Shown: positions 1 through 64,000 of the stretch, in pieces
How the letters are laid out: the number at the start of each line of letters is the position of its first letter
Numbering within the stretch: position 1 is the stretch's first letter
Assembly (NCBI GenBank): GCA_040954595.2
Contig: CM082578.2
Location: forward strand, 17,615,912 to 17,679,911
Reading direction: 5' to 3'
Source: Balanoglossus misakiensis
Taxonomy: Eukaryota > Animalia > Hemichordata
Length of the DNA: 64,000 nucleotides
Notes under the pieces: generated by a model
The model's input: the letters and a program-made list of their open reading frames with translations, nothing else
Database searches by the model: none
What the model was told of the DNA's origin: nothing
Translations under genes and position numbers: made by a program

Positions 1-1256
1 GTCAACGGCAACACTGGTTGTATCAATAGAGCGATGAGCGCCGACACACAGAAGCAACGGCTACGGGGAAATGGCGAGTCAGTTATGCACCCTCTCCAGA
101 AAATGCCAAGAAGTTATGTTGATTTACCCAGGGAAGACGAAAACGCCATTCTCACTCGATTTGGAACGCCTGCGACGTTCGAAATCGGTAAAGATAAACA
201 GTATTTTGTAGCTATCCTTCGAAACCAAATGCTGTAACATTACCTCGATATAATGCAATTTGGATCAAATGCAAGCCATTCCCGATACCTTGTGTTTAAA
301 CGCGTTACTGAAAAATAACAGAATTGTAGTTGACAAACAGGACAGACCAACACAATTGACTGTTGCTTGATTTTGTTATTGCGTATTTTTCGTCTGCAGA
401 ATCTCCCGGTACGACTGACCCTGCGCAGCGACGCTGCAAAATAGCATTGCTGGGTTATGATGACACGGAAAAACATAAGCACATCATCGAGCAGCTGGGC
501 GTTCTGTGGATGGAGTGTGGCATCGACGTCATACTGCCATCATGGAGTGACAAAGAAATTGCAAAGACGCTGCCTTTGCCTTGGTACACCTCGGTGGCGA
601 GGGAGGTTGACAAAATTGTGCTGATCGTTTCTGAGGGCGTCAAGAGGCGATGGAAAGAACTTGAATCTGCTGGGGGAATGCAACAATGTGATGACGTCCC
701 CGCTACCCAGTACACAGCTGCTCATGTAAATAACATCATACTAAATATCGCTATCGATTTGATGTGCGTGGATGTGCAAAGAGGAGAGCTCCGCCACGAC
801 AAATACGCCCAGGTCCTCCTTCCTTACTCACGAGAGGACCAGACCATTCCGTTCTTGAGTAGAACGTACAGCTTTCCGCGCGACGTCGAGTCGATGTATT
901 TCTACCTCCTTGGTTGCAGGGAAAGTGAGCCTCGCACCAGGAGGACGGTGCCTGGCGTTCTGGACATAATGACTAACAGCAGCTGCGGCGTCGCACTGCG
1001 GAGGGACATCGAAGAGATGCAGAGATACGTCACCGAAAACCCAAACTGGTACCAGGACGAACACGGCAGTAACCGAGCATCTGCCGGTGCCTTGTCTAAC
1101 AGAGATTCAGCCTCGGGCCAAAGTAGCTCGTCATTATCAGATGAAACTCTCCAAGAAACATCGAGTCTGATGTATGGAAAGCAACAACAGCAGCAGCAAC
1201 AAAGAAGGGCCCCAGTTGTAAATGGCAATGCGTCTGGGAGATTTACATATATATAG
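1..1256 (+). CDS. SEFIR-domain gene A, 3' part only (probable IL-17 receptor-like); exons <1-187 and 400-1256
   Basis: Frame-1 exon ends at G|GTAAAG (187) and rejoins in phase 1 at TGCAG|AA (400). Terminal exon has SEFIR motifs KIALLGYDDTEKHKHIIEQL, VDKIVLIVSEG, KYAQVLLPYS, YSFPRDVESMYFYL and ENPNWY, then a Ser-rich/poly-Q tail. Same large terminal-exon layout as receptors B-D. The TM and ectodomain would lie upstream of the window, so receptor status is inferred. Confidence 0.8.
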
Positions 1257-1757
1257 GGATTGAACCACACACCTGTTACGGGATCAATTACTTAACTTGA
1301 TCGACCAATCGATCGACAACATGGGCTGCAGTGTAAATTCAATAAATGGCATCTCCTCACAAATATGAAAACCAGAGAATATCAAACATTCTGAAGTCGA
1401 CATCCGAAGATATCGACATTATTTCAAAAGATAGTGTTTGATATTAATAGGCCAACTCGAGATTCGAGATATCACTCGCCTCAGTTCGTGGCGCTGCTTG
1501 ATTCTGACGTTTCTGACTATTAATGCACGGGTTTCCAAGCAACATCCTTGATTTTTTTATGATGAAAAGTTGCATCGTTTTGTCACTGAGTATTCTGTGT
1601 TCTTCGATTTACGTGATCCTTTACGCAAGCTCAGACAAATAACAGTTTACTGGAATTACAAAGTCTTCTTTTTTTCAATGTCGACTATCTTGCTTTGCCT
1701 CGCCTTACAGTATGTTACATCTGCAATGTCTTGCAAGCATGGGTAATATACGAGTTT

Positions 1758-4700
1758 TCACTGATAATACATATCCGAGCACACAGGGAGTGTCTGTTGG
1801 TTAGTGAAACCAAAACTGATCCTGTTCTGTTGCAAAGCGAAGTCGCTGATAGAGTCGTTTGATGCCAGGCTGGCTCGGTCTTCGGGTTGCTCTACGGGCG
1901 GCACGTACACGAATTCCTGCGTCCAGGAAAAATCTTCTGGTTCAGGGGGACAGTTTGCAAACCGGTTGATGACCTTTGGCAGCGTGTACGGGTGTGCGTC
2001 GGCGGACTCGACGGCAGCACCGCTGGCACGGAGAAACCAGTCGGGGTCATCGGTGACGAGGGTTTTCATCGAGTGCACGGCTTGCCGTAGGGTCTGTCCT
2101 TCTCGGCTTTGTTCAAGCATCGCTGACAAGTCTGGAACCGCGTAGGTCGAGGTGGCCGACATTTCGGGGACGTTGTAAAGAGTGAGATAGAATCTTTCAA
2201 TCTGAGACAGCAACTTGAAGTGACTTCCCATCGACCTGAGCGGTTCTGGAATGTCACTCTCACTAGAATAATCGAAGACGACGGTGATGTATTTTCCTCG
2301 TCTTCCGCAGTCACCCCCGGCGAAATCCTGTGATATTATGTTGAGCGCAGGTACGAAGCAGCCTCTGTCGACAAACTCAAAGCTGTTTTCGTTTTTCTTC
2401 TTTTTTGACAGCCCTTGCTCCCAACACAGCCTGGTCCCTTTGGATGCAACCACTATGATTTTGTCAGATTCAACGAACTGTCGGAAAAGCCACGTGGTGA
2501 TACCTTCAACTGCAATGTCATTCTCATTCCACAGCCCTAGATTGACCTTGCATCCACACTTTGCGGACAGAAACCGGGCGAATGAATCCACGACCTTAGT
2601 GTGCCCGTGACAGTCCTCCTTATATAAAATTAGCAGTCGTGGATTTGCTTCTGTAAAGTATAGGCAGAAGAGAACAAGAGTCACAGTAGAGGAAATCACC
2701 ACCAGACAATATTGAAAGGTGACAGATTTGCCATTGTCGCGCCAAAACTACAAACATATGCATATCAGAACGGTTATCCCAGACATTTACCATTCGGACT
2801 GGGCGAGAGTACATGTAAATGTTCGATGGGGTTAATGTCTAAGGGTTAACTGTCCTAGAACCAAACATGCTATAAAACCACTAATCAAATCAAAGATGAA
2901 CGTACGATCACAACATACATACGCGGAGGAACAAATCAGAATGTTGTTGATTGTATCTTACCGGGTTTGAGAGGTGTACAAGTCAGCCTTACGACCCCGT
3001 TCTCGATAGGCTTCTCGTCGCGGTGAGATGCCTCCGCGCTCGACGACCGGCGTTGTCGTCGGTAGCAGTGCAGCATCACCAAAGCAAGGGCTACTGCAGC
3101 CAGCGAAGCGCAACTGATGGAAACGGCCAAGGTCATAACATCCTTGTCCGTGGCTGACCCCTTGCTGCCTCTCTGCTGGGCAGTCTCAATGCTCACCCCG
3201 GAAGTGAACGATGTTGCCGTCTGAGGCGCGGCTGAGGTTTTCTCCAGGCTTGCTCCTGACAAAGGGGACACATCAAGAAATTCAGCAAAAAAGACTGAGG
3301 CAAAATATATTTAAATTTGAACAATTTTCTCAACAGCAACATGGCAAAAGACAGGACCTGAGAAAAACCTACTTGTTCTTACAACTTACCTACGGCGCAG
3401 CTATTATTTATTGCAGTGTAACCGACGTCACAAAAGCACCGGTATCCGCCATAGCGATCGACAGTTTCGCACCGTCCGTGCTCACCACATTCGTTGATAG
3501 AACATGGGTCCCCTTTTTGAGAAAGAAATTTTGAATCAGAAAAAATACAAATGGCGATGCATGTACACACGCGAGGTAATTTTACTCAGCTACTTTATCC
3601 TATGATTCAAGACCTTCACAACTTCAGAACCAACTTTTTCTTTTAGTTTATCGATATTGTCTATGGTGTGAGTTTGCAATCCACTTGAAAAGCCAAGGTA
3701 TACTGCTGGACGGCCGAAGGGATTTGTCCGGACGCCCGGCTAGACTCTTGTTATATTGGAAGAGGAAAACGACACGATAAGAATATCTCACAGGAAAAAA
3801 ATGAATATTTTGATGGAAACGTGAGTTACAGCATGGATACTTGGAATTTGAACTGTACTTCACATACTGGTAACAGTGAAAGACCTTGAACGGCTTTGTC
3901 TGCAGACGTGTACACATTTGGACGCCGGTTTTGGTTGCACCTGTGGAAAATAGGGATAGACGATGAGAACGAGGCTTGCATGACCTATCTCTGACCTCGA
4001 CGTCACGATCGTCATGCAGCAGACGGGAAATTTCCATTAACTCCTCAAAGATGCCACATGTACGTGTCCCCGTCCTGGGCTAACTCCGGATACAGCAAAA
4101 AATTTACGAAAACAAACACTTTCGATGTGCCATGACGTACAGATGCATTTCCTACGATAAAATAAGTTCATCACTCACCATGACTTTGTAGGGTCGAGGC
4201 CCGACCTGAACACCTTCGAATTTGAATTGGATGATTTTATCGCACCCAGAACTCAGGTGGTACGTCAGATTGACGCCACCATTGCCGGTGATTTCCTTCG
4301 TTTGCCCGTCCACTAGAAATTCCTGCGGTGACGAGGAACAAGATGGCGATCATTTCGAAAACTTGAAGCCACAGATTTTTCCGGCTAATGTTTATGGAAA
4401 TTATTCACTATCGCTCGGAGGTGCGGATCATTAACAGATTGTCTGACTGTGCTGCTCGCCCCAACTTTGAACTTTAGCAGTCACGTACAACGCGTTAACG
4501 ACTCCTGCATCGAGCCCTACATCCATTCAGGTATAGATTCAAGTAAAGTGAAGACGATGCAATCAATGAATTCACTCACCTTGTCAATGCTATTTATAGA
4601 AATGGGTCTGTAACCGTCCATTATGCTTATGACGTAATTTTCGAATTCTAATTCCTCGGGAGACTCCAAAAAATAGCCGTAAACGGTTTGATAATACGTA

Positions 4701-7700
4701 GTGATGTTGATGTGTGTCTCCCATGAAGCCTGTGGTGGTTGATCTGTTTCGTAGGCAGGAAAAAAGAACATATAGGTATCCAATCATCCTTTCATGCTAC
4801 TGACAGTAAATTTTTTATCCCCCTCACTTTTGAGAAAGTTGTGTACTGTGTTCTAAATGTTGTACAACCACAGACAGAAAAAGGTACAACGTAAAACATA
4901 AAGTACGATTAAGTATATTTATATTTTTTTAAATTTTAATCATGCATGTGCAGTCGGTGAAACTCAGATGACAATTATAAAGCATAGACGGAACAAAGTA
5001 ACATATGTGTTTTGTAAATGAAAGAATGAATTAATTAATTAATTAATTAATCAATTAATTAATGGATGAGTAAATAGAGAACATTTACTAAACAAGTGAT
5101 TGAATGAATGAATTACTATAGCAAAATGTGAAATTCAATATTCTCACCTGAATCATTTTCTACGACTGTAGAAAACAACAGAAAGTGACATCAAATAAAC
5201 TTACACAATATGCTATTATATGAAGTGATTACAGCTCGCAACAACACAGAAAATAAATAACTTTATTTTACAAGACTTTATTCTCAAGAAACATCTCTGT
5301 AAGTTCAGTCACGTTATTACATCGCATTCATGGCATCAGTCATTCAAATCGTAATCAATCAATCAATCTACATGTACGTACCTTCATGAACGTTTTGGCG
5401 AATATGTTGTTCACCGTTTGATGGCAGTGTTCGAACTAAAAAGCTATAACGACCCGGAGTAATATCAGGAAAATTGTCAAAAGCCCAAGTTACCTGTGGG
5501 AAGGAAAGTACAACGATCAAAGTCATTGTCACAGAGAGAAGATTAGGGAATTAGTCGCTTTTGCTGTCTTCGCACTCAATTTTCCACAACGTTGCAGGCA
5601 GCCATTATGACCGTGGTTGGATGATTCATGACCGATTCTCAAAACCTCTCAAAAAAGAGGCAGTTACTCGTACACAGGTATCGAGATGATTCAACTTCAT
5701 GAAGCCTTTTAATAGAAGTTGACCTATTACCTGTCCGACTGGTCTTACACCCGGGTCAAATCCAGTGATGTTAAATGTGTAGCATATAGCCAGTCCCTGC
5801 GGGTAGCCACTTCCTCCAAGACCGTCCGTGTTCATAATTGCAAGCTGAATTCCCTTAACTCTTGTAATTTCTGCGTACGTGTAAAAATATGAACATTTAT
5901 GGTCAAGCCACTTGCGATTAAATCCAGTTCGGCGGAACCATTCTCACAAACCAGAGCTCTATTTGCGCTCCACGAAAATACATGTAAGGCACCTGTTGCC
6001 GTAAAGAGGCGTGTGGTTTACGACGATGGGCGGAACACCACAGCAAACCTCACAGTAAGCATCTTTTTCTCAAAATTCCTTCGACTGATGAACTCCGTTT
6101 CTTGTCAACAATCATTATTTGACTGTTGAGAACCGGACGATATCCGATCACGGTACTTACCGGCCGAGTTCAATTCGAAAGTGAGACGCACAGATTGTGG
6201 ACTTGGCGATAGGTGCACTTCCAATTGGCTTGGGTAGACCATGTAGGGTTGCACTGCTCCCGGGAAGACGGAGGGGCAGCCTGGCAGTGATTCTGCTGCT
6301 GGCAGCAAAACGTTGTAAGGCACAGATACGCGCATAGATATGAAACACATAAATTTGTCAATTCATGTATCGATCAGCCTGTGTATATACATGTACACAC
6401 GTGAGCTATAATCCGAAATGGCTGTCCACTGTGGTTACATTGGATCGTACATGTATCATGAATCATGACACAAACTGACATACATACGCACTTCATGCAT
6501 ATTATGTCTTTAACATTACAATCTGTAATTTTCTTCAAGGACAAAATCAGATGCCAATCATACATCTAGGTAGTTCTGCTGCATTCGATTGATTGATTGA
6601 TTGATTGATTTGATTGATTGATTGATTGATACGTGTGTTATCTCTTACCTAAACACTGGTCCGGGTTATACATCATGACGTCATCTCTTATTCCATGTAT
6701 GAAAGTTTGCGATCCATTTTGAATATTAGCACGAAGCTGTTATTTGAAGGAAAAAAGTGTGTGAAAAAAAGTTACATTGTATACCGTTCGCCCTGTCATA
6801 TATATCTGACCAGTATTTCCGAAGATTTTTTTTTATTTTTGACCATTTGACACTTAGCTGTATTTGCATATTATGCAACCGTCACTTTCATTTCAACAAA
6901 GTATACACCTGTGTATGCGCACCACATCTATCGATCGTGCATACTGGGGTGGTCGAGATTTTTGCATTGAAAAAATCCACAGACGATGTTTTCTAGGCGC
7001 CCACTGGCCAGGGAAGCATTGAACAATATTTATAGGCCAAGAACATGGCATCCGGATCACAACTGACCAATGACCTTTCCAGCTGTAAATAACCTTTGAC
7101 AGGAAATTCGTCTGGAATATGTTTCGGTTTAGACCAATTCCTAACTCTGCGAATTTCTCGTTTACATCGAAGCCGAGGGTGTCGGAATTGTCCTAAGGAT
7201 GCGACATACAAAATATATGCGCTTTCGAAGGAAGTTGTAAGGAGTTGGAATGTTCTGTTTGTAAAGACGATGTCCATCGTCCTACACTAACAGTGCGATC
7301 CGCGGCTTCTCTCCGCCGGACGATGGGCACCAAGACAATCAACCATGTTGAACAGTTCCCATCCTAAGTCCTTATATTCGTACACACCACGCCTTACTTG
7401 TTTCATGTGATAAACACGTTGAACCCCCAGTGTCCCTGCCATATTAAAAGATGGAAGCGCGGTCGATCTGAGAATCGCCTGGTACCAGGAAGAGTTCGCA
7501 GGGGCCCAGTAGGTCACAAAAGGGGAAACAAACAAGAGCCTGGAAAACAAGCTAAGAGTGTTTGTTGTTCGTGTGTGTGTGTGAAATCAAAGCTCCTTCA
7601 CTGTTCTTTCTCGCTAGTTTTAAATCTAGATTAGAGAAACTTGACATTTCTTTACAACTCTGCTAATGATAGACACGCAAGCAGATACAGGGGCTTTGGC

Positions 7701-7898
7701 GGCAAAACCGCCACATCAGGAAAACCTCGAGCTACGTTACTGCATCACAACAGAAGACTACAAACTAGTGCAGTCTAATGGGATGTACATGACGACGCCT
7801 GCTTGCCTACTCACCGAAAGTTCTGATTCAGCTTGCCAAACCAGTCCGAGCGACACAACCAGAAAAATGGAAAGAACGACAATGCCGTCGATGTTCAT
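1758..7898 (-). CDS. IL-17 receptor-like gene B: signal peptide, FnIII-like ectodomain, 1 EGF, TM, SEFIR
   Basis: Phase-consistent exons: 7898-7815 (CCACCATG; MNIDGIVVLSIFLVVSLGLVWQAESELS), 6736-6649, ~6298-6161, 5870-5731, 5493-5382, 5165-5148, 4743-4580, 4322-4179, 3940-3868, 3512-3390 (EGF DPCSINECGEHGRC..YRCFCDVGY..C), 3255-2962 (TM LAVSISCASLAAVALALVMLHCY-RRQRR) and 2650-1758 (SEFIR PRLLILYKEDCHGHTKVVDSFARFL, SDKIIVVASKGT, KYITVVFDYS). Confidence 0.88.
5028..5062. repeat. (TTAA)n microsatellite
   Basis: aattaattaattaattaattaatcaattaattaa in an intron of gene B. Confidence 0.85.
6587..6630. repeat. (ATTG)n microsatellite
   Basis: gattgattgattg... tract in an intron of gene B. Confidence 0.9.
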
Positions 7899-8012
7899 GG
7901 TGGAAGAGTGGCGTCATCCAGAGAGACTTGACTTCAGTAAAACTTACACTAGTTTCGTCCACAGCAGACGCGTACAACACATCGCATGCGCATAGCGAGA
8001 TGCTGAGGCCCT

Positions 8013-8019
8013 CTTTATA
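8013..8019 (-). promoter_or_regulatory. Candidate TATA box of receptor gene B
   Basis: TATAAAG on the minus strand about 115 bp upstream of the ATG at 7898. An NRF1-like CGCATGCGCA lies at 7983-7992. Confidence 0.3.
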
Positions 8020-10944
8020 CAGCTGAGTGTGAAAGTAAGGGGCGTCGATAATTAAAACATGACCACGGCAAACGGAAAGGAGGGATTAAATGAGCACTTT
8101 GCACGAAGTTTTGGCGTACAAGTTTTACCAGTTCCAAGCCTAAGAGTATGCGTGACACAGTCATGAAAATAGCCCTTTAAACTTTTTGTGGTCAATATAT
8201 ATAGGAACGTTATCATTTTTTTTCAATTTTTACATAGTACACTATTTTCCTCCATTTCTTTTCATTGGCTTGGTCTGCAACAAATATGTCTGTCACGACG
8301 CAGTCACGGATATGAATGTTCCTAACGATACGAGATACAGATTTTGCGAGTTTCCGTGTTGTCTTTTCCCAAAGACAAAACCTTTTGTTGCTAGCATTGA
8401 GACGAGAAATAAAAGCGTTTTGTCGACTTAGAAAAAACATGTGATGGGTGGACGGATGATGGATGGACACAGCCTAAGTGTCTCATTATATAACCGTGTC
8501 CTAAAATTACCAAAAATATCACGATATTCTGTGACTGTCGTTTTAATATTCGGCGCCCACGTACCTGAAAGTTGATATAACAGCGTACTATACGAGATTA
8601 ATGATTACAACGAGCTTTTACTCATTATACATGTAACACGATTGAAATGCCAACATTTAAATCAGAGCGTTGCCATTTAACATTTCCTGTGCGTAAAAAT
8701 ATCACCGATCACTTCCTTGCACGCCACGAATGATAAATTTCCCTCACAAAAGCAGCACGCATGAATTATTCTGGCTGAGGTATTTATCAACATCCTCTTG
8801 AAGCAGCTTGGCGGAAGACGTGTACGGTCTGGTTATCTCTTGGAGAGAAAAAACGCAAAGGCAAGCTCGAAACCCACAAGAAAGCATGTACATAATCTGC
8901 TATGGCAACAAACCAGTGTCGATTTCCTTTCGCTTATGTAACAACCATGCATGATACTTATTGACAGTCGGTCGTGTTTATACAGTTCTTGCCAATGCGT
9001 ACTCTACGTCGCACGTCGCCGATGCTCAATTACCCACAATGCACTGGCCCGTCCCCCATAGACATACAAGTGAATGACAACAGGCCGAGTCAGAATAGCT
9101 AGAAATTTATCGTTCTCGGAAAACCGTGATGATTTTGTGTTTCACGCAGCAATGACAATTCTCCGTTGATAACGTTTTCGCGAGGAATTGTGTTCCGCAG
9201 CCCGACTTTTAAAAAATGACGTCAGAATCGCCAGCTACTTTTCTGTGACGCTGTCAGGACGACCGCCCAATCGTCGTTGCCGGGTGCCGCAAAGGTGAGA
9301 GACAACCCGGGTCACCGTTACTCCGTGGCGTGCGCCTAGCACCGAGGACAAAAAGCTGAAGGCAAATTTAGTAACCCTACGGTTCACAGTCACCACGGTT
9401 CAATGCAGTTAGTCCTACATTGGTAAGCCTGGACTAGGTTTGGTTCGACTCTCTCTATATTCCCGGTAAGCTTTCGTGTTTATTCTTGTATCTCTAAGTA
9501 TATTGACTCAAAGTCGAGTGTTTTCGTAATCCTTTGCCAAAGACAAACCAAACCAAACCAATTCATGTCTCTTGTAAGTTGTATGCTCACTTACTTTGTC
9601 CTCTTGCAAGGTTGGTTTCATACCTGTTCCGCCCGCGACATTTCCACACGACCGATAAAAAAACACTTTCACGGACGGTCTCTTACCTGACGACTGGTTA
9701 ATCACAATGCTAGAGCAAACTTGAAGGTATAATCGTCAAACAACAAAAGAGACCACGGAGAACCCGCGTTAAGCACCGTCAAACGGCACTGATTGTTCCA
9801 AACCGTTATGTTTTGACACTGGTCAAATCCCAAAATTACAATTAAAACCTATTCAGTACTGTACATATTGGGGGTGTATGTATTGGCCTCATCAACAACT
9901 TATTTTGCGTTACTTTCTGCGGATTTGTGATTTTCAAAACAAAGGCTTTGACATATATTTGAAGGAGACAGACAACAGCATTGTTGTCAACATAAACAAA
10001 TTCATTCGGCCGACATAAAATGAATAGCCGTCCATTTTGAAGGTCAGGGAGGGGGTCAGGCCCTTTCTTTTATCCTTACATTCAGTTCATATACGTTATC
10101 TTGTCCGTTGATTGTTACTAGTTCCGGGCAAAACTTGACCGAAATGAGATTGCCATGGTTACCGACTATCTGCACAGTCGTTCACCAGCAATCAACCCTC
10201 TGGTATACGAGACCTCTTCTCGTTGAAATGTTCACTTTAGTGACATTCTTTATTTTGAAAGGATCAACCATCAATAGAAACGCCTAGCCACCCACGAGTG
10301 CTTTGTTTAAATACCTACACTCTATTGAGGCGTCGCCTAGGCGCCCGCCCCAGTCAAGACTTGTACGGCGGTGATTGACCAATCATGTGTCGTTATCTGC
10401 CAAGATTCCATGTGTCGGGGTCAGCTAAGGTCACCTTACGGTGTACTTCGCTATTCAGTTGCCCATGTCAGTTGAATGACAACATGTTTCATTGTCTAAT
10501 ACACTTCTATCGTATACCTGATATCGGCAGCGATTTGATCTGTCATTGAGCAAGTTCAAATCATCGATAACGACGTCGGAATTATTCTACCTTCATTTAC
10601 TGGTCATAGTTACCCTGTACTCAGAAAACAGTGAACAAATGACTGCCTATTATTCTATGTTTAAAACTCACGATATATTTTTATTGCGTACACAATGGGT
10701 TGTTTGACCAGGTATTCCCATTGTCGCTGGCACACCTCAGAACTAGCACCAAGTCTCTTTGCCCCCAGTTTCATCGTTCTCAGAAGCTCAGTACGTGCAA
10801 ATGCATACATTTAAGTTTGTGTTTTTGTCTATAAAAACATCAGTTTCCATCACAAATTTATCGGTTCTCCTTTTGACGGCAAATTATTGCACACAACACT
10901 TATCTTTTGTAGGTCGGACGCGACTGTAGTGCAAAGGTACCAAG

Positions 10945-13900
10945 ATGATGACTGAAGACGCATGGCAGGATTTTGGTCTTCAGCGCCTTTTCAATCCTAA
11001 TAATTTGGAGTTCCTGCCTATTGAAGAACAGCTGAAATTGTACAAGAAAAGGGACCTCGCCAAAACCAAGGCAATCAGAACCGAGTGGAAGATATGGGGA
11101 GAACCAAGAAATCGTAAGCGAATAATAGTCGCGCCGCCCATGGAAAAAGTACCCCCTCCGGTGAGGGCTCATGGCGTCACGGCACACAGTCCTTCGGAGA
11201 CTCGCTCACGTGACCAAGGGACACGTCCCTCAAGAGAAACCGAATCACCCCCTCTGAAAGTGAAAACACCCGATACAATATCGCTAATTAACCAACAGCC
11301 GATAGGAGAAAAATTCAAGAGACAACTGGAACAGCGGAAAATGGACCAAAAGCGAGTAGTCTACAGTCCGTGGCTTCAAAACAGAAAAGGATTTCGAGCA
11401 AATTTTGAGCAGTTAGACGACTGCTCTTTTCGGTGGGTGTCGAGGAAACCAAACAAGAGTCCCATAGAAAGGAAATATTACCAGCAACAGTTGGCGATGA
11501 GACGCAACCTGGACGACACCGACAACGAACACAGTGAGGTCAGTAAAGCTACAGCGGGCCCAAACAAAATCACGTTTCCGCTAAAATCCGAGCTTATATG
11601 ATGTGTAGTTTACCAGTGGCCATGAGTATTTTTCGAGTCGCGAAGTCACAAACATGGCGAAAATGAACTATTTTACTCGTTCCTATTTGACCAGAGTCCC
11701 TTTAGGGGCTGACTGTGCCTTAATTCTGTCCATCTCTGTCCTTCCAGATGAAGTTTGTTGATGTGTATGATACTGACGTACCAATACCGCCAGAAGACAT
11801 CTTGTCAGAGATGTCATTTGACAGTAGCTTGTATGCACAAAGCGTAAGTATTGGAACGTCCATCCATCACATGTTATTCTAATTTACAAAAGTGAAGCGT
11901 ACGATTGACGTTTATGAATTGTCGCAGTGACACCGAAGTACATGCATATTCGTGATATAGTCTGAAATTATTCAAATCTGAACTGTTTCCAGGAGCAATT
12001 CTGTAACTTTAATAAAAAATGCTTGACGCGATTACCGAGATAGTAAGCTATATACGGAACGGCATTTCTTTTCAAATGAAACACATGAAACACTGATCAT
12101 TTCATTCACTCACGGCACCACCTTCTTTCTTGACACAAGGATGTGACTGAAGTGAGCAGACCCAACACGGTTGGCTTCAAAATGCCCAAGATAGTTCAAC
12201 CGTCTGCAAAAGCCATGGCTCTGATTGCAGACTACATCCACAGACAGAGAATTCGACTCATCGAGCTTTTCATGAGAGTCGACAAAAATAAAGACTGGAA
12301 AGTGAACAAGTCCCAGTTTCGACAGTGTATGGCGGAGGTAAGTATTTTCTAATATTCCTTCGGGCATGTCTGCAACTCCATTGAAAATCCATTCACTGTG
12401 ATCAGCAAACACAAGCTTCAATCCCAACCCATTTAAACTGTATTGAGAATTTTGCAAAGATTATTAATTCCAGTGTTCTCATTGCTGCAAACAAACATAG
12501 CCGCAGATCCTGGAGTGGTCTTTCCATAACAAAGAGTTTAACAACGTCATTCCAGTTTGCTAAGATTCTTAATCGTCATCCTAATCCTGAATCTCCCCCA
12601 AAGGGTTCTGGCACGCCGTCACTCTGGTACAATACATGCACACAGGCCTTAAACCGCTTAACCCAAAAGAATTAAAGCTTACAGAAAGATTTTGTCGGGG
12701 TGTCCTAGGGACATTATATACGTGTACACTGAATGGCATTATAAAGTCATTGGTTTGTCACTTATCACTCAGGCTCGGATCCAGTTGTCTGACCAAGAAG
12801 TGGATGACCTCATGATGACCTTAGACACCGATGAAAATGAAGAACTCGACTACAGGCATTTCGTTTACGGCATGAATCGTTACAAAGAAGAACAGAAAGA
12901 TCTCCGGACCTCGTCGGAGTTTGAAGGTAAAATACGTGGTGTTTTTCGTTAACTGTCATTGTATGACAGTAACAGTAGGCCTATAAATCTTGGTGGAGTG
13001 TACCATCCTATGCTGTTCTTGTGTGTTCTCATTGCACTTTATGATAGCCAACAATATTCCATGTAAATGTGCGGTGGCGAAAAACACTGGTCGTCGTAGC
13101 CATGTTCTAAATCATATTCCTTCTGTATCTTTCTTAGACTCATATTCCCGTGAATGGTCATCGGAAAAACTGAGAGTGGGGTCGTCTAGGGGCGTGTCCA
13201 GGGAATCGTCAACGTTACTACCCAGTATGAGTGGATCACGCTCATCGTCTCGGGTCCAGTCGGCCACGGACCAACGTCAAGGATCGGCCTCTTCCGTCAA
13301 ATCAAGAAACGCGACCACCCCACCAACGGTGGTGGTCGTCGATCATGATGACGAGGACCAGGAAAACTCCAATTTGCTTCGAGTACCGTCGACAGATTTG
13401 TCGGAACAGATTGAAATGGACCCAGATGATCTGATAATCAAGAAGAAAAGAGAAAAGGTTTTCAATAGACTGGTAAATGGTTATATCATCCATAAATTCT
13501 GTTTCCATGTGTAGAGGTACCAGATGCCGGACGCATATGCTTATTACTTTACCAATAAGCATCGATGAATGGACTTTACATATACGTATAACACATAATT
13601 AGCATTTTAATCAACTCCTCAGTTTTATTTCTGGGGCAATGATTTTTTGTCATGGTCTCTCGTCGTTCTTTTACAGTCTGGAAAATCCCTAGACAGGAAG
13701 ATGGCGGCCAAATCTGCCGAACCAAAACGCATATACACGGGCGAATCAAAGTTGGACAACTTCTCAACGCTAAGCTCGATGAGTGGTGGTATGGGCGGCG
13801 TGGCTAACAGATACAAAGAAAATCACGTGAAGGAATTCCGCCAGGTGCTGCTCCGATGTAAACAACGCAATGTGACAATGGATGAGAGAACGCTTGAAAA

Positions 13901-14330
13901 TGGTGAGTCGTGTTTTGGGTACATGAGTTCTATGTGTATATTTCAAACTCCTGCCAGGCGGTTATCAAGGCGGTTTCAGAGAGATATTTTCACCTTGATT
14001 AATATTCTCCCAGATTTATTTCACATCTGGAGAAATAGCAAGAATTCAAGTGGTGATAATTTAACCGCTTGACTGGAGACCTCAGATTTTTGTGGCTGCC
14101 TAATGTAGATGTTCATCATCACAATTAGCTTGCTCGGTCGACAAACGTTTCCCGCCCCTTCTTGTTAACCTACAGGCCTACTTTTCCCGAACGACACGCC
14201 GATCAGCGAAGCTACAAAGAAGATACGCCAACCCGGACGGCTTTTGTCAAACCAGTGCGGCGTTCACTTTGCGCGACATTGTCGGCAGCTTGCGTCGTCA
14301 CAACAGAAAGCAACAAAGAAGAAGCAATGA
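10945..14330 (+). CDS. EFCAB12: EF-hand calcium-binding protein, EFCAB12-like
   Basis: Phase-consistent exons 10945-11538, 11748-11843, 12140-12337, 12773-12926, 13138-13457, 13677-13902 and 14176-14330 (TGA). EF-hand pair IADYIHRQRIRLIELFMRVDKNKDWKVNKSQF / VDDLMMTLDTDENEELDYRHF. The N-terminal RKRIIVAPP motif resembles EFCAB12, recalled from memory and not searched. Confidence 0.7.
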
Positions 14331-16520
14331 ATCTGAAACTGAATCTGAATCTGAGGTTTTTGCGATGCAAGACCGAAACTGGTGATAAAGCAGATCTTGG
14401 AACATTTCGATAGTTTTCTGAGAGTCACTCAGCATGTAGTCTAGGGACCTCGACCAATAACAGACTTCTTTACATTGGATTTTGACAAGGTCAAACAAAA
14501 TAACTTAAGACTTTCCTAGTCCTTCTTCGTTTTTCATCCAACAACCAGGTAGTACTCTGGTTATGCGTGTCAACTCTTCAATGTTCGAAACTTTGTAAGG
14601 TTTCTGGCTATACTGTAGCACGTTTAAATTTCACCAAGCAGGGTTGGAAATATAAAGACATTTTATCTCCCGACGTTTGAAAAGTGACACCATGCATTTT
14701 GCTGTTGAAGGTATGTCGTTCCTGTGCGCGGGTCTCGTGACATCGTGCAGATAAAGATAATTACGTAAAGACAGCATAAGTTCTTTTATGTTCAATATTT
14801 TGGCAATTATAGATCTTTGAGAATAAATTCGATGTAGTCCAGAACGGATATGACGTGGCAGTCTTCAGGCGACAATAGGTTGTCACGTGGTCACTTCGCT
14901 GTAATCATTGCATAATACAGCTATCTCATTGGCTGACAGGCTGACTGCACTGATCCAGGTGCACATCGATTTGCAAAGCTGTATGCATGTACATGTAACA
15001 GTGTGTTTCAGCCACGTCATCAGTATGGACGCATACTCGGATATCTACGATACAGAGCATTCAAGCGAAGTGGAACGGTTTTGTTCTCAGTTTGACAACC
15101 CGATACCAAATTAGGCACGTGGAAGATTTCAGGCTCACGCGAACAGCACACAACGGGAAAAACAGAGATCTCGCGTACCGCAAAATACACACAGGTCTAC
15201 CACGTGGGGCATGTCAGTGTGGGACGTATGGGTATGAGAGCTGGAATATAACTCACTGGTCAAAATGTCTTAAGAAAACGTCACACAGCCCGGTACAATC
15301 CACGAAGGAGACAAGAACGCAAGTGAGACAGTACCCCTCCTCATTTTAGTCGCCGAGAAATGAAGGGGTGTTCAGCATGAAGGAATGACTGTAATACATA
15401 TGATAACACCCCCCCCCTCCGTCAGAACGAACTGATCGATTCATGCGTTCTCAGTTGTGAAACATCGAGATTAACTCAGAGATACAAACGATATGACAAA
15501 CAATTACTGACCATTAGATCGTATATTTCGAGAATATGACATATCTCCGAATAAATTAAATATATACATATGAATGCGTGTTCATTAGCCTGGTAGACAT
15601 GTTAGTACTGATTGAAAGAAAAACATGACATGGCAACTGTCTTTTTGGAAATGCGTTTTTCTTGGCCAGAACGACAGGTGAACTTGATCTCCCATAATCG
15701 AATGGGAAATTTATCTCAAATGTGATGGACTATAGTTGAGTACGAGTCGCTCATGTCAGACTTTGAGACACTCGTATTCCATTACAAGATCATGGCTGAA
15801 TGAGGAATGTGTAAATGTCCATGTGCCCATTGTCATGAATTCAATGCATATTCATAGTTTATTTTGTCGCATTGCGTTTTTTTACCCGGCGTGTGCGGTC
15901 AGTGCGCAGGCGTCCACGTGATTTGTTTTTCCCCGAAAGAATTTGGAAGTCCACGTGTATGCGACCCCGTTTCTTTTACCCAAGCAATTGCTGGAAGGAA
16001 GGTGGATACGACGCCCAAGTAAGTTCTGGACATGTCAATGCGATAGTGTGAGATGGTAGTGCGAATCTGAGGGGATATGATGACGAGTTTTTGATGTTAG
16101 CCGCCGTCGTTGATCAATAACGTTCCGGGTTGTGGGTTGAGTTAGAGTGTACAAATTCAGTATGCTTCATTGGCCTATAGTCACTTGCAGCCACGCCCAC
16201 GGTCCCTCCACAAACACGTTGCAGGGTATTTCGGTTACTTTCTGCTGTCTGTAACCAATTCCTCGTCCATTCTGATTTGAGAACAACTTCAATCGATTAT
16301 TTACAATAATTGTGTGCTTATTGCTCTGTTTACAATAAATACTGTAGAGTCACAGTTTACTTTAAAATCTTGGACCTTGTTAATTTCTAGGTAGCACACT
16401 TGACTCTCGTTTACTTTTTGTTAATACCGAGTCATAATAGTTTAAAATATGGGTAAATTAGTTTTGAAAGGTGACAAATTTTGATTATAGGTACTTATTA
16501 CAATCAATTATTATAGTCAA

Positions 16521-19500
16521 TCATTCTGACTCTTCTTCGTCGCTACTATCAATGTCAATTAATTCTGCCAGCCAGGGGTGGCCGCATTGCAGCAACGCTT
16601 CGCGGAACATGGCCACAGCCTTCTTAGTGTTGGGCAAGTTGTCTATTAAATGCCTCGTTTTGTCTGCGTCTGTTGTGATACTTCGAACGGCGGTGGCTAC
16701 TTGACTGCTTATCACACATTCCTGCTGGAGGAAATCTAAAAGTGGTCCTATACATGCAAGTCCGTCGATGAACTTAAATCTGTTGACAAGAAGGCATCTC
16801 TTTGGTTTGTCGTTTAACACGTTGTACTCCCAGACCTCGGTGAGTTTAACACACTCTGCGGGGATGTGCGTCTCTTTGGCCTCCATAATCCTCTTCAGGG
16901 CGCTGACTTTGTTCTTCAGTGTGCATTCTCGAAGAATCAGTGTGTACTCTTCGTGGGTTATGACCGCTTCTTGCAGCAAGATGTCCAGGCAGTTCTTCAC
17001 AAAGTCACCTGATGTAGAAGACATACACATCCATTACACATCACATGAGCACATTGGCGAGAAAGTCAACGTGCTGTATAAGTTGTATTCAATCAAATAC
17101 TTATAGCCACGTTGCTAAAGATATCACCGAGCTTGCAGATCTTGCAGATCACCTACCTTCACAGAATCCAATATTTTCCCCGTGACTAATCAAAGTCCAC
17201 ATCACAGACATGTGCTCCAGGTCTCGCTTGGCGTCTTTAATGCTTCTACAGAGTCTTTTTCCCGCGCTGCATCCACCGATGTCCCTGATTTCCGGGAAAG
17301 AGACGACCCCTTTCCTGTGCAACAGTCTCCCATAGAAAGTCTCGATAGTTGACGGCTTCTCGCACGAGAGTTCATGAACGCGACTCAGATGATCAACGAG
17401 TTCTCTTGGCAGCTCACCTTTCCCGCTATATTCAAAATAGGCGGCAAAAACCCTGTCATGTCCAGGTTTCCTTGGCTCCTTCACGATGCGATCTATAATG
17501 TCTAAAATGTCCTTGGTAAATGGCTCTGTTTCATTTGCTTTATTTTGAAAAAGCTCAGTCAGCTTTTTGGACCCAATAAGAATGATTCTATCGGCATGGC
17601 CGATTGTCGCAACAAACAACTCAAATTTTTCCTTGTTTGTACATTCTGAGATGTCTATTATTTCTACAACAGTCTTTATCTGACGATGGTGTTGTAAAAA
17701 CTTTGCAAATTGGCGTGCGGCCCTGTCCTGCTTGTGTCTATCCGGTGCGTGAATCAAAGTGATCGTCTTTGGCTCGGCGGGAACAGGTCTTCGGATAAAC
17801 TTCACGTATCCATCTGAAAGATCTGCAAGATGGAGGAAGTCATTAATTGGGGGACAAGCGCTTCTTAGATACAGATTTAATCAACTTGAATTCGCATAGG
17901 TCTAACTGTTCAACAGTGCGGTTAATTTCTAAGATGGTTCGCTGAAACAAAAACAATCGGTGATCTCAGTTTACTACATAGTGCCGCTATTCAAGAGGCA
18001 GACCAACTCACCTGTATCAGCTCCAGTTTCTTTCGCCTCTTCCTCTTCCAGCTTCAGTGTGGCAAGCGTCTTTTCCTCCACGTGATCTGCAGGCAGATTC
18101 TGAGCATCACGGTTTGCATCCACGGTGACGTCACCTGAAACGTGTTGAAAGGACTATGTCTGATTTTTGAGGCTGCTCAGCTATAAATTTAAATATCGCA
18201 CGAGCATCGCAAAAACGTCCTTCCTTAAAGCGATCCAATTGCAAGCAAATGTGCCTGATTTAGAAACTCTAAGCAGTGTCTTCCCTTCTCTTTGGTATGC
18301 AAACAATGTTGGCCGTTTGTTTCATATGACCCGAAATATTTCAACTACTGAATTACTGTATCAGTAGCTAAAGAAAATCCAGAGTGCCCCTGACTGTACC
18401 GATAATTATGGCGGTGTATAATGATGATTGATGTCCTTGTTATTTGAACATTTTTCCCCTGAAGTACTTTGGTGTAGCACGATGTGACCCTTGACACGGA
18501 AATGCTAACTAGTCTTTTCCCTCTCAGACTGTGTGTTTTAGCTGTTTTTAATGCAATCACGTTCGACTAATAGTCCATTAGGTGCTCAAATAAACGTTAC
18601 TATAATGAAACGGACCGGTATTTCTTACTGGAAACACCGTGCACGGACATACTGAAGCTTCTGAATGGATTGTTTATGTGACCTGATAATATGTCTTTTA
18701 AATTGACCTTCCTCTTTGGGGTCACCGTGACTCAACTTCCGAGATTCTTGTCAGCCATGCGTGGTTGTTCTGAAGACCAATGCATGCTTTGCCCAGTCCA
18801 GTATGTATTTGGGTTACTTCCGTGATTTTATTTTTGTTCAGACTGTGCCAAAAAATAAAATGTATGGCGGTGTGCAACGATAGGCCGATTCATGGACTAA
18901 ATTACTCCTTATGGACTATTTCCATGGTCCTCATCAGAGAAAAAAAAACGTTTCTGAAAACATTTGCTTATTCCTAACGTGATGCAAAGTTCGGTGTACA
19001 GCTTATTTTTTTAAAAACTTAATGATATCAAGTTGGATTGAATAAGATGTTGTTGTTTTGTTGCATTGTTTGTACACGATTGTTGCAACAACAAACATTA
19101 TTTTGTAAGAGTAGCAAACAAGAGTCTCAAGTGATGTTCTCCTTTTCCGCTAATTATTTCCTTGTGGCTTCTCTACCCGGAAACTGTTCAAAGTAGGTCA
19201 AAGATGCATATGATCTTGTCGCATGCAGAGTTTTAACGTCACGGCAATCTCATGAGGGGTGAACCATTTGATATGGGCGCGATCTGGATGATTTTTGCAG
19301 AGGAAAACAATCCAGGAGATACCCCTGAAAAAATCGGCCACAGTAGACAAAAGAAAAACAGATGCAAACTGAAGTGGATGCTAATCGAGCACCGGAGGAA
19401 CCTTCGAATTTGGGCTTCTCGTGTCTGTCTTTTTGCAGCGAAACCGATGTTGAAAAATGAAATTCAATATTAAACTTCTACTTATTAAATATACAAAGCT

Positions 19501-19933
19501 TCTCATTTAGCACCTTTTGTGAGACTTTAAAGACAATTGCAATATTGCAATAGTGTTTTCTCAAAATTCTACATCTTAAGGCTATGGAATATGTTAACCA
19601 TAAACTGTACCTGGCTGGTAGTCTCCTACCTTAAGGTGGCTGCATATTTTTTGTTGCAAAAACAGATAGTATGTACATGTAAGCATGACTTAGGGACAAA
19701 ATTTTAGGGAAAAACTGATCATAGCGTAAATAAAAAAAGTACTTACGCTTAGTTGTCGAATTTTAATCAAAATTCCGCGCTCCCTTTTCGTTGGGTATGA
19801 ACAGAGCGGAACTTAAACTAGTACAGTAATGATTAGGACAAGACAATGGCATGCTACATCTCCACAAAATGATGCCTCAAGACGCGTCTGTTTTTTCGTA
19901 CTCACCTGTAGTCGGTGTGTCAAGAGTTGCCAT
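16521..19933 (-). CDS. Cytoplasmic SEFIR + tandem CARD-like adaptor, gene X (Act1/CIKS-like analogue)
   Basis: Exons 19933-19906 (MATLDTPTT), 18134-18012, 17822-17157 (SEFIR-like ITLIHAPD..FAKFL, ADRIILIGSK, RVFAAYFEYS) and 17008-16521 (CARD-like CLDILLQEAVITHEEY; LLVNRFKFIDGL..LLDFLQQECVIS..KTRHLIDNLP..FREALLQCGHPWLAELI). All introns are phase 1. No signal peptide or TM. The first exon is the least certain. Confidence 0.8.
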
Positions 19934-22900
19934 CCCCTTGTATAGGGTCTTGCTGAAGAAGTGTGTGAATCAAAATGCTGGAAGACGAGATTTGGCATAC
20001 ATGCGTCACATTTCACTTTTCAATGGCAAGGGCTGTCAGAGGTGCGAGTCTGTATGTTTTGATATGATACAGGGAAGTAACTGGCAACCAGTGGCTTTGT
20101 CGAGGAGTCGGTATATACCCAGCGACTACAAGTTCACTGAAGCAGCTGACGTCGGCCCCTGAAGTGTATCCAACAATACCCGCTCGTCGTTTGTACCTCT
20201 CTCACACCGGGGGCTCTGCCGCGGCTCTCAGACTACATTTATCACTGACGTTTGGCCACTATCGGTAATTCCCGAGGTCTATATATAACAATGAGCTTTG
20301 TTTTCCAACAGTTCCTGGTTGGACTTTCAACACTGGAGTCGCACTTCTGGTGCACGGAAATGCGTTAAAATGACAATGTCTTTTTTGTAAACCGTGGTGT
20401 GAACTGGGTCCTATTCAAGATCTATTTTCCGGGTATTTCCGAAGACAGATACGAACTGATCATGTTGATTGCGTGAATAATTAGTTTAAGATGTACGGAC
20501 GCGCTCGAACTGTCTGTACGTTGCCTAGAAACCAATCAGAAGGAACCGAGTGGTAAGAAAACCACCCGGAAGCCTTTCCGTATAAGCGCGGATGATATTC
20601 TGAACAACATCTCTGTGAGATTTACTTTGGCAGCTTGATTTCCGATATCATACGAGGCTTCACTTTCAAACAGTATACGCATTTCTCCGGTCGTCATTTC
20701 ATCATGCTGGGACCTATATGGAATAGAACGACAATAATGTAACTGAAGCACAGAACAGGGAATTTTGGCCTGAAGTCCCATGGCCCTTTAACGTATCCGC
20801 AATCGATTCTGCAAAACAATTGAAGTCGTGACTATTCGTTATCCGATGTATATCAGGTTCCAATTTCCCAGGTACCTTTGTACTTGTTTGTATCGCCACA
20901 TGCATTGTCTCGGATGATCACAGGTGTGGCTGTGGGCCAACCTTCGTGTCATCGTCATGGAGACGGAAACCTAAGAGTTCTGATGTTTGACAGGCAGTTT
21001 TTCCGACAATTTACCAGGCGTTAGAACAAACTTCACGAATATTGAAGGTTCAACAGAACATAATTTAAGTACTTCTTTACTTTGTGGCCTCCGGGGGTCA
21101 CCTTTTTGATCGGACCCGTTCCCCCTTACATTTAATTTTTTATAACAAACATGGAATATGCGCGTATCAATCCCTAAAATATGCAGTACACCGTCTCAAA
21201 GGTTGGTGTAATCTCAGCTGTGATTGGCTAGTGATCACTGGCTAAATATGCATAGGTAATACTTTACATACTGATCCGCAGTTTCTGTAAATAGGCCAAA
21301 GGTAAATCATTCTTTTCAGGCATACGCACCAGACAACGCAGTGCGTGGGATATGATTTCAGGATGAGTTTATGCTTAGTGCCAAATTCTTCACCTTTCTG
21401 ATGATGACCAACCGGGTCTTCTGTCACGTGGTGTGCGGTTGAAGGCAGTTTGTGCCGTTTCCCCTCAAGTCGGGACCGAATAATAGTTGCTGCCGAAACC
21501 GGAGGTTCGTTCAGGGGTGAACTTTTGTTGTGCGACGAATGGCATGGCCCGGATGTGGCTCTGCGAATTATTCCAGAAACAACATTGAAATACATTTTCT
21601 TTGCGATGTGCAATCTTCTTCAAGTTGGAAACATGCTGTTTCCGATTTTTCATCCTAATCAAAGCTCTCGTTCGGAGTAAAATTAACATTTAGTGCAAGT
21701 GGTTGTGTTCGGAATAAAATTTATCAATTCTTAAAAATACTGAATTTCAACGCGAGGAAATGTGGAAGGGCTTTGCTCTGAGTGTTTGTCAACAAACTAA
21801 TGCTTCGGTCGTGCGGAATTCCATAAATAGCTTACTTTTCTTGTGTTTATTGACTTGCGATATATATAGACCCATAAAGACTTTTGCAAATAAAATATCG
21901 ACAATGGTATATACCATTCGGTGTTTTCCCGGCATTCAAACAGACTATCCACTTCTGAAATCGGAAGTGAACATAAAGACGTTTTTTGAACATCGACAGT
22001 CAAGGAGCTGTCTGTGTTTTTGTCCTGACAAAAAGTGACATGACCCGGATTGGACCTGACCGCTTGTTGAGTTTACGGAAGGCTAAATATAACTTCAAGT
22101 CTTCGTGTAAGTTTTTATTTTAACTCGTGGGCGTTTTTCAGTGGTTCCCGAAAACTCAACAAAATTGTTGCAAGGTTCGTGCGCAGGTGAACTTTTGTTA
22201 TAGAGAGAGGGACGTGACCCGGACGTGACTTTCACCAAAATATGTTTAAAAAAAATAAATGCCTTAAATCCAAGACGTAAAAACTCCCTAGGACCAACAA
22301 CTAAGCAAACGTTTTGAATTGGGAGAAAGTAATACTTAAAATCCATTTGATGTTGTGGTTCATAAAAATCTCAAAATGTCCTGTTTTTATTAACATAACT
22401 CGATGAAAACACGAGAGATAAGCCATTTGAATTTCTTGAAGGCTCGAGCCAATAGTTCTCCATAATATCACTTGCTCAAAAAAATGTTGTTTGGAGTTTG
22501 CAATATGGGAATTGGTTTTGGTATCGATAGTTGGAGACGACGCGGGCATTCAATACAATGCTTTACTACACTGCAGTAAAACGGTGGCGTCAACATCGTT
22601 GGATCTAAGAAAAGTGCTCGGTTGGAAACATTTGAATGCAATCATTTTAATTTAATTTCGCGCCATAGCCTGTTGTCACCAACCAACAGGAACTTTGCTT
22701 TTTGCGTGCTATTTTTAGAACGGTTGGGGCGTTGAAACGTTGTTGTTTTTTCGACAAGGAAGTCAAAGTATCGCAGCATATTAAGATGGCGGAAGAGGCA
22801 AGGTTGTTTTTGTGCTTGGCACAAACACATTAAAACGCCACGCTGAACAGGTTTCTGCAAAACAACAGGACTACAACCAAGCCGGAATGGCCACAGTTAC

Positions 22901-23075
22901 AAAACAAGAATTCAAACCCGATATATAGGCCGCGTCCGTCTCTCCGTGCTGTGCGCTATACAAGCGGCGAATATACCTCTTTTGATCCGGATCTCGCGAG
23001 CTTCAAAAGCTGCTTGAAGTTTCCAAGGCTTGGGATTCTCAGACATCACTCGCGGTGGAAGACAGCGACATCGAC

Positions 23076-24847
23076 ATGGCATGTGCAGGTAAGTGTGGAA
23101 TTGTAGTTAGGCCAGATGTAACTTCACAGAGAACCAATGCAGGTTGACGTACATGCCACCTTGACACCTGTTTGATTCTGTCAACCTCTTACAATACCCG
23201 TACCTTAGAATACCGACCGTCACTAATAAGCGAAATCTCGACCCCCAGATAGCGTGCGTCACTTCTAACATACTTTATATGCAAGCAGATGTTTTTGCTA
23301 ATGAAGTCTGCGCTTAAATGTGACTTCAGCAATGTGTAACGTGATAATGAATTGGGCTATATCACTCGACGCAGCGCGTTGGAGTTTGAGAACGTCACAA
23401 ATGTGGGTGGGCTGCCTTTATAATAATCGCGCACAATCGCGTATGTCAGAGAGAGGTTTCAGTGCTGGTAAATTTCCGATCACCGTTGGTTATATTTGTT
23501 TGAGGAAAAAGTTTGATTTTATAATTATTTTTTTAACGTGTTTATTTCCGCTACACAGGTCTAAACCAGCATGCGTACCAAGATCGAGACAGGCATGGGA
23601 CAGACTCTACCGCTGCCTTCGTTTTTTTACCGGACGACTCTGGACAAACGGCCATAGTCCATGCATTTTGTGATCTGATCTCACTTTTTGCCAACGAAAG
23701 ATCTACTATCAAGAAATTTAACCTGTCAAAATTAAATGACACGCAATATGCAAACGACGCGATCAGGGACTTCAATGAATCCGACAAAATCGTGTTGGTC
23801 ACATCCAAATCATTGAGGAGACTTTGGTATCAACGTGTCGACGCGGATTATTTTATTGCGGCTCTGAAACAAAGACTATCTCAAGATCCCAATAATGTCT
23901 TCGAAATATATTTCGAGTACATCAGTAACGACGAGCCGACCAAGAAAATAGCGAACACCCGTCACAAGATTTGCCCCTTTCAAACAGCAACGATAGCAGA
24001 ATTCTGTGCCGTGCTAAACCCCTTCACAGACAGAAGTTCAATGACCCACATTGAGAACACGGTCTGCAGTACACAGCAATGGAAGAAATTTGTAGACAGT
24101 ATTCGCGAACTACAGACGCGGGAAATACGCATGTCTATACAACATGTCAGAAAAACTGGATTTTCGCCATGTAAGTATAGAATTATCTCCATCCAGCAAC
24201 ATTTTCAGCGTCTGCCATACATGATTATAAATTCATGCTATTAGAATTATAGCTCTATAATTAAGTTTGTTTGGTCTTGTTTACAGGTGACATAGACTTT
24301 TGCTGTTTGGATGTCCTGCTTCAGCACAAGGTCATAACCGAAGTCGAACTCCAAATGGTCAGGCAGCAAAATAAACCACGGAAAAAGTTGCTCGCTGTTC
24401 GGCATACCATCGCGGGGAAGGTGAACATCTTCCCCGAATACCAGAAACTGGTTGACGTGTGGTTAGACAACATCGGGAGAAAATCCCACGCCCTTTTCGT
24501 GAACAAACGGCTCGTTCTCATTGATAATATCGGACATGACGTCAAGCGAATGGTGGATTACCTCATACAGGAAAACGTCATCACCGTTCACGCTGGCGAG
24601 GTCATTACCATGGGAACAGCCCAAACCAGCGCCAGACAGCTGTTGGACGAGTTGCCAAAAAGCAAGCGGGCGTTAGTGGCTTTCTGTGACGCATTGGAAA
24701 TGTGTAATCCGGGCCTTGCTAAACACCTGGACCTTAGAACGTGGATGAATGATTATGACACTGCGGAGAACAGTGGACCAGCATGTCTTCCTGTAGACAA
24801 CGGTAACTACGCACAACGTGTCTGTCTCTCTGTCCGTCCGTCTGTCT

Positions 24848-24878
<31 letters not shown>

Positions 24879-26630
24879 TGTATGTATGTCTGCCTGTCTG
24901 GCTATAATGCCATTTGATATTTGCTGTTAATATACTTTAATTCAATGTTTCTGTTCCTTGTTTATAGATGATGTGGATGGCAGATGCATCGTCATGTCAT
25001 CTATCGCCGATCGAGACTCTGGTTTGGATGTTGAAGACACTAGCGTGAGCGTGCCAACTATTCAAAAACCCACAGCCACAGAACAACTTGGATCTCCAGC
25101 ACTCCTGAGCAAATCTTCATGTCAAAGACAAAGAAGACATCGCCAATACTCTCTTTCCGGTACCCAAGTCCGGTACCAAAGTTGGGAGAGCACTGCCACT
25201 GACAGTGGTTACTGTGCAGAACACGTGGATGGCGACGATTGCTGTAGCGAGAATGGCGACGACGGTGGACTTTTTCAGCCAAACAAACTGACATACATGT
25301 ATGCTGGTAAGTGTAGTGTGGTGTGGTGTGGTTCTGTGCTGTCCTGTGATCTAATTATGTCATCTAATTCAATCTAATGTAAGCTTCACTACAGACGTGT
25401 TTTAATTGGTGTTATGGTGTCATTGAAGGTTTACAACCAGTGGATTCGCTGGAGGTGCTCAGCGTGACGTCAGATTCCGTGCACATGCGTTGGTCTGTTT
25501 CGCCGCACAACACTTCGACATCGCACCGACTCGGCTATCGTGTCACGTGCCTCCAGCTGAGCGGTCAGAGCAAGAACAGAGTGCGCTTAACGGAAGTGCT
25601 GGAATCTCCCTCTTCTACGTTGTCCTGGAAACGAGGTTGTCTGGCCGCTGGTGACTACCGCATTTCAGTGTCCGTGTTGTACGGTGAAAACAGTGGTGAT
25701 CAGCCTTGTCCCAGCGAGGCAAAATGGACAAACGTCAGGATTGGCGGCAGTGAGTACATCAACGCATTGTATTTTGAGGGACAGAGTAAATATCGGTTGT
25801 GCATCTCGATAACCAAGAGACCGACAAAGTCATTTCGCCGCAAAATCTCGGGGCCTGGCGGGTCCACGACACAGAAAGAAAATGATATTGAACATGTTTT
25901 CTCTAGAAACACATCTCTCCAAACAAGAGGCAAACGATGGATGATCGAAGTATTCGTACATGTTTTTTTCCAGATAAGCTTGGAGTGTTTGGTAAAGTTT
26001 TCCGTAAGAAATTGTCACTCTCCAAGGAAAGTTCGGATGACAGTTACAAAGGTAAAAATCTAACTATAGTTTTACATTCTCCTTCATATATATACGGGCT
26101 GCATTGTATGTTAAAATCACAGGGAAACTTTTAATGTGCCGGAGAATCATTCAAGTGGGACTGGACCTTCAATGATCACTGCGTCTCACGTGACTAGACA
26201 GGCAAGACGCGTCACGTAGATAGTGACCAATGAGCACTGAGGCAGGGTACCGACCAAGACTAGAACATTCAACACATTGGGATTTGCCTTATTTTCTCGT
26301 ACAGTACTCGTCAACAATGTGACTCCTGGTCGTGAAAGCAGTAAATCGTCAGTCAAGACGTTTGAAGTCTTGGAAGATGAAAGCATCGGTTCCAACGCAC
26401 ATCATGACGTTGGAGAGGTGAAACCCGACAAAACCGAAGTTGTCATGGCTGCCATTCTACCTGATGCCGAGGAGAGAGCATGGACCAACCCGAAATCGAC
26501 GACTCGCAGTCGGTGCTACGCAATGAGTGGACCGATGGAAAGACCAACATTTACCAGCAGCAGAAGAGAGGGGCTTACTATACGGTGCCAAGAGAAGTCA
26601 TCAGATTCTGTCTGTACCACCAGTCTGTAA
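23076..26630 (+). CDS. Cytoplasmic SEFIR + tandem CARD-like + DSG-motif linker + FnIII protein, gene Y
   Basis: Exons 23076-23088 (MACA), 23559-24170 (divergent SEFIR AFVFLPDD..IVHAFCDLI, SDKIVLVTSKSL, NVFEIYFEY), 24287-24802 (CARD-like x2: LDVLLQHKVITEVE; MVDYLIQENVIT..ARQLLDELP..AFCDAL), 24968-25306, 25429-25749 (FnIII PVDSLEVLSVTSDSVHMRW..GYRVTC..YRISVSVLY), 25974-26051 and 26305-26630. All introns are phase 1. Confidence 0.8.
24819..24900. repeat. (TCTG/TCCG/TATG)n compound microsatellite
   Basis: tctgtccgtccgtctgtctg... in the intron after the CARD exon of gene Y. It explains the VCLSVRPSVCLS tail of the raw ORF. Confidence 0.9.
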
Positions 26631-28274
26631 ACCTATGGGTGGGAAACGTTTTTTTCCGTGACATATATGGCTTTGATTTGCTACAGGAGAACCCTGAACA
26701 TTTCCTACTTCAACGCAGAAACTATTTACCTCAAATGAGAGCCGATGTTTTAGGCCAAATAGGCCTACTGGTGTCAAACATCGACATTTTCTGCAAATGG
26801 TGGGTCAGTGGCGTGCAAATGTCCATATTTGGTGGGGTTGAGGGGTCAAGAGACACGCTAGATCTTGAGATGGTGGTAGAACTTAACCACCATCAAAACC
26901 AGTAAGCGCTGAAACATATATTTACAGTTTACACCAGAGCCCTTAATAGTTCCAATTCACCGCCTCACGACAGACACTACCTGTAATGTTAAATTTAACA
27001 CTGTTGGGGGTCACTCACAAAACAAATGGGTCAAGCACGCGGAAGTGTCACTGAAAGAAGGACAACTTTTGGCACGAGAAATATTATACCGTGGCAAAAT
27101 ACAGTGGGTGTAGATGATTGCGAGCGTAGATAAGAAGGTTGATTTATTATTTTTTATTTACAATGGCTATTTGTACTTAGGTACAGAATATGTAGTTTAA
27201 GGGCTAGTCAGCATAAAATTAACCAAAGTCCGAATTCCTCCTACTGGTAACAGGCACAATGGCAGATGAGATCACGTGATGTGCAAACCCACATAAATAC
27301 TTTGAAATCGCTCATGAAAATGGTTCTTAAATCTCCATTGGCTATTTTCAATTTGTTAGTATTTTTGTTCGTTTAAACAAATACGATTTCTTAATCCCTA
27401 TAGCATGATGAAATGTCGAGTATTTGACCTAACTACGGTTCCTCCAAGGTGAAGGGACTGTGGCCTATAGCAGAAAAACAAGAAACTACAGTTAACACAC
27501 AGCTCAATGTCAATGTAAAGCGGTGTTATACACAGAAAGATAACACTCTGTTTCAGTCGGACAAAGTAATAAAACCTTCTGAGACATACCACTGATTTTG
27601 ATAAAAAGCAGAAGAATCTTTAATGGCTGAGTGATAGCACACGTCACTCATTACCAATGAGTAAATAACAGTGTCCTGATTATATTTTTTTCGAAGTTGA
27701 CTTGGCAGATGCATGTAACGTTAGGAATAATGTTCTTGGATATCAATGTCCCTGAAATATCAACACCCTGTATTCTGGTCTGATTAAATTTGGACAGTTG
27801 TGTCTAGATCCTGTTTCTTCTACACCACTTGCATATTAGTGAAGTTCTTGGACGCAAAAAGCACCATGTAATTTCTCCATTAACATCGTGATGGACAGCC
27901 AGCGTGTCCTTCTGTTTGTCCAGGAAATGGTCCTGGGTATTGGCAAAGGTTAAGTGACGTGAACCCGATCACGTGTGCGTGTACTGATGAAATGCACGGC
28001 TGCGCATTTCTCTGGCAATGTCAAATGGAAAATACAAGCAGTCTCTATCGCTGTAATTCGTAAGCTGAAAATGTTTGTAAAAATAGCAACTGTATTCGTG
28101 TTGGGTCCGTTTATTGCGCGCGTATTGTAAAAAAAAACCCAAAACGCTCAGTCGACATTTGTGCGTCGTCCAATATGTTGTAAATTTTACAGAGTACGGG
28201 GACCCGTGACAAAACAAGATCCTGTTATCGCGTGAGCTCATGTCCTGGCACCGTCTGTACAAACGGCATTTCTG

Positions 28275-31200
28275 TCAGAGATACGTGTCTTGTTCGTCGT
28301 CAGACGCACACTGATCAAAAACTCCGCTGTCTCTTTCTCGTTTGCCTGCATGTGGGACATTGTCCATTTTTTCTTCCAAGCAGTGGTTGACATGAATGAA
28401 TACGCCCGCTTCCCGGACATTCCCGGGAGAGGGTTCTTCGTCTGTGGAAAGAAACAATCAGATAAACCGTGAGAACACAAATAATGACTAAAGAATTTAA
28501 TAGGGAAAATAGACTAACATGGAACCCAAATATTGTTCACGTGAATGCGTTTCGTTTGAAAATCTGTGATTGGATATATACGATTTCCCCATGGAAACAG
28601 TAGTTAAATTTGCTTTAATGACCGTATACATAATTAATGGTCAGCCACAAACATAGATGTGAAAATGTACATTTTGAACAATTTGTTTTAGGCGTTTATT
28701 TTCCCAAGTACTTTTGGCTTTTGAGACAATTTCCAGTATTGTTTTGTTCATATTGTATGTGTGTATTCTGGCGCCTGGTTTCGAATGTCTTTTTGGTTTT
28801 CATACCCAAATACAACTCACTTAAATTTGGAATCCGAATAACGCAAATTGTAATACCCGCATTGTCTAAATAAAACGACTTAACCACTTATTTAATAAAA
28901 GTGATATTTATTACTTCATGATGAAACGTTTCATCATCAAGAAAACCACAGAAGCTGACGCACTCCACGATCAAAATCAACATAAACGGGACAATTATAT
29001 TCTATTGGCCACTTCAACTAGGGAAAACCTTGAAACGATTTATCAAGTTCAGATGATCCAATACTAATACAAGTTATCATCACCTTTGATGTCATGGCCG
29101 ATCTGTTGTGTTGTGAGTGAAGGGTCCTCCTCAACACTTTCTGTAACTTGCTTCGGTTTTCTATTCGGCTTCGCCCAAGCACTCACCGCGTTGGCCCGTG
29201 GGCGAGACCGCACGCGCATAGAGTTGGACCGGATCACGCTGAGTCTTTTACCGTACACAGAGGTTGGGCGACTCGTAGTCCTGGTCTCGACGACCCCCTT
29301 GTCTGTACACTGTGAGCTGTGAAGCGAAGTTGGTCCGACTTTCTCGGCTTCCGCGCTGTTTCCTCCGAGTCGTGCGCCGTTTCCTCGGCAGGTTCCCTTG
29401 TCACCGATGATGTCGCCGCGATTGTCGGCAACTACAATCGATTGTCGAACGATGCTCCGCCTGTGAACCGCTGTACCCCCGGATTTAGACACTCGGCTGA
29501 CCAGTTGACACTTGCCTATAACCATAAAAAATACAGCGGATTGCTACCAAGGGTGTTGAGTGACACGTGGATCGCAATTAACCTGTATTGACAGCACCTA
29601 TGCAAGATGCTAAAGAAAGTCGATACATGTATTTATTTGTGTATTCATGAAAATAAATAGATTTATCATATGAATCCAATCACATGAATCATAATCCGAA
29701 TCCGAAATTAACTGTTTGCTCCCACACCACCATCCATCCATCCATCCGTCCATCCATTCATGTCATCCATCCATCCATCCATCCACCCACCAATCCTACC
29801 ATTCTGTTCGTCACGGGCCACACGTTACGTACACATTTGTCAGCCTACCAAACGGTGAATTCTTGGCGAAGCCACCAGTCCGATATTAATGGCAACCCAC
29901 CCGCAGTCAATCAAGTACTTCAAGGATTAGCGACAACTTACTGTGCCCGACGGTGACATGTGTCCACTTGGCGGGGCTGAGTATATTTTGCTTTTCACCC
30001 TCGTACATCACCGACACTGAAATACGGTATTCACCCCGGGACAGGCATCCTCGTTCCCAGCTCTTAATAGAAGGGGACTTCATCACATCGCAGATAGGTG
30101 GCGAGGTATTCTTTCCCCCGATGCGGAGACACGTCACGTGGTACCCGGTGTGATTTGATATCGTTTCCGGCAGAGACCACCGTATGCGCACAGAATTCGA
30201 CGTCACGTTCAACACTTCAAGAGACTCGACTGGTTGGAATCCTGTAATTTTGATATTTGAAAGATTTACTTCGCTATAAGTTGTGGACAGATGTTTCATC
30301 GTTGTTTGAGAAAACTCCCAGAATGCACATGGATATTGCCCCTAATCAGCCCCCTGTAACAGGCGATCTTCATATACCATAACTTGGATCTGTTTACAAA
30401 AATATATATATATAACACAACTATTTGTTAAACACCACAAAAAATTAATGTATCCCCGAAAACGTAAAAGCAATTAGAAGACTCATTTTCAATTTAGTTT
30501 CTTGGCCGCCGAAAGGGTAATATCTTTAGAAACGTATGTTATATCGGTGGTGGCAAAATATGGGGTTTGTTTTAATCTCCCTCGCTTCCTGAAATTCTAC
30601 CCGCAATAAGTTGGTAAAATTGGGGTTAACGTACAGTGTACCAGGAAGTGCGTTAGAATGTTGTAACATGTGTCTATGAGGTGGGTTCTATAACAGGTGA
30701 GAGACTATGTTGTACAAGGAACCTGATCTGTTTATTAAGAAGGCGCATGCCTACCGGGAAATGACACTGGAACAAAGAGAGACTCCTCGCTGAGCTTTGA
30801 ATTCAACTTCGGTTTCTGAGCATCATCAGACTTGTCTGTCGCGGATACATGTTTTTCGCCATCGTCAGGGTCATGGTCATCCTCTGAACTCGGAGACTCG
30901 TTATCGTCTTCGTCGAATTCTTTGCATAATTTGCTGTATTCTTCTTGTGAGACGGTCACTTTTACACGAACGTCTCTCCCCTTGGCAATTCTCTTCACAT
31001 CTTCGTTAATCAGGAGTTTTTGGAGGATCTCTTCCAATTCGCCTGTTTGACTGTCTTTATACAACCGCTGCAAACCCGGTTTGTTCTTGACTTTCAAAAA
31101 CAAGAGTATGCAGCCGATTTTGAGATCGCTGATGTCGACCGAGTACTTTTTGTCCAGCGTAGCGTCGTGAGTTAAGCGTAGCCGACCTTTAACTATGTAC

Positions 31201-34200
31201 TCTTCGATATCTTTCACTGTGGATTCGCCGTCGCTTGAATCTTCGCCCGAATCTGAATCCAATTGAACTATCTCTACCACCACCCTCAGGGTTTTCGGCT
31301 TGCCACCTGGAAATGAAGAGAAAAGTGTCAAGCGATAATATACAATGATAATAGTCAAACAGAGATATACACAGACAGATTTTAAAACAAGAAACCCTAT
31401 AAACTGGCATCACTACATGCCTGACCTCTACACATGGACGAGTGTGAGTAACCAAACCATTATACCATATGAAATTTACCTGTTGTCTTCGCGTACCGTA
31501 CCGCTACCGTTTTTTGACTTCCTGAAAAAATAAGAAAAAATACCTGCATCATTTCCATTCATCATCCCTAAAGCAGTTTATCATAAAATAATTTACAATG
31601 TGGTCCACATAATCTCCAGCTTTTTGTTCCTGCATTGAGTTTAGAACTACATGATTATAGTTTTTTGCGTCGAATTCAGTACAAAGCGTACTACTAGTAT
31701 ATTCGAATAACATCCTAATGAGTGTGCATTGAACCTACCTGCCTGGTGATCAGGTGTGATCGACTTTTCGGCAGATTCCAATAGTTCAAACAGATGCGGA
31801 TAAGGATCCCTAAGAGATTCTTTAAATTTCTCATAGACAGCATCGGTTGGCGGGAGTTCACTCAAAAGGCGGCGGGCTTTACCGCGCATGGTCGGCTCGG
31901 CCATGATGACGTCATACGCCGAACGACTAATGGCGTCTTCTTGCAAGAGGTGGTCTAACACGTACTTCACTTGTAAATCCTGAACAATTTTAGTCAAATT
32001 CTGTCTCACGGGACCAACATAGTCTTTAGTTGCTAGTTGTCTGTAATGTTCCAACAAATCGGCATTTTCCAGATCCAATCTTCCCCCATCCGCTGTGAGC
32101 ACATTTGTTAACTTGTTCACTTTGTTGAAGAAAACCTTCTCTTCCAAGATGCCATCATAATACTTCTTCTTAATGACTCCTTTTTCATACAGCGCGTCCA
32201 AATAACCATCAAAGTCCGCTGAAATAAGGAAAGGAATTATGTGAAAATTCTTTACTGTGTTGTCCCTAAAAGTGCCCTTAACAGCTTACTCACTGAGGCT
32301 ATGAGCACAACACCACACACCATATCACACACGTGTAGATATTTTGATCACCTCTAAGCTACCGTGCACTATCTGTACAAACCTGGACAAAGGGCCCCGT
32401 GGGTTTCCGTCCATTCTGGCTCCCCACTCTCCGTAAAACAGGCAGAATCATGCTCAACGACATTGGTGCTTTTGCCCTTCCGCGGGAATTTTTTGCTGAT
32501 TCTTTTCCGGTCATGCGCACTGGAGCGTCGTCTGCTCGTGTAGCGACGTGTGACGGTGCTGAACCCACCAAAAGAAATCGCTTTCCGAGTTTTAACACCT
32601 TCGCCCAAGACGTCGATACCCGAGTCTCTGTGTGAATATTGCCAGTCTGTCTCGTTCTCCAGGCCGCTGTTCTTATCTGTTGGTCAAAAGAGTTGATTTT
32701 ATTATCATATTGGTTAACATACTCAGTCATACCGCCAGTCTCAGATAATCACTGTGACATTTTGGATACCAATGACAACAGTAATGTAAACTCATACACA
32801 GAAATCACAAACGTTGTAATTCAAACATGCACATATACGCAGATTCACAAATAAAACTCGATGCAGCTTAACTAAATTCGGCCCATAAGACTAAAAATTG
32901 TAATGTTGGTCTACGGTTTACCTTTAGTGGGACCATTTGTACCTCCACCGGTCGTGACACTGGCCGCTTGACAACCTGTAGCCCCCTCCACAATCCCAGA
33001 GTCGCGGTCTTTGTTTGGACATTTCATTTCAAGGCTTGGTTCTGGTTCTGTTGAGGAATCGGTTTTCAAAGGGGAGCCCGTTTAGTATTTCTCATCGAGA
33101 TCGCTGTTTTCTTATATGCAAATTCCTTCTACCGTGGTGTTTAAGTATATTGCGGTATTTGCATTTCCTACCTGACTTGGAAAGTCCCTGTGAGTCAGTG
33201 TCCAAGACTACAAAGGCTTCCACAATAATTCAGACATCGGCTCAACTTCCGCAAAGTCGGTCAACTGTGACTACCCTTGCCACAGTAGCCATGTTTTGAC
33301 CACGAAGGAGGAACTTAAAAGTTTCAACTCACTACGATCAGCAACTTTAACAATAATTTGGGACTCAAGAAATGTTTAAAAAAATAATACTAGTATTTGC
33401 CGTCAGTTTTTAAAACCCAAAATAATTCTACTATCATGATGACAGACTTGAAGTTAAATTGTAAGCTCACAAGACGAAAAGAGAGGCTCGTGATATGGTG
33501 TGTCGTGTCCCCCATAAAAATAGTTTGTTTATCAGCCACTATAAGCCATAGGTGACTGCTCTTTCTGAATTATTGGTCACGTGATAATGACGTCACTCTT
33601 TACAGTTGCTTCTTTCCTCCTGAGAAGGAAATGTTTAGATTCATTCACACACCATCATTTGACGTCAAGTGTGACGAGCACTTTCCTCGTGATCTATATT
33701 GAACCTGTCAGAACAGTGCTTGGCTCTTTACACACTTTGGGACACTTACTGTCTCTTTGCAAACATTAATACACTCACGCAGTACACACAGATTGCATAA
33801 TTTCGAGCGTGGTTTCACTGCCCTGGTAAGTTAGCAGTTTTTTTCATACGCTACTGCACGTAATCATTTAACGCTGGGAAAGTGACTATCACCGAGTACA
33901 ACAAGCATTGTGTCTATGTCATACAGAACTAAAATGGGTAGAAGACAATTGCGACATTTTGTCCACAAACGACAAGATATTGAAAGAGGAAGTAAAGCGT
34001 TGACCGGTGGACTATTGACGACAGCGCAATTGTCTTCCTACAATGCCATTTTACATCACAGAAGAATAGCCGTCTTTGCAGTCGCATATGCCATGACGTT
34101 GCACCATTTTACTGTGATCAGCTGAATTCTTTGACGGCGTTTGTCGATGAGTAATCGACTACTACTTCCCCATTTTAGCATCGTCCAGATAACACCGCTT

Positions 34201-34817
34201 TATTGTTGTGTTCATGTTGACTTTTCGGAATATACGATGTCAAATTTATAACTGTTATAATATCGCGCCCTTTAGTTATTGTTTAACAACGGCATATGAC
34301 GCCACGTTAAAAAGTTTCTTGGCAACGAAAGACAATTGCACGACGAAGTGGCACTGCCGGTAGCTGAAGCGGGTATTATGGTATATTTTGGTCTTCGGAA
34401 ATTGTGCTTCCATCTCAACGGGGCATTATTAAGCCTGTCACCAACACGATTCCCAACACATATAAGGCTTAGCCTGCACGGCTGGCTATTGCAAATTCAA
34501 CTGTAGTGGCTCCAAACAGGTTATCACTTATACGGTAAATAAATCATATGCTACATCTCGTGGTACACTCGCCCTTGGCTGTTGGTTACCGTTTAATTTT
34601 GCTTCTGTGCGATATACGTCTCACCGGCACAGAAAGACAGCATAATTATTGATAGGGGCCCCGGACCAGACCCTCTGCAACTCAGATCCCATCCGAGGTA
34701 AAGAGAAGTTTTTTTCCAAAGAAAGCTGGTCTCAAAACTGTTACCTGTTGGTGCAAATCACGGCAACTTACCTTCAGACCGGTCTGTATTGCTGTCGGCA
34801 CCAACGATGTCTGTCAT
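28275..34817 (-). CDS. Cytoplasmic DSG-motif + tandem CARD-like + TRADD-N-like + FnIII protein, gene Z (no SEFIR seen)
   Basis: Exons 34817-34772 ([15 protein letters not shown]), ~33207-33172, 33047-32922, 32676-32383, 32218-31739 (CARD-like x2: [54 protein letters not shown]), 31521-31480, 31306-30755, 30241-29942 (FnIII), 29515-29084 (or read-through to a stop at 29064) and 28441-28275. All introns are phase 1. The 5' exons are less certain. Confidence 0.75.
29729..29792. repeat. (CCAT)n microsatellite
   Basis: catccatccatccatccgtccatcc... in an intron of gene Z. Confidence 0.9.
30755..31306 (-). CDS. Exon of gene Z encoding a TRADD-N-like domain
   Basis: [55 protein letters not shown] fits the G-S/C-I-x-L..L..L..D..G-x-L..L..LI..V.EEY pattern of TRADD-like N-terminal domains found in invertebrate death-fold proteins. 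Recognised by eye. Confidence 0.65.
33179..33188 (-). promoter_or_regulatory. Canonical NF-kappaB site GGGACTTTCC in the 5' part of gene Z
   Basis: + strand GGAAAGTCCC is an exact match to the classical kappaB decamer. It overlaps a predicted small exon. Confidence 0.35.
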
Positions 34818-36353
34818 ATTCAGTAAGTGAATACTGACGTCCTAAATTGTAAAATATTTCCCTGTTGGAGCAGGGACTTCACATCAGATCTCGAGACCAG
34901 GTACTTGTGGCTCGGCGGGAAAACATATAACTACTAACTAGGAGTGTCATCTGCGTCTGCGTCTAGTCTGTGCAGGGGATTGCCCATGTGTGTACCTGTG
35001 CACAGGTACTTCCGTGTACTCTATATTTAGATGGGAATTGCTTCCTGGTACCAATTTGGGGGGAAAAAATCGGTAACAACATACTAGTAAATTCTCGTGC
35101 TCGTGAGTAGCAGTGTCTATGGTTACAATAAACAACCACAAACAACACATTGAACATCAGTACGTGTGGTTTGGTGTTAACGCACAACAATACGTCTTGT
35201 TCACCAATATTTAAAGAGGCAATATATTTTATCCACAGTTACTATGTTTGTTTTTATCTCAGAAGATGCAGATAATGTGTATACTGCATTGTCATAACAA
35301 AAAATAAACAACAACAACAACCCCATAACGTTTTATCGCTTCCAACAAAGTTTAAACGGGGATCGAGAAAAAACAGCATGTCTAGATTGAACGGATATTA
35401 TTTTTGACAGTACAAATGAGTTGTGGTACGATTGTTTCTGTTGTTGTTTTCATTGACTGATGTGTATGGTTTTGTCAGCCTGACCAGGTGGACTTTTATT
35501 ACTGGTTGTCGTTTGCGTGACCAGGTGTTGATGAATAATTTATCCGTGCACGTGTACAGTGTAAAAGGCCTCGAGGCGTCCACGTCACTTTGTCTTCTAC
35601 GGAAGAACTTGAAAGTCCCCGTGTGCGCCATGCAGGCAAGTGCGGAAAGGAGGACGATTAATAGGCCCCTACAGCGCCAAAGTTTTGGATATGTCAACGC
35701 TACAAACCTGAGGAACCACAGCGGCGTGTGTGTGCGGTCATCCGTCTTCGTGTGCGAACGGCTGTCCGTGAACTCTTGGGTGGAACTTCGAATTCACAAG
35801 TTACTTGCCCCGATGACTGTTGCTGACTCTGTGTCGCATGCGGTGTGCAGGTCATTGTTTACAACCAAGGAGCATTCCGAGGCTGACGGGTTGGTTTGAC
35901 TGTTTTACACCGCCAGCTTTATCAGTTGTAAGACCTAGTCAAGTTTGGTCCGTAGAAATGTGAGTAATATTTATTTTTCTCTTTTACTTTCACAGACTAA
36001 TTCGTTCATCAATCTAAAAATGCAATGAACCTTATTCCCTCTGAATGTTTTAATATCTGCAAGACAGACACACACTACGCAGCTAGAGACGCGGCTCCAT
36101 GACATCAGACTAGCCAGGGTGAAAAAAAATAAGAATTTTATTAGTAAATTAGTAAACATAAAGATAAAATCATTCCAGACTGCTTAATTTGAAATTGTTA
36201 ATGTGTTGTTATCCCTGATTAAAATAATGTGATGTCAATAAAAATATATTGTTCTCTTTAAAAAGAAATAGGGCCTAAATGCCAATATTGTCAGTTTACC
36301 GATTCTACCCCAATAATAATCAAATTTAGGAATTAGGAATGAATTCCAGGAAG

Positions 36354-39300
36354 TCACGTGTTCAAACCACTATTTTGAGTATTGCAAATCGTGGACTGTT
36401 CTAAATTCAGCTTCATTGCGAAGTTACTGGAGACTGTTGATGCAATGCTGCGATTGTCCGAGTCCCCGTGATATGCAAAGTCTGCATTATTTGGGGCGCC
36501 CTCAACAGGACATGTGACATCACAAGTATCTGTTGGTTCAATGCGGACCGAGTGTTCGTGCGCATCACCGGCTTGTTGGAGATGCATTGCGTTCAGACTT
36601 TCTGGAAACTGAACGAATGTCGGTGGGTCATCAGAGAGTTGTGGCGACGAACATTCTGAAAAGTATCCCGTGTCGGGTTGACTTGGCGGGACGTGGTATT
36701 CAACGGGTGTGGCAACTCCGTTACACCGATGTGGTTTTTCTGCGTACTGCATCTCGTGAGAATCACCGGGACCTCGACACTGTGGCCGACTCGGCGTGTT
36801 TTCATCCACCCCAAACGAGTCGGTCAACAGTGCAGTACCTGCACTATGGTTTCTATCTGCTGTGAGATTATTATTTAAGATCGTGTGTCCAATTATTCCG
36901 TTTTGCGCGGCTTCAAGTCGTACATCAAGGTCGTCGCACCTGGGATTATCAAACCAGTCAGGGCAGTTACCCACGTGAGTTTTCACTTTTCCGATGGTGG
37001 CCAGCAAACCCTTTCCCTCGGAGGTGTTGTTAAGAAGATTCTTGAATCCCTCCACCTTGCGATGACCTCCGGCTGACCCCAGAGAAAGATTTCGGAGATA
37101 AATGTACAACTCTTCAAGATCTTTCGGCACTTTAAATGACTTACTTGAGATGTATTTTGCTACATCCGGGATATACTTGGCTTCGGAATACCCCGGTATA
37201 TTGAAGTGAACGTTGATGTACTTCTTGAGACGCTCGGAGTTGGAACTGAGGTCGGCTCGCATGACGCTCAACGCCACCGAAAACAGGTAATTGTCTGCCT
37301 GGTCTGAGTTGAGTCTGTGCGTCTCTTCGTCTGGTGATGTGGATGAATTCTCGCTCTGCGTTCCCCTGGAAGCGATGACGACAATTTTGTCCGCTCGATT
37401 CATTTGATCTATGACCCAGTCTGTCACGCTTACTGCAACTCTGCTCGATTCCCAGTAGTCGAAGACGACCTTGCAGCAAAGCACAATTTCCAGGAATACA
37501 GCGAAACTCTGCACCAGATCCATGTGCAGATCAGAATCCTTGGTGTACAGCAGGAGAACAGATGGGTTTGCTATTCCTGGACAATAAAATTAAACCAGAA
37601 AAAAAGGTTGATATCAAAAACATTAGTTCCAATGCAACACCAATCACGATATAGACTGGCGTTTCTCGATCCAAATACATGCATTTGGGGTTTATTTCCT
37701 TCAGCCTGTTGTAGTCTTTAATGTTGGCACAACCATAGACAGTTGCTAAATCATCTGTCAATGAATTGTAAAGTCATAATTGCAACCAAGGAATAATTCC
37801 ACTGACCTTCGATGTCATGTCTCTGTTGATCATTCAACCTAGAATCCGGTACTGCGATTGGTAGCGCTAAAAGTTGGAAGGAGAGAAAATACCCAGATTT
37901 TTAGATCTAACTATAGAATGAACAAATTGTTCAACAACCGTGATGATATGAGAGAGCTATAGAGCGGTAATTGTTAATTTTTAATGAGAAATTATCATCG
38001 CATAGACTAAAATTAAGACTTTGTAAGCTAGAACCTTGAAAATGTTTGACTTTGTAGGCTGTATAACGTAAGAACCACGATTTTTCGGAAAGAACCACGG
38101 CTATGCATGAAACTGCCTATCTAAGAACATGTACGTTACCAATTATAAAAGAAAATGAATCAGATCAATAACGGTTACACAGTAAGGTGCATGTCTGTGA
38201 GGAAAATGGCAAATAAATACTCGTATTTCTTTTTTTCAAACGGTTCAGCATTTCAACATAACTTAATTGAACCAACAATGTACAAACAAAGCGCTTTAAC
38301 ACGGGCCCGTTATTTCGACAGTTGGTATAATGTATACTTACGTTTTTGGCGAAACTTCCAATAACACACCGCTGCGACAAGTATAAGGCAAAGCGCACCA
38401 AACACGCCAGTAGGAGCGGCTATAATCTTTCCCGGATCTGTACCGGGACCTGTGTCGGAAGAGATCAAGTACAGAAAATAAAATGTTGTCCAGTAAAATC
38501 GCACCTGAACGATGGTAATTTTAAAGCTAGTCGATATGAGACAAGAAATCGGTTCAAATCGCTCAAAGTTTATTTTTTCAGCTATCCACACTGACGTCTC
38601 CAAGTCAGAAATAAACACCATCGTAGTCTTTTCCTACTTATTGAATATTTGCGCGATTAATTTAAGCAAAAAGGGGGGAATTTGACTCACCACCACCTAA
38701 CAGGATACAGATTCCATCACGGTAGGCGTGACCAGTGGAACAACTGCAGTAATACGCATGCTCGGTTCGAACGCAGTCTCCCATCACACACGGATCATGC
38801 AAACAGTGGTCCTCTGCAATGAAAGAAAATAAAATAGTTTAGGTGAGTTTTTAGAGTGTGCTTAATAGCCGAAGTTGAGCAGGAAACGTTAGAATCGTAA
38901 CAAGCAGGTTGGGTGAAAACAGGTATACATGTACATGTACATTGTTGTCCCGCCACAAGATGGCAAAAGATGGTCATGCGGTAGTAAGAGAAGGAATGAC
39001 TGAAGCTATTTTAGCGCCTAAATACACTTCAATATGGACATAAAGCTTCCGTTGGGGTATATAGTGAAACTGTATATAATGATCAAGTTGCTTGCCTTTG
39101 CATGTGTAATCTTCGAAATAGTACCCGTATGTACAGTTGCACGTGTAGTGCGTGGCATTTACCGACGCACAGGTGTGGTTAGCACCGCATGGCTCAGATA
39201 GGCATACGTCTCTGTCTGCAATCAAAGGGAAATGTACTGCTTGAGCTAATGGGGTCAATATCAATAACCCTCATACCAGGTCACTTTGTAGAAAACACAC

Positions 39301-42300
39301 TATAAGAAGATTCATCTAGTTGATCAAATCTTAGTGAGCTCACTATCCGACTATAGTTTCGTCGACGCCACATCCACCCAACTAAACGCTGGCTTTATAA
39401 ACCTACACCATTTATTTCTCGCAGGTCTAACAGAACAACGATTTCGTTGAAACCATTAATTAATTAAGACGGAAGGCAGAAGAAAATAGAGGTGGTTGTG
39501 GAGGAGTAGTAGTAGAAGAATGGGCCAAACAATGTTTTTAGGTCACCCTTTATTCATAGTCAGTGAACCATAAATGCAAACAATTTCTGTCGTGTTCTCT
39601 TAAAATACAGAAACGAAAGAAAGGTGTGTAGAGTACGCCTATGAACACTCATTTAGTAGTCGTATATATAAACATTGCTGTCGCTTATGGGCGCCTTTCT
39701 CTACCTATACCCATTATGTTATATCCAGCCGGTGGTTTGACTCGTGCAAATACTGTCACAACAACCAATTCAAAATTTGCTCCAGGATATTGTGTTTCGT
39801 TTCTTCTAAGGCAATGCCTAAAAGTCGCTTACCTAAAACTTCAAATTCACCGCTAACGGTGGTTCTACACGAAGAGATGACTTTGCTTTGGATGTGACAC
39901 GCAGACGCTGGTACAGGCTCTACCTGGATGCAAGATGTAAAATCAGCCATTTTATTCACAGCATCATTAAATACGTCTTAACCATAAGTTCCTGAGATTA
40001 CATTTCTTACGATTGCCAATACGGAAAATTACGTATTCTGGCCAAACTATTAAGAACTGTATTCCGTGAAATAGTAGTACATGTAATACAATTGGTATTT
40101 GTCCCTCGAATGCCAAAACCACATAACTTCGTCGTTGTGACCACAGAACAGGTGAAGCCAGAATTAATCTTACCTTTACGCAATAATTTCTTGATTCAAA
40201 ATACTTCTTAAAAGTGTATTCAAAGAACGTATATGCATGGCCATCAACTGTTTCATTGTAAATCTTGACATCGCTGTCATTCTGTGTGATAATCAGAAAT
40301 TTATGCATTGGAAATAAGATTAGGACATCGATGCTAATCCATCAAAGCGCACTGAACGGGATCTTTTTGCCAGTTGCCTTTTTGTACATTCTAATACGAT
40401 ACTCTGTGATCCAAATACTTTGCAATTCCAATACGATTCGTATGCAAGAACCAGTAATCACCTTGAACACCGTGCTCTGACGTACAAACGTTGAGCACGG
40501 AAACCCTTCCTTGTCGCTGTCATACTTGTGGACGTTGATGGAGTACGCGTTCAAACCGTAACTATCGGGAGGAAGGTCAAAGGTGACTCTAATCGTGTTG
40601 TAGGTGGGAGACGACGGAGTCAAATACACCGGTTGCCAATAGGATGCCTCTTCTGAAAAATAAGACAATGTTGTTCAATATATATTTTGTTGTAAGAATA
40701 GCTTCTAAGGTTTATTCAATGATGAATGTCGAAAAACTGATTTATTGATAACTTACCTCCTGGTTTGACTAGGCATTCTGCAATCTGGCTAATTCTGGGA
40801 TCACCACAAGCTGCAGATCAATAAATATTATATCGTGATCCATATATGACTAAGGGCCTACCGTTAAACAAGGATTCTGTTGAATAACTGAAAACACACA
40901 ATCTATTCGCACGGGACAACAAAGACAAACTCACATGGTGTTAACAAGCGATGACTGATTTGTGTCGACGTTGGGCCAATCTTTCCGTCCGGGGAGGTCT
41001 CATGCGTGACCGGTAAGATTCGAACCACCAGCTGGTACTCGCTGTACGGAGCCAGCGGTGGAAAGCAGTCGAAGAAAAAAGAGAGGTGTCGACCCTGTGG
41101 GCGAAAAAAATGTACGTGCGTTTGCATCACTGAAAAGATGTTTATGATAACACATACGAGAATGCTACAGAACAAACCGAGTTCATATTTACTGACATTT
41201 ACAGCCAACAGGTAGAAAGTAAAAATCTACGCGTTGACGTAAAAATTACAACGCGGCGCGGAAGACACTGCGGAAAATACTCACGTCAACGTTCCTGTAG
41301 TCATTCCCGGTCAAATTGAAAGTAACACATCTCTGTTGGTTGTAGTAGTTGTATTCGTATTCCGTGTGATGGGTCAGTCCACTCAGTAACAAATGGACAC
41401 CCACGGGATTGTCTGAAACGGGAAGAGAAGTGGGAAATATAATGGGTACTGTCTACACGCTGTTTTGATTAACCATACAGTATGCGTGTCACCGACTTTG
41501 TAAACTGAAAAAAATAAATCGGTAATCGGATTCCTTGAAATCCAAAAGAGGTCATAGAACAGGCACATGTTTCACCTCGCGTTTCATGAAATAATAACGC
41601 AGTCTACCGACATCGAAATGAATGCTATTGTGAAATCGATCGATGTATTTCGGCCATTCATATTCATTAAATAGTCAACACAGATTTAGCAAATCGCAAG
41701 ATTTATTTGACGGAGATTCAGTCACTATCAAATTATAGGCCCAGCCAACGTGATTCCATCAAAGTACATTGATCATGCTCTGATATCACAATTCGACCCA
41801 TAATACATCGTAAAGAGCAATGAATAATGCTGTCACTCTCCTAATGAATGCCGCGAGCTATTCTGTATAGTTGGTATATACTTACTTTGGAATGTATCAA
41901 TGGTCCAAGACATGTTGAGTATGATGTGTGTCTCTGTTACATTATCAGCTGTGACTCCAGTGATTGTGTCCCACATGGCCTCAAAGTTTCTGGGTTTATC
42001 AGGAATGTCTGTCCATGGTACTGGGTCTCCTATATCTACACACTTTGACCCTGTAATATTATTTCAATACATGTAGTCTGCAAAGTTTACTGGCAATTTG
42101 CATTAAGCTCTTCGAAATAAGAAGGTAGAGAACTTGCCGGGAATAATCATTTATGAAAACGAATTAATAACCTTACCACTTTGGATGACGTCACACGTGA
42201 CTTCTCCATGTGTCATCTGAAATGGACACAAAAAAGAAATCAGGGCTAAAACATTTTACATCTTAGCAAAATAGCTGAGATCGCTCCTTGTACGGCAAAA

Positions 42301-43418
42301 ACGGAAAATGTGTATTTTTGCAGTGTAGTTGTGATGATGTACGTTTCGGGGCATGAAGAATTGTCTTTCCATCGATTGAGGACAACGCCATGATGAAAGG
42401 CACATCTTGAACCACATGTCACGATCTAAATAACTTTCGTTTCTGTTCACCGTGTTCCGAAACAGTTCTTAATTCTTATTTTGTATGCGACATTTTATTC
42501 ATTTGTCTCTCTTTATTGCTCGTAGGTTTACGCGACCCCATTTTACTTCTCAGCGAAAGTCCAGGAAAACTCACTGGAAATCGCCTGCTAAAACGCCATG
42601 AGTCTGCCATTTGTGGTTTTCGGTCATGTCAGTCCGACATATGATTAATTTGATTATATTTAGCTACCAATAATACTATCTAATACCAATCAATGATCTG
42701 GGCAAACATGATAAACCAATAATTGGTTTGAAGTATAGCCAACGTGATGACCACACGGCAAACATTCCCTGATAGAGAGCAAGTTCTTGTTGAAGGCCAT
42801 TCGGGGCGATTTGAATTTTAAGGAAATGATGAATAATTTATGAAGTCTAAAAAGCTAGTCACGTTCACAACACCACATATGGATTTCAGGATGCTATTTC
42901 CTGGTTCATTATCTGTGACACCATGTTTCGTGGAGTTAATCGAGAGGTATTACCAAACATTAGCGTGTCGCTCCTTTAAACGTCTTCATGGGGGAACAGT
43001 CTAAATATAACTGGGATGTCGTTTTATACGATTTATGAGTTAAGCGACGTCAACAATGCAAGCCATCTGACCGGTGCATTCATCACCTGCCGTCGAATAG
43101 TCTGTCAATAGTGTTCGCAGCGCAGCAACCAGCGCAGTTAATAAATACACGTGTGATCACCTATGCTGCGCAACCTGTTTTTGTTATTGTCACTTTTGTC
43201 AACAAAAATAACGACGAACGCCAACCGGATTTCTTTCCGTGGCTTCTCTCCGATAACAATGAAAGGGCAGCCGGACGTCTTTTTACCTGCTGTGAACACT
43301 TTCCCAACCGTTGACGAATACAAGGTCGCTCCCAGCTCAATTCTTCTCTACAATGTACGACGCACGCCAATGTCAAGACCAGAAATTCACCAAGACCCAC
43401 ATTATTAAGTCCAGCCAT
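36354..43418 (-). CDS. IL-17 receptor-like gene C: signal peptide, FnIII-like ectodomain, 2 EGF, TM, SEFIR, long tail
   Basis: Phase-consistent exons: 43418-43287 (MAGLNNVGLGEFLVLTLACVVHC), 42216-42177, 42050-41886, 41412-41285, 41094-40935, 40810-40757, 40652-40462, 40281-40174, 39923-39833, 39215-39096 (EGF), 38813-38691 (EGF), 38449-38342 (TM IIAAPTGVFGALCLILVAAVCYW), 37866-37807 and 37576-36354 (SEFIR PSVLLLYTKDSDLHMDLVQSFAVFL, ADKIVVIASRGT, KYINVHF). Confidence 0.88.
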
Positions 43419-43735
43419 GACGAATACATTCACCTGAGTGGCCCTTTCCACTGTCACACCTGTCGGGGTAGGGGTAGGGAGGTAGTCAACACATTGCGAC
43501 TCAGTTAAATTCACAGATTAGCATATTCAAATGATGGCGGTGGTATCCGCGAAGTTTACACATAGTTGTATTGTATTAAAAACGCCACGGGCAGTTGTTG
43601 TCCTGGTTGGCTGCTTTCTGTTCGGCCCTGAAACACTGCTCGATATTGTTGTCTTCATCACATGGAATGCATGGTGCAGTGAAAGTCACGGACTTGTGTT
43701 TAGGAATTTATTCGTGGTGTGGCCTTTGAGACATA

Positions 43736-43964
43736 GAGACTGTTTAGAATTTACTTCCAGGGTGGGCCGGAGGATTTTTTATTTTCCTGGAGAGTTTCTT
43801 CCATGGTCCACCCTAGTAAATTGTGGAGGAAATCTATGGCCCCCCTTAATTTTCCATGCTCCCCCTTAAAGGATTGTGAATTTTATGTCTGGTCCACCCA
43901 CCCCACCCCACCCCACCCCTTGAAAATCCTCCGGTCCCCCTGGAAGTAAATTCTGAACAGTCCC
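43736..43964. mobile_element. MITE-like element with ~45-bp terminal inverted repeats, TA-flanked
   Basis: Left end GAGACTGTTTAGAATTTACTTCCAGGGTGGGCCGGAGGATTTT versus reverse complement of the right end GGGACTGTTCAGAATTTACTTCCAGGGGGACCGGAGGATTTT. TA on both outer sides. No coding capacity. Confidence 0.75.
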
Positions 43965-44064
43965 TAAAATCAAAAGTTTTATTCTCGAGAAATTCGAGCG
44001 AATGAATATGAAAAATCACAAAAACGCGACGTCAAAGGATTTTCAGTTGTATTTCAAGTCACGC

Positions 44065-44758
44065 GTTGCAAAAAAGTCCTCAGTATATCGACTAGGCAAA
44101 CCAGAACGAACAAAAAATCGCCAGAAAATCGAGATTGACTGAAAGGTCCAGAGCAATCAAGATGGCGCCGGTATTTTTGCATCTACAGATAAAAAGTTAA
44201 ATTAAGTTGACATTACTATCCTACATGTATCAAAAAACTTATTTAAGTTAAACCCAAAGATAGTGTAAGATAAAAGCTGGATAATTCGATTCTCAAAACA
44301 ACGAGTACAGATCGTCAATGGAAAATCACACGACTTCTCAATATTAAAAGCTGAAAGGTTTGCGGTAAATTCCAAACCTATAATCGAAAAAGGCGCTCGT
44401 CAACGGGTTTTTTACGTTTTACTATTTACATGAAAATGGCAGCAAGAACGAAAAAATCGTAAGCATTTTGCAGTGGGCGTTGGGGAATATAAAGATTATT
44501 GACCTTTATTGGGGTTTCGTTCACGTCATTCTTTTAACCCTTTTTGTTCTGTTACTTCAATCTACTATCGTTTAATATAATGTGTATAGCAATCGTTGCT
44601 CGTATCGAAAGTTTTAAACATATATATTTAGCGTTGAGAACAATCATTTTTCCCGATCTTTCAAATCTTGTGTTGCAAAAAAGTCCTTAGTAAATGCCAT
44701 CTACTAGGCAAACCAGAACGAACAAAAATCGCCAGAAAATCGAGATTGACTGAAAGGT
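44065..44758 (+). repeat. Direct duplication of ~85 bp (44065-44147 and 44672-44758)
   Basis: GTTGCAAAAAAGTCCT..ACTAGGCAAACCAGAACGAACAAAAA(A)TCGCCAGAAAATCGAGATTGACTGAAAGGT occurs twice. The second copy is followed by a fragment of the MITE TIR (TCAGAATTTACTTCCAGGG, ~44764-44782). Confidence 0.85.
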
Positions 44759-46401
44759 ACTCTTCAGAATTTACTTCCAGGGTTGCATCGAGTTGTTCTG
44801 ACTCCGTAGTCAATGGATCTTCGTCAATGACACAGTGTGATGTGAGAAGAACCCTGGCAGATCACATGATGTGAATGTCTAAGACAGTAAACACTGCCAC
44901 ATTACAACTAAATAAGTCGAAACTTCATGTACATACAGATGGATGGAACCCGATGTGTTTGTCCCCAATGATTTCTAAATCGTAGTACTGTAATACTGAT
45001 AAAGGTATTTGATAAGTAGACAATAACTTCCATAAGTAGACTCCATTAATATAACTTTCATCACCAAAATATAATCAACATCTTGTGAAAAATAACTTTC
45101 CTTATGAAGTTGTACCAATCTAAGAAATAAAATGTTTGTGATATAACTTCTTGTGAAGTAAAATAATCAAAGAAAAAAACATACCATTTTAAAGTACATT
45201 TAACTAGCTATACATAAATCTTTAAGAATTCAATTTGAGTACTGTATAAATCGAAAAACTCTCATTTTTCACTGCAATGTTTGAAAGGCTCGGAATGAGG
45301 ATTGTTGTCACTGAAAGCTGTACCAAATTGCCACTGTTACAAGCCGCTTTGACAAAGAAAAATCCCAGTTTGCAGTTATGAAACTACATTGTATTACGAA
45401 AGGTCACAGCTTCAATCTTTCAAGATGGCCATTTTTATATATAAATATGCATTCAGGCAAAAAAGTACAAAATTCTTATTAATGAAGTTCAAGGAATGTC
45501 ACTCACGGAGGGAAGAAATACAGTGCACACCGCATAAATATATTTGTAAAATCTGTAAATACATTATGAGACTAACATAACACAGTCAAGCAGAAATAAC
45601 AGTTTCTGTCATAAGCTTTTAAGGATGCTAGTACTGTAGCTGATCAATCAATCATCCATCATGCAGCATTTAGAATATATACAGTTTGATTTGACAAATC
45701 AAAATCACAATTTTCTTAACAATTGGGAAAGAATTCATACAAATATATACAAATGCACATCATCAATGTGTTTTGGAGCAATATTGCATAGAGAATGAAG
45801 AAAAAATATGTATTGTACTGTAGAGATTCTGGTATATCCTGAGGTGGATAGGACTGCATAGGTGAGACTGAATTAAACTCAGTGTATATAAACAACATTT
45901 GCTGGTCCATAAATATACCACCAAGGAATGGAGGGAACCTGATTCCACACAAACGTGACTACCAACGGATAATTGTTCTGATGCACATATAAACCTATAA
46001 CTGAATGAATTTTGCATTGAGGTATTCAAAAAGATGTGAACTTGTACGTTTCATGGTCGTGTATAAACTGAGCCCAGTGACCACACTTCAACTAGACTGG
46101 AGGAAGATGTATGAGCGTTGAAGTGATAGCATGGCGTACAAAGCTATGGCCACTATATGATGTCATGGACACTGCTTCAACTGGTTGAAGTATGAACAGA
46201 GACAATGAAGGAATTCCGAACCCTTCCAGGGTTTGGGATGTTCTCTGTATTTCTTGGCCAGTCGTCTGTGGCTTCATGCATCAATTTTGTCAAGGTGCTT
46301 CATTGCTTATCATTCACTGAATGACTATTATACATGTACTCATCCTATCAATATATTGAGCTCTGATATTTTTAGTTTTTTTCCTTGTTTTTTTAAGAAA
46401 A

Positions 46402-49400
46402 TCAAAGCAGCATAACTCCACCTTGCTCTTGCTGCTGAACTATAGGGTCTGTGCTTCCACTGTGAGTGGAATTATAGTCACTGGTAGAGTTGATTGCATT
46501 AGATGTTGAATTTTGCATGTTAAGGCTCAAAATAAAGGACCCATTTGAGTCACTGGAAGCAACACTGGTGGCATCCGCTTCTGGTATTACATCGTGCATT
46601 GTATGATTGTACGGTGCCTGTGTTGGGGGCTGATCCCAGTAATTCGAGCGTTCAGAGGTTGGTGAAAAGTCTTCCGTCGAGTAATATCCTGTGTCAATCT
46701 GGTTTGACTTGGGGGGATCTGTGCTGGATTCTGTCTCCCCATCTAGTCGAGTTTGCTGTTCTGGGATTTTCACCTTCCGGGATGACAGCCGTCGCTTGCT
46801 GCGTGGCTTCGGGACAGGGTCAGCGTCACTCGGGTGGTACTCTGCATTCATGTAACTAACATCACTGCCATTGTGATTGGTATCAGCTGTCATGCTGGGT
46901 TTTTTACCATTGGCTTGGTGATTTTCACCCTTGGATACAGGGAAGCCATTCATGACAACAGTGCTGTTGGGATGGTTGACGTACGTCACATTGGGCGCAT
47001 TATTCAGTGAAACAGCCGGGTGGGCGTCGCCGCTGGTTTGGAGAAGATCGTACCACTGTGGGTTGCTGCTGACGTGGCTTTGGATGTCCGCAATGCTTTT
47101 GTACAAGTTCTTGCCTTCCTTACTGTTTTTCATGTCACTGAATCCCTCCACTTGTCGGTGGCCCACAGGTGATCCCAAGGCCAGACCGCGCAGGTGAATG
47201 TAGAAGTGCTCCATCTTGTCCGGAAGCTTGAAGGTTTTCCCTGCCAGAACTTTGGACACCTCGGGAATGTGCTGCTGTTCTGAATAACCGGGGATGTCAA
47301 AATAAACATTGACATACTTGTTCAGGGGGATCAGACTTTTTTCCCCAGATACTGCGGCAGACTTCATCAAGCCCACCGCATACGAAAACAAACCATTATC
47401 CTCTCCCGTTTGACGAAGAGTTTGGGTTCCTCTCGACCCAATGATGACAATTTTGTTGGCTTGCTTCATCTCCTCGGTGATCCACTCTGTCATATCAGCT
47501 GCTACCGTGTTTGTTTCCCAGTAGTCAAACCTGACTACACACTGCAGCTGGCAATCAAGGAAGGCGGCAAAACTCTGCACCAGATTTTTGTGATTGTCGC
47601 CATCTTCAGAATAGAGAAGCAACACTCTCGGATTTCCAATGCCTGGAAGACATGAGACAAAAATAACTGACATAACGGTGGCAAAGTCGCTTTCTTTTAA
47701 AACCAATTTGGCGATTCATGTTCCTACATGTATGTATGCCCACTCATGGATTGATTCTGCTACAAGCAAACAAACAAACAAACAAGCAAGCAAGCAAGCA
47801 AGCAAGCAAACAAACAAACAGAAAAAAAATGAAGAAAAACCCACCTTCAACACTATCTGAATATCTACCACCTTTATGAGGAACTTTAATCAGAGCTGAG
47901 AATAGAAACAGAAAAAGTTCTAACATCATTATCACTAGCAACAAATTAAAGTAAAATATATATAATATTATATAATTAATGACATCAAAACAGTCCCAAC
48001 AATCATTATCATTCAAGGTTAAAGCAAATGAAATCATCGTTGACGGGAATGAAAGCCCTATTATTGTGTCCTTCATTTTGCACAGTTGAATCCCCACGCC
48101 CTCTAACAAGAAGTAACATGGCTGTGAGCCAAAACAGCATTACATGCATATTTGTACTTACGGTTAGTTACTTTCTTCCAATAACAGAATGCTAAGATGA
48201 CAATTAAAGCTGCAGCTATAAGTGAGCCCAGAACAGCTACTACAATAAGCACTGGATCTGTAACTGTGTGTGAATCAAAAGAAAATATTTCAAATCCTTG
48301 GAGCTGTAATTTTTTTGCATTTTGACCTTGAAACAAAAATCCCTACGATTGTTGAAGATATGTTTTGCATCCCATCATTAATCCACATTACTTTTCAAAA
48401 TGTTCAGTTAATCAAATTCAGGTGCTTATATGGATTTTGTGTACTCACTGATGGAAGAAATTGCTGATATGCTATAAAGTGACAATTCTGGCATGTATCG
48501 TATAGTGACTGAAGTTCTGTGTCCTCTTCTTGGCAGTCATATCAATATTTGACTTGAGGCTAGTGACTTGACTCCACGGAGCAAATAATATGGCCTAGTG
48601 GAAAGAGTTGGTGTGGCTGTGTATAGTCACACTAGCTGTTCTTACCTTGAGTACACTCGTAATCCATGTACGCATAGCCATTAGAACAGTTGCAGAAGTA
48701 ACTATCCTCCAGTCTAATGCACTCACCAAATTCTCCACATGTTACATCAAAGCAAAAGTCCACTGGAAAGCAATGATTTTTACATTTTATTACAGTATAT
48801 TAGTTAGCCTGGAAAATCCGTCAAAATGAGCAGACATGAGAGGGATTTTCCAGCCATTTATTTTAACAGTTGAACAGTCTCTCATTTCTTGGATTCTAGT
48901 CTTTTTCACTGATGACACACACACTGGATGATGACTATTTTGACCAAAAATGACAGGAACTTTCTGGCAAAATACAAATTGGCCGGTTTCGTCCAAGTCT
49001 GAACAAGTGCTGACTTAATTAAAATAATCCCAGTGAACCTGGTATACTAGTACATATCCATTTAAGGCTGTTTTGACAAGTTGTTTTAAAGAAGTTGAAG
49101 AAGATGACGGATTGGCCGGGTAACAAAAGTCAAACTGACAATCAAGATATCTTGCATATATGCTCCACATTGCAGATGGCTGACTTGCCTACCTTTACAG
49201 GTGATTTCAAAATAGTATCCTTCTGTGCAGTTGCACCAATAGTATGTGCTGTTCCATGATGAACAATTACCATGTTTCCCACACGGATCAGATAAGCATG
49301 GGTCCGCTGTGATGGGAAGAGCAGGGGGGGAGTTAGAGACAGTGATGTAGAGCACAGTAATGTGCATAACAAAGAAACAACTACCATATTTAACATTGGT

Positions 49401-52400
49401 CTGACCTTTCAAAATTGAATGTCAGCATTTTCTACCAAAGACATTTCATGTTAGCAAGAATGATCAAGTCAAACCAACTTTTTCATGCAAATCCAAATAT
49501 TTAGCTAAAGTTATCATTTTATAAGTGCCTCGCCAGCCCTCTCAACAACTTCATTTAAATGCAACAGTAATTTTTATTTGTTTGACTTACGTTTGCATGT
49601 GCCATCTTCAGCATAAGCATTCTTAGAACAGTTGCATGTATACTGGGTGGTGTTAAGCACCGGAATACACACACCCATTTCATCTCCACCACAGGGTTCC
49701 CAGTAACAGCTATCAACTGAGTGGAAACAAAAACACATACAAAAGATCTCATACAAGCGAGTAATAAAATGATTAGACACAGTCCCCAGGGGCCACAGCT
49801 ACAGCAAAGAACCCCCCCCCCCCCCCCCCCCCCCAGTGTGTGGTTTGGTGTTTAGGGGGTTCTGACCAAGATAGCGCCCTCTGTAATCATTTTTGTTACG
49901 GCTTTTGTTTACCATGGGAAATAGTGCTCTTGGAGACCACTTTTTTAGTATGCATGAACTTTGAACAAATCCACATAAAATGGTAAAGGACTCCAAAAGT
50001 TTTAATCAACAGCTTGAATGGTGAAACAACAATTCTCAGAAACAGATTTCACAACTACATGAAAGCGCTATAGCACCTCTTATCCCACTCAAGCCCTATT
50101 CGTTCATGCGGCCCCAAAACTACCACTAAATCAAGTTTTCCAAATCTGCTTTTGATATTAAACTACAGATTGCATGGCCACCCAATATATATTTCCCTCT
50201 TTAAGCACATTTTACCCTCAGTTGTGTTTTGGTGATCTAAAATTGGTATCGACAGACATACCAGCTTGGCACCCATTGTTTTTTTTTAAAGTTTATCAAT
50301 ATCATTTTGTTGCTTAGAAACTATCTGTAAACAAATGAATTATCAGCTGGCAAGTTACAATAGTAATAAGGGTTATGGTAAAAAAGACTTCAGCTATAAA
50401 CCAGCCAGAGTTGCAATTTGCATATATTCCTAAATTCAGGTCAAGGGCCCACAAAATATTACCAAAGGGTATCTCCTGTGTCTAGATATTTATACACATG
50501 ACCTGTTTTCTGAGGATATGACTCATCATTTCGTAAGAACTCCATTGTAAATCTGTGACACAACACAGGTCATAAAACTGACCTCTGGATAGTTTATTTG
50601 GCAGGACCGTCAAGTGGTACAAAGTATCATGTGAGAAGAAAAGCAGCCATGCATGTTATAATATGATCAAACAAAAAGCTAACCTCTGGCGCAATTCCTA
50701 ACTGATAATCTGATAAGTTGATGGATTTTTTCAACACCTATGCTTTGACCCATACAGAAGGATCCTATAAATCTAATGCTTCATCCTTTTTATATAGGTC
50801 TTTTACACTATTTATGACAATTTGTTGTAATTAGGTCAACATATCCAAACCTTTTAACAAGTTTACATTATTTTATACATTTTGCCATATTAACCTATAA
50901 ATACAAAGTACCTTGGTGTATTAGAGAGACTATACTTCCACTTCTGCAATACACTGACTATTCAAACACAGACAAAAACAGTCCTCACACGCTCCTTTCA
51001 AGTTGCTATAACAGCAACTTCTTTTTCAGAATATCAGAGTTTCACATCCACTTATGAGACACTCTCCACAGAGACAAGTCATCAGAAAACACCTGCTTGA
51101 GTTTACATGGGGAGGGTTTTAGACTAAAGCTTTAAAAGAACCACATTTTCATTACTTTTCAACATATTTTAGAAAGCAGTTATTTTCTGATAGTTCAATA
51201 AACAATTTCATAAACAAAATATATATGTCAATTTAGAACAAATTGTCCAATTTGGTGTTTGAGTGCGTGAGTTGAGGTAAACACTTCAAATACACTTCCT
51301 TTATTCATTTATGGGAATACCATATGAGAAATATTGACAAGTCTTCCCATTTTCCATTGACATATGATCTCATGTGATCGCTGTGAACAACCTTTCACCC
51401 CTTCTTCTGTATGTGGTTCAACCCATGCCATTGTAAAAAAACAATAGGACTGATCCAAATGGTGGTGGGAAAGGGTTTTAGATCAACTGACTTTGTGCCA
51501 GTTCCGGTAAATAGAGAACTTTACTAAATCACATAATCACCTCTAAATTGATGAGAATAAAATAGAATAAAACAAGCACAAATTCGTTAGACAATTGTAC
51601 TGCTATTAAAAATGGCAGAAACTTCTCGAAGCAACTAATTATCATGCAGTTGCAGTAATTATGTTGTGCCACTTCCCAATTTACAATTTGCATATATTTG
51701 CTTAGTTTAGCAATGGTGCCTTTTGGAGATTTCAAATGGACATGTATGCATGGTGTAAATGTATAGTCTACAACATTCAACAGGTGGTTTATAGACAGCT
51801 TAGAGGCTTGTGCAGACAGCTCTCCTAGTTTTCAGTTATACTCTGATTAGTTTTAAATTAGGAAAAGGCTTTGATACATATATAGCTATAGCCACTGTGA
51901 CTTAAAATGAATGATATGAACATCTGATGGGAAATTAAACAAATCAAAGTCTTGAGTGACATTTAGATTTAGAGAAAGATTATGAGATGGAGAAGTTCCA
52001 GTTGGAAAACATTTTCAATAAACATCTGCTGGCAGTGCAGCTGGCTATCTTGTCAGTTTATTGACACTTCAAAGATCTTCTCAAATCTCAAGGACAGTTG
52101 ATAAAGATGTAAATTACCTAGACAAGTTGGGTATGTTGTGGGATAAGGTATATAGCCAGGTTCGCAGTCACATTCATAGAAATCCTCATCATGAAATCCA
52201 GTACAGTTGCCATGGTACCCACACGGGTCACTTTCACATGGATCATCTGACAAAAGACAAAAATGGAGAGAAGAAAAGAGAGTTAGTCACGATTGGCATG
52301 GAAAAGTTGTTGCTGATGGGAATTTCACGGGTAAATGTAGGGAAATTCCCTTCTTATGAAAATGAGCAGAAGGGTGCGCCTATGGCCAATGACTGGCTTT

Positions 52401-55400
52401 TAACTTGGCCCATGTGACTTGATTGTAATCCAAAACTCACACAAGTTATGAAGGTGTTACATGATTGGATATTAATCCCAGTAATTATGATAAGCAGGCA
52501 CAGTTAAAAACATGTTGAGATCACAGTTTGGAAATCAGTCAAAGTTCATCAGTTAGCATAGCTGATTCAAGGGGAAGCTGCAAGTTTTTTTTTGTGTGTG
52601 AAACAATGACGACATTATAGTGTGAGACAACCCAGAAATTGCCAGTTCAAAACAACAATTATTTATCATGAGTTTATCAAGAAGTGAAACAGAAATGTTG
52701 ATTTACATAGGAATAAGCTATGACATCCCTTGATCTAATTTTCGATGACTACAAATTTCGCATACCACACTTAGTGTATATACAATGTGTGAGCCATAGT
52801 TTGTCATGGTCCAAGTAACATGCTTTTAGTTCCTCGGTGAGGAAGAAGGAAGATTCTTATTGGAATTGGCCCAAAAATAAAAATAACAATGAATTTAAAT
52901 AAAAACACTGACAAAATCTTAATCATGATTTGTATTTTATTTGCTAATAACAAGATTTTAGTTTAGTCAAGCAAGAAGGCATTTTTGTTAAGTCTTGCAA
53001 AAAAATATCAAGATATACTGAATATAAACTGTAGTCTTATCAACTGCTGTAGAATTATAATTTCAATGTTAATGATTATAAAACTGAGTACATGGAGATT
53101 TATGACAGCAAAGAATATATATAGCATAGCTCTAACAAAGTGATTTAGATGCATTTTTAAGAAGTTAATGATAGCACACAGAATTGTAGGTATATACACA
53201 CATTTAAGCCTTTCACCCCCAGTATCCCTCTGTTGAGGTCTAACATGATCATAGAAAACAAAGGATTTGGGCCAAACCATGGTGGTGAAAGGGTTAAACT
53301 GCCCCTGTCCTTGACATACCACCAGTCAAAACTGCATAGATGGGCCCTGGGCTTTCTTTATGAATGTTATGGTAGATTTTTAAATTAAAAATGACTGGTA
53401 AAATATGTGCATTATGGGTGTGCAAAAATATGGTCCTAGCAACTGCACAATTTTCAGGAAAAGAGCCTATGACAATCCTAAAATTTGCCTGCTTTGTTAT
53501 GTGATTATAAAAATCTCTAAACTCTGAAACAAACTTCAAGTACTTTGGATAAGCCGAGTATCAGTGTAAGATAAATTTGTAAATGCCTGTCAATGCCCTA
53601 ATTCACAGCGTTTGGTTTGAATCGGAATTTAAACAACTATAGGCCTGCATTGCTTTTATATGTTTGTTTACCGATTTGCTATCCTTAAAAGACTTTTTGC
53701 TCTTTGCGTTTGGATTGGATAACCAGAATCAGTTCTTTGTTGTTTTCCTTGAAAGTCAACTTGGTGTCTTTCGGGGGTTGAATCAGATCAATGTTTTCTT
53801 TACCTAGCACTTTGAAGCCACCACTGGTGCTTACAATGCAATAATCACTGGTGTCTGTATCACACGCTGACTCTGGTAATGGTTCCACCTGGATTTAAGA
53901 GAAAAATCATGGAATTTAACAAAAATTGCCAGTCACAAAAGGGCAACAATCACAAATGTAGACAAAAAAAGGTTGCTATGTGGCAAATCCAAAAATACCC
54001 ACCTTCATGCAGTAATTACGTCCTGCAAAGTCATCCTTTTCCAGGAGGTACTCGAAGAAGGTGTACATGTGACCATCAACTGTTTCGTTGTACAGAAGGA
54101 CATCAGGGTCATCCTGCAACATGATACAAATGCGTATTATTATCTACTCGGGCAACAACACAGTACCGTAAAATGTCTAAAGTAATGTCTTTTAGAAACA
54201 CTATACCTCCATAGCTTATCAATCTTCATAAAACACATTATTTTTTGATGTGTCATTTCACTTGTTGATAACACATGAGATGAAGTTTCAAAGTCCATTC
54301 ATAGACTTAACTATATGTCAACTTTATTTGCCATGTAATTGTGATCTGTATCAGTCTAATAATCGTATTAATTTTTCACGGGTTATACGTTAATATCATA
54401 TGCAATAATGCCTGGTATCAGCAATTTTTGCAAGTTATTTGTCCAGTCTTTAAAACGATGTAACTGCAGTGGTTTTTTTAGTGTCATTTTGGACTGCCTT
54501 GTTGAATACTTACTTGTCTCACTGTGACATCAAATACCCAGCCCTTACAACTAGTTTCAGCACTTGCGTCGTATGTATATACCAAAATCTTATATTCATA
54601 TATACCATAACTTTCTGGAGGGATATCAAATTTGGCTATGATTCTGTTGTAGTTTGGAGAATATGGTGTCAGATGCACTGGTTGCCAGTATGCTGCTTCA
54701 TCTGAAAATGTGAAAAGGTTGTCTTACTTACATTGAATGATGTAGTATTAAAAGTATGTGTGTTGCTGAGATTGTATTACAAACTGCCCCAAAATAAAAC
54801 AATTGAAAATGTTGTCCAAATTTGCATAAATCTGACTCGGGTCATCTCTAGGGTCCTGTATGCAGTTGGACATGTATGCAGGTTTTGACCAAAAATACAA
54901 AATGGAAGTTTTGGGCAGAATTTGAAAATGTTGCCTCTTCAACTTGCAAGACAGGGAATGATAGAACTTTCCGATCAAGGAAATTAGAGAGTGATGTTAA
55001 TGCATGATTATCGGGGAGTCAATAGAAGTACAGTACTATTTTGAATGACTATTGCCTACCTCCAGGTTTGACCTGGCATTCTGTGGTCTGGCTAATTCTT
55101 GGATCACCGCAAGCTGAAGAGAAAAAGAAAAATTTTTATGAAAGTATTTTACGGTGTTTATTAATCCCACCCAAACTTTGTCTGTACAGACTAATAAATT
55201 GTTGTAAATAATGTACATTATCTATAATAGTCTCACTTTGCATAAATGCATTCCCTGTCAGCTGAGCATGTTGACAACTGATTACAAAAAGGAGGTGCAT
55301 GCACTTACATGGTACTTTAAAGCGGTGGCTGATCTGAGTAGAGTAAGGATTGACATCGTTGGAGGTTTCATCTGTGATGGGTAACGTTCTGATCACTAAC

Positions 55401-58400
55401 TGATACTCGCAATACGGCGAAAGTGGGCGGAAACAGTCAAAGTAGTAGGTGAGATGTCGATACTGTTGGTGGAAAAGAGAGATTTGATCAGTGGACATTT
55501 TATTCTCAGGAAGATCTGTCTGAGGTGCTTTCAATTGACAGACCTTCAAGTCCAGACATCTATAGGTACACAATTCTTTCTTAATGAAAAATTTGAATCT
55601 GAAAACTCTTCCGTATTAAACTGGTTTAAAGTTCCTTAAAAAAGGGGGAGTCACATTCAATTTAGCCCATGTGGGATTGAATCAGCTATGTCGGTAGGTG
55701 ACAATGAAACTGAATATTTGTCAAAGAAAAATAGAACGCGACCGAAGACTCACATCCACATTTTGGTAATCGTTGCCTCTCAAGTCAAAGGTAACACACT
55801 GAGTTTCTTGAAAGTAATCATACTTGTACTCATTGTGGTTGGTCAGTCCCATGATTGACACATCAAAACCGGTGGGGTTATCTGCAATGTGAAAAACACA
55901 AACACAATCAGAACTTCAGTGGACAATCTTCATCAGTCAATTATCCAAATTGTGGGTCATACACATGACAAGCACTGGCACAAATAGAAAAAACGACACT
56001 ACTTACTTTGGAATGTATCAATGGTCCAAGACATGTTGAGCATGATGTGTGTCTCTGTGACATTATCAGCTGTGATTCCAGTGACGATGTCCCACATGGC
56101 CTCAAAGTTTCTGGGTTTATCAGGAATGTCTGTCCATGGTACTGGGTCTCCTATATCTACACACTCTGTAAATGGTTTCAATGAGGATTATTACAAAAAA
56201 GCAGTACTGCAGTACAGCTTCGCTATCAGAGTTTTTTATTCAGAGTTAATTTCATTTTTAAAGCAGAAAGAATGAACACAGAAATGAAGCCCCACATTAA
56301 TAATTTAAAAGTCATTGTGAAAGACAATTCTACATTGATTTGGTCATGTATGTTTCCGAAACATAAGAAGTAGTGATCACACAGTCTTTTCCAATCAACA
56401 CATGTAAAATAATAATAACAATGCATTTTCTGGTTATCACTTACCAGAACCATTTTTCAGTATGCTGCATTCTATGGTACCCATTGACATCTAAAATTCA
56501 AAATGCATATAAATAAATACATGATAAGCCCTTCATTCTTAATTCATCCAAAATCAAATCGATTCACTTCAAATGATGTTTGTTGCTAGGCAACTGTCCA
56601 AAGCTCAATACTTGAGGGATTATTGGCCTGGTCAGTTACTGTGCCTACTGGAGCTGACTTGTACCACAGGATACAAAGGAATCAATGTCTGCATGATGAC
56701 CTTAGTAGGAGTATGAGATTAAATGATCTAACTACATTGCATCACATTCTAACAACCATAAAGTATGTGCAGTACTCGAACCAGTTTCAAATTAACTTGC
56801 TTTTTTTGACAAAAACATTCTTACAAACAAGACCGTAAAATTTTTGCAATGCAAAATAATCAACCTGGATGTCACGGTCTTCATCCCACTAGCATGTTCT
56901 CCCCCCCCCCAAAAAAAGTAATTTATCTCTCACCATTTGTGTCATTCTTACAAATGGGACATGCTCTGTTGGATTACAATGTTAAGAGAGGCTTGTTAAG
57001 TGGATCAGTTCAGTACTTTGAAAAATTTTTCCCAGGTATGTCAAGGTATGTCTGTACGCTATAGTGACAGACTCAGTAAAGTTCACAATGGGGCAAATTA
57101 TTGCAATACGTACACCCTGTAAAAGTGTTCTACAAATGTCCCAGCCTTTTCAGGCCCAGGATCAATGATTTTACCCACAAATTAATTCATAAACTTTATC
57201 TTTTTTTAGAACTGACTGTCCCGAAATCACTCTTCTATCATAACAGAAAAAGTCCAAAGCCCGTGTATTATATGCAGTTGACCTTTCATTTCAGTATACA
57301 ACTGGGTTAATGTATTCTTGAGGGAAAATAGCGGTTTCGGAGAAAAACTTGAATAGAGCAGGCTGAGTGCCATTTAATGTAACAGTGGTGTCACTGTCCG
57401 AGTCATTAAAAACGCTGTATAGCATACCACAAGAAGTTGTCAAACAGAAGGAGTTGCCATGGAGAGGTTACGCCCCGTGGAACATTGTGCTATTGTGACA
57501 ATGGCGCAGCACTAGAAACAGCCAGTAAATAATATGACATTTAGACGGACTTCAAACGGTCTGATTCCTGAAGTGAAAGTTTCAAACTGTCACCACGACC
57601 AAAAGAAACCACAGTGCACACTCAGGCTACAACGGCCGGGAGACAATATCAAACAAAAAATCGTGACAATTTGCACACGCTACCAATACTTCTCCATAAA
57701 TAAAGTCCACATACATTGTGATTTATAATCTCAGATTTACTGGAACCAAGCCAAAGTGCATGTGCATCTAGTCACGCAACACTCATCCTATCAAGTTGAC
57801 CAAAAAAGTGGAAGTTAACACTGGTCTTTTCTGTGGTTCACCAGCTTCCATTCAGGAATATAGAAACTACCGAGCTTTCAATTAGTCTGAGCCGTGGCAA
57901 TCCAGAAGCAATATGGCACTGATCTCTACTAATCACTGTTGGACAACTGTAATACATGTAGACAGAATATGTCAACCTAGGGTTTTATTTGTTTACTCAG
58001 TGGAAAGGTGCAGACGTCCTAATTCATAAAGGAGCCTTTATATAACTGTCATTTGTGTCCTGAAATGACCTGAGAGTCAATTTTGTTGAATTCAATCCTG
58101 GTCAGCAAGCATTTGGTTAAAAAACACATGTATGTCAAACAGCTCTCAGACGGTAATTAATGATTGCCCAGTGGCTAGACAACTTGTATGTGTACATGAC
58201 ACTTCATCTGGGTCACTACTGGCATAACAGTAACAACTATTACACTGATAAGAAATTTATCTCTGTGGTCTAAATAATTACCTAGTTATGTTTGGACTTG
58301 GGTGTGTGAATATTTTGCATAGGGTACATATTTCAGTGTAGCTGCAATAATTGTACTGTAGGCCTTGGTGCGGTGAGGTGGGTTTGGTGGCTGGGTCATG

Positions 58401-60588
58401 CTGCTTGCACGATACCCACGACCCAGTCATCCCAAACCAGCCCACCAAGGCTACAATTATTGCAGCTAATTTCAGTGAAAAGTTGCAGCAGATATTTGTA
58501 ACTTGCGTAAGAGTTTGAACTGATATTCAAGGGAAACATCACATCTGGAATTCAAGAGGCAGTGTCTAATTACATATAAAATGAGTAAAGAAGTAAACAT
58601 GCACTTAGTAGGAGAATAAGCAGAACTTGCATTTGAGTGGATCTGTATATGTATATGTTTCAATTAGTGTCGACCCCATGAAAAACAGAACCCTGTGAAG
58701 CAAACACTATGGCTACACTGACTTGTACATGCATTCGCCCAGCTTGTTCAAACAAAACGTTAAAAAAGAAGGAAATAAATTATCAATGCCGACAAAGGGT
58801 ACTGACTTGGATATGCACAAACAGAAGCTATGGATATCTATATAAAATGATGGTGAGCTGAATTGTCAACACTTACGTATTTTCTTCTTTTGAATACACA
58901 TTTTTGTATATCTTGTGAATATATCTCGTGAATCCCAACACAATGACACCATATAGACAGTCAACCACACTTTTCAAAGTCACTTGATTTATTTCCAGAC
59001 AATTTGCAATTACCCGGTAATAGCAAACACACACATAATTTAACTGATAAAGGCATTAATGTTAAAAACAGCCTACTTTCCTTGTTCCTGGTATTTTGTC
59101 TTTTGAAATTCTCCAAGGACAGGCTCATAAAAGGTTATATCAGGTGATCACAATTTTATTTCTTGGCATGTAAATCACAGTAGTTACAAAACGTAAACAG
59201 CCATTGCTCAGGTAAATGCAACCAGCCCTGGCTTTAACTTGTCGTTGAGCTGAAAATAGTCTGATATATTGCATCAAATTCTTCAAGGGTTGAAGTTCAA
59301 ATTCATTTGATAAGATTTCAGAGAATTCTTGCAGTGGTTTTCCCCCTATTGCTGAGTGGTTATTTACATAGTTACATGCATTTGATTTTAACTCAACATT
59401 TGATGTTTACTCAAGACTACCCCAGTGCTTTTACTTAGAGAAATCACTCCCCCTCCCACACAAATTTAATCTTTCTTCTTGATGTTCAACGCAAAATGAA
59501 ACAACTTGTGCGGACTGAATTTATACAGTTGTAGATTGATTTAAAACAACAATCATGGCAGATGATAACTGGTTAACTTTAAATACAAGGAAGTGAGGAA
59601 GAAATAGTGTATACAATTGAAATTTTCAGTTTTTTTCATAATTCAATTGGAAAATCAATTACGTTACATGTTTTCAGGAGATAACACCTTAGAATTCTAA
59701 TTATGTCCTATATGAGTAAGCCCCATACAAATTTTATCAGCTGTTGTGTTTGTAGAAGACTTTTATCGATTGGACAGTTTCTGGAATTACACTAATTTCC
59801 ATGAACTGCACACACCTCTATTCATTTACTCAACCTATTTTCAACTTATCAGTAAACAAATCTCCATAAAATAAAGTACATTTAATGCTATAATCTGTAT
59901 TCTTGGCCAAAAATGTGACAATTGGAGAGAGACATTTATGCTTGACATAACTTAACAACAGAGCTTGCAATTTGGAGGCAAACTGTCGTTCATCTTTGTA
60001 CTCATGCATATTCATTAATTGTCATCCACAGTTCATTTTTTCAAATGTGTGGCTATTTCCTCATAGCTGACAGGCAAGACGTTACTATGGACGGATTCTC
60101 AATATTTGATTCTAGATTCATTTTCCATACATGTAGATCACCATGACCCCCTTCAGGAGCAGACCAAAAAAGTATAAATGACTATATCTTGTTCATGGTG
60201 ACTTAATTATACTAGTCAAGAGGTTTAAAAAAATGATAGAAATGCAGATTTGATGAGAAAGGCCATGGTTCAGGTCTCCTGACTCACTCCGGGCACCACT
60301 GACAACCACCTGTATGAGCAATGTGACACTAGATCTCAGTGTCATGTGACATGTTGGTGCCAAACCTGCAGCGTAGTCAAGTTATTGCCTGTAAATCCCC
60401 AAATGATCTGTAAACTGGCCACTCTTTGATTACACGATAGGTGTCGAAAGAAGCTATCTTACCTCCTGAGAACAATCAGGCTGGTCAATAATGCACGGTT
60501 CGGTCCAATCCCATGCTTCGTTACACAGTACTATGACTAGGAAGGAACCCGCAGTCAGAAATGTTACCAATCCAAGTTTAAACCCCAT
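46402..60588 (-). CDS. IL-17 receptor-like gene D, tandem paralog of C: signal peptide, FnIII-like ectodomain, 4 EGF, TM, SEFIR, long tail
   Basis: Exons: 60588-60463 (MGFKLGLVTFLTAGSFLVIVLC), 56490-56445, 56165-56007, 55881-55754, 55462-55309, 55113-55060, 54701-54514, 54113-54003, 53888-53804, EGF exons 52246-52118, 49716-49591, 49306-49193 and 48762-48646, TM 48263-48162 (VLIVVAVLGSLIAAALIVILAFCYW), 47895-47845 and SEFIR 47642-46402. Exon order and phases match gene C. Confidence 0.88.
47763..47820. repeat. (CAAA)/(CAAG) compound microsatellite
   Basis: caagcaaacaaacaaacaaacaagcaagc... in the last intron of gene D. Confidence 0.9.
49812..49835. repeat. poly-C run (also at ~62960-62978)
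   Basis: Homopolymer of about 24 C. Confidence 0.9.
52340..52350. promoter_or_regulatory. Near-palindromic kappaB-like site GGGAAATTCCC, intronic in gene D
   Basis: The sequence is present as written, and a second GGGAATTTCA lies ~20 bp away at 52318. Confidence 0.3.
53204..53297. mobile_element. Mini TTAA-flanked inverted-repeat element (piggyBac-type MITE-like)
   Basis: TTAA-GCCTTTCACCCCC ... GGTGGTGAAAGGG-TTAA. A related degenerate copy lies at ~51391-51475 (CCTTTCACCCC ... GGTGGTGGGAAAGGG). Confidence 0.55.
58339..58468. repeat. ~130-bp nested inverted repeat (foldback/MITE-like hairpin) in intron 1 of gene D
   Basis: TAGCTGCAATAATTGTA/TACAATTATTGCAGCTA is a perfect 17-bp outer stem. 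Inner arms are CCTTGGTG/CACCAAGG, GGTTTGG/CCAAACC and CTGGGTC/GACCCAG. Confidence 0.8.
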
Positions 60589-63402
60589 GTTGGAATCGGT
60601 ATCAAAGCGGCTGTAAGTGTTCACCTGAGCGTTCACATGAGCACAGGAATAACAGTCTCCGGGTGAGTGTGATGTTGACACACACGACGCAGGTAAAATA
60701 TTGATAGGTCTATTGAAATGATAATGAGTGAAACGTAAATATCCGGTCAAAGTTCGGGTGACGTGAGGTGAGGTGGACACTGCCCCCAACAGTCGCAGGT
60801 AGCGTTTTAATTAAAGAAATTTACTTTTCTGTCTCTGTTCAGTGAGAAGAATAGAAAATAATAATCTGAACTTGAAAAAAATATAGGAGAAAGTCATATG
60901 AGAGTATAGTTGTTATCATTTGTGTTTTTAGAACGGAAAGAAAGTTATATCCTGCTGAACAGGTAAAGTAAGTGAAGTATGTTTATGTGGGTCATGTGTT
61001 TTACAGCTCAGCAACTTCACCTCTCCACACAGAATTCCTTTAGTGCAGTCATACAAAAAACATAGCCCTGAACCCAAGGGGATAAATGTAAAGCAGTTTC
61101 ACATGCCAAACACTTTTGTTGATGTGTACAAAAGACTTGACCAAAATGCAGAAGTCGTGACTGACTGTCATCCCATCTTGAGATAATGTCAAGTCAGTGG
61201 GTGGAGCCAAAGAGTAAAGGTTTGAATCTGTCATGGCCTCAAGCCGTTCCCTGTGACAGGTAACATTAGTCTGTATTGCTGGTCATCAGGGTTCAGTTGC
61301 TGAAGCCCGGCGTCAGAGGTTAGCAAAGAATCAGACCAGGCATGCATTGCCGGCTGTGATTCCTTTTCCATGGCGATCTCCACTTCTCAACTTTTATTGT
61401 AAAACATAAGCCTGGGGAATCTTTGCAGTACAGGTGTTGGTGAATGATTTCAGTTGCCATTATTTTTCCTCTTGTTCCCCCCCCCCCCACCCATTTTGAT
61501 TTATGAATCATAAAACATATCACAAATGATATCCCAAGTTGGTCTAGATACATGTTCTAGTGTGTCTATCTTAATTTGTGTCACGAAACTGGTGATATAA
61601 TCCCATTGGCAGCTGAAAGTAATTATGAATATGATCAATTTTCAAACTTGCCATTTTATTAAGATTGATCTAAAAAATGCTGAGAAAATTCAGTTATTAG
61701 AATCTTCAGACTGCCAACACTTTTATCTGATATTAGTGAAATATATTGGAACATATATCAATCATTGCAATATACAATCTGAAAACAGATCAGTCTATGT
61801 ACTGTTAATATCTCTTCTATCTCGATTACAATAACCATAAATGGTATATATATGAATCTCAAAAAGAAAACATAAAAAATACTCAATTTCAAATATTGCC
61901 CCATTTTTATCATTTCCTCCATGCATTCTCTTTTAGTTTTTTTTATGTCTTTCAGTGATATGTATAAAGATTAACTACCAGCACTGCAGTTCACTTCTCA
62001 AACAGAAAATATGACATGGAAAATAGAAATCTAAAGAAATTTAATAACACTGGTTGAGCGATGCTATTTTTTAAATGAATAAACGAAAGGGAAGATTGAA
62101 TCTAATCCTATCACAGCTGCAAACATTCTCAACTCTGCAGTGTTGAGCTTTTATAATTTGCAAATTAATGGAACCTTTTGCATATTTTTTCATTGTTTTA
62201 CATGGTTGGAAAAGATAATACCTGTCTATTACTATCAAAACCTCAATACTATCACTTTTAGCATCTTTTTAATTGATAAAATACATGTACTTCAATCTTA
62301 TCTTTATTCGAAGTTGACAGAAGACATTTTTAATGGGGAAGTCAACAAGGATGGATTTTGTGATTGTATGCAGGTTTCCTGGGAGGTTGGCTAGCCAACA
62401 GAACTAGGTTTCACCACCACAATCCACCTGTTTTTGCTAAAATCAAAGAATAAAATGAATTTGAAGGGCTTCAAAATGGTGCATTCTGGGAAAAAGCATC
62501 AAGTAAGACTTGTACCATGTGACCTGGTCTCAACTATTGTAGTACAGGTGTGGAGCACTATTGATTCAATGGACACAAAATGCAAACAATAGATATGCAA
62601 AAAAACACATGGTGTTGCTTTGGTGACAAGTGACCAGCTGATATTGTATGTACACCTGCAACCCCACCTAGTAAATGGAACCAACCATTGCATAACTGCC
62701 TGCACCTGTACATACAGTACTCTCAGTTGTCTGAATACAACAGCTTGAAACTCGGTCACAAGTATATTCTCCCCAGATTGGAGAGGACCCTCCCCCCCAA
62801 ATCCAAGAAAATATTTTAAAACACATGTAACAATAGTAGGGTTTTAATGTACTGGATTGAGCGCATTGTATCGTCATCTTTATACTGTGCTATACTCTTA
62901 ACCTCCCCCCCCCCCTTGGCCCCTAACGATTGTCCTGGGATTTGTCACTCTGTAGGTCACCCCCCCCCCCCCCCCCCCCACGAGAAAAATGGCTGACATG
63001 ATGATGAGGGACAAAAAGTGTGAATGTTATTGATGAGCCTGTGTGCATTTTATTTTCATGTTGCTGCGCAGTTAGTACTCACCCCTGACCCCTCATATTT
63101 GTCGTGGGTTTTGTTACAGGTAGTGACCTGCACGTCGTCTGGTTTCCAAGGTCAGCGCCCTCTTACGGCTTTTGTTAAGACTTTGCCGTACATTTTACAA
63201 CGAGAGTCTTGATTGGTCTTTTTTCTGTGTAGATATTACAAAACGGCACCGGATTGGCCAAAATCCAGTTCCGTTGTGCGAGTACGGGCTTTTCAAATCA
63301 ATGAAATCACTGTCCACTCCATGGCGGCAATCGACACCTAATCACAATCAGCGAAAAGAAATCAGATTTCGATTAGAAATCAAGGCTTGCTCATAATCAA
63401 CG

Positions 63403-63530
63403 ATGGAAGCTCCAGTCAAAGAAGATGTGAAGGCGCCCGAGTTTGTAAAACCCTCGAAAAAGATGTGGCGGTCGACATCGAAGACGAAAAATAAAGCAAC
63501 TGATGAGAACCAGGACAAATGTTATAAGAA
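63403..63530 (+). CDS. Probable first coding exon of an unidentified gene continuing beyond the window
   Basis: ACGATGG start and an open frame MEAPVKEDVKAPEFVKPSKKMWRSTSKTKNKATDENQDKCYK ending at a consensus GTGAGT donor. The upstream region is CpG-richer and has two GATTGG (reverse CCAAT) motifs near 63211 and 63252. Confidence 0.5.
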
Positions 63531-64000
63531 GTGAGTTTCGATCTCTTTGTTTTGATTGCTAGAACAAAGAACTAAGTCAGTTTTATAATTGCACCTCATA
63601 TTGTAGACGTGTTTTATTTATTACGCTCGTCTACTACACTGCAAGGCGACGCCATAAATAATAGTATAAACACATGTTGGTATATTGTCCACGTGTTACA
63701 TGTGTACTCTTGAACAATTTTACAGGTGCAGTCATTGAGTTCGGATTTTCCCCCTTACTCTTAAACCATACCTCCATACTCTAACAACAGCAATTGATGT
63801 GATATTGAGCTTACATTTATACTTGTATTAAATTATATTATAAAAAATATAAAACCAAAATTATTAAAAGGACAAAGTCTCTCTCTTGCTGCCATTTTCC
63901 CATTAAGTATGTTTGATACAAGACACCTGAATTACATGTATATAGTGAATCAACATTCAACCACAAACATCTTTCATCCTGCATATAGATGTGAGAGTAA

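Follow-up and report, generated by a model that had tools for sequence, protein, structure and literature searches.

The soluble proteins described here have their closest known counterparts among the adaptors of IL-17 receptors. Invertebrate CIKS/Act1 proteins (e.g., amphioxus CIKS1, C. elegans ACTL-1, and Saccoglossus XP_006818304) are soluble, combine a SEFIR domain with a death-fold domain, and are presumed IL-17 receptor adaptors. PMC11087794 describes invertebrate CIKS as Death-middle-SEFIR and reports that fusion of a death fold with a SEFIR adaptor raises NF-kB/AP-1 output tens- to hundreds-fold in amphioxus; none of its four CIKS types has a CARD ("CARD" occurs 0 times in its text and both supplements). 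In C. elegans, ACTL-1 brings in IRAK together with the paracaspase MALT-1 (PMC7190641). Signaling from a SEFIR adaptor through a death fold is thus already known (CIKS, PMC11087794; ACTL-1, PMC7190641), which weakens the reading given in the initial annotation of the present locus. In the human IL-17RA/IL-17RB/ACT1 signalosome (PDB 9ot1), as presented in PMC12828022, ACT1 docks on IL-17RA via EE and CD faces, requires its free C-terminal beta-strand tether for recruitment, has an N-terminal TRAF6/U-box output, and carries Asp, Gly, and Ile, not Trp, on its BB face (D445, G449, I450, and D451). The account of placozoans in PMC6321704 includes MyD88-like TIR-CARD proteins, which, like those reported here, place a TIR-superfamily domain and a CARD in a soluble adaptor. 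These proteins have a TIR rather than a SEFIR, belong to another phylum, and are described in that account with neither a tandem CARD nor a receptor cluster; in placozoans, the adaptor that bears a SEFIR carries a Death domain (PMC6321704).

In a 64-kb window (i.e., the whole stretch of DNA analyzed) of the hemichordate Balanoglossus misakiensis, we modeled seven genes of a cluster occupying positions 1 to 60588 (Table 1): four receptors (A, which is partial, B, C, and D), two adaptor-like genes (X and Y), and a gene without a SEFIR (Z). Their order is A, B, an unrelated EF-hand gene, X, Y, Z, C, and D. The receptor and adaptor genes, previously called interleaved, are accordingly nested, with X, Y, and Z between A/B and C/D and the EF-hand gene between B and X. 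Since Z lacks a SEFIR, the locus encodes two SEFIR/CARD proteins rather than the three that had been proposed. Neither a caspase or other CARD effector gene nor an IL-17-family ligand gene was found within the window. The models were hand-built from DNA alone, with the least certainty attaching to exon 1 of X, Y, and Z. B, C, D, X, Y, and Z each have an uninterrupted reading frame between start and stop codons, and all introns are GT-AG except for one GC-AG intron in C. An alternative frame at 26465-26902 was rejected as the end of Y, the ortholog supporting the other frame. X, Y, and Z together have 15 introns, every one of phase 1, and each of the six SEFIRs (A to D, X, and Y) lies in one exon after a phase-1 intron.

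Table 1. Genes and domain-encoding segments of the cluster (positions within the window)
Feature	Positions	Strand	Description
Gene A, IL-17R-like receptor, 3' end	1..1256 (exons 1-187, 400-1256)	+	Last exon = SEFIR + helix F
Gene B, IL-17R-like receptor	1758..7898	-	12 exons, 756 aa, open model
Gene X, soluble SEFIR-CARD-CARD	16521..18650	-	432 aa, open model
Gene X exons	18650-18629, 18134-18012, 17822-17157, 17008-16521	-	First exon tentative
X SEFIR exon	17157..17822	-	SEFIR, helix F, first helix of CARD1
X CARD exon	16521..17008	-	Remainder of CARD1 + whole CARD2; CARD in two stretches
Gene Y, soluble degenerate SEFIR-CARD-CARD-linker-fn3-tail	23076..26630	+	734 aa, 7 exons
Gene Y parts	SEFIR 23559-24170, CARDs 24287-24802, fn3 25429-25749	+	
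Gene Z, soluble CARD-CARD-TRADD-N-like-fn3	29064..33027	-	741 aa, open model
Gene Z parts	CARDs 31739-32218, TRADD-N-like 30755-31306, fn3 29942-30241	-	
Gene C, IL-17R-like receptor	36354..43418	-	14 exons, 900 aa, 2 EGF, long tail
Gene D, IL-17R-like receptor	46402..60588	-	16 exons, 976 aa, 4 EGF, long tail

Six SEFIRs had been noted in the cluster, and five of the six SEFIR exons (A, B, C, D, and X) exceed the Pfam cut-off (PF08357; 23 bits). The SEFIR of Y alone falls below it (E values of 0.095 and 0.066) and is supported by profile alignment instead, 178 columns of the Y-family profile aligning with the receptor SEFIR profile in hhalign (E = 3e-10; probability, 96.8). All four receptor SEFIRs pass (E values of 7.2e-12 for A, 2.9e-29 for B, 2.3e-21 for C, and 2e-18 for D); among PDB entries, they match IL-17RA and IL-17RB best (E values of 8e-40 to 2e-12), and the match to IL-17RA runs through helix F. 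The earlier designation as type-I receptors holds directly for B and D, which have an N-terminal hydrophobic (signal-like) stretch and one transmembrane segment, and for C, which has both of these and an extra hydrophobic match inside the SEFIR core. For gene A, the window contains no exon encoding a transmembrane segment, and its receptor status follows from its Ptychodera flava ortholog P0013, a full type-I protein with Ig_ILCR1, EGF, transmembrane, and SEFIR segments (48.5% identity over 303 aa; tree support, 100/100). Gene B encodes a signal stretch, an FN3-like ectodomain, one EGF, a transmembrane segment, a SEFIR with helix F, and a short tail, and is 52% identical overall to its P. flava ortholog P0012 (78% in the SEFIR). 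The tail of B carries two PxE motifs, which we take to be of the TRAF6 type; this pattern had no match in the tail of the P. flava ortholog. C is a paralog of D (43% identity), and D is CpG depleted (CDS CpG o/e, 0.47). As to the double-FN3 ectodomain of IL-17 receptors, individual exons give weak Ig_ILCR1 matches in B (E = 0.036), C (E = 0.0015), and D (E = 0.078), and Ig_ILCR1 passes in P0013 (E = 9.6e-9); a degenerate FN3 is described as common across the IL-17 receptor family (PMC11087794). Compared with the human signalosome, A to D share the SEFIR fold with helix F, and all four combine helix F with the co-receptor BB-loop tryptophan and add EGF repeats.

The SEFIR of X passes Pfam (E values of 1.8e-6 and 1.4e-6), and its alignment with the receptor profile takes in helix F (hhalign probability, 98.4; 182 columns), which runs into the first CARD. 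A structural model of the X ortholog (pLDDT, 70.4) best matches IL-17RA (4nux, chain residues 376-583; Z score, 15.4; 164 residues aligned; rmsd, 3.0). Foldseek likewise gave E = 2.1e-4 for IL-17RA versus 1.2e-2 for the 177-residue chain of 9ot1, taken as ACT1 by its length. Among eight adaptors (P0011 was left out of this count), alpha-E and beta-C are the best-kept SEFIR elements (51% identity each), and the BB loop with alpha-B is among the least kept (15%). The BB-loop and alpha-B tryptophans are both retained in 7/7 receptors compared and absent from the adaptors (0/8), in which this region is acidic. PDB sequence searches with adaptor profiles matched no SEFIR chain, and a word-based homolog search with the X SEFIR exon retained 0 of 82 candidates; blanks from the word-based search are weak, because relatives exist by profile search. 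The Atlas cluster nearest the X SEFIR is mollusc CIKS-like (score, 0.84), which offers a lead, and only a lead, toward a possible CIKS origin of this domain. A derivation of X and Y from the cytoplasmic SEFIR exon of a receptor is probable, judging from exon structure and fold. X, Y, and Z are soluble, as had been proposed, having no transmembrane or hydrophobic stretch (KD19 maxima of 1.09 to 1.28). The possibility that X or Y is a receptor with missed ectodomain exons was rejected: tblastn of the models (B and C partly translated, D whole) detected no receptor-like exon in 18.2-23 kb, and every ortholog lacks a transmembrane segment.

The tandem CARDs were borne out. X, Y, and Z pass Pfam for CARD (E values of 6.9e-17, 5e-14, and 4e-18, respectively), with the second repeat being a clear six-helix CARD in all three. 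In the X ortholog model, the second CARD matches that of Apaf-1 (Z score, 14.1; rmsd, 1.9; 89 residues aligned). Within each pair, it is the first CARD that is divergent, and a second Pfam stretch is seen in X and Z. A second-CARD profile matches the first CARD at E < 0.05 in 9/10 family members, the best reversed control reaching 0.48, and hhalign gives a probability of 90; in the ortholog model, the first CARD is helical (pLDDT, 78-90) and has no separate match in the fold search. The best CARD matches listed are cIAP1, Apaf-1, RAIDD, CED-3, and NOD1, which name no partner; ICEBERG also occurs, as a weak and non-specific match. Two CARDs in a row, active when clustered, are known from RIG-I/MDA5 and NOD2; the likeness to X, Y, and Z lies in the CARD pair, and these proteins are absent among the sequence and fold matches listed.

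Gene Z joins its CARD pair to a TRADD-N-like domain and an fn3 domain. The TRADD-like_N match (PF20694; E = 8.4e-5; 22.8 bits) is just under the cut-off of 23.7, the Gly-Cys form of the conserved turn is present in the sequence, and a single-sequence model of the exon (pLDDT, 40.6) is unusable. The fn3 domain (E = 6.4e-5) is 46% identical to that of Y, and Z occupies a long branch in the CARD tree without firm placement. The DEDD2-clade TRADD-N proteins described in PMC8195603, with 22 copies in hemichordates, similarly combine a death fold with a TRADD-N-like domain bearing the Gly-Cys turn; Z differs from them in having a CARD pair instead of a DED, plus fn3.

A profile search with the X and Y SEFIRs (1.84 billion representatives) returned nine matches at E <= 0.001, including six at E <= 1e-10. 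These six strong relatives, from P. flava, Glandiceps talaboti, and Saccoglossus kowalevskii (i.e., three acorn-worm families), all pass Pfam for CARD, though the query contained none, and X, Y, and 6/6 relatives share an N-terminal SEFIR followed by two CARDs. X and P. flava P0003 share 48% identity (residues 13-421), and Y and P. flava P0002 share 45% (residues 22-731; 63-65% in the CARDs and 65% in fn3). Overall, identity to the P. flava orthologs is 53-65% in the CARDs, 44-49% in the adaptor SEFIR, and 30-32% in the linker and tail of Y; the adaptor SEFIR thus diverges faster than the receptor SEFIRs of B (78%) and A (56%). In an unrooted SEFIR tree built without CIKS sequences, nine adaptors separate from nine other SEFIRs (100/100); isoforms (P0010, P0014, and P0015) were left out of the trees, and a tape-measure-like match (P0007) was dropped beforehand as spurious. 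The P. flava accessions are near-consecutive (XP_070559425 for Y, 427 for X, 429 for a third paralog, 430 for A, and 431-434 for B), and all of these entries list a longest contig of 47,311,355 bp; the linkage of X, Y, A, and B, read from accession order and not DNA, is therefore probably conserved there. The suggestion of a conserved locus of receptors and CARD adaptors agrees with these accessions and with the relatives in three families. Receptor searches returned P. flava proteins only (2/7,995 candidates; 1/416, the query itself) and recovered no receptor from Glandiceps or Saccoglossus, and no ortholog was found for C, D, or Z. An Atlas search for SEFIR+CARD+CARD (clusters of at least 50 members) gave no CARD+SEFIR cluster, its rows being Death+SEFIR and Death+TIR clusters (best, 0.83). 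The text and one supplement of a Saccoglossus immune-challenge paper (PMC10210618) do not mention SEFIR or IL-17.

By their predicted domains, X and Y are not Act1/CIKS: the domains run in the opposite order, and the SEFIR is IL-17RA-like, with helix F and with one exon after a phase-1 intron. Both proteins place the SEFIR first, have two CARDs in place of one Death domain and a receptor-type helix F, lack the long U-box/TRAF middle region, and are multi-copy and apparently receptor linked. No U-box was matched by Pfam in X, Y, or the six relatives. Matches to what we recall as the TRAF6-binding pattern occur in X and Y only inside folded domains and are absent from P0001-P0006. Where ACT1 has its C-terminal tether and N-terminal output (PMC12828022), X and Y continue into CARDs. 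A literature search found no published report of a SEFIR-CARD fusion.

We favor, slightly beyond even odds, a reading in which X and Y would be adaptors that dock on activated IL-17-type receptors and cluster their CARDs to switch on a CARD partner. A single cytoplasmic SEFIR exon of a receptor would have been duplicated in place and joined by phase-1 introns to a CARD-CARD exon, and further duplications would have yielded X, Y, and the SEFIR-less Z. An IL-17-family ligand would bring the receptors together so that their SEFIRs form a platform like that of the human IL-17RA/RB/ACT1 assembly. X and Y may dock there, in a short row or as a cap, by means of beta-C/alpha-C, beta-D, and alpha-E, which are conserved in them. 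The clustered CARDs could then nucleate an initiator caspase or other CARD protein, and Z may join via CARD contacts, adding a TRAF-type link through its TRADD-N-like domain. Such a SEFIR-CARD route would operate in parallel with the usual Death-SEFIR route through CIKS, which is encoded in Saccoglossus too.

Against the interpretation of X and Y as adaptors stand the loss of both receptor tryptophans, the faster divergence of their SEFIRs (with that of Y failing the Pfam cut-off), and the impossibility of an ACT1-like free C-terminal tether (PMC12828022). Z has no SEFIR, the window has no CARD effector, and the synteny consists of accession order, with no Glandiceps or Saccoglossus receptor and no C, D, or Z ortholog. 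A receptor-exon origin alone could also explain the clustering without shared function; the proposal of dedicated adaptors beside their receptors is upheld for the linkage itself, which may record the origin of an apparently copied exon rather than co-function. Carried further, and in our judgment improbable, is the view that the linkage is purely a record of local duplication and that X, Y, and Z act elsewhere (e.g., with TIR proteins, such as TLR and MyD88, or cytosolic CARD sensors). The receptor-like exon and fold of the X and Y SEFIRs, the EF-hand gene inside the cluster, and the SEFIR-less Z are consistent with it, as are SEFIR-TIR cross-binding reported in amphioxus and zebrafish (PMC11087794) and the CARD-fn3 and death-fold/TRADD-N shuffles described as common in marine invertebrates (PMC2858798 and PMC8195603). 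However, SEFIR binds SEFIR as a rule, and linkage is apparently kept in two species whose orthologs are only 45-52% identical overall.

Equally unlikely, in our estimate, X and Y would be brakes, their SEFIRs capping the receptor platform and blocking CIKS polymerization and their CARDs sequestering partners as CARD-only inhibitors do. The BB/alpha-B face, which would be the contact for the next protomer, is among the poorly conserved elements and has lost both tryptophans, inhibition of MyD88 signaling is reported for IL-17RD and for SEFIR proteins that lack a Death domain (PMC11087794), and ICEBERG appears among the CARD matches, though weakly and non-specifically; yet the BB face of ACT1 itself has no Trp (PMC12828022), the region is acidic in the adaptors too, and two conserved CARDs exceed the needs of a decoy. 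That the SEFIR-CARD fusions are gene-modeling artifacts or pseudogenes is largely refuted and highly improbable: hand-building from DNA alone invites this concern, but the reading frames are open, the splice sites are canonical, the fusion and its junction recur in independent NCBI proteins of three species, and conservation is clear domain by domain.

The SEFIR-CARD-CARD arrangement is new at the level of protein architecture and not of pathway, since immune domain shuffling is common in marine invertebrates and binding by the adaptors is predicted. To our knowledge, every IL-17 adaptor described so far signals either via a Death domain or via TRAF/U-box elements. To these, a SEFIR-CARD-CARD class, if conserved, would add a third output and a case of an adaptor that arose from its own receptor. 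More speculatively, and with distinctly less confidence than in docking itself, this might be a second class of IL-17 receptor adaptor, made from the receptor's own cytoplasmic exon and retained next to the receptors, through which a cytokine receptor is coupled directly to a CARD-caspase platform. IL-17 would then trigger a switch resembling an inflammasome or apoptosome, in which Z would bridge from CARD to TRAF. Hemichordates are the sister group of echinoderms. The locus touches on the question of ambulacrarian IL-17 receptor signaling, because sea urchins are reported to lack Act1 (PMC5457136). The named, clonable genes in the laboratory species P. flava and S. kowalevskii would allow direct IL-17-driven caspase activation to be tested.

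The locus is intron-bearing animal DNA in which SEFIR and CARD exons were located by six-frame translation and Pfam scans, and gene models were assembled from splice sites and paralogue comparison (from the genomic sequence alone). These yielded start-to-stop open frames with GT-AG introns throughout, bar one GC-AG intron in C; X, Y, and Z each have a tentative first exon. The receptors B, C, and D (756, 900, and 976 amino acids [aa]) were modeled as type-I proteins, as the initial annotation held, with one, two, and four EGF exons, respectively, and A, cut by the window start, is partial (347 aa). The candidate adaptors are X (432 aa; SEFIR-CARD-CARD) and Y (734 aa; SEFIR-CARD-CARD, linker, fn3, and tail). 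All but one of the six SEFIR domains originally proposed pass the Pfam cut-off (see the table), and X, Y, and Z each exceed the CARD cut-off as expected; Z (741 aa; CARD-CARD, TRADD-N-like, fn3) contains no SEFIR, which reduces the three supposed SEFIR/CARD adaptors to two. The order (A, B, an EF-hand gene, X, Y, Z, C, D) is nested rather than interleaved. A Pfam scan of the open frame overlapping the last Y exon gave no match, and Z may have an alternative last exon in the open stretch that lies downstream of it.

Features of the receptor-adaptor cluster
Feature	Position	Strand	Remark
A SEFIR exon	400-1256	+	Passes Pfam cut-off
B SEFIR exon	1758-2650	-	Passes Pfam cut-off
EF-hand gene	about 10930-13902	+	Multi-exon; between B and X
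X SEFIR exon	17157-17822	-	Passes Pfam cut-off
Y SEFIR exon	23559-24170	+	Below Pfam cut-off (E 0.066)
Asp-Ser/Thr-Gly motifs, Y	24968-25306		Repeated
Inverted repeat, Y/Z	25609-25683; 30002-30076		75 nt, 76%; fn3 exons of convergent Y and Z
Open frame	26465-26902	+	146 codons; other frame, overlaps and extends beyond last Y exon
Open stretch downstream of Z	28277-28441	-	Good acceptor site, Asp-Ser-Gly motif
Asp-Ser/Thr-Gly motifs, Z	32383-33027; 30755-31306		Repeated
C SEFIR exon	36354-37576	-	Passes Pfam cut-off
Ectodomain exon, C/D	41879-42047 (C); 56000-56168 (D)		96% DNA identity
D SEFIR exon	46402-47642	-	Passes Pfam cut-off
CpG depletion	46402-64000		Gene D and DNA beyond

When 1.84 billion cluster representatives were searched with a profile built only from the SEFIR exons of X and Y, nine matches were returned at E<=0.001, six of them at E<=1e-10. 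These six are uncharacterized proteins from three Enteropneusta families (Ptychodera flava, three; Saccoglossus kowalevskii, two; Glandiceps talaboti, one cluster of two genes), with CARD (6/6), SEFIR (3/6), and fn3 (2/6) above the Pfam cut-off; of the three others, two are ordinary SEFIR proteins and one is spurious. To judge from these relatives, the window most likely belongs to an acorn worm as well. X pairs with P. flava P0003 (95/92) and Y with P. flava P0002 (100/99), whose independent annotations agree with our models over almost their full length. Because a two-sequence profile would overlook more divergent SEFIR-CARD proteins of other phyla, the family need not be restricted to acorn worms. 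A tunicate model (P0008; Clavelina lepadiformis, CAK8698392.1), with a transmembrane segment flanked by two SEFIR domains, probably fuses two genes.

Among 7,995 candidates, a receptor profile recovered two P. flava proteins, the orthologues of A (XP_070559430) and B (431-434). They adjoin the adaptor accessions (XP_070559425, 427, and 429), and all these records list the same longest contig (47.3 Mb). Since successive RefSeq numbers usually denote neighboring genes, this accession order indicates that P. flava probably shares the cluster. The two Saccoglossus SEFIR-CARD genes share a 158-kb contig, with locus numbers four apart. The receptor searches (the first being that of 7,995 candidates) recovered no Saccoglossus or Glandiceps receptor, and the searches for relatives found no orthologues of C, D, or Z. 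Within the window, the inverted repeat in the Y and Z fn3 exons looks like a sign of inverted duplication.

Individual genes carry further marks. The coding CpG observed/expected ratio is 0.47 in D versus 0.87 to 1.12 in the other six genes; as gene-body methylation usually leaves CpG depletion behind, D may be the constitutively expressed receptor. The nearly identical C/D ectodomain exon (three other listed common stretches share 71 to 86% DNA identity) could reflect recent gene conversion or strong constraint. Asp-Ser/Thr-Gly motifs also recur in the C and D tails, and two of those in Y are retained in its P. flava orthologue; their resemblance to beta-TrCP phosphodegrons suggests regulated turnover.

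The X-family SEFIR aligns with the receptor profile over 182 columns, past the SEFIR core through the next helix (probability 98.4); the same holds for the Y group (96.8). The predicted X-orthologue model (pLDDT 70.4) comprises SEFIR and two CARDs, with helix F continuing as one long helix into CARD1; its top matches are IL-17RA (Z 15.4, chain residues 376-583) and the Apaf-1 CARD (Z 14.1). Helix F is described in IL-17RA, RC, RD, and RE, and the ACT1 C-terminal end as a beta-strand tether (PMC12828022). SEFIR occupies a single exon behind a phase-1 intron in all six genes, and X, Y, and Z together have 15 introns, every one in phase 1. In the sea urchin receptor SpIL17R2, too, it is the last exon that encodes SEFIR (PMC5457136). 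From the alignment, fold, and exon structure, we infer that exon shuffling joined the cytoplasmic exon of a receptor to a CARD-CARD exon. Two points speak against such an origin: phase 1 is widespread in these genes, and the Atlas cluster nearest the X SEFIR is CIKS-like (0.84, a lead only); the SEFIR tree is unrooted and contains no CIKS sequence.

In human IL-17 receptors, a SEFIR tetramer seeds a double-stranded assembly of ACT1 (CIKS) in which BB faces contact EE faces (PMC12828022). Across eight adaptor sequences, alpha-E and beta-C are best kept (51% identity), followed by beta-D (45%) and alpha-C (43%), with the BB loop and alpha-B (15%) among the least kept; two tryptophans present in 7/7 receptors occur in 0/8 adaptors. 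This pattern fits receptor docking from which the assembly grows little further. Compared with their P. flava counterparts, the CARDs in the window are more conserved (53 to 65%) than the adaptor SEFIR (44 to 49%). X and Y are predicted to dock on receptor SEFIR domains, and the clustered CARD pairs would then activate a CARD partner, each step beyond architecture and conservation being one that we infer; matches to cIAP1, Apaf-1, RAIDD, CED-3, and NOD1 single out no partner. We lean slightly toward such an activating role. Local origin alone would explain the receptor-adaptor linkage without shared function, so X and Y could instead act as a brake on CIKS, a rather unlikely role, or function away from the neighboring receptors, which we likewise doubt.

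CIKS proteins comprise four types, with Death-middle-SEFIR ancestral; Saccoglossus has a separate CIKS and four catalogued IL-17Rs, and some IL-17R ectodomains contain EGF (PMC11087794). The word "CARD" does not occur in the accessible text of that paper and both supplements. X and Y differ from CIKS in domain order and by that criterion fall outside it. Elsewhere, Caenorhabditis elegans ACTL-1 couples IL-17 receptors to IRAK and MALT-1 (PMC7190641), and TIR-CARD adaptors are reported from placozoans (PMC6321704), CARD-fn3 proteins from amphioxus (PMC2858798), and death-fold/TRADD-N proteins from hemichordates (PMC8195603). The literature searched, mostly nonsubscription papers with part of their supplementary tables, holds no description of a SEFIR-CARD fusion or of this cluster, in keeping with the novelty first suspected; the accessible portions of PMC11797021, PMC12909245, and PMC10210618 do not mention the fusion. 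The principle of a death-fold SEFIR/TIR adaptor is thus already known, and the SEFIR-CARD-CARD architecture and the cluster are apparently new. This apparently undescribed acorn-worm family, nested among IL-17-type receptors, is real and conserved, and its members X and Y probably work in the manner of CIKS.

What the first reader, a model, noticed from the sequence alone, without database searches (positions are those of the whole stretch)
3390..52246. IL-17R-like ectodomains with a variable EGF stalk (1, 2 and 4 EGF exons)
Seen: six-Cys EGF exons between the FnIII-like region and the TM. B has one (3512-3390), C two (39215-39096, 38813-38691) and D four (52246-52118, 49716-49591, 49306-49193, 48762-48646); two of these are absent from the ORF track. 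All are symmetric phase 1-1 exons. D-EGF3 (PCLSDPCG..NSTYYWCNCTEGYYFEITCK) pairs with C-EGF1 (VCLSEPCG..NATHYTCNCTYGYYFEDYTCK). Established: vertebrate IL17RA-E lack EGF repeats. Inference: stalk height is tuned by exon duplication or skipping, which may set receptor pairing or allow shedding.
Basis: partly seen in the sequence, partly recalled or inferred. Interest (0 to 1): 0.7.

Follow-up and report, generated by a model that had tools for sequence, protein, structure and literature searches.

The report
Acorn-worm IL-17 receptors on EGF stalks
This animal, likely an acorn worm, has a cluster of interleukin-17 receptor genes whose outer parts stand on one, two or four small EGF modules; such stalks are also found in other acorn worms, starfish and feather stars, were briefly noted in print, and likely act as fixed spacers rather than a splicing switch.

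Summary
All seven six-Cys EGF exons are at the stated coordinates, are phase 1-1, and fit open gene models B, C and D (double FnIII, 1/2/4 EGF, TM, SEFIR). The architecture is not special to this genome. Of the 150 best SEFIR relatives, 17 carry EGF at the same place, and all 17 are named hemichordate or echinoderm proteins (1-4 repeats). Chen et al., PNAS 2024 (PMC11087794) mentions EGF-bearing IL-17Rs in one sentence, and four of its listed ambulacrarian receptors carry EGF here. Copy number changes by exon duplication or loss: D (4) and C (2) match Ptychodera flava repeat for repeat, while B has 1 against 2. Skipping has no support: 0 of 6 annotated isoform sets differ in EGF count, and the splice sites are not weak. 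Shedding as a growth factor and a height code for pairing are unsupported. Best reading: a conserved, genomically fixed spacer. Side lead: a P. flava isoform splices C's ectodomain to a non-SEFIR tail whose exons also lie in this window. The scan's earlier notes held nothing on this.

The parts
360..1256 (+). Receptor A, SEFIR exon; the ectodomain lies outside the window
   Evidence: Pfam SEFIR E 7e-12; 55% to P. flava XP_070559430, which has 1 EGF
1758..6298 (-). Receptor B: 10 exons (6298-6161, 5870-5749, 5493-5382, 5165-5148, 4743-4580, 4322-4179, 3940-3868, EGF, TM 3255-2962, SEFIR 2650-1758); first exon(s) not found
   Evidence: Open spliced model with AG/GT sites; SEFIR E 3e-29; SEFIR exon 72% to P. 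flava XP_070559433
3390..3512 (-). B-EGF1 exon, phase 1-1
   Evidence: Pfam EGF E 2e-5
36354..43418 (-). Receptor C: 14 exons, 901 aa (signal-like start, double FnIII, 2 EGF, TM 38449-38342, juxtamembrane 37866-37807, SEFIR 37576-36354)
   Evidence: SEFIR E 2e-21; orthologue P. flava XP_070559424 with 2 EGF
39096..39215 (-). C-EGF1 exon, phase 1-1, GC donor
   Evidence: 62% to P. flava orthologue EGF1
38691..38813 (-). C-EGF2 exon, phase 1-1
   Evidence: Pfam EGF E 0.008
46402..60588 (-). Receptor D: 16 exons, 977 aa (signal-like start, double FnIII, 4 EGF, TM 48263-48162, juxtamembrane 47895-47845, SEFIR 47642-46402)
   Evidence: SEFIR E 2e-18; counterpart P. flava XP_070559420 with 4 EGF
52118..52246 (-). 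D-EGF1 exon, phase 1-1
   Evidence: 72% to P. flava XP_070559420 EGF1
49591..49716 (-). D-EGF2 exon, phase 1-1
   Evidence: 70% to P. flava EGF2
49193..49306 (-). D-EGF3 exon, phase 1-1; paralogous to C-EGF1
   Evidence: 66% to P. flava EGF3
48646..48762 (-). D-EGF4 exon, phase 1-1; paralogous to C-EGF2
   Evidence: Pfam EGF E 4e-5; 45% to P. flava EGF4
28275..32218 (-). Exons downstream of C (double CARD 32218-31739; TRADD-N-like 31306-30755; FN3 30241-29942; 29515-29084; 28441-28275), all with phase-1 acceptors. The last four are homologous to the alternative cytoplasmic tail of the P. flava C-orthologue isoform X1
   Evidence: the splice to C is not shown for this species

Best explanation
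B, C and D are tandem IL-17-receptor-family genes (double FnIII, EGF stalk, one transmembrane segment, SEFIR) of what is likely an acorn worm, and their 1, 2 and 4 EGF exons are a gene-fixed version of a stalk shared with other hemichordates and echinoderms that likely acts as a passive spacer holding the predicted IL-17-binding head above the membrane. Shown: the exons, their phases and the open models; the same EGF position and Cys spacing in 17 named hemichordate and echinoderm receptors; repeat-for-repeat match of C and D with P. flava; different counts between some orthologues. Inferred: one EGF exon entered the phase-1 intron after the second FnIII domain in an ambulacrarian ancestor and was then duplicated or lost in frame many times. 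Also inferred: the short-linked, disulfide-bonded, N-glycosylated repeats set head height and the spacing of the TM and SEFIR parts. Ligand binding by the FnIII pair and SEFIR-adaptor signalling are carried over from vertebrate and sea-urchin work and are untested here.
For: Gene models share one exon-phase pattern, with the EGF block in the same intron position. An AlphaFold2 model of the P. flava C-orthologue shows two beta-sandwiches, two EGF-sized units (pLDDT 80-87), a TM helix and SEFIR. Its top PDB matches are IL-17RA ectodomains (E 2e-13). 17 of the 150 best SEFIR hits carry EGF, and all 17 are named hemichordates (9) or echinoderms (8). Pfam found EGF in 0 of 35 and 0 of 34 of the other full-ectodomain hits. 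32 of 42 repeats share a 10-residue C5-C6 loop. D's repeats are 45-72% identical to P. flava, about as conserved as its FnIII exons (43-78%), which points to purifying selection. In C and D only 6-13 residues separate the last Cys from the TM window. Crinoid receptors add 1 or 4 HYR domains after the EGF, so other modules can fill the same slot. In human complexes the spacing of membrane-proximal domains is proposed to matter for signalling (PMC9477748, passages).
Against: No transcript or protein evidence exists for this species, and no ligand or pairing test was possible. The count drifts between close relatives: B 1 vs 2; Acanthaster 2 vs Patiria 3; the unnamed P0050 has 0 beside Saccoglossus 3; P0062 has 0 beside Antedon 1. 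This fits neutral drift as well as tuning. Hemichordate and echinoderm receptors do not form one supported clade on the SEFIR tree, so a single origin rests on position and Cys spacing alone. The same tree puts D with C and XP_070559424 (0.906), not with XP_070559420, against the one-to-one EGF match. The folding alignment included vertebrate IL-17RA-type rows, which can lean the model towards IL-17RA. Only 150 of 728 hits were examined.
Confidence: 0.7

Rival explanations
1. Neutral accordion: one EGF is enough or dispensable, and the number drifts because phase 1-1 exons duplicate and drop out in frame with little effect on signalling.
For: Counts differ between orthologues (B 1 vs 2; Acanthaster 2 vs Patiria 3), and two relatives have none. 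Recent within-gene duplicates exist in Saccoglossus and P. flava. Human IL-17RC (D1-D4) pairs with IL-17RA (D1-D2).
Against: D's four and C's two repeats match P. flava one to one, at FnIII-level identity.
Confidence: 0.35
2. Height code: paralogues pair or exclude each other according to matched stalk length, so EGF number sets which heteromers signal.
For: Paralogues in one cluster differ in a stable way (D 4, C 2 in two species). IL-17R signalling uses tip-to-tip D1 contacts, and membrane-proximal spacing is proposed to matter. C and D share a near-identical D1 exon.
Against: No direct test. Height mismatch is tolerated in human IL-17RA/RC. B's count is not conserved.
Confidence: 0.15
3. 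Regulated exon skipping makes short- and long-stalk isoforms of one gene.
For: All 7 exons are symmetric, so skipping keeps the frame. C-EGF1 has a GC donor, ranked 38 of 41, and the acceptors of B-EGF1 and D-EGF4 rank 41 and 38 of 43.
Against: 0 of 6 annotated isoform sets (13 proteins) differ in EGF count. The P. flava B isoform that shortens the stalk drops a 21-aa Ser/Thr linker, not an EGF. As a group the EGF splice sites are not weaker (p 0.79 donors, 0.96 acceptors). Many non-EGF exons of these genes are also 1-1. The isoform sets seen are incomplete.
Confidence: 0.12
4. The EGF repeats are shed and act as growth-factor-like ligands, or bind a partner protein.
For: B has a 41-residue Ser/Thr/Pro-rich linker between EGF and TM. 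Some repeats carry recalled Notch-type O-glucose or O-fucose consensus sites (C-EGF1, D-EGF1, D-EGF3).
Against: 0 of 42 repeats end in the recalled G-x-R-C EGFR-ligand motif, and C5-C6 loops are 9-13 residues rather than the recalled 8. The glycosylation motifs are not kept in all orthologous repeats. In C and D the stalk sits 6-13 residues from the TM.
Confidence: 0.07

Closest known systems
EGF-containing invertebrate IL-17 receptors noted in PMC11087794 (PNAS 2024, Fig. 1D; Dataset S1 lists Saccoglossus XP_006812313, Asterias XP_033642397 and XP_033647239, Anneissia XP_033102961)
   Same: Double FnIII, EGF, TM and SEFIR. Those four listed accessions carry 3, 3, 3 and 1 EGF in my scans.
   Different: As worded, the sentence gives EGF to cnidarians and IgSF to ambulacrarians ('respectively'); my data put EGF in ambulacrarians (Fig. 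1 not seen; cnidarians not tested). The passages I read say nothing on repeat number, exon structure or function.
Ptychodera flava receptor cluster (RefSeq XP_070559420, 424, 430, 431-434, 440/441, 442)
   Same: Counterparts of D, C, A and B with neighbouring accession numbers on one contig length; 4, 2, 1 and 2 EGF, plus paralogues with 1 and 3.
   Different: B has 1 EGF here against 2. The near-identity of C and D exon 3 is seen only in the window (91% vs 53% amino acid).
Human IL-17RA, IL-17RB, IL-17RC (PDB 4hsa, 7uwm, 7uwn, 6hg4; PMC9477748)
   Same: FnIII-pair ectodomain and SEFIR fold. IL-17RC also has extra membrane-proximal domains, D3-D4.
   Different: No EGF repeats: 0 of 69 non-EGF full-ectodomain hits, which include shark and lamprey IL-17RA, had a Pfam EGF.
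Sea urchin SpIL17R1 and SpIL17R2 (PMC5457136)
   Same: Ambulacrarian SEFIR receptors with long ectodomains (535 and 662 aa) and 16-17 exons; R1 acts in the gut immune response.
   Different: The ectodomain modules were not annotated ('egf' 0 occurrences). The alternatively spliced exon reported there lies between TM and SEFIR.

Membership tests
IL-17 receptor family | Cytoplasmic SEFIR domain | tested here: met
   Pfam PF08357 above cut-off for A, B, C and D
IL-17 receptor family | Tandem FnIII-like ectodomain (D1-D2) | tested here: met
   Model of the P. flava C-orthologue best matches IL-17RA ectodomains (the alignment held IL-17RA-type rows). Window exons give only weak Ig_ILCR1 hits. Relatives hit IL17R_fnIII_D1 or Ig_ILCR1, mostly below cut-off.
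IL-17 receptor family | Single transmembrane segment between ectodomain and SEFIR | tested here: met
   One hydrophobic segment in each TM exon of B, C and D; helix 439-468 in the orthologue model
IL-17 receptor family | N-terminal signal peptide | tested here: inconclusive
   C and D begin with a hydrophobic stretch (judged by eye; no predictor run). B's first exon was not found.
IL-17 receptor family | Binds a cystine-knot IL-17 dimer and recruits Act1/CIKS through SEFIR | not testable with these tools
   No genome or ligand sequence of this species was available
EGF-like domain | Six Cys with C4-x-C5 spacing in a unit of about 35-45 aa, encoded by a class 1-1 exon | tested here: met
   7 of 7 by pattern and phase. 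Pfam EGF for 3 of 7. Weak PDB sequence hits of a relative's repeat to P-selectin and Notch EGF (E 0.018, 0.41).
EGFR-ligand type EGF | G-x-R-C end and 8-residue C5-C6 loop (recalled) | tested here: not met
   0 of 42 repeats have the motif; loops are 9-13 residues
Calcium-binding EGF | Acidic consensus before the first Cys (Pfam EGF_CA) | tested here: inconclusive
   No EGF_CA hit among 45 window ORFs or 19 relatives; no dedicated motif test was run

The most novel reading that the evidence does not exclude
The cluster is a modular receptor kit at both ends. EGF number is a selected height code that decides which paralogues pair. Receptor C also switches its cytoplasmic tail by alternative last exons, from SEFIR to a TRADD-N-like/FN3 tail (with an optional in-phase double-CARD exon), so one IL-17-type head could drive either SEFIR signalling or a decoy or death-fold output. 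The tail switch is annotated as an isoform in P. flava, and the homologous in-phase exons lie 4-8 kb behind C in this window.
Probability: 0.12. Interest if true: 0.65.

Novelty: new member of a known kind. Interest (0 to 1): 0.3.

Why it matters
It gives an exon-level history for a clade-wide variant of the IL-17 receptor that the papers I read mention in only one sentence, and it suggests that the EGF stalk belongs to ambulacrarians rather than to cnidarians as that sentence is worded. Natural paralogues with 0-4 repeats are a ready series for testing whether ectodomain height or transmembrane spacing controls IL-17R signalling, a question raised by the human tip-to-tip structures. The architecture itself is not new and no function was shown, so interest is modest. 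The alternative-tail lead would matter more if confirmed.

Tried and rejected
No whole genome is held for the window, so ligands and other receptors of this species could not be searched. No RNA holder was listed; this says nothing about expression. A word-index search with D's SEFIR among long proteins found none of 287 candidates; the profile searches worked. Degenerate extra EGF exons in the introns were sought by profile and by blastn, and none was found. A tree of ten repeats was too short to resolve (most supports 22-60), so pairings rest on pairwise scores. One loose-pattern EGF hit in P0048 was dropped as a false positive: it is an IL-17RA-like D2 Cys cluster, absent from the strict scan and from Pfam. 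The protein atlas did not answer, and the VIA structural alignment was busy. No complex was predicted, because no ligand of this species was at hand. Literature searches for EGF with SEFIR or IL-17R in invertebrates gave only PMC11087794 as relevant; the sea-anemone paper names SEFIR only in its abbreviations. Subscription journals and figures are not covered. The scan's earlier notes held nothing on this.
Full report
Observation. The seven exons are present at the stated minus-strand coordinates. Each is a multiple of three bases long, encodes one six-Cys repeat and has an AG acceptor; six donors are GT and that of C-EGF1 is GC. Pattern scans of all six frames found only these seven. A profile search found no decayed extra copy: the best site outside the seven exons scored 5 bits against 42-55 (the profile includes the seven). 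Pfam called EGF for 3 of the 7 at E<=0.05 and SEFIR for the last exons of A, B, C and D.

Anatomy. Spliced models are open from end to end: B 693 aa without its N-terminus, C 901 aa, D 977 aa. Upstream of the EGF block all three follow the same phase series (1-1, 1-0, 0-1, 1-1, 1-0, 0-0, 0-1). Then come the 1-1 EGF exon(s), a 1-1 TM exon and the SEFIR exon, so the stalk occupies one homologous intron position. An AlphaFold2 model of the P. flava orthologue of C, built on a 36-row alignment, shows two beta-sandwiches, two EGF-sized units, a TM helix and SEFIR. Its best PDB matches are IL-17RA ectodomains. The alignment included vertebrate IL-17RA-type rows, which may lean the model that way. 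The window's own spliced proteins were not folded.

Origin of the window. The closest named relatives are Ptychodera flava proteins (72% over B's SEFIR exon) with neighbouring accession numbers. Window A-D fall in one clade with the named hemichordate receptors (support 0.989). An enteropneust hemichordate other than P. flava is inferred.

Spread of the architecture. A profile of the four window SEFIR regions found 728 proteins at E<=0.001, of which the best 150 were examined. 17 of the 150 carry EGF before the TM. All 17 are named: P. flava (6), Glandiceps (2), Saccoglossus (1), starfish (5) and crinoids (3). 85 of the 150 have a TM and at least 200 residues before it; 16 of these have EGF, and the other 69 had no Pfam EGF (0 of 35 and 0 of 34). 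Only four of those 69 were named (shark, lamprey, two tunicates). Counts run from 1 to 4. Two unnamed proteins that group with Saccoglossus and Antedon receptors have none. Crinoid receptors add 1 or 4 HYR domains after the EGF. The first repeat follows the second FnIII domain directly, and 32 of 42 repeats share a 10-residue C5-C6 loop. A single ambulacrarian origin is inferred from this; the SEFIR tree does not show it.

How the number changes. D matches P. flava XP_070559420 repeat for repeat (72, 70, 66, 45%), and C matches XP_070559424 (62, 41%). D's FnIII exons are 43-78% identical to the same protein. The 4 and 2 states therefore predate the split of the two species and are conserved. 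Against clean orthology, the SEFIR tree groups D with C and XP_070559424 (0.906). D-EGF3 and D-EGF4 correspond to C-EGF1 and C-EGF2, and D-EGF1 and D-EGF2 are closest to the C-EGF1/D-EGF3 type (42-47% outside the Cys). B has one repeat and its P. flava orthologue two. Acanthaster has two where the Patiria orthologue has three, and Saccoglossus repeats 1 and 2 are each other's best match. Exon duplication and loss are thus well supported.

Skipping and shedding. 0 of 6 annotated isoform sets (13 proteins) differ in EGF count. The P. flava B isoform with a shorter stalk lacks a 21-residue linker, not an EGF. These sets are incomplete: isoforms X2-X3 of the C orthologue and X1-X4 of one Acanthaster locus were not seen, and clustering could have separated skipped forms. 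Leave-one-out splice scores of the EGF exons do not differ from those of other exons (p 0.79 and 0.96), though the GC donor and two acceptors rank low. 0 of 42 repeats have the G-x-R-C end that I recall for EGFR ligands. C and D leave 6-13 residues before the TM window; B leaves 41.

Mechanism. By analogy with human complexes, the FnIII pair would bind an IL-17 dimer, and SEFIR domains would then recruit an adaptor. Those structures use tip-to-tip D1 contacts, and the authors propose that membrane-proximal spacing matters (PMC9477748, passages). A stalk of short-linked, N-glycosylated EGF units (0-3 sequons per repeat) would raise the head and change that spacing. This step is inferred. Human IL-17RC with D3-D4 still pairs with IL-17RA, so a strict height code is not required. 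I give the fixed-spacer reading 0.7; neutral drift in number is compatible with it in part.

What is in print. PMC11087794 says that some IL-17Rs of cnidarians and of ambulacrarians incorporate EGF and IgSF domains 'respectively' (passages; section 5; Fig. 1 not seen). I saw 60 of the 94 IL-17R rows of its dataset. Of the 12 ambulacrarian rows among them, 4 are in my set and all 4 carry EGF; the other 8 were not examined. Its two supplements held as text contain no 'EGF'. PMC5457136 (passages) describes long sea-urchin ectodomains without naming modules. PMC8353272 (passages) covers mussel receptors. Searches listed no paper on repeat number or exon history; subscription journals are not covered.

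Side lead. A P. flava protein named isoform X1 is identical to the C orthologue through the juxtamembrane segment but ends in a non-SEFIR tail with an FN3 domain. The homologous exons lie at 31306-28275 in the window, behind a double-CARD exon; all are phase 1 and so compatible with C's donor at 37807. Here they probably form a gene of their own, and the P. flava form may be read-through. This was not tested.

Verdict. The feature is real. It is a new member of a clade-wide, briefly published IL-17R variant. Duplication is supported; skipping, shedding and a pairing code are not. Interest 0.3.

Noticed in passing
window 32218-28275 (-), downstream of receptor C; P0180: A P. flava isoform joins the C-type ectodomain and TM to a TRADD-N-like + FN3 + acidic tail instead of SEFIR. 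The homologous exons, plus an in-phase double-CARD exon, are in the window, so C could have alternative cytoplasmic tails.
   Followed up: partly
window 42050-41886 and 56165-56007 (-): Exon 3 of C and of D (start of FnIII D1) is 96% identical in DNA over 169 bp, while other exons are 67-86% and the flanking introns do not align. The P. flava pair is only 53% identical in protein there. This suggests exon-limited gene conversion in this lineage.
   Followed up: partly
window 17880-16521 (-) and 23537-24930 (+): Two genes between B and C have a divergent SEFIR-like exon followed by a CARD exon, an adaptor-like order unlike the Death-SEFIR layout of CIKS. The plus-strand one is followed by an FN3 exon at about 25428-25841 that resembles the tail above.
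   Followed up: partly
P0058, P0072 (crinoids): Crinoid SEFIR receptors carry 1 or 4 HYR domains between the EGF and the TM, a second kind of variable stalk.
   Followed up: no
window 39096 (-): C-EGF1 uses a GC donor where the paralogous D-EGF3 has GT.
   Followed up: partly
window 6300-10900 (-): B's signal-peptide exon was not found; a candidate 33-nt exon lies at 9719-9687.
   Followed up: partly
window 10930-14072 (+): An unrelated multi-exon gene without a Pfam hit sits between B and the SEFIR-CARD genes.
   Followed up: no

What the first reader, a model, noticed from the sequence alone, without database searches (positions are those of the whole stretch)
16521..19933. Gene X: minimal SEFIR-CARD-CARD adaptor
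Seen: a short N-terminus, one SEFIR-like exon and one exon with two death-fold-like repeats (first partial or divergent, second a full CARD-like unit), with no TM. The SEFIR is N-terminal, whereas it is C-terminal in Act1. Established: bipartite adaptors such as MyD88 (DD-TIR) and ASC (PYD-CARD) bridge receptors to effector filaments, and tandem CARDs drive RIG-I and NOD2 signalling. Inference: X is a SEFIR-to-CARD converter for the neighbouring receptors.
Basis: partly seen in the sequence, partly recalled or inferred. Interest (0 to 1): 0.8.

Follow-up and report, generated by a model that had tools for sequence, protein, structure and literature searches.

The report
Acorn-worm SEFIR–CARD–CARD immune adaptor family
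This acorn-worm gene, sitting among IL-17 receptor genes, is predicted to join an IL-17-receptor-type signalling domain (SEFIR) to two caspase-recruitment domains in one membrane-free protein, a combination found here only in acorn worms, which likely links IL-17 receptors to caspase-type immune or cell-death signalling.

Summary
Four minus-strand exons with GT-AG, phase-1 introns give a 434-aa frame (431 with a nearby acceptor) with no membrane segment. It carries a SEFIR domain (Pfam 28.8 bits, cut-off 23), a divergent CARD and a full CARD. No RNA was available here, but RefSeq proteins from three acorn-worm families have the same order of domains, and two of them align without a gap across the SEFIR/CARD junction. 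In 1.84 billion representatives, 6 of 150 listed hits carried the whole architecture, all from acorn worms.

X is one of a small family, with paralog Y next to it. CARD1's predicted first helix lies in the SEFIR exon and is predicted to continue the SEFIR's last helix. The SEFIR looks receptor-derived, not Act1/CIKS-derived.

The 'converter for the neighbouring receptors' role is untested. Both filament-forming faces differ from the receptors' faces, so a capping inhibitor or a receptor-independent platform remain real rivals. Ten literature searches found no SEFIR-CARD protein. Verdict: a new variant of the SEFIR/TIR–death-fold adaptor kind.

The parts
19906..19933 (-). Gene X exon 1 (ATG, 9 codons plus 1 base)
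   Evidence: GT donor, phase 1; in-frame stop upstream; Glandiceps homologues begin with the same first three residues
18012..18134 (-). Gene X exon 2, acidic, poorly conserved N-terminal spacer; can be skipped in frame
   Evidence: AG/GT, 123 nt; its 3' end resembles P0001; Glandiceps isoforms differ in this part
17157..17822 (-). Gene X exon 3: SEFIR core (about 17772-17320), receptor-type extension with helix alphaF (17319-17200) and the predicted first helix of CARD1 (17199-17158); alternative acceptor at 17813
   Evidence: Pfam SEFIR 28.8 bits; profile match to receptor SEFIRs through alphaF, probability 99%, E 5.4e-18; homologue model matches IL-17RA SEFIR, Z 15.3; coordinates
16521..17008 (-). 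Gene X exon 4: rest of CARD1 (to 16821), complete CARD2 (16808-16551), acidic tail, stop
   Evidence: Pfam; model pLDDT 83.8; CARD2 matches Apaf-1 CARD, TM 0.82-0.85, rmsd 1.2-1.6, Z 14.7
23076..25749 (+). Paralog Y, head to head with X: SEFIR-like exon 23559-24170, CARD-CARD exon 24287-24802, linker 24968-25306, FN3 exon 25429-25749; 3' end not resolved
   Evidence: Open spliced frame with phase-1 introns; same intron position between SEFIR and CARD exons as X; ortholog P0007 in P. flava. Its own Pfam SEFIR score is weak: 13.4 bits, E 0.095
29942..32218 (-). Gene Z (boundaries approximate, 5' exons not resolved): the same CARD-CARD exon without a SEFIR, then TRADD-like N domain and FN3
   Evidence: Pfam CARD, TRADD-like_N (22.8 bits, under cut-off) and fn3 (23.5 bits, under cut-off); 71% identical to P. 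flava P0005; phase-1 acceptor at 32218
1758..2650 (-). SEFIR exon of IL-17-receptor-like gene R2 (TM exon near 3130-3070)
   Evidence: Pfam SEFIR 102.7 bits; TM hydropathy 2.37; several exons match receptor P0117
36354..37576 (-). SEFIR exon of IL-17-receptor-like gene R3 (TM exon near 38400)
   Evidence: Pfam SEFIR 77.1 bits; Ig_ILCR1 ectodomain hit E 0.0015, under cut-off; TM 2.34
46402..47642 (-). SEFIR exon of IL-17-receptor-like gene R4 (TM exon near 48200)
   Evidence: Pfam SEFIR 67.6 bits; TM 3.17
400..1256 (+). SEFIR exon R1, receptor-type in sequence; upstream exons were not found in the window
   Evidence: Pfam SEFIR 46.3 bits; phase-1 acceptor at 400

Best explanation
Gene X is predicted to encode a cytosolic SEFIR-CARD-CARD protein that likely arose from an IL-17 receptor tail fused to a CARD-pair exon, and that would dock on ligand-clustered IL-17 receptor SEFIR domains and so cluster its CARDs to recruit a caspase or another CARD protein. 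Shown: the frame, the domains, no TM, the family in three acorn-worm families, the place in an IL-17R cluster. Predicted: SEFIR with alphaF running as one helix into CARD1, a five-helix CARD1 and a six-helix CARD2. Inferred: receptor origin of the SEFIR; docking on a receptor assembly as an incoming or terminal subunit; CARD2 as the outward-facing binding unit; a CARD-dependent output (caspase activation or NF-kB) parallel to the Death-domain CIKS route. No binding or signalling step was tested.
For: Architecture and splice model. Family: 6 of 150 listed hits match SEFIR and CARDs in one stretch at 244-676 bits, next best 117; they are RefSeq models of P. flava (3), S. kowalevskii (2) and G. 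talaboti (1 representative, 2 loci), three families of Enteropneusta. The junction is the best-kept part: I262, H264, G265, G269, F270 in exon 3 and D274, C279, L280, D281 in exon 4 are kept in 8 or 9 of 9 members. Folds: P0001 model pLDDT 77.8, pTM 0.67, helix 262-292 continuous; IL-17RA SEFIR Z 15.3, rmsd 2.9-3.1, 165-170 residues, including alphaF; MDA5 tandem CARDs Z 12.8, rmsd 3.0, 141 residues across both CARDs. Receptor origin: 17 SEFIR-only hits examined all continue 48-472 residues past the SEFIR, and 15 of 17 have an upstream TM-like stretch; Foldseek ranks IL-17RA (4nux, E 4.6e-4) above a 177-residue chain of 9OT1 that is probably ACT1 (E 0.039); all six SEFIR exons of the window start with a phase-1 intron 4-19 codons before the first strand and hold the whole domain. 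Precedent: SEFIR domains build a double-stranded filament seeded by receptor tetramers (PMC12828022); Death-SEFIR CIKS binds IL-17R and signals in amphioxus (PMC11087794).
Against: No binding evidence; neighbourhood alone is weak. The BB-loop tryptophan (6 of 7 aligned receptors, 4 of 4 in the window) and the alphaB tryptophan (7 of 7) are missing in 9 of 9 family members, and 9 of 9 carry about four extra residues between strand E and helix E that none of the 7 receptors has; these are the BB and EE faces that join subunits along a strand (PMC12828022). Saccoglossus has a canonical CIKS (XP_006818304), so the receptors need no new adaptor. A family-only profile found no SEFIR structure at E up to 10, and P0001 and P0009 have no Pfam SEFIR hit at the thresholds used. 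The alignment behind the full model held 7 receptor sequences of 18 rows, which may bias it towards the receptor fold. The tree had no CIKS, so receptor origin is not tested phylogenetically. The tandem-CARD match to MDA5 vanishes in the exon-4-only model (rmsd 9.9). No conserved TRAF motif.
Confidence: 0.5

Rival explanations
1. X is a brake: its SEFIR would cap or poison receptor/CIKS filaments because its BB face is degenerate and cannot be extended, and its CARDs would act as decoys or recruit a negative regulator.
For: Both receptor tryptophans of the BB loop and alphaB are lost in 9 of 9 members while helix E residues (T209, E211, F213, L217) are kept in 8-9 of 9. No enzyme domain and no conserved TRAF motif. 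CARD-only inhibitors ICEBERG and ARC are among the structural matches, though no better than activating CARDs.
Against: A cap does not need two conserved CARDs fused through one helix. The ACT1 BB surface listed in PMC12828022 (D445, G449, I450, D451) has no tryptophan either, so the loss does not by itself mean a dead face.
Confidence: 0.23
2. The family works apart from the receptors: X, Y and their paralogs would assemble with each other through remodelled SEFIR faces (or hold their own CARDs shut with the SEFIR) and act as a cytosolic platform or guard, for instance sensing tampering with IL-17 signalling, with Z as a CARD partner.
For: The family's SEFIRs form their own branch (100/100 against 21 receptor-type rows) and both along-strand faces differ from the receptors'. 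Several paralogs and the SEFIR-less gene Z, which shares the CARD-pair exon, are kept together. The rigid SEFIR-CARD1 link would suit auto-inhibition.
Against: No sensor domain in X. The stay inside an IL-17R cluster is suggestive of shared function, though tandem origin alone explains it.
Confidence: 0.22
3. The SEFIR and CARD exons are not one gene, or the joined models are shared annotation errors; the product would be a SEFIR-only protein ending at the stop just inside intron 3.
For: No RNA run could be laid on the locus (no evidence either way). Read-through of exon 3 meets a stop one codon into the intron. RefSeq models are predictions.
Against: The same 116-148 nt phase-1 intron joins the two exons in X and Y; the junction motif is kept in 8-9 of 9 proteins from four genomes; exon 4 has no start of its own that would give CARD1 its first helices.
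Confidence: 0.04

Closest known systems
CIKS/Act1 (TRAF3IP2), ancestral Death-SEFIR type T1 of PMC11087794; C. elegans ACTL-1 (PMC7190641)
   Same: Cytosolic, no TM, one SEFIR plus a death-fold domain, so it could work as the same kind of bridge.
   Different: [quoted passage not shown]
IL-17 receptor cytoplasmic domain (IL-17RA type)
   Same: Best structural match, with alphaF; profile match through alphaF; same exon layout as the window's receptors.
   Different: No ectodomain or TM; BB-loop and alphaB tryptophans lost; the conserved tryptophan after alphaF is replaced by CARD1.
Placozoan MyD88-like proteins with TIR plus CARD, and SEFIR plus DD (PMC6321704, passages)
   Same: A STIR-superfamily domain joined to a death-fold domain in a small predicted adaptor.
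   Different: There CARD goes with TIR and SEFIR goes with DD; SEFIR with CARD is not reported. No tandem CARD is mentioned in the passages seen.
Tandem CARDs of RIG-I/MDA5 (and NOD2)
   Same: Two adjacent CARD units; the full model aligns with MDA5 2CARD over 141 residues.
   Different: C-terminal, no helicase or NACHT sensor; CARD1 is predicted to have five helices and scores under the Pfam cut-off.
ASC (PYD-CARD) and MyD88 (DD-TIR)
   Same: Two-part design: receptor-binding domain plus effector-binding death fold, no enzyme.
   Different: Not homologous as whole proteins; their domains are flexibly linked (recalled), whereas SEFIR and CARD1 here are predicted to share a helix.

Membership tests
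SEFIR domain (PF08357) | Pfam score above the curated cut-off | tested here: met
   X exon 3: 28.8 bits against 23. Among homologues P0002, P0008 and P0010 pass, P0007 is just under, P0001 and P0009 have no hit
SEFIR domain (PF08357) | Five-strand, five-helix TIR-like fold closest to solved SEFIRs | tested here: met
   Tested on homologue P0001 (46% identical to X exon 3): five strands, IL-17RA Z 15.3 above TIR domains at Z 9.9 or less
SEFIR domain (PF08357) | Homotypic SEFIR-SEFIR binding | not tested
   Needs a binding assay; filament-face residues differ from receptors
CARD (PF00619), unit 2 | Pfam cut-off and six-helix CARD fold | tested here: met
   44.6 bits against 23.9; Apaf-1 CARD Z 14.7, rmsd 1.8, 88 residues, above Death and PYD domains at Z 8.5 or less
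CARD (PF00619), unit 1 | Pfam cut-off and six helices | tested here: inconclusive
   Exon-4 part alone 20.3 bits, E 5.5e-4, under cut-off; five helices in the model, no separate sixth; aligns with MDA5 CARD1 in the full model
CIKS/Act1 | C-terminal SEFIR | tested here: not met
   SEFIR at residues 68-218 of 434, CARDs after it
CIKS/Act1 | N-terminal Death domain or long N-terminal region with U-box and TRAF sites | tested here: not met
   Only 67 residues precede the SEFIR; no Death hit; no TRAF motif shared by the family
CIKS/Act1 | SEFIR groups with CIKS in a tree | not tested
   No CIKS sequence was among the proteins fetched; tree lacks it
IL-17 receptors | Signal peptide, FN3 ectodomain and TM | tested here: not met
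   Highest hydropathy 1.28 in X; 0.83-1.59 in 7 homologues
IL-17 receptors | SEFIR followed by helix alphaF (RA, RC, RD, RE per PMC12828022) | tested here: met
Bipartite signalosome adaptors (ASC, MyD88, CIKS as a working class) | Two interaction domains, no enzyme, no TM | tested here: met
Bipartite signalosome adaptors (ASC, MyD88, CIKS as a working class) | Recruited by an activated receptor, polymerises and activates an effector | not testable with these tools
   Needs cell or biochemical assays
RIG-I-like or NOD-like receptors | Helicase or NACHT domain | tested here: not met
   No such Pfam hit in X or its homologues

The most novel reading that the evidence does not exclude
Acorn worms built a second IL-17 adaptor from a receptor's own tail: a rigid SEFIR-CARD-CARD unit that copies the receptor filament into a CARD array and fires caspases directly, an IL-17 'death/inflammasome' branch that no animal is reported to have in the papers searched. 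The paralogs X, Y and W and the SEFIR-less Z would be a receptor-matched set of adaptors and regulators kept in one cluster.
Probability: 0.25. Interest if true: 0.8.

Novelty: new variant of a known kind. Interest (0 to 1): 0.57.

Why it matters
The 2024 survey of the IL-17 pathway lists four CIKS architectures, all by loss of parts from Death-SEFIR, and its text and two held supplements never mention a CARD. A SEFIR-CARD-CARD family kept across three acorn-worm families would be a different solution: an adaptor made anew from a receptor exon. If it activates, IL-17 signalling would be wired straight to CARD effectors in a deuterostome. If it inhibits, it is a natural cap of the newly solved SEFIR filament. 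The proteins are small and soluble, so both can be tested in the cell assays already used for amphioxus and human IL-17R. The scope is narrow (one class of animals so far), and domain shuffling of TIR/SEFIR with death folds is common in marine invertebrates (recalled), which limits the surprise.

Tried and rejected
No whole genome is held for the window, so a CIKS gene, caspases and further paralogs outside the window could not be sought. Complex prediction of X SEFIR with receptor R2 SEFIR was not available; PMC12828022 also reports that AlphaFold failed on SEFIR dimers. A second Atlas search, on the SEFIR exon alone, did not complete; the first (P0002) gave only leads under 0.9, headed by Death/SEFIR clusters at 0.82-0.83, and none of the 9 rows shown (of 30 hits) carried CARD. 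A word search with P0002 returned only itself, missing even P0001, so that tool is too blunt for range claims. NF-kB sites: 8 matches in the window against 5.7 expected (26 of 100 shuffles as many), none between X and Y; rejected. TRAF motifs: one TRAF6-like match in X only, inside the SEFIR fold; rejected. X as the tail of an upstream receptor: rejected, since the next upstream genes are Y (other strand) and Z, there is an in-frame stop before the ATG, and homologues start the same way. X as an inverted Act1: disfavoured, not excluded. Earlier findings of this scan: none. Literature: ten searches; 'SEFIR-CARD' gave 0 papers; the library lacks most subscription journals, including the Act1 evolution paper cited in PMC7190641, which I did not see.
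Full report
1. Is the gene there? The window is animal DNA with spliced genes. On the minus strand, four exons (19933-19906, 18134-18012, 17822-17157, 17008-16521) have AG acceptors and GT donors, all three introns are phase 1, and the join reads as 434 residues with a single terminal stop. A second acceptor at 17813 gives 431 residues. The highest hydropathy window is 1.28; three neighbouring receptors reach 2.34-3.17. Exon 3 passes the Pfam SEFIR cut-off (28.8 against 23 bits) and exon 4 has two CARD stretches. Alone, CARD2 scores 44.6 bits and the exon-4 part of CARD1 20.3 bits, under the 23.9 cut-off.

2. Are the exons one protein? No RNA run was listed and no genome is held, so this rests on relatives. 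A search with exon 3 among longer proteins gave 2 hits of 510 candidates, both 46% identical: P0001 (Ptychodera flava, XP_070559427) and P0002 (Glandiceps talaboti, XP_078000844). Both continue into the CARD pair. The joined X aligns to P0001 (48%) and P0004 (44%) with no gap at the junction; P0002 has one extra residue beside it. These are RefSeq predictions, not experiments. But residues on both sides of the junction are kept in 8 or 9 of 9 family members, and paralog Y has the same short phase-1 intron at the same place. I put the spliced gene at about 95%.

3. How far does the architecture reach? A profile of 7 rows was run against 1.84 billion representatives: 179 hits at E up to 0.001, 150 listed, 29 not seen. 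Six match SEFIR and CARDs in one stretch at 244-676 bits; the next scores 117. Two of the six (P0001, P0002) were in the profile, and P0007 is the ortholog of Y, whose exons were. The six are P. flava (XP_070559425, 427, 429), Saccoglossus kowalevskii (LOC144360022, LOC144360026) and G. talaboti, that is Ptychoderidae, Harrimaniidae and Spengelidae. Of all 154 stored proteins, 8 matched both a family SEFIR and a family CARD profile, all acorn-worm, 7 of them training rows. So the family likely dates from the common ancestor of these three families. Absence elsewhere is limited by what the library holds and by the 150-row cut. The window is likely from an acorn worm close to Ptychodera: gene Z is 71% identical to P. 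flava P0005 over its CARD exon.

4. The neighbourhood. Y (23076-25749 and on, plus strand) faces away from X and reads SEFIR-CARD-CARD-linker-FN3. Z (about 32200-29900, minus) has the same CARD-pair exon, a TRADD-like N domain and FN3, but no SEFIR was found. Four receptor-type SEFIR exons lie at 400-1256, 1758-2650, 36354-37576 and 46402-47642; three have a TM exon in the window, and R3 and R4 have ectodomain and EGF-like exons (read by eye). In P. flava the accessions of Z, Y, X and a fourth paralog run 422/423, 425, 427, 429 on a contig of the same length. In Saccoglossus the Z-like protein is XP_006812311 and a listed IL-17R is XP_006812313. Synteny is inferred from these numbers only.

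5. Structure. P0001 was folded as a stand-in, because X's own CARD1 is split by an intron: pLDDT 77.8, pTM 0.67 with about 100 low-confidence, mostly terminal residues. It shows a five-strand SEFIR, then one helix (262-292) that runs from the SEFIR extension into the segment placed as CARD1's first helix, four more helices, and a six-helix CARD2. Best matches: IL-17RA SEFIR, Z 15.3, reaching IL-17RA residues 582-587; Apaf-1 CARD, Z 14.6, rmsd 1.6; MDA5 tandem CARDs, Z 12.8, rmsd 3.0, over model residues 299-450. In that model the pair does not match MDA5's arrangement (rmsd 9.9) and CARD1 was barely tested, so the tandem geometry is a lead only. Seven of the 18 alignment rows behind the full model were receptor SEFIRs.

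6. Where the SEFIR came from. It looks like a receptor tail. A family-only profile aligns with a receptor profile over 182 columns through alphaF (probability 99%); PMC12828022 describes alphaF in IL-17RA, RC, RD and RE, and describes ACT1's short C-terminal extension as beta strands. The 17 SEFIR-only hits examined are receptor-like: 15 have a TM-like stretch upstream, 2 begin under 30 residues before the SEFIR, and none is Death-SEFIR (one search counted 18, one not examined). Foldseek puts IL-17RA (E 4.6e-4) above the 177-residue 9OT1 chain, probably ACT1 (E 0.039). All six SEFIR exons in the window begin in phase 1 shortly before the first strand and hold the whole domain. The simplest history is a copy of a receptor's last exon joined by phase-1 shuffling to the CARD-pair exon also used by Z. 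Against: a family-only profile found no SEFIR structure at E up to 10, and the tree, which sets the 9 family rows apart from 21 receptor-type rows at 100/100, had no CIKS and no true root. About 75%.

7. How it likely works. Receptor SEFIR tetramers seed a double-stranded filament in which each new subunit docks its EE and CD faces on the BB and BC faces of those before it (PMC12828022). A soluble SEFIR with CARDs fixed to it would, once docked, hold CARDs in an array, which is how CARD effectors are nucleated (established knowledge, recalled). That is my best reading, at 0.5. The faces are remodelled, however: no family member keeps the BB-loop tryptophan (W368 of IL-17RB; present in 6 of 7 aligned receptors) or the alphaB tryptophan (7 of 7), and all 9 have about four extra residues in the EE loop. 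This fits a terminal or inhibitory subunit (0.23), or a family that assembles with itself apart from the receptors (0.22). Saccoglossus also keeps a canonical CIKS. No partner is identified.

8. What is known. PMC11087794 (parts 1-3 of 6, passages, and searches of its 2 held supplements) gives CIKS types T1-T4, with Death-SEFIR ancestral, and has no occurrence of CARD; its figures and SI figures are not held and could show more architectures. PMC12828022: parts 1-4 of 8. PMC6321704 (passages): placozoan TIR-CARD and SEFIR-DD proteins. [quoted passage not shown] PMC8662601, PMC11797021 and PMC12909245 (passages): no SEFIR-CARD protein. Other papers were seen as listings only. The proteins stand in RefSeq as 'uncharacterized'. 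So X is built like a bipartite STIR/death-fold adaptor, is not a member of CIKS/Act1 or of the IL-17 receptors, and its domain combination was not found in ten searches.

9. Verdict. Real gene, real and conserved architecture, function inferred. New variant of a known kind; interest 0.57.

Noticed in passing
window 23076-26900 (+): Paralog Y adds an FN3 domain after the CARDs, with no TM; P0007, P0009 and P0010 do too. A cytosolic FN3 on a SEFIR-CARD protein is unexplained. Y's 3' end is unresolved; a 146-aa open frame at 26465-26905 has no Pfam hit.
   Followed up: partly
window 29942-33000 (-): Gene Z and its relatives (P0005, P0098) use the CARD-pair exon without the first helix that X and Y take from the SEFIR exon, followed by a TRADD-like N domain and an FN3 close to Y's. 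It may be a partner or regulator of X and Y.
   Followed up: partly
window 36354-43420 (-) and 46402-60800 (-): Two tandem IL-17-receptor-like genes with several EGF-like exons before the TM; one ectodomain exon is almost identical between them (near 42050-41890 and 56165-56005), which suggests a recent duplication or conversion (read by eye).
   Followed up: no
window 400-1256 (+) and 1758-2650 (-): Two receptor-type SEFIR exons end facing each other about 500 bases apart, so the cluster runs on beyond the left edge of the window.
   Followed up: no
window 10930-14400 (+): An unrelated multi-exon gene with a weak EF-hand match (E 0.033) lies between X and receptor R2.
   Followed up: no
window 35420-35899 (+): A 159-aa cysteine-containing open frame with a hydrophobic start lies between Z and R3; it could be an exon of a secreted protein. 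Not scanned.
   Followed up: no
P0021 (Clavelina lepadiformis): A tunicate model with two SEFIR domains separated by an ectodomain-like part and TM; possibly two fused gene models.
   Followed up: no
window 17156-17149 (-): Retention of intron 3 would end the protein one codon after exon 3, giving a SEFIR-only product, a possible natural decoy isoform. No evidence that it is made.
   Followed up: no

What the first reader, a model, noticed from the sequence alone, without database searches (positions are those of the whole stretch)
16521..34817. Three adjacent paralogs assembled from shuffled phase-1 exon modules
Seen: every inferred intron in X, Y and Z is phase 1. The tandem-CARD exon (starting GDF/CDI/ADF) is shared by all three, SEFIR by X and Y, a clearly homologous FnIII exon (G[LF]QPV[DE]SLEVL[SN]VTS..GY[RH]VTCL..W[KE]RGCL..YRISVSV..AKWT) by Y and Z, and TRADD-N-like by Z only. 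The genes alternate in orientation (-,+,-). Inference: combinatorial exon shuffling after inverted duplication. Any internal exon could also be skipped in frame to give many isoforms.
Basis: partly seen in the sequence, partly recalled or inferred. Interest (0 to 1): 0.75.

Follow-up and report, generated by a model that had tools for sequence, protein, structure and literature searches.

The report
Chimeric gene among SEFIR–CARD immune adaptors
Three neighbouring acorn-worm genes, set among IL-17-receptor genes, are predicted to encode cell-interior signalling adaptors built from frame-compatible exons, and the middle gene is likely a chimera whose front half comes from one neighbour's lineage and whose back half comes from the other's.

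Summary
X(-), Y(+) and Z(-) model as intact genes (434, 734, 812 aa) with 17 of 17 GT-AG introns in phase 1, one Y exon being added here. Domains: X SEFIR–CARD–CARD; Y SEFIR–CARD–CARD–linker–FnIII–tail; Z linker–CARD–CARD–TRADD-N-like–FnIII–tail. No RNA was available, but Ptychodera flava has collinear orthologs of all three, and X- and Z-like genes occur in Glandiceps and Saccoglossus, so the set is old and stable, not freely shuffling. Y's CARD exon groups with the SEFIR genes (100/100), yet its FnIII is Z-type: in 10 of 10 Y×Z pairs FnIII similarity exceeds CARD similarity (0.31 vs 0.08), against 0.32 vs 0.32 in 11 other pairs. Y is therefore most likely a fusion of a SEFIR–CARD gene with an inverted copy of Z's back half. 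The FnIII topology itself is unresolved. The SEFIR exon has the IL-17RA-type C-terminal extension, so it likely came from a receptor. Receptor-derived SEFIR–CARD adaptors were not found in print. Function and domain-skipping isoforms are untested.

The parts
19906..19933 (-). Gene X exon 1 (start codon, phase-1 exit)
   Evidence: donor best; Glandiceps X proteins also begin MAT
18012..18134 (-). Gene X exon 2, acidic linker, 1-1
   Evidence: end matches P. flava X
17157..17822 (-). Gene X SEFIR exon with receptor-type C-terminal extension, 1-1 (second phase-1 acceptor 9 nt inside)
   Evidence: Pfam 29.1 bits; 46-47% to P. flava and Glandiceps X
16521..17008 (-). Gene X terminal tandem-CARD exon
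   Evidence: Pfam 60.6 bits, 2 stretches; 55% to P. flava X
23076..23088 (+). Gene Y candidate first coding exon (uncertain)
   Evidence: strong donor; no homolog support
23559..24170 (+). Gene Y SEFIR exon, 1-1
   Evidence: 45% to P. flava Y; model matches IL-17RA SEFIR 4NUX, Z 15.2
24287..24802 (+). Gene Y tandem-CARD exon, 1-1, SEFIR-gene lineage
   Evidence: Pfam 53.5 bits; tree
24968..25306 (+). Gene Y linker exon with two DSG-hydrophobic motifs, 1-1; likely homolog of Z's pre-CARD exon
   Evidence: motifs; alignment to Z linkers not significant in 9 of 10 pairs
25429..25749 (+). Gene Y FnIII exon, 1-1, Z lineage
   Evidence: 50-52% aa and 67% nt to Z FnIII, 20-21% to the FnIII of Saccoglossus SEFIR genes
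25974..26051 (+). Gene Y basic mini-exon, 1-1 (found here by an intron scan)
   Evidence: matches P. flava Y after FnIII
26305..26630 (+). Gene Y terminal exon with the R-x-x-A-hydrophobic-S tail motif shared with Z types
34772..34817 (-). Gene Z exon 1 (candidate start)
   Evidence: donor best
32922..33047 (-). Gene Z exon 2, RDSG motif, 1-1
32383..32676 (-). Gene Z exon 3, RDSG and basic linker ending in hydrophobic-C-P, 1-1
   Evidence: same end in 5 of 5 Z types
31739..32218 (-). Gene Z tandem-CARD exon, 1-1, Z lineage
   Evidence: Pfam 66.5 bits; 67% to P. flava Z, 39% to Saccoglossus Z
31480..31521 (-). Gene Z mini-exon, 1-1
   Evidence: matches P. flava Z
30755..31306 (-). Gene Z TRADD-N-like exon with acidic tail, 1-1
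   Evidence: Pfam 23.5 vs cut-off 23.7; fold tied with TRADD-N 1F2H, Z 5.9
29942..30241 (-). Gene Z FnIII exon, 1-1
29084..29515 (-). Gene Z tail exon, 1-1
   Evidence: 38% over 87 aa to P. flava Z
28275..28441 (-). Gene Z terminal exon (DSGVFD motif, ends DTYL as in P. flava Z)
36354..37589 (-). Neighbouring IL-17-receptor-like gene, frame holding the terminal SEFIR exon (context; likely donor type)
   Evidence: Pfam 77.1 bits; phase-1 acceptor
46402..47715 (-). Second neighbouring IL-17-receptor-like SEFIR frame (context)
   Evidence: Pfam 67.6 bits
1758..2747 (-). IL-17-receptor-like SEFIR frame (context)
   Evidence: Pfam 102.7 bits
360..1256 (+). IL-17-receptor-like SEFIR frame (context)
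   Evidence: Pfam 46.3 bits

Best explanation
X, Y and Z are predicted cytoplasmic tandem-CARD adaptors of two old acorn-worm lineages (SEFIR–CARD–CARD and linker–CARD–CARD–TRADD-N–FnIII), and Y is likely a chimera that joined the front of a SEFIR-type gene to an inverted copy of the back of a Z-type gene. Shown: the domain content, the orthologs, and the opposite affinities of Y's CARD and FnIII exons. Inferred: a SEFIR–CARD gene read into the inverted Z copy, and because every intron is phase 1 the copy's own CARD and TRADD-N exons could drop out without a frameshift; this happened before the split from P. flava. Inferred too: the SEFIR exon is a receptor's cytoplasmic exon freed from its ectodomain. 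Likely function: X and Y would dock on IL-17-receptor SEFIR assemblies and relay or dampen the signal through CARD–CARD contacts (to caspases or to Z); Z would act as a CARD scaffold with a TRADD-N switch. No binding was tested.
For: Orthologs with the same architectures on one 47.3-Mb P. flava contig with near-consecutive accessions (XP_070559422/3 Z, 425 Y, 427 X, 429 a fourth SEFIR–CARD gene). CARD tree of 13 rows: SEFIR type vs Z type 100/100; a Y+Z clade is rejected (lnL 60.1 lower; with all Z types 12.4 lower, p-AU 0.029). Identity of Y to window/P. flava Z against Z to other Z types: CARD 0.23 vs 0.34 (difference CI -0.18 to -0.04), FnIII 0.49 vs 0.36 (CI +0.05 to +0.21); Y stem 2.22 in CARD, 0.24 in FnIII. 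Pairwise scores without a multiple alignment: Y×Z 0.08 CARD vs 0.31 FnIII, FnIII higher in 10 of 10; other pairs 0.32 vs 0.32, 5 of 11. Z-type motifs recur in Y: hydrophobic-C-P exon end before CARD in 5 of 5 Z types and before FnIII in P. flava Y; tail motif in 2 of 2 Y and 3 of 5 Z types, 0 of 6 other SEFIR types; DSG motifs in 2 of 2 Y and 5 of 5 Z, 1 of 6 others. SEFIR model aligns to IL-17RA over residues 14-193 but to ACT1 only over 4-156; adaptor and receptor profiles find each other; 4 of 4 receptor SEFIR exons start in phase 1. No clear membrane segment in X, Y or Z (max 19-residue hydropathy 1.09-1.28).
Against: The FnIII tree is unresolved: neither Y+Saccoglossus-SEFIR-gene FnIII (p-AU 0.39) nor Y+Z (0.42) is rejected, so the case rests on distances, not topology. 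Unlinked branch lengths also beat linked ones without Y (lnL gain 12.9 for 6 parameters, against 41.1 for 10 with Y), so rates vary between domains anyway. Linker and tail homology is motif-level only: 1 of 10 linker pairs reached p 0.022 and 0 of 6 tail pairs p<0.05; motifs were chosen after seeing the sequences, and window Y lacks the C-P end. Two Saccoglossus genes already have SEFIR–CARD–CARD–FnIII, so that architecture predates or parallels Y. Adaptor SEFIRs form their own clade apart from the four window receptors, and no CIKS sequence was in the tree. No RNA, no genomic DNA of relatives, no functional data.
Confidence: 0.62

Rival explanations
1. Y is an ordinary SEFIR–CARD–CARD–FnIII duplicate whose FnIII exon alone was overwritten long ago by gene conversion from its inverted neighbour Z, or replaced by a single copied exon.
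For: Saccoglossus has SEFIR–CARD–CARD–FnIII genes. DNA similarity of Y and Z is confined to the FnIII exon. An exon-limited 96% match between two receptor paralogs in the same window shows that such exchange can occur here.
Against: The Saccoglossus SEFIR-gene FnIII is only 16-25% identical to the Z type, a poor substrate for conversion. Z-type motifs lie on both sides of Y's FnIII. No sign of recent conversion: Y FnIII is closer to P. flava Y (63%) than to window Z (52%), third positions 46% identical.
Confidence: 0.2
2. Plain duplication and differential loss from one long ancestor (SEFIR–CARD–CARD–TRADD-N–FnIII–tail); the FnIII similarity reflects stronger constraint on FnIII and a burst of change in Z's CARD exon.
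For: Domain order is collinear in all three genes. A second P. flava Z-type gene lacks TRADD-N and the fourth SEFIR gene lacks FnIII, so losses are common. The FnIII topology tests reject nothing.
Against: FnIII is not the more conserved domain: 63 vs 64% between Y orthologs, 53 vs 70% between Z orthologs, 0.32 vs 0.32 over 11 pairs. The CARD split predates Saccoglossus, yet Y's FnIII is closer to Z's than Saccoglossus Z's is (52 vs 28%). No protein with both SEFIR and TRADD-N was among the 11 distinct full-length relatives examined.
Confidence: 0.13
3. Ongoing combinatorial shuffling plus in-frame exon skipping generates many architectures and isoforms.
For: 17 of 17 introns in phase 1; copy number and C-terminal parts differ between species; one 12-residue in-frame isoform difference in Glandiceps X.
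Against: The three architectures are unchanged between this species and P. flava; SEFIR and CARD stay together in 8 of 8 proteins; no domain-skipping isoform among the cluster members listed, although 90% clusters could hide them.
Confidence: 0.05

Closest known systems
CIKS/ACT1 (TRAF3IP2), the IL-17 receptor adaptor
   Same: Cytoplasmic protein pairing a SEFIR domain with a death-fold domain in its ancestral form (PMC11087794, section 9 and introduction read).
   Different: CIKS is Death–middle region with U-box and TRAF sites–C-terminal SEFIR and mostly single-copy; X and Y have SEFIR first, then two CARDs, are multi-copy, and carry the IL-17RA-type extension after SEFIR.
IL-17 receptors (IL-17RA SEFIR, PDB 4NUX; assembly 9OT1)
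   Same: Best fold match for the SEFIR exon (Z 15.2, rmsd 3.2, 163 aligned); phase-1 start of the exon; physical neighbours.
   Different: No ectodomain or membrane segment; SEFIR exon is internal (1-1); FnIII lies after the CARDs and would be intracellular.
Invertebrate TRADD-N expansions (Kaur et al. 2021, PMC8195603, sections 11 and 12 read)
   Same: Z has death-fold domains, then a single TRADD-N between globular domains; hemichordates are listed with 22 copies of the DEDD2 clade.
   Different: Z uses tandem CARDs where DED is usual, has FnIII rather than an enzymatic effector behind, and is conserved across three families. The text has no SEFIR or FN3 mention; its source data were not seen.
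1-1 phase exon shuffling in lancelets (Huang et al. 2014, PMC4284660, passages read; disputed in part by Banyai and Patthy 2016, PMC4967905, abstract and opening read)
   Same: Domain exons in symmetric 1-1 phase; about 28% of unshuffled and 40-51% of shuffled exons are 1-1 there.
   Different: Here one traceable old event in a hemichordate, backed by an ortholog, not a genome-wide rate; likely a neighbour fusion, not a transposon-carried exon.

Membership tests
CIKS/ACT1 adaptors | SEFIR domain | tested here: met
   Pfam for X; fold for Y
CIKS/ACT1 adaptors | SEFIR at the C-terminus, Death domain (if kept) at the N-terminus | tested here: not met
   SEFIR precedes two CARDs in X, Y and 6 relatives
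CIKS/ACT1 adaptors | Middle region with U-box and TRAF sites | tested here: inconclusive
   no U-box hit; TRAF6-like pattern hits not shared with orthologs; divergent sites could be missed
CIKS/ACT1 adaptors | SEFIR groups with CIKS in a tree | not tested
   no CIKS sequence was fetched
CIKS/ACT1 adaptors | Binds IL-17 receptor SEFIR | not testable with these tools
   needs bench work; the complex predictor was unavailable
IL-17 receptors | Signal peptide, ectodomain and membrane helix before SEFIR | tested here: not met
   short hydrophilic N-termini, max hydropathy 1.09-1.28; orthologs agree
IL-17 receptors | SEFIR with C-terminal extension | tested here: met
   aligned to 4NUX over model 14-193; sequence alignment with window receptors
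TRADD-N superfamily proteins (gene Z) | TRADD-like_N profile match and ferredoxin-like TRADD-N fold | tested here: inconclusive
   23.5 bits vs cut-off 23.7, E 5e-5; 1F2H tied at the top, Z 5.9, rmsd 3.9, 104 aligned, among unrelated ferredoxin folds; Foldseek rank 17
TRADD-N superfamily proteins (gene Z) | Single copy between a death-fold domain and another globular domain | tested here: met
   CARD–CARD before, FnIII after, in 4 of 5 Z types
Class 1-1 shuffled exon modules | Domain on one exon with phase-1 introns on both sides | tested here: met
   models; not RNA-confirmed; X's CARD exon is terminal
Class 1-1 shuffled exon modules | Exon history differs from that of the rest of the gene | tested here: met
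   met for Y by distances and the CARD tree; FnIII topology alone inconclusive; not met for SEFIR vs CARD
Beta-TrCP phosphodegron proteins (recalled consensus DSGxxS) | DSGxx[S/T] at the repeated DSG motifs | tested here: not met
   0 of 5 DSG-hydrophobic motifs in window Y and Z fit; 2 of 20 over all 13 proteins

The most novel reading that the evidence does not exclude
Acorn worms built their own family of IL-17-receptor adaptors by cutting a receptor's cytoplasmic SEFIR exon loose and wiring it to tandem CARDs, linking IL-17 signalling straight to CARD and caspase machinery in place of or beside CIKS; Y is a dated example of a new pathway node made by fusing two neighbouring adaptors.
Probability: 0.35. 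Interest if true: 0.72.

Novelty: new variant of a known kind. Interest (0 to 1): 0.52.

Why it matters
Exon shuffling in invertebrate immune genes is often claimed from gene models that may be wrong; here a chimeric origin has an intact ortholog in a second species and a measurable discordance between exons. The SEFIR–CARD–CARD architecture gives a testable candidate for a second kind of IL-17-receptor adaptor in ambulacrarians, where echinoderms are reported to lack CIKS (PMC11087794), and would tie IL-17 signalling to CARD-based death or inflammation pathways.

Tried and rejected
No whole genome is held. Complex prediction of X SEFIR with a receptor SEFIR was not available: no verdict. ESM Atlas: no usable hit for P. 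flava Z; the X SEFIR query did not complete. Word-based homolog searches were insensitive: the FnIII profile found only P. flava Y and one unrelated protein and missed the Z orthologs; the SEFIR–CARD profile found only its first row; absence of Y type in Glandiceps and Saccoglossus among the 150 of 472 hits listed is therefore weak. PDB sequence search with P. flava Y: nothing; profiles hit CARDs only, closest cIAP1, Apaf-1, RAIDD. Rejected: ongoing Y-Z conversion; in-frame retention of the intron after Y's FnIII (224 nt by the coordinates); classic beta-TrCP degrons; conserved TRAF6 sites. Literature: no paper held all of hemichordate+SEFIR+CARD or SEFIR+CARD domain+Saccoglossus; one search listed two genome papers on a ctenophore and a sponge (listing only). 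The Saccoglossus immune-challenge paper has no SEFIR or IL-17 mention and its one held supplement lacks the Z-type accession. Supplements of PMC8195603 and PMC11087794 were not seen and may list these proteins. Earlier scan findings: none.
Full report
Setting. The window is animal DNA with four IL-17-receptor-like SEFIR frames around the finding (Pfam 46-103 bits). The closest relatives of the three genes come from the acorn worms Ptychodera flava, Glandiceps talaboti and Saccoglossus kowalevskii, so the organism is an enteropneust hemichordate; identities of 45-67% to P. flava show that it is another species.

Observation. Exon models give X (minus, 19933-16521, 4 exons, 434 aa), Y (plus, 23076-26630, 7 exons, 734 aa) and Z (minus, 34817-28275, 9 exons, 812 aa), without internal stops; 17 of 17 introns are GT-AG and phase 1. 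Since such models are partly circular, three checks were made. The chosen site was best or tied within 45 nt at 28 of 32 edges under a simple score of my own. Junctions beside domains agree with the P. flava proteins. A scan of all introns found two more candidates open in phase 1, both multiples of three, one of which matches P. flava Y and was added. At a 28-50% phase-1 rate, even 8 independent junctions would all be phase 1 with probability 4e-5 to 4e-3, and receptor ectodomain exons next door have mixed phases. No RNA run was listed.

Conservation. A profile of the three tandem-CARD exons found 472 proteins at E up to 0.001, of which 150 were listed; the best single-stretch, full-length matches were hemichordate proteins. 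P. flava has Z, Y, X, a fourth SEFIR–CARD gene (W) and a second Z type lacking TRADD-N, all on one 47.3-Mb contig with close accession numbers; order and orientation there could not be read. Glandiceps has two X-type genes and a Z type on one contig. Saccoglossus has two SEFIR–CARD–CARD–FnIII genes on one contig and a Z type with all of Z's domains. The architectures are thus old (P. flava and Schizocardium split over 370 Mya, PMC11175523, passage seen; that Saccoglossus branches earlier is recalled).

Per-exon test. The CARD tree of 13 rows splits SEFIR-type genes (X, Y, W, Glandiceps X, two Saccoglossus genes) from Z types at 100/100 and rejects Y+Z. Near-identical isoforms and the second Glandiceps X were left out. 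Y's FnIII, however, is Z type: 52% to window Z, 29-52% to all Z types, 20-21% to the FnIII of the Saccoglossus SEFIR genes. Bootstrap differences have opposite signs for CARD and FnIII, and Y's stem is 2.22 in CARD but 0.24 in FnIII. Without a multiple alignment, FnIII beats CARD in 10 of 10 Y×Z pairs (0.31 vs 0.08) and in 5 of 11 other pairs (0.32 vs 0.32), so FnIII is not simply the more conserved domain; these pairs are not independent. Against: the FnIII tree has no starred branch and AU tests reject neither grouping, and domain rates also differ among Z types alone.

Extent of the borrowed part. Z-type marks flank Y's FnIII: DSG-hydrophobic motifs in the linker (2 each in both Y proteins, shuffle p 0.001 and 0.007), a hydrophobic-C-P exon end that precedes CARD in 5 of 5 Z types and FnIII in P. 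flava Y, and a tail motif in both Y and 3 of 5 Z types but none of 6 other SEFIR types. Whole-linker and tail alignments are not significant and the motifs were picked after inspection. Y and Z lie tail to tail, 1644 bases between stop codons, linker–FnIII–tail facing tail–FnIII–TRADD-N–CARD–linker. The simplest history is an inverted copy of a Z-type gene behind a W-like SEFIR–CARD gene, read-through, and loss of the copy's CARD and TRADD-N exons, which phase 1 permits. Single-exon conversion remains a rival; plain duplication and loss fits the distances poorly.

Origin of the SEFIR exon and function. The Y model matches IL-17RA (4NUX) best, Z 15.2 over residues 14-193, while ACT1 aligns only to 156; the extension also aligns with the window's receptors, whose SEFIR exons all start in phase 1. 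A receptor's cytoplasmic exon turned into an internal 1-1 module is the likely source, though no CIKS was in the tree. IL-17 receptors recruit CIKS through SEFIR–SEFIR contacts, ancestral CIKS is Death–middle–SEFIR, and echinoderms lack it (PMC11087794, first part, section 9 and passages read; CARD does not occur in its main text). X and Y would therefore dock on receptor SEFIR assemblies and pass the signal on, or damp it, by CARD contacts; Z fits the death-fold–TRADD-N pattern described for marine invertebrates (PMC8195603). All of this is inference.

Verdict. Real feature. Shuffling is supported as one old chimeric event in Y, not as a combinatorial system; isoform diversity is unshown. 1-1 module shuffling is known (PMC4284660); receptor-type SEFIR–CARD–CARD adaptors were not found in the searches made. 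New variant of a known kind, interest 0.52.

Noticed in passing
window 41879-42047 and 56000-56168 (minus): One exon of two IL-17-receptor-like paralogs is 96% identical in DNA, ending at the splice donor with unalignable introns, while their other exons are mostly 40-65% identical in protein: likely exon-limited gene conversion.
   Followed up: partly
window 38691-39210, 48646-49657, 52155-52286, 3385-3552 (minus): The receptor-like genes carry EGF-like exons (read by eye, no Pfam call) before the membrane segment, in differing numbers; the three with called edges are 1-1, in ectodomains of mixed phase.
   Followed up: partly
window Z and Y linkers; P0022: Repeated DSG-hydrophobic motifs (7 in Saccoglossus Z, about 0.1 expected), mostly RDSG; not the strict DSGxxS degron; could be kinase, ligase or caspase sites.
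   Followed up: partly
window 28275-28290 (minus): Z ends in DTYL here and in P. flava, which fits a recalled class I PDZ-binding pattern.
   Followed up: no
window 25750-26063 (plus): The FnIII frame of Y stays open for about 100 codons past its weak donor, and the first part aligns with P. flava Z past its FnIII; probably chance, possibly a relic.
   Followed up: partly
P0004 residues 6-25: P. flava Z has a 10-residue unit twice in tandem near its N-terminus, as a duplicated mini-exon would give.
   Followed up: no
window 10930-14072 (plus): Three open frames of 153-223 codons without a Pfam match above cut-off, likely exons of an unrelated gene between the receptor at 1758-2747 and X.
   Followed up: partly
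window 19934-23075: X and Y are head to head with about 3.1 kb between the modelled starts and may share a promoter.
   Followed up: no

What the first reader, a model, noticed from the sequence alone, without database searches (positions are those of the whole stretch)
30755..32218. Gene Z joins tandem CARDs to a TRADD-N-like domain and lacks SEFIR
Seen: the CARD exon is followed by a TRADD-N-like exon. Established: the TRADD N-domain binds TRAF2. Inference: Z could be the second tier of a relay (receptor SEFIR to X/Y SEFIR, X/Y CARDs to Z CARDs, Z to TRAF), or a dominant-negative modulator. Receptor, adaptor and TRAF recruiter would then be encoded side by side.
Basis: partly seen in the sequence, partly recalled or inferred. 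Interest (0 to 1): 0.7.

Follow-up and report, generated by a model that had tools for sequence, protein, structure and literature searches.

The report
Acorn-worm CARD scaffold beside IL-17 receptors
An acorn-worm gene inside an interleukin-17 receptor cluster encodes a CARD / TRADD-like / fibronectin-III protein without a SEFIR domain; it likely acts as an inducible brake on the pathway rather than a TRAF recruiter, and a database model in a related worm splices its TRADD-like exon onto the neighbouring receptor, which would give a SEFIR-less IL-17 receptor.

Summary
Z is a predicted 812-aa gene (34817-28275, minus; all introns GT-AG, phase 1): disordered N-terminus, half CARD plus full CARD, TRADD-like N domain, FN3, tail; no SEFIR. 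Orthologues in Ptychodera, Glandiceps and Saccoglossus keep this order. The domain folds like TRADD-N (pLDDT 88.6; 1F2H Z 5.7, 10% identity; 81, 100), but Kaur 2021 already lists the Saccoglossus orthologue as CARD+TRADDN-DEDD2+FN3, not TRADD clade, and says TRAF/MATH is not a universal partner. So 'TRAF recruiter' is weak. More likely Z is a CARD-docking feedback modulator: kB/AP-1/CRE/C-EBP sites cluster before exon 1 and DSG motifs recur (70, 95; post hoc). Unexpected: P. flava RefSeq isoform X1 of this gene joins the upstream receptor's ectodomain, TM and juxtamembrane exon to the TRADD-like exon, skipping SEFIR and CARDs; the same splice is in frame here. It is unverified by reads. No binding was tested successfully.

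The parts
34772..34817 (-). Z exon 0, candidate first coding exon (ATG, phase-1 donor); least certain exon
   Evidence: ATG to GTAAGT donor, in frame; only 20% identity to P. flava
33179..33800 (.). Candidate second promoter/enhancer of Z: kB site 33179-33188, AP-1 33191-33197, E-box 33577, CRE 33588 and 33660, C/EBP 33793
   Evidence: only place in the window with all four classes in 700 nt; motifs chosen after seeing them
32922..33047 (-). Z exon 1, disordered, first DSG motif, in-frame Met
32383..32676 (-). Z exon 2, basic disordered stretch, second DSG motif
   Evidence: no Pfam family
31739..32218 (-). Z exon 3: partial CARD plus complete CARD
   Evidence: 67% identical to P. flava XP_070559423.1
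31480..31521 (-). Z exon 4, 14-residue linker
   Evidence: AG/GT, phase 1-1; a linker of like length in P. flava
30755..31306 (-). Z exon 5: TRADD-like N domain (DEDD2 type, about 31304-30900) plus acidic linker; the exon to which P. flava isoform X1 splices the receptor
30731..30754 (-). In-frame read-on past the exon-5 donor to a stop overlapping AATAAA: possible short isoform without FN3
   Evidence: sequence only
29942..30241 (-). Z exon 6: fibronectin type III domain, paralogous to the FN3 exon of Y
   Evidence: (fn3 E 3e-5)
29084..29515 (-). Z exon 7: low-complexity tail with RxRxxA[VIM]S motif
   Evidence: (donor 29084 scores best of 9 in-phase donors against P. flava)
28275..28441 (-). 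Z exon 8: terminal exon, third DSG motif, stop; AATAAA at 28115
37807..37866 (-). Juxtamembrane mini-exon of upstream receptor R3; phase-1 donor, in frame with both the R3 SEFIR exon (230-nt intron) and Z exon 5 (6500-nt intron)
   Evidence: homologous to the last receptor exon in P. flava XP_070559421.1
38342..38449 (-). Transmembrane exon of receptor R3 (ectodomain exons run to about 43420)
36354..37576 (-). SEFIR terminal exon of receptor R3, ending 1.5 kb upstream of Z exon 0
   Evidence: (SEFIR E 2e-21)
23559..26630 (+). Gene Y (last five exons): SEFIR, half CARD plus CARD, linker, FN3, tail; convergent with Z
   Evidence: orthologue P. flava XP_070559425.1
16521..17822 (-). Gene X (last two exons): SEFIR, half CARD plus CARD

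Best explanation
Z is an acorn-worm gene encoding a predicted cytosolic, non-enzymatic protein (half CARD plus CARD, DEDD2-type TRADD-like domain, FN3) that likely works as an inducible feedback modulator of the IL-17 receptor cluster it sits in, likely docking by CARD on the SEFIR-CARD proteins X/Y rather than recruiting TRAF. Steps: (1) shown: architecture, no SEFIR, conservation in four enteropneusts, shared CARD exon with X/Y, shared FN3 and tail motif with Y. (2) inferred: NF-kB/AP-1/CREB/C-EBP signalling switches Z on through the site cluster before exon 1. (3) inferred: Z's CARD joins CARD assemblies of X/Y; lacking SEFIR it cannot dock on the receptor itself, so it would cap or redirect them and compete for partners of the FN3 and tail it shares with Y. 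(4) inferred from Kaur 2021: the TRADD-like domain is an internal hinge between CARDs and FN3. (5) inferred: the repeated DSG motifs are phosphorylation sites that limit Z's lifetime.
For: Gene model open over 9 exons, all phase 1, matching P. flava XP_070559423.1 exon by exon (CARD 68%, TRADD-like 46%, FN3 54%). The 4 hits at E<=1e-10 of 25 in 1.84 billion representatives are two P. flava isoforms, Glandiceps XP_077984785.1 and Saccoglossus XP_006812311.1. The Saccoglossus protein is published as CARD+TRADDN-DEDD2+FN3. X, Y and Z share a first CARD that starts at profile position 18-21 and align over the whole exon. Y and Z FN3 exons are 67% identical in DNA over 270 nt, inverted, and share an RxRxxA[VIM]S motif present in 5 of 6 Y/Z proteins (the sixth model ends after FN3). 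All four site classes fall in one 700-nt window only before Z exon 1 (2 of 1267 windows; 2 of 200 shuffled sequences had any such window); C/EBP sites typify IL-17 target promoters (PMC4552893). DSG[IVFLY] occurs 3 times in Z and 7 times in Saccoglossus against a shuffle mean of 0.1 (0 of 2000 shuffles each). In amphioxus a CIKS lacking its Death domain inhibits signalling, a precedent for partial adaptors as brakes.
Against: Z's CARDs are only 22-30% identical to those of X/Y and form a separate branch; sequence kinship does not show binding. CARD+TRADDN-DEDD2 occurs 49 times in Kaur's table with no IL-17 link in the stored part, so such proteins can work elsewhere. The promoter test is post hoc and the sites lie in the first intron if exon 0 is used. 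The DSG motifs lack the second serine of the canonical DSGxxS degron (consensus recalled). Glandiceps has just 1 DSG motif (P=0.05). Nothing here distinguishes inhibition from activation directly. Synteny outside Ptychodera was not tested.
Confidence: 0.4

Rival explanations
1. Z works in another CARD pathway (caspase, RLR- or NLR-type) and sits beside the IL-17 receptors only because local exon duplication from Z helped build Y.
For: CARD identity to X/Y is low (22-30%). Nearest solved CARDs by sequence are cIAP1, Apaf-1, RIPK2 and NLRP1, all weak (E 0.007-0.09). CARD+TRADD-N proteins are common in marine invertebrates. Y's FN3 is closer to ptychoderid Z (48-52%) than Saccoglossus Z is (23-27%), as expected if Y took these exons from Z late.
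Against: The half-CARD plus CARD exon is shared by X, Y and Z and by no other frame of the window; Y-Z adjacency seems kept in P. flava; a P. flava isoform links Z to the receptor itself.
Confidence: 0.25
2. The locus is a shared cassette: besides the soluble CARD protein, exons 5-8 of Z serve as an alternative cytoplasmic tail of receptor R3, giving an IL-17 receptor with TRADD-like and FN3 domains in place of SEFIR (decoy or alternative-output receptor). This can hold together with the best explanation.
For: P. flava XP_070559421.1, named isoform X1 of the same series as X2/X3, has signal peptide, ILCR1-Ig and EGF matches and a TM helix, then the last 526 residues of X3. Its junction falls exactly at the end of the juxtamembrane mini-exon and the start of the TRADD-like exon; both sites exist here, phase 1, in frame. 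The receptor half matches R3, the gene directly upstream on the same strand, slightly better than R4. Receptor-like TRADD-N proteins are known in oysters.
Against: One automated model in one species; no such fusion among the Glandiceps or Saccoglossus hits. Every intron here is phase 1, so in-frame joining is expected by default. R3 has its own SEFIR exon and AATAAA signals at 36142, 35975 and 35500. Read-through transcripts between close genes are often noise (own knowledge).
Confidence: 0.2
3. One reading: receptor SEFIR to X/Y SEFIR, X/Y CARD to Z CARD, Z's TRADD-N domain recruits a TRAF and activates NF-kB.
For: Fold agrees with TRADD-N; the beta2-beta3 small-residue plus Ser/Cys motif, whose Ser67 touches TRAF2 in TRADD, is kept as Cys in all four orthologues; X and Y have no conserved PxExx-type TRAF6 motif between Y and its orthologue, so they might need a recruiter.
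Against: DEDD2 clade, not TRADD clade, which is confined to vertebrates; MATH not a universal partner; no PF09034 match; profile A2 does not find TRADD among solved structures at E<=10; TRADD binds TRAF2 through a hydrophobic sheet pocket, whereas only 7 of 34 strand columns are invariant in the four orthologues, mostly on one alternating (probably buried) register; Cys at that site is common in the family (12 of 21 rows). Canonical Act1 is reported in hemichordates.
Confidence: 0.15

Closest known systems
DEDD2-clade TRADD-N proteins of marine invertebrates (Kaur et al. 2021, PMC8195603), row XP_006812311.1 'CARD+TRADDN-DEDD2+FN3'
   Same: This row is Z's Saccoglossus orthologue: same domain order, TRADD-N between two globular domains, GC/AC turn motif.
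   Different: The paper treats these as fast-changing, lineage-specific expansions; Z keeps one architecture in three worm families, has no enzymatic effector, and lies in an IL-17 receptor cluster, which the parts of the paper I searched do not mention (SEFIR 0 hits).
Vertebrate TRADD
   Same: A death-fold domain joined to a TRADD-N fold; structural match to 1F2H (Z 5.7, rmsd 3.8, 104 aligned) and 1F3V (TM 0.48).
   Different: CARDs N-terminal instead of a C-terminal Death domain; 8-10% identity; extra FN3 and tails; TRAF binding not shown.
CIKS/Act1 and invertebrate Death-SEFIR adaptors (Chen et al. 2024, PMC11087794)
   Same: X and Y combine SEFIR with death-fold domains; truncated adaptors can inhibit.
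   Different: Z has no SEFIR and no conserved TRAF6 motif; X/Y have SEFIR first and CARDs after, while CIKS types T1-T4 have Death first; 'CARD' does not occur in that paper's main text.
Receptor-like TRADD-N proteins of Crassostrea virginica (Kaur 2021)
   Same: Extracellular part, TM helix, intracellular TRADD-N, as in P. flava isoform X1.
   Different: Oyster proteins have a cysteine-rich ectodomain, DED and an NCOA6-clade domain, and are whole genes; X1 uses an IL-17 receptor ectodomain by splicing across two genes.

Membership tests
TRADD-N superfamily (PF20694) | beta-alpha-beta-beta-alpha-beta RRM-like fold with kinked helices | tested here: met
   pLDDT 88.6, four strands, both long helices broken; 1F2H Z 5.7, tied with the top rows of 48,161 chains (Z under 8 alone shows only a common arrangement)
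TRADD-N superfamily (PF20694) | small residue plus Ser (or Cys) at the beta2-beta3 turn | tested here: met
   Gly-Cys in Z, Cys in 4 of 4 orthologues; definition
TRADD-N superfamily (PF20694) | Pfam score above the curated cut-off | tested here: met
   24.2 against 23.7 (marginal); the three orthologues fall below it; 19 of 24 search hits scanned match PF20694 at E<=0.05
DEDD2 clade of TRADD-N | placement in the DEDD2 branch, death-fold domain before TRADD-N | tested here: met
   by orthology to XP_006812311.1, labelled TRADDN-DEDD2; I built no tree of my own for this domain
Vertebrate TRADD adaptor | PF09034 TRADD_N match | tested here: not met
   not listed
Vertebrate TRADD adaptor | C-terminal Death domain | tested here: not met
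   only CARD, TRADD-like N and fn3 in orthologues
Vertebrate TRADD adaptor | conserved hydrophobic pocket on the sheet face that binds TRAF2 | tested here: inconclusive
   strand columns mostly variable, but model coordinates and a residue-level superposition were not available and strand 1 is uncertainly aligned
Vertebrate TRADD adaptor | binding to a TRAF MATH domain | not testable with these tools
CIKS/Act1 adaptors | SEFIR domain | tested here: not met
CIKS/Act1 adaptors | linear TRAF6-type motif (PxExx-aromatic/acidic, recalled) kept in orthologues | tested here: not met
   Z's one match is inside FN3; none in P. flava or Saccoglossus
Tandem-CARD proteins (RIG-I/NOD2 type) | two complete six-helix CARDs | tested here: inconclusive
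   second complete, first covers profile 19-59 of 85; the CARD pair was not folded alone
IL-17 receptors (for P. flava isoform X1) | IL-17R-type ectodomain and TM helix | tested here: met
   Ig_ILCR1 E 0.004, EGF; exon by exon match to R3
IL-17 receptors (for P. flava isoform X1) | cytoplasmic SEFIR | tested here: not met
   none; TRADD-like N and fn3 instead

The most novel reading that the evidence does not exclude
Acorn worms run a CARD-wired IL-17 module in which one locus yields three products: a SEFIR receptor, a soluble CARD/TRADD-like/FN3 regulator, and, by regulated splicing across two genes, an IL-17 receptor whose SEFIR tail is swapped for a TRADD-like plus FN3 tail. It would be an IL-17 receptor signalling without SEFIR and the first named upstream input for an invertebrate TRADD-N protein.
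Probability: 0.2. Interest if true: 0.78.

Novelty: new variant of a known kind. Interest (0 to 1): 0.5.

Why it matters
Invertebrate TRADD-N proteins are numerous and none of those in the sections I read has a tested partner or pathway. Z offers one stable, conserved case with candidate partners next door (SEFIR-CARD proteins X and Y, four receptors), so both the 'hinge' model of Kaur et al. and TRAF binding can be tested by simple co-expression. It also adds CARD-based wiring to the known Death-based invertebrate IL-17 adaptors, and the P. flava isoform, if real, shows how a cytokine receptor can exchange its signalling tail by splicing between neighbours whose exons are all phase 1. The bare architecture is already catalogued, which caps the score.

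Tried and rejected
Complex prediction of Y CARDs with Z CARDs gave 'no answer' (0.12 and 0.06, mark 0.34; alignments not used, controls not folded): no evidence either way. No RNA holder was listed for 27500-36500, so no splice junction could be read; no whole genome is held. Single-sequence folding of the TRADD-like domain failed (pLDDT 35.9) and was not used. Foldseek gave no match at E<=0.001; 1F3V was rank 36 but had the highest TM (0.48) and probability (0.66) among the rows shown. The pdb_via second look was not run. Word-index search with the TRADD-like exon found nothing among 837 candidates although orthologues exist, so blanks from that tool mean little; the CARD profile search found Y's orthologue but none for X. 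Caspase-3 hits to the domain (E 0.65) are chance. Of 25 representative hits I left five out of alignment A2: P0009 and P0010 (bacterial repeat proteins, no PF20694), P0007 and P0008 (two copies each) and P0004 (same domain as P0001). My first exon-7 donor (29252) was replaced by 29084 after comparison with P. flava. Atlas search with Y's orthologue returned Death-SEFIR clusters under 0.9, leads only. Earlier-findings look-ups were empty. Searches for TRADD-TRAF2 contact residues found nothing usable.
Full report
Setting. The window is animal DNA with short exons. It holds four receptor-type SEFIR exons (360-1256 +, 1758-2747 -, 36354-37576 -, 46402-47715 -) and two SEFIR exons followed by CARD exons, genes X and Y. 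The nearest proteins found are from acorn worms, Ptychodera flava first.

Gene model. On the minus strand nine exons from 34817 to 28275 have GT-AG borders, all introns in phase 1, and give one open frame. With the exon-7 donor that scores best of nine against the orthologue, the protein has 812 residues. P. flava XP_070559423.1 (869 aa) matches it in order: CARD exon 68%, TRADD-like exon 46%, FN3 exon 54%, disordered exons 14-35%, and the same C-terminal end. Exon 0 is the least sure; P. flava isoforms X2 and X3 also differ in their first residues. The splicing rests on sequence and orthology, not on reads.

SEFIR and CARDs. A profile of the window's six SEFIR exons finds no seventh in any frame; the orthologues have none. 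The second CARD is complete, the first covers Pfam positions 19-59 of 85, and X and Y begin theirs at 18 and 21. The CARD pair of Z is 22-30% identical to X/Y and 30-70% to its orthologues; X and Y group together.

The TRADD-like domain. PF20694 scores 24.2 bits against 23.7; the Atlas gives 0.95 to TRADD-like N clusters. A full HMMER search gave 25 hits, the 4 best being two P. flava isoforms, Glandiceps and Saccoglossus proteins. With 20 of these 25 as alignment, AlphaFold2 gave pLDDT 88.6 and a four-strand, kinked-helix ferredoxin-like fold. Against 48,161 chains TRADD-N (1F2H) ranked third, Z 5.7, rmsd 3.8, 104 aligned, 10% identity, tied with unrelated ferredoxin-like folds. So the fold is compatible, and the family assignment rests mainly on sequence. 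Kaur et al. 2021 list the Saccoglossus orthologue XP_006812311.1 as CARD+TRADDN-DEDD2+FN3 and 'CARD+TRADDN-DEDD2' occurs 49 times in that table. They confine the TRADD clade to vertebrates, say MATH is not a universal partner, and propose that the domain holds its two neighbours inactive until a signal arrives. The turn residue equal to TRADD Ser67 is Cys in all four orthologues, which favours a kept interface of some kind, but 12 of 21 family rows have Cys. TRADD uses a hydrophobic sheet pocket for TRAF2; only 7 of 34 strand columns are invariant in the orthologues, five of them core-type hydrophobics in alternate positions. I read this as weak evidence against a conserved TRAF site; I could not see which face is exposed.

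Link to the IL-17 cluster. Y's orthologue is XP_070559425.1 and Z's isoforms are XP_070559421-423, all on a contig of 47,311,355 bases; adjacency is inferred from this, not from coordinates. Y and Z share FN3 exons (67% DNA identity over 270 nt, inverted) and a tail motif RxRxxA[VIM]S. Y's FN3 is nearer ptychoderid Z than Saccoglossus Z is, so Y may be an X-like SEFIR-CARD gene that gained Z's 3' exons; six sequences and unequal rates make this tentative. Hemichordates are reported to have ordinary Act1, and amphioxus CIKS binds TRAF6 itself.

Signs of regulation. A perfect kB site at 33179 lies 2 nt from an AP-1 site, with two CREs, an E-box and a C/EBP site within 620 nt. Only 2 of 1267 sliding 700-nt windows hold all four classes, both here; 2 of 200 shuffled sequences had any such window and 0 of 200 had kB and AP-1 within 20 nt. 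The motifs and width were chosen after I saw the sites. DSG[IVFLY] occurs 3 times in Z and P. flava, 7 times in Saccoglossus, once in Glandiceps, twice in Y and its orthologue, against shuffle means near 0.1. The likeness to beta-TrCP degrons is recalled and imperfect.

The unexpected isoform. XP_070559421.1 (1015 aa, 'isoform X1') begins as an IL-17-receptor-type protein (signal peptide, ILCR1-Ig and EGF matches, TM helix) and ends with the last 526 residues of X3. It matches receptor R3 exon by exon, slightly better than R4. Its junction is the end of the juxtamembrane mini-exon, homologous to 37866-37807 here, joined to the start of the TRADD-like exon; in this window that splice is in frame across 6500 nt and skips the SEFIR exon and Z exons 0-4. 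Skipping five exons rather than joining the first available one is odd for random read-through, but it is one automated model, and phase 1 is universal here. I give it 0.2 as a functional product.

Mechanism. Most likely (0.4): an inducible, CARD-docking modulator of X/Y complexes with an internal TRADD-like hinge. Rivals: an unrelated CARD pathway (0.25), receptor-tail cassette (0.2, not exclusive), TRAF relay (0.15). Architecture and gene identity are near certain; every interaction is inferred.

Literature seen. PMC8195603: abstract, passages, sections 8, 10, 11, 12, 13 and two term searches in supplementary file 4, which was cut when stored, so its zero counts for SEFIR and IL17 hold for the stored part only; other supplements unread. 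PMC11087794: parts 1-2 of 6 and passages; its dataset and SI, unread, may list hemichordate SEFIR-CARD proteins. PMC5457136, PMC7593343, PMC6125299, PMC4552893: passages only. Park 2000 and Ryzhakov 2011: not seen, known through citation. No paper held both 'TRADD-N' and 'SEFIR' or 'IL-17 receptor' and 'Ptychodera'; 'SEFIR' with 'hemichordate' gave 4 listings and SEFIR/CARD searches 3 each, seen as listings unless named above. Subscription journals were not searched.

Verdict. Real, conserved, already catalogued as an architecture; new in its IL-17 context and in the possible tail-swap isoform. Interest 0.5.

Noticed in passing
window 16521-18119 (-) and 23559-26630 (+): X and Y are soluble SEFIR then CARD-pair proteins, an order not among the CIKS types T1-T4 of PMC11087794; Y's orthologue exists in P. 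flava (XP_070559425.1), none was found for X.
   Followed up: partly
window 25427-25690 (+) and 29992-30243 (-): Inverted 67%-identical FN3 exons; Y looks like a chimera of an X-like front and Z's 3' exons.
   Followed up: partly
window 30731-30754 (-): Reading past the exon-5 donor meets an in-frame stop overlapping AATAAA: a possible short Z ending after the TRADD-like domain. The Glandiceps model ends just after FN3.
   Followed up: no
window about 29180-29205 (-), about 26500-26530 (+): RxRxxA[VIM]S motif kept in 5 of 6 Y/Z proteins; resembles AGC-kinase pseudosubstrate sites (recalled, untested).
   Followed up: partly
window 28278-28290 (-): Z and its P. flava orthologue both end in Thr-Tyr-Leu, a class I PDZ-type end (recalled); Saccoglossus does not.
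   Followed up: no
window 36354-43420 and 46402-60590 (-): R3 and R4 are tandem paralogous IL-17-receptor-type genes with EGF repeats before the TM helix; two more receptor SEFIR exons face each other at 360-2747.
   Followed up: partly
window about 10930-14070 (+): Exon-like ORFs of an apparently unrelated gene between the receptor pair and X; no credible Pfam match.
   Followed up: no
P. flava accessions XP_070559421-425: XP_070559424 was not returned by any search; it may be a fourth isoform, perhaps the SEFIR-bearing receptor.
   Followed up: no
window 29735-29795, 24822-24900, about 47760-47815: Tetranucleotide microsatellites in introns of Z, Y and R4.
   Followed up: no
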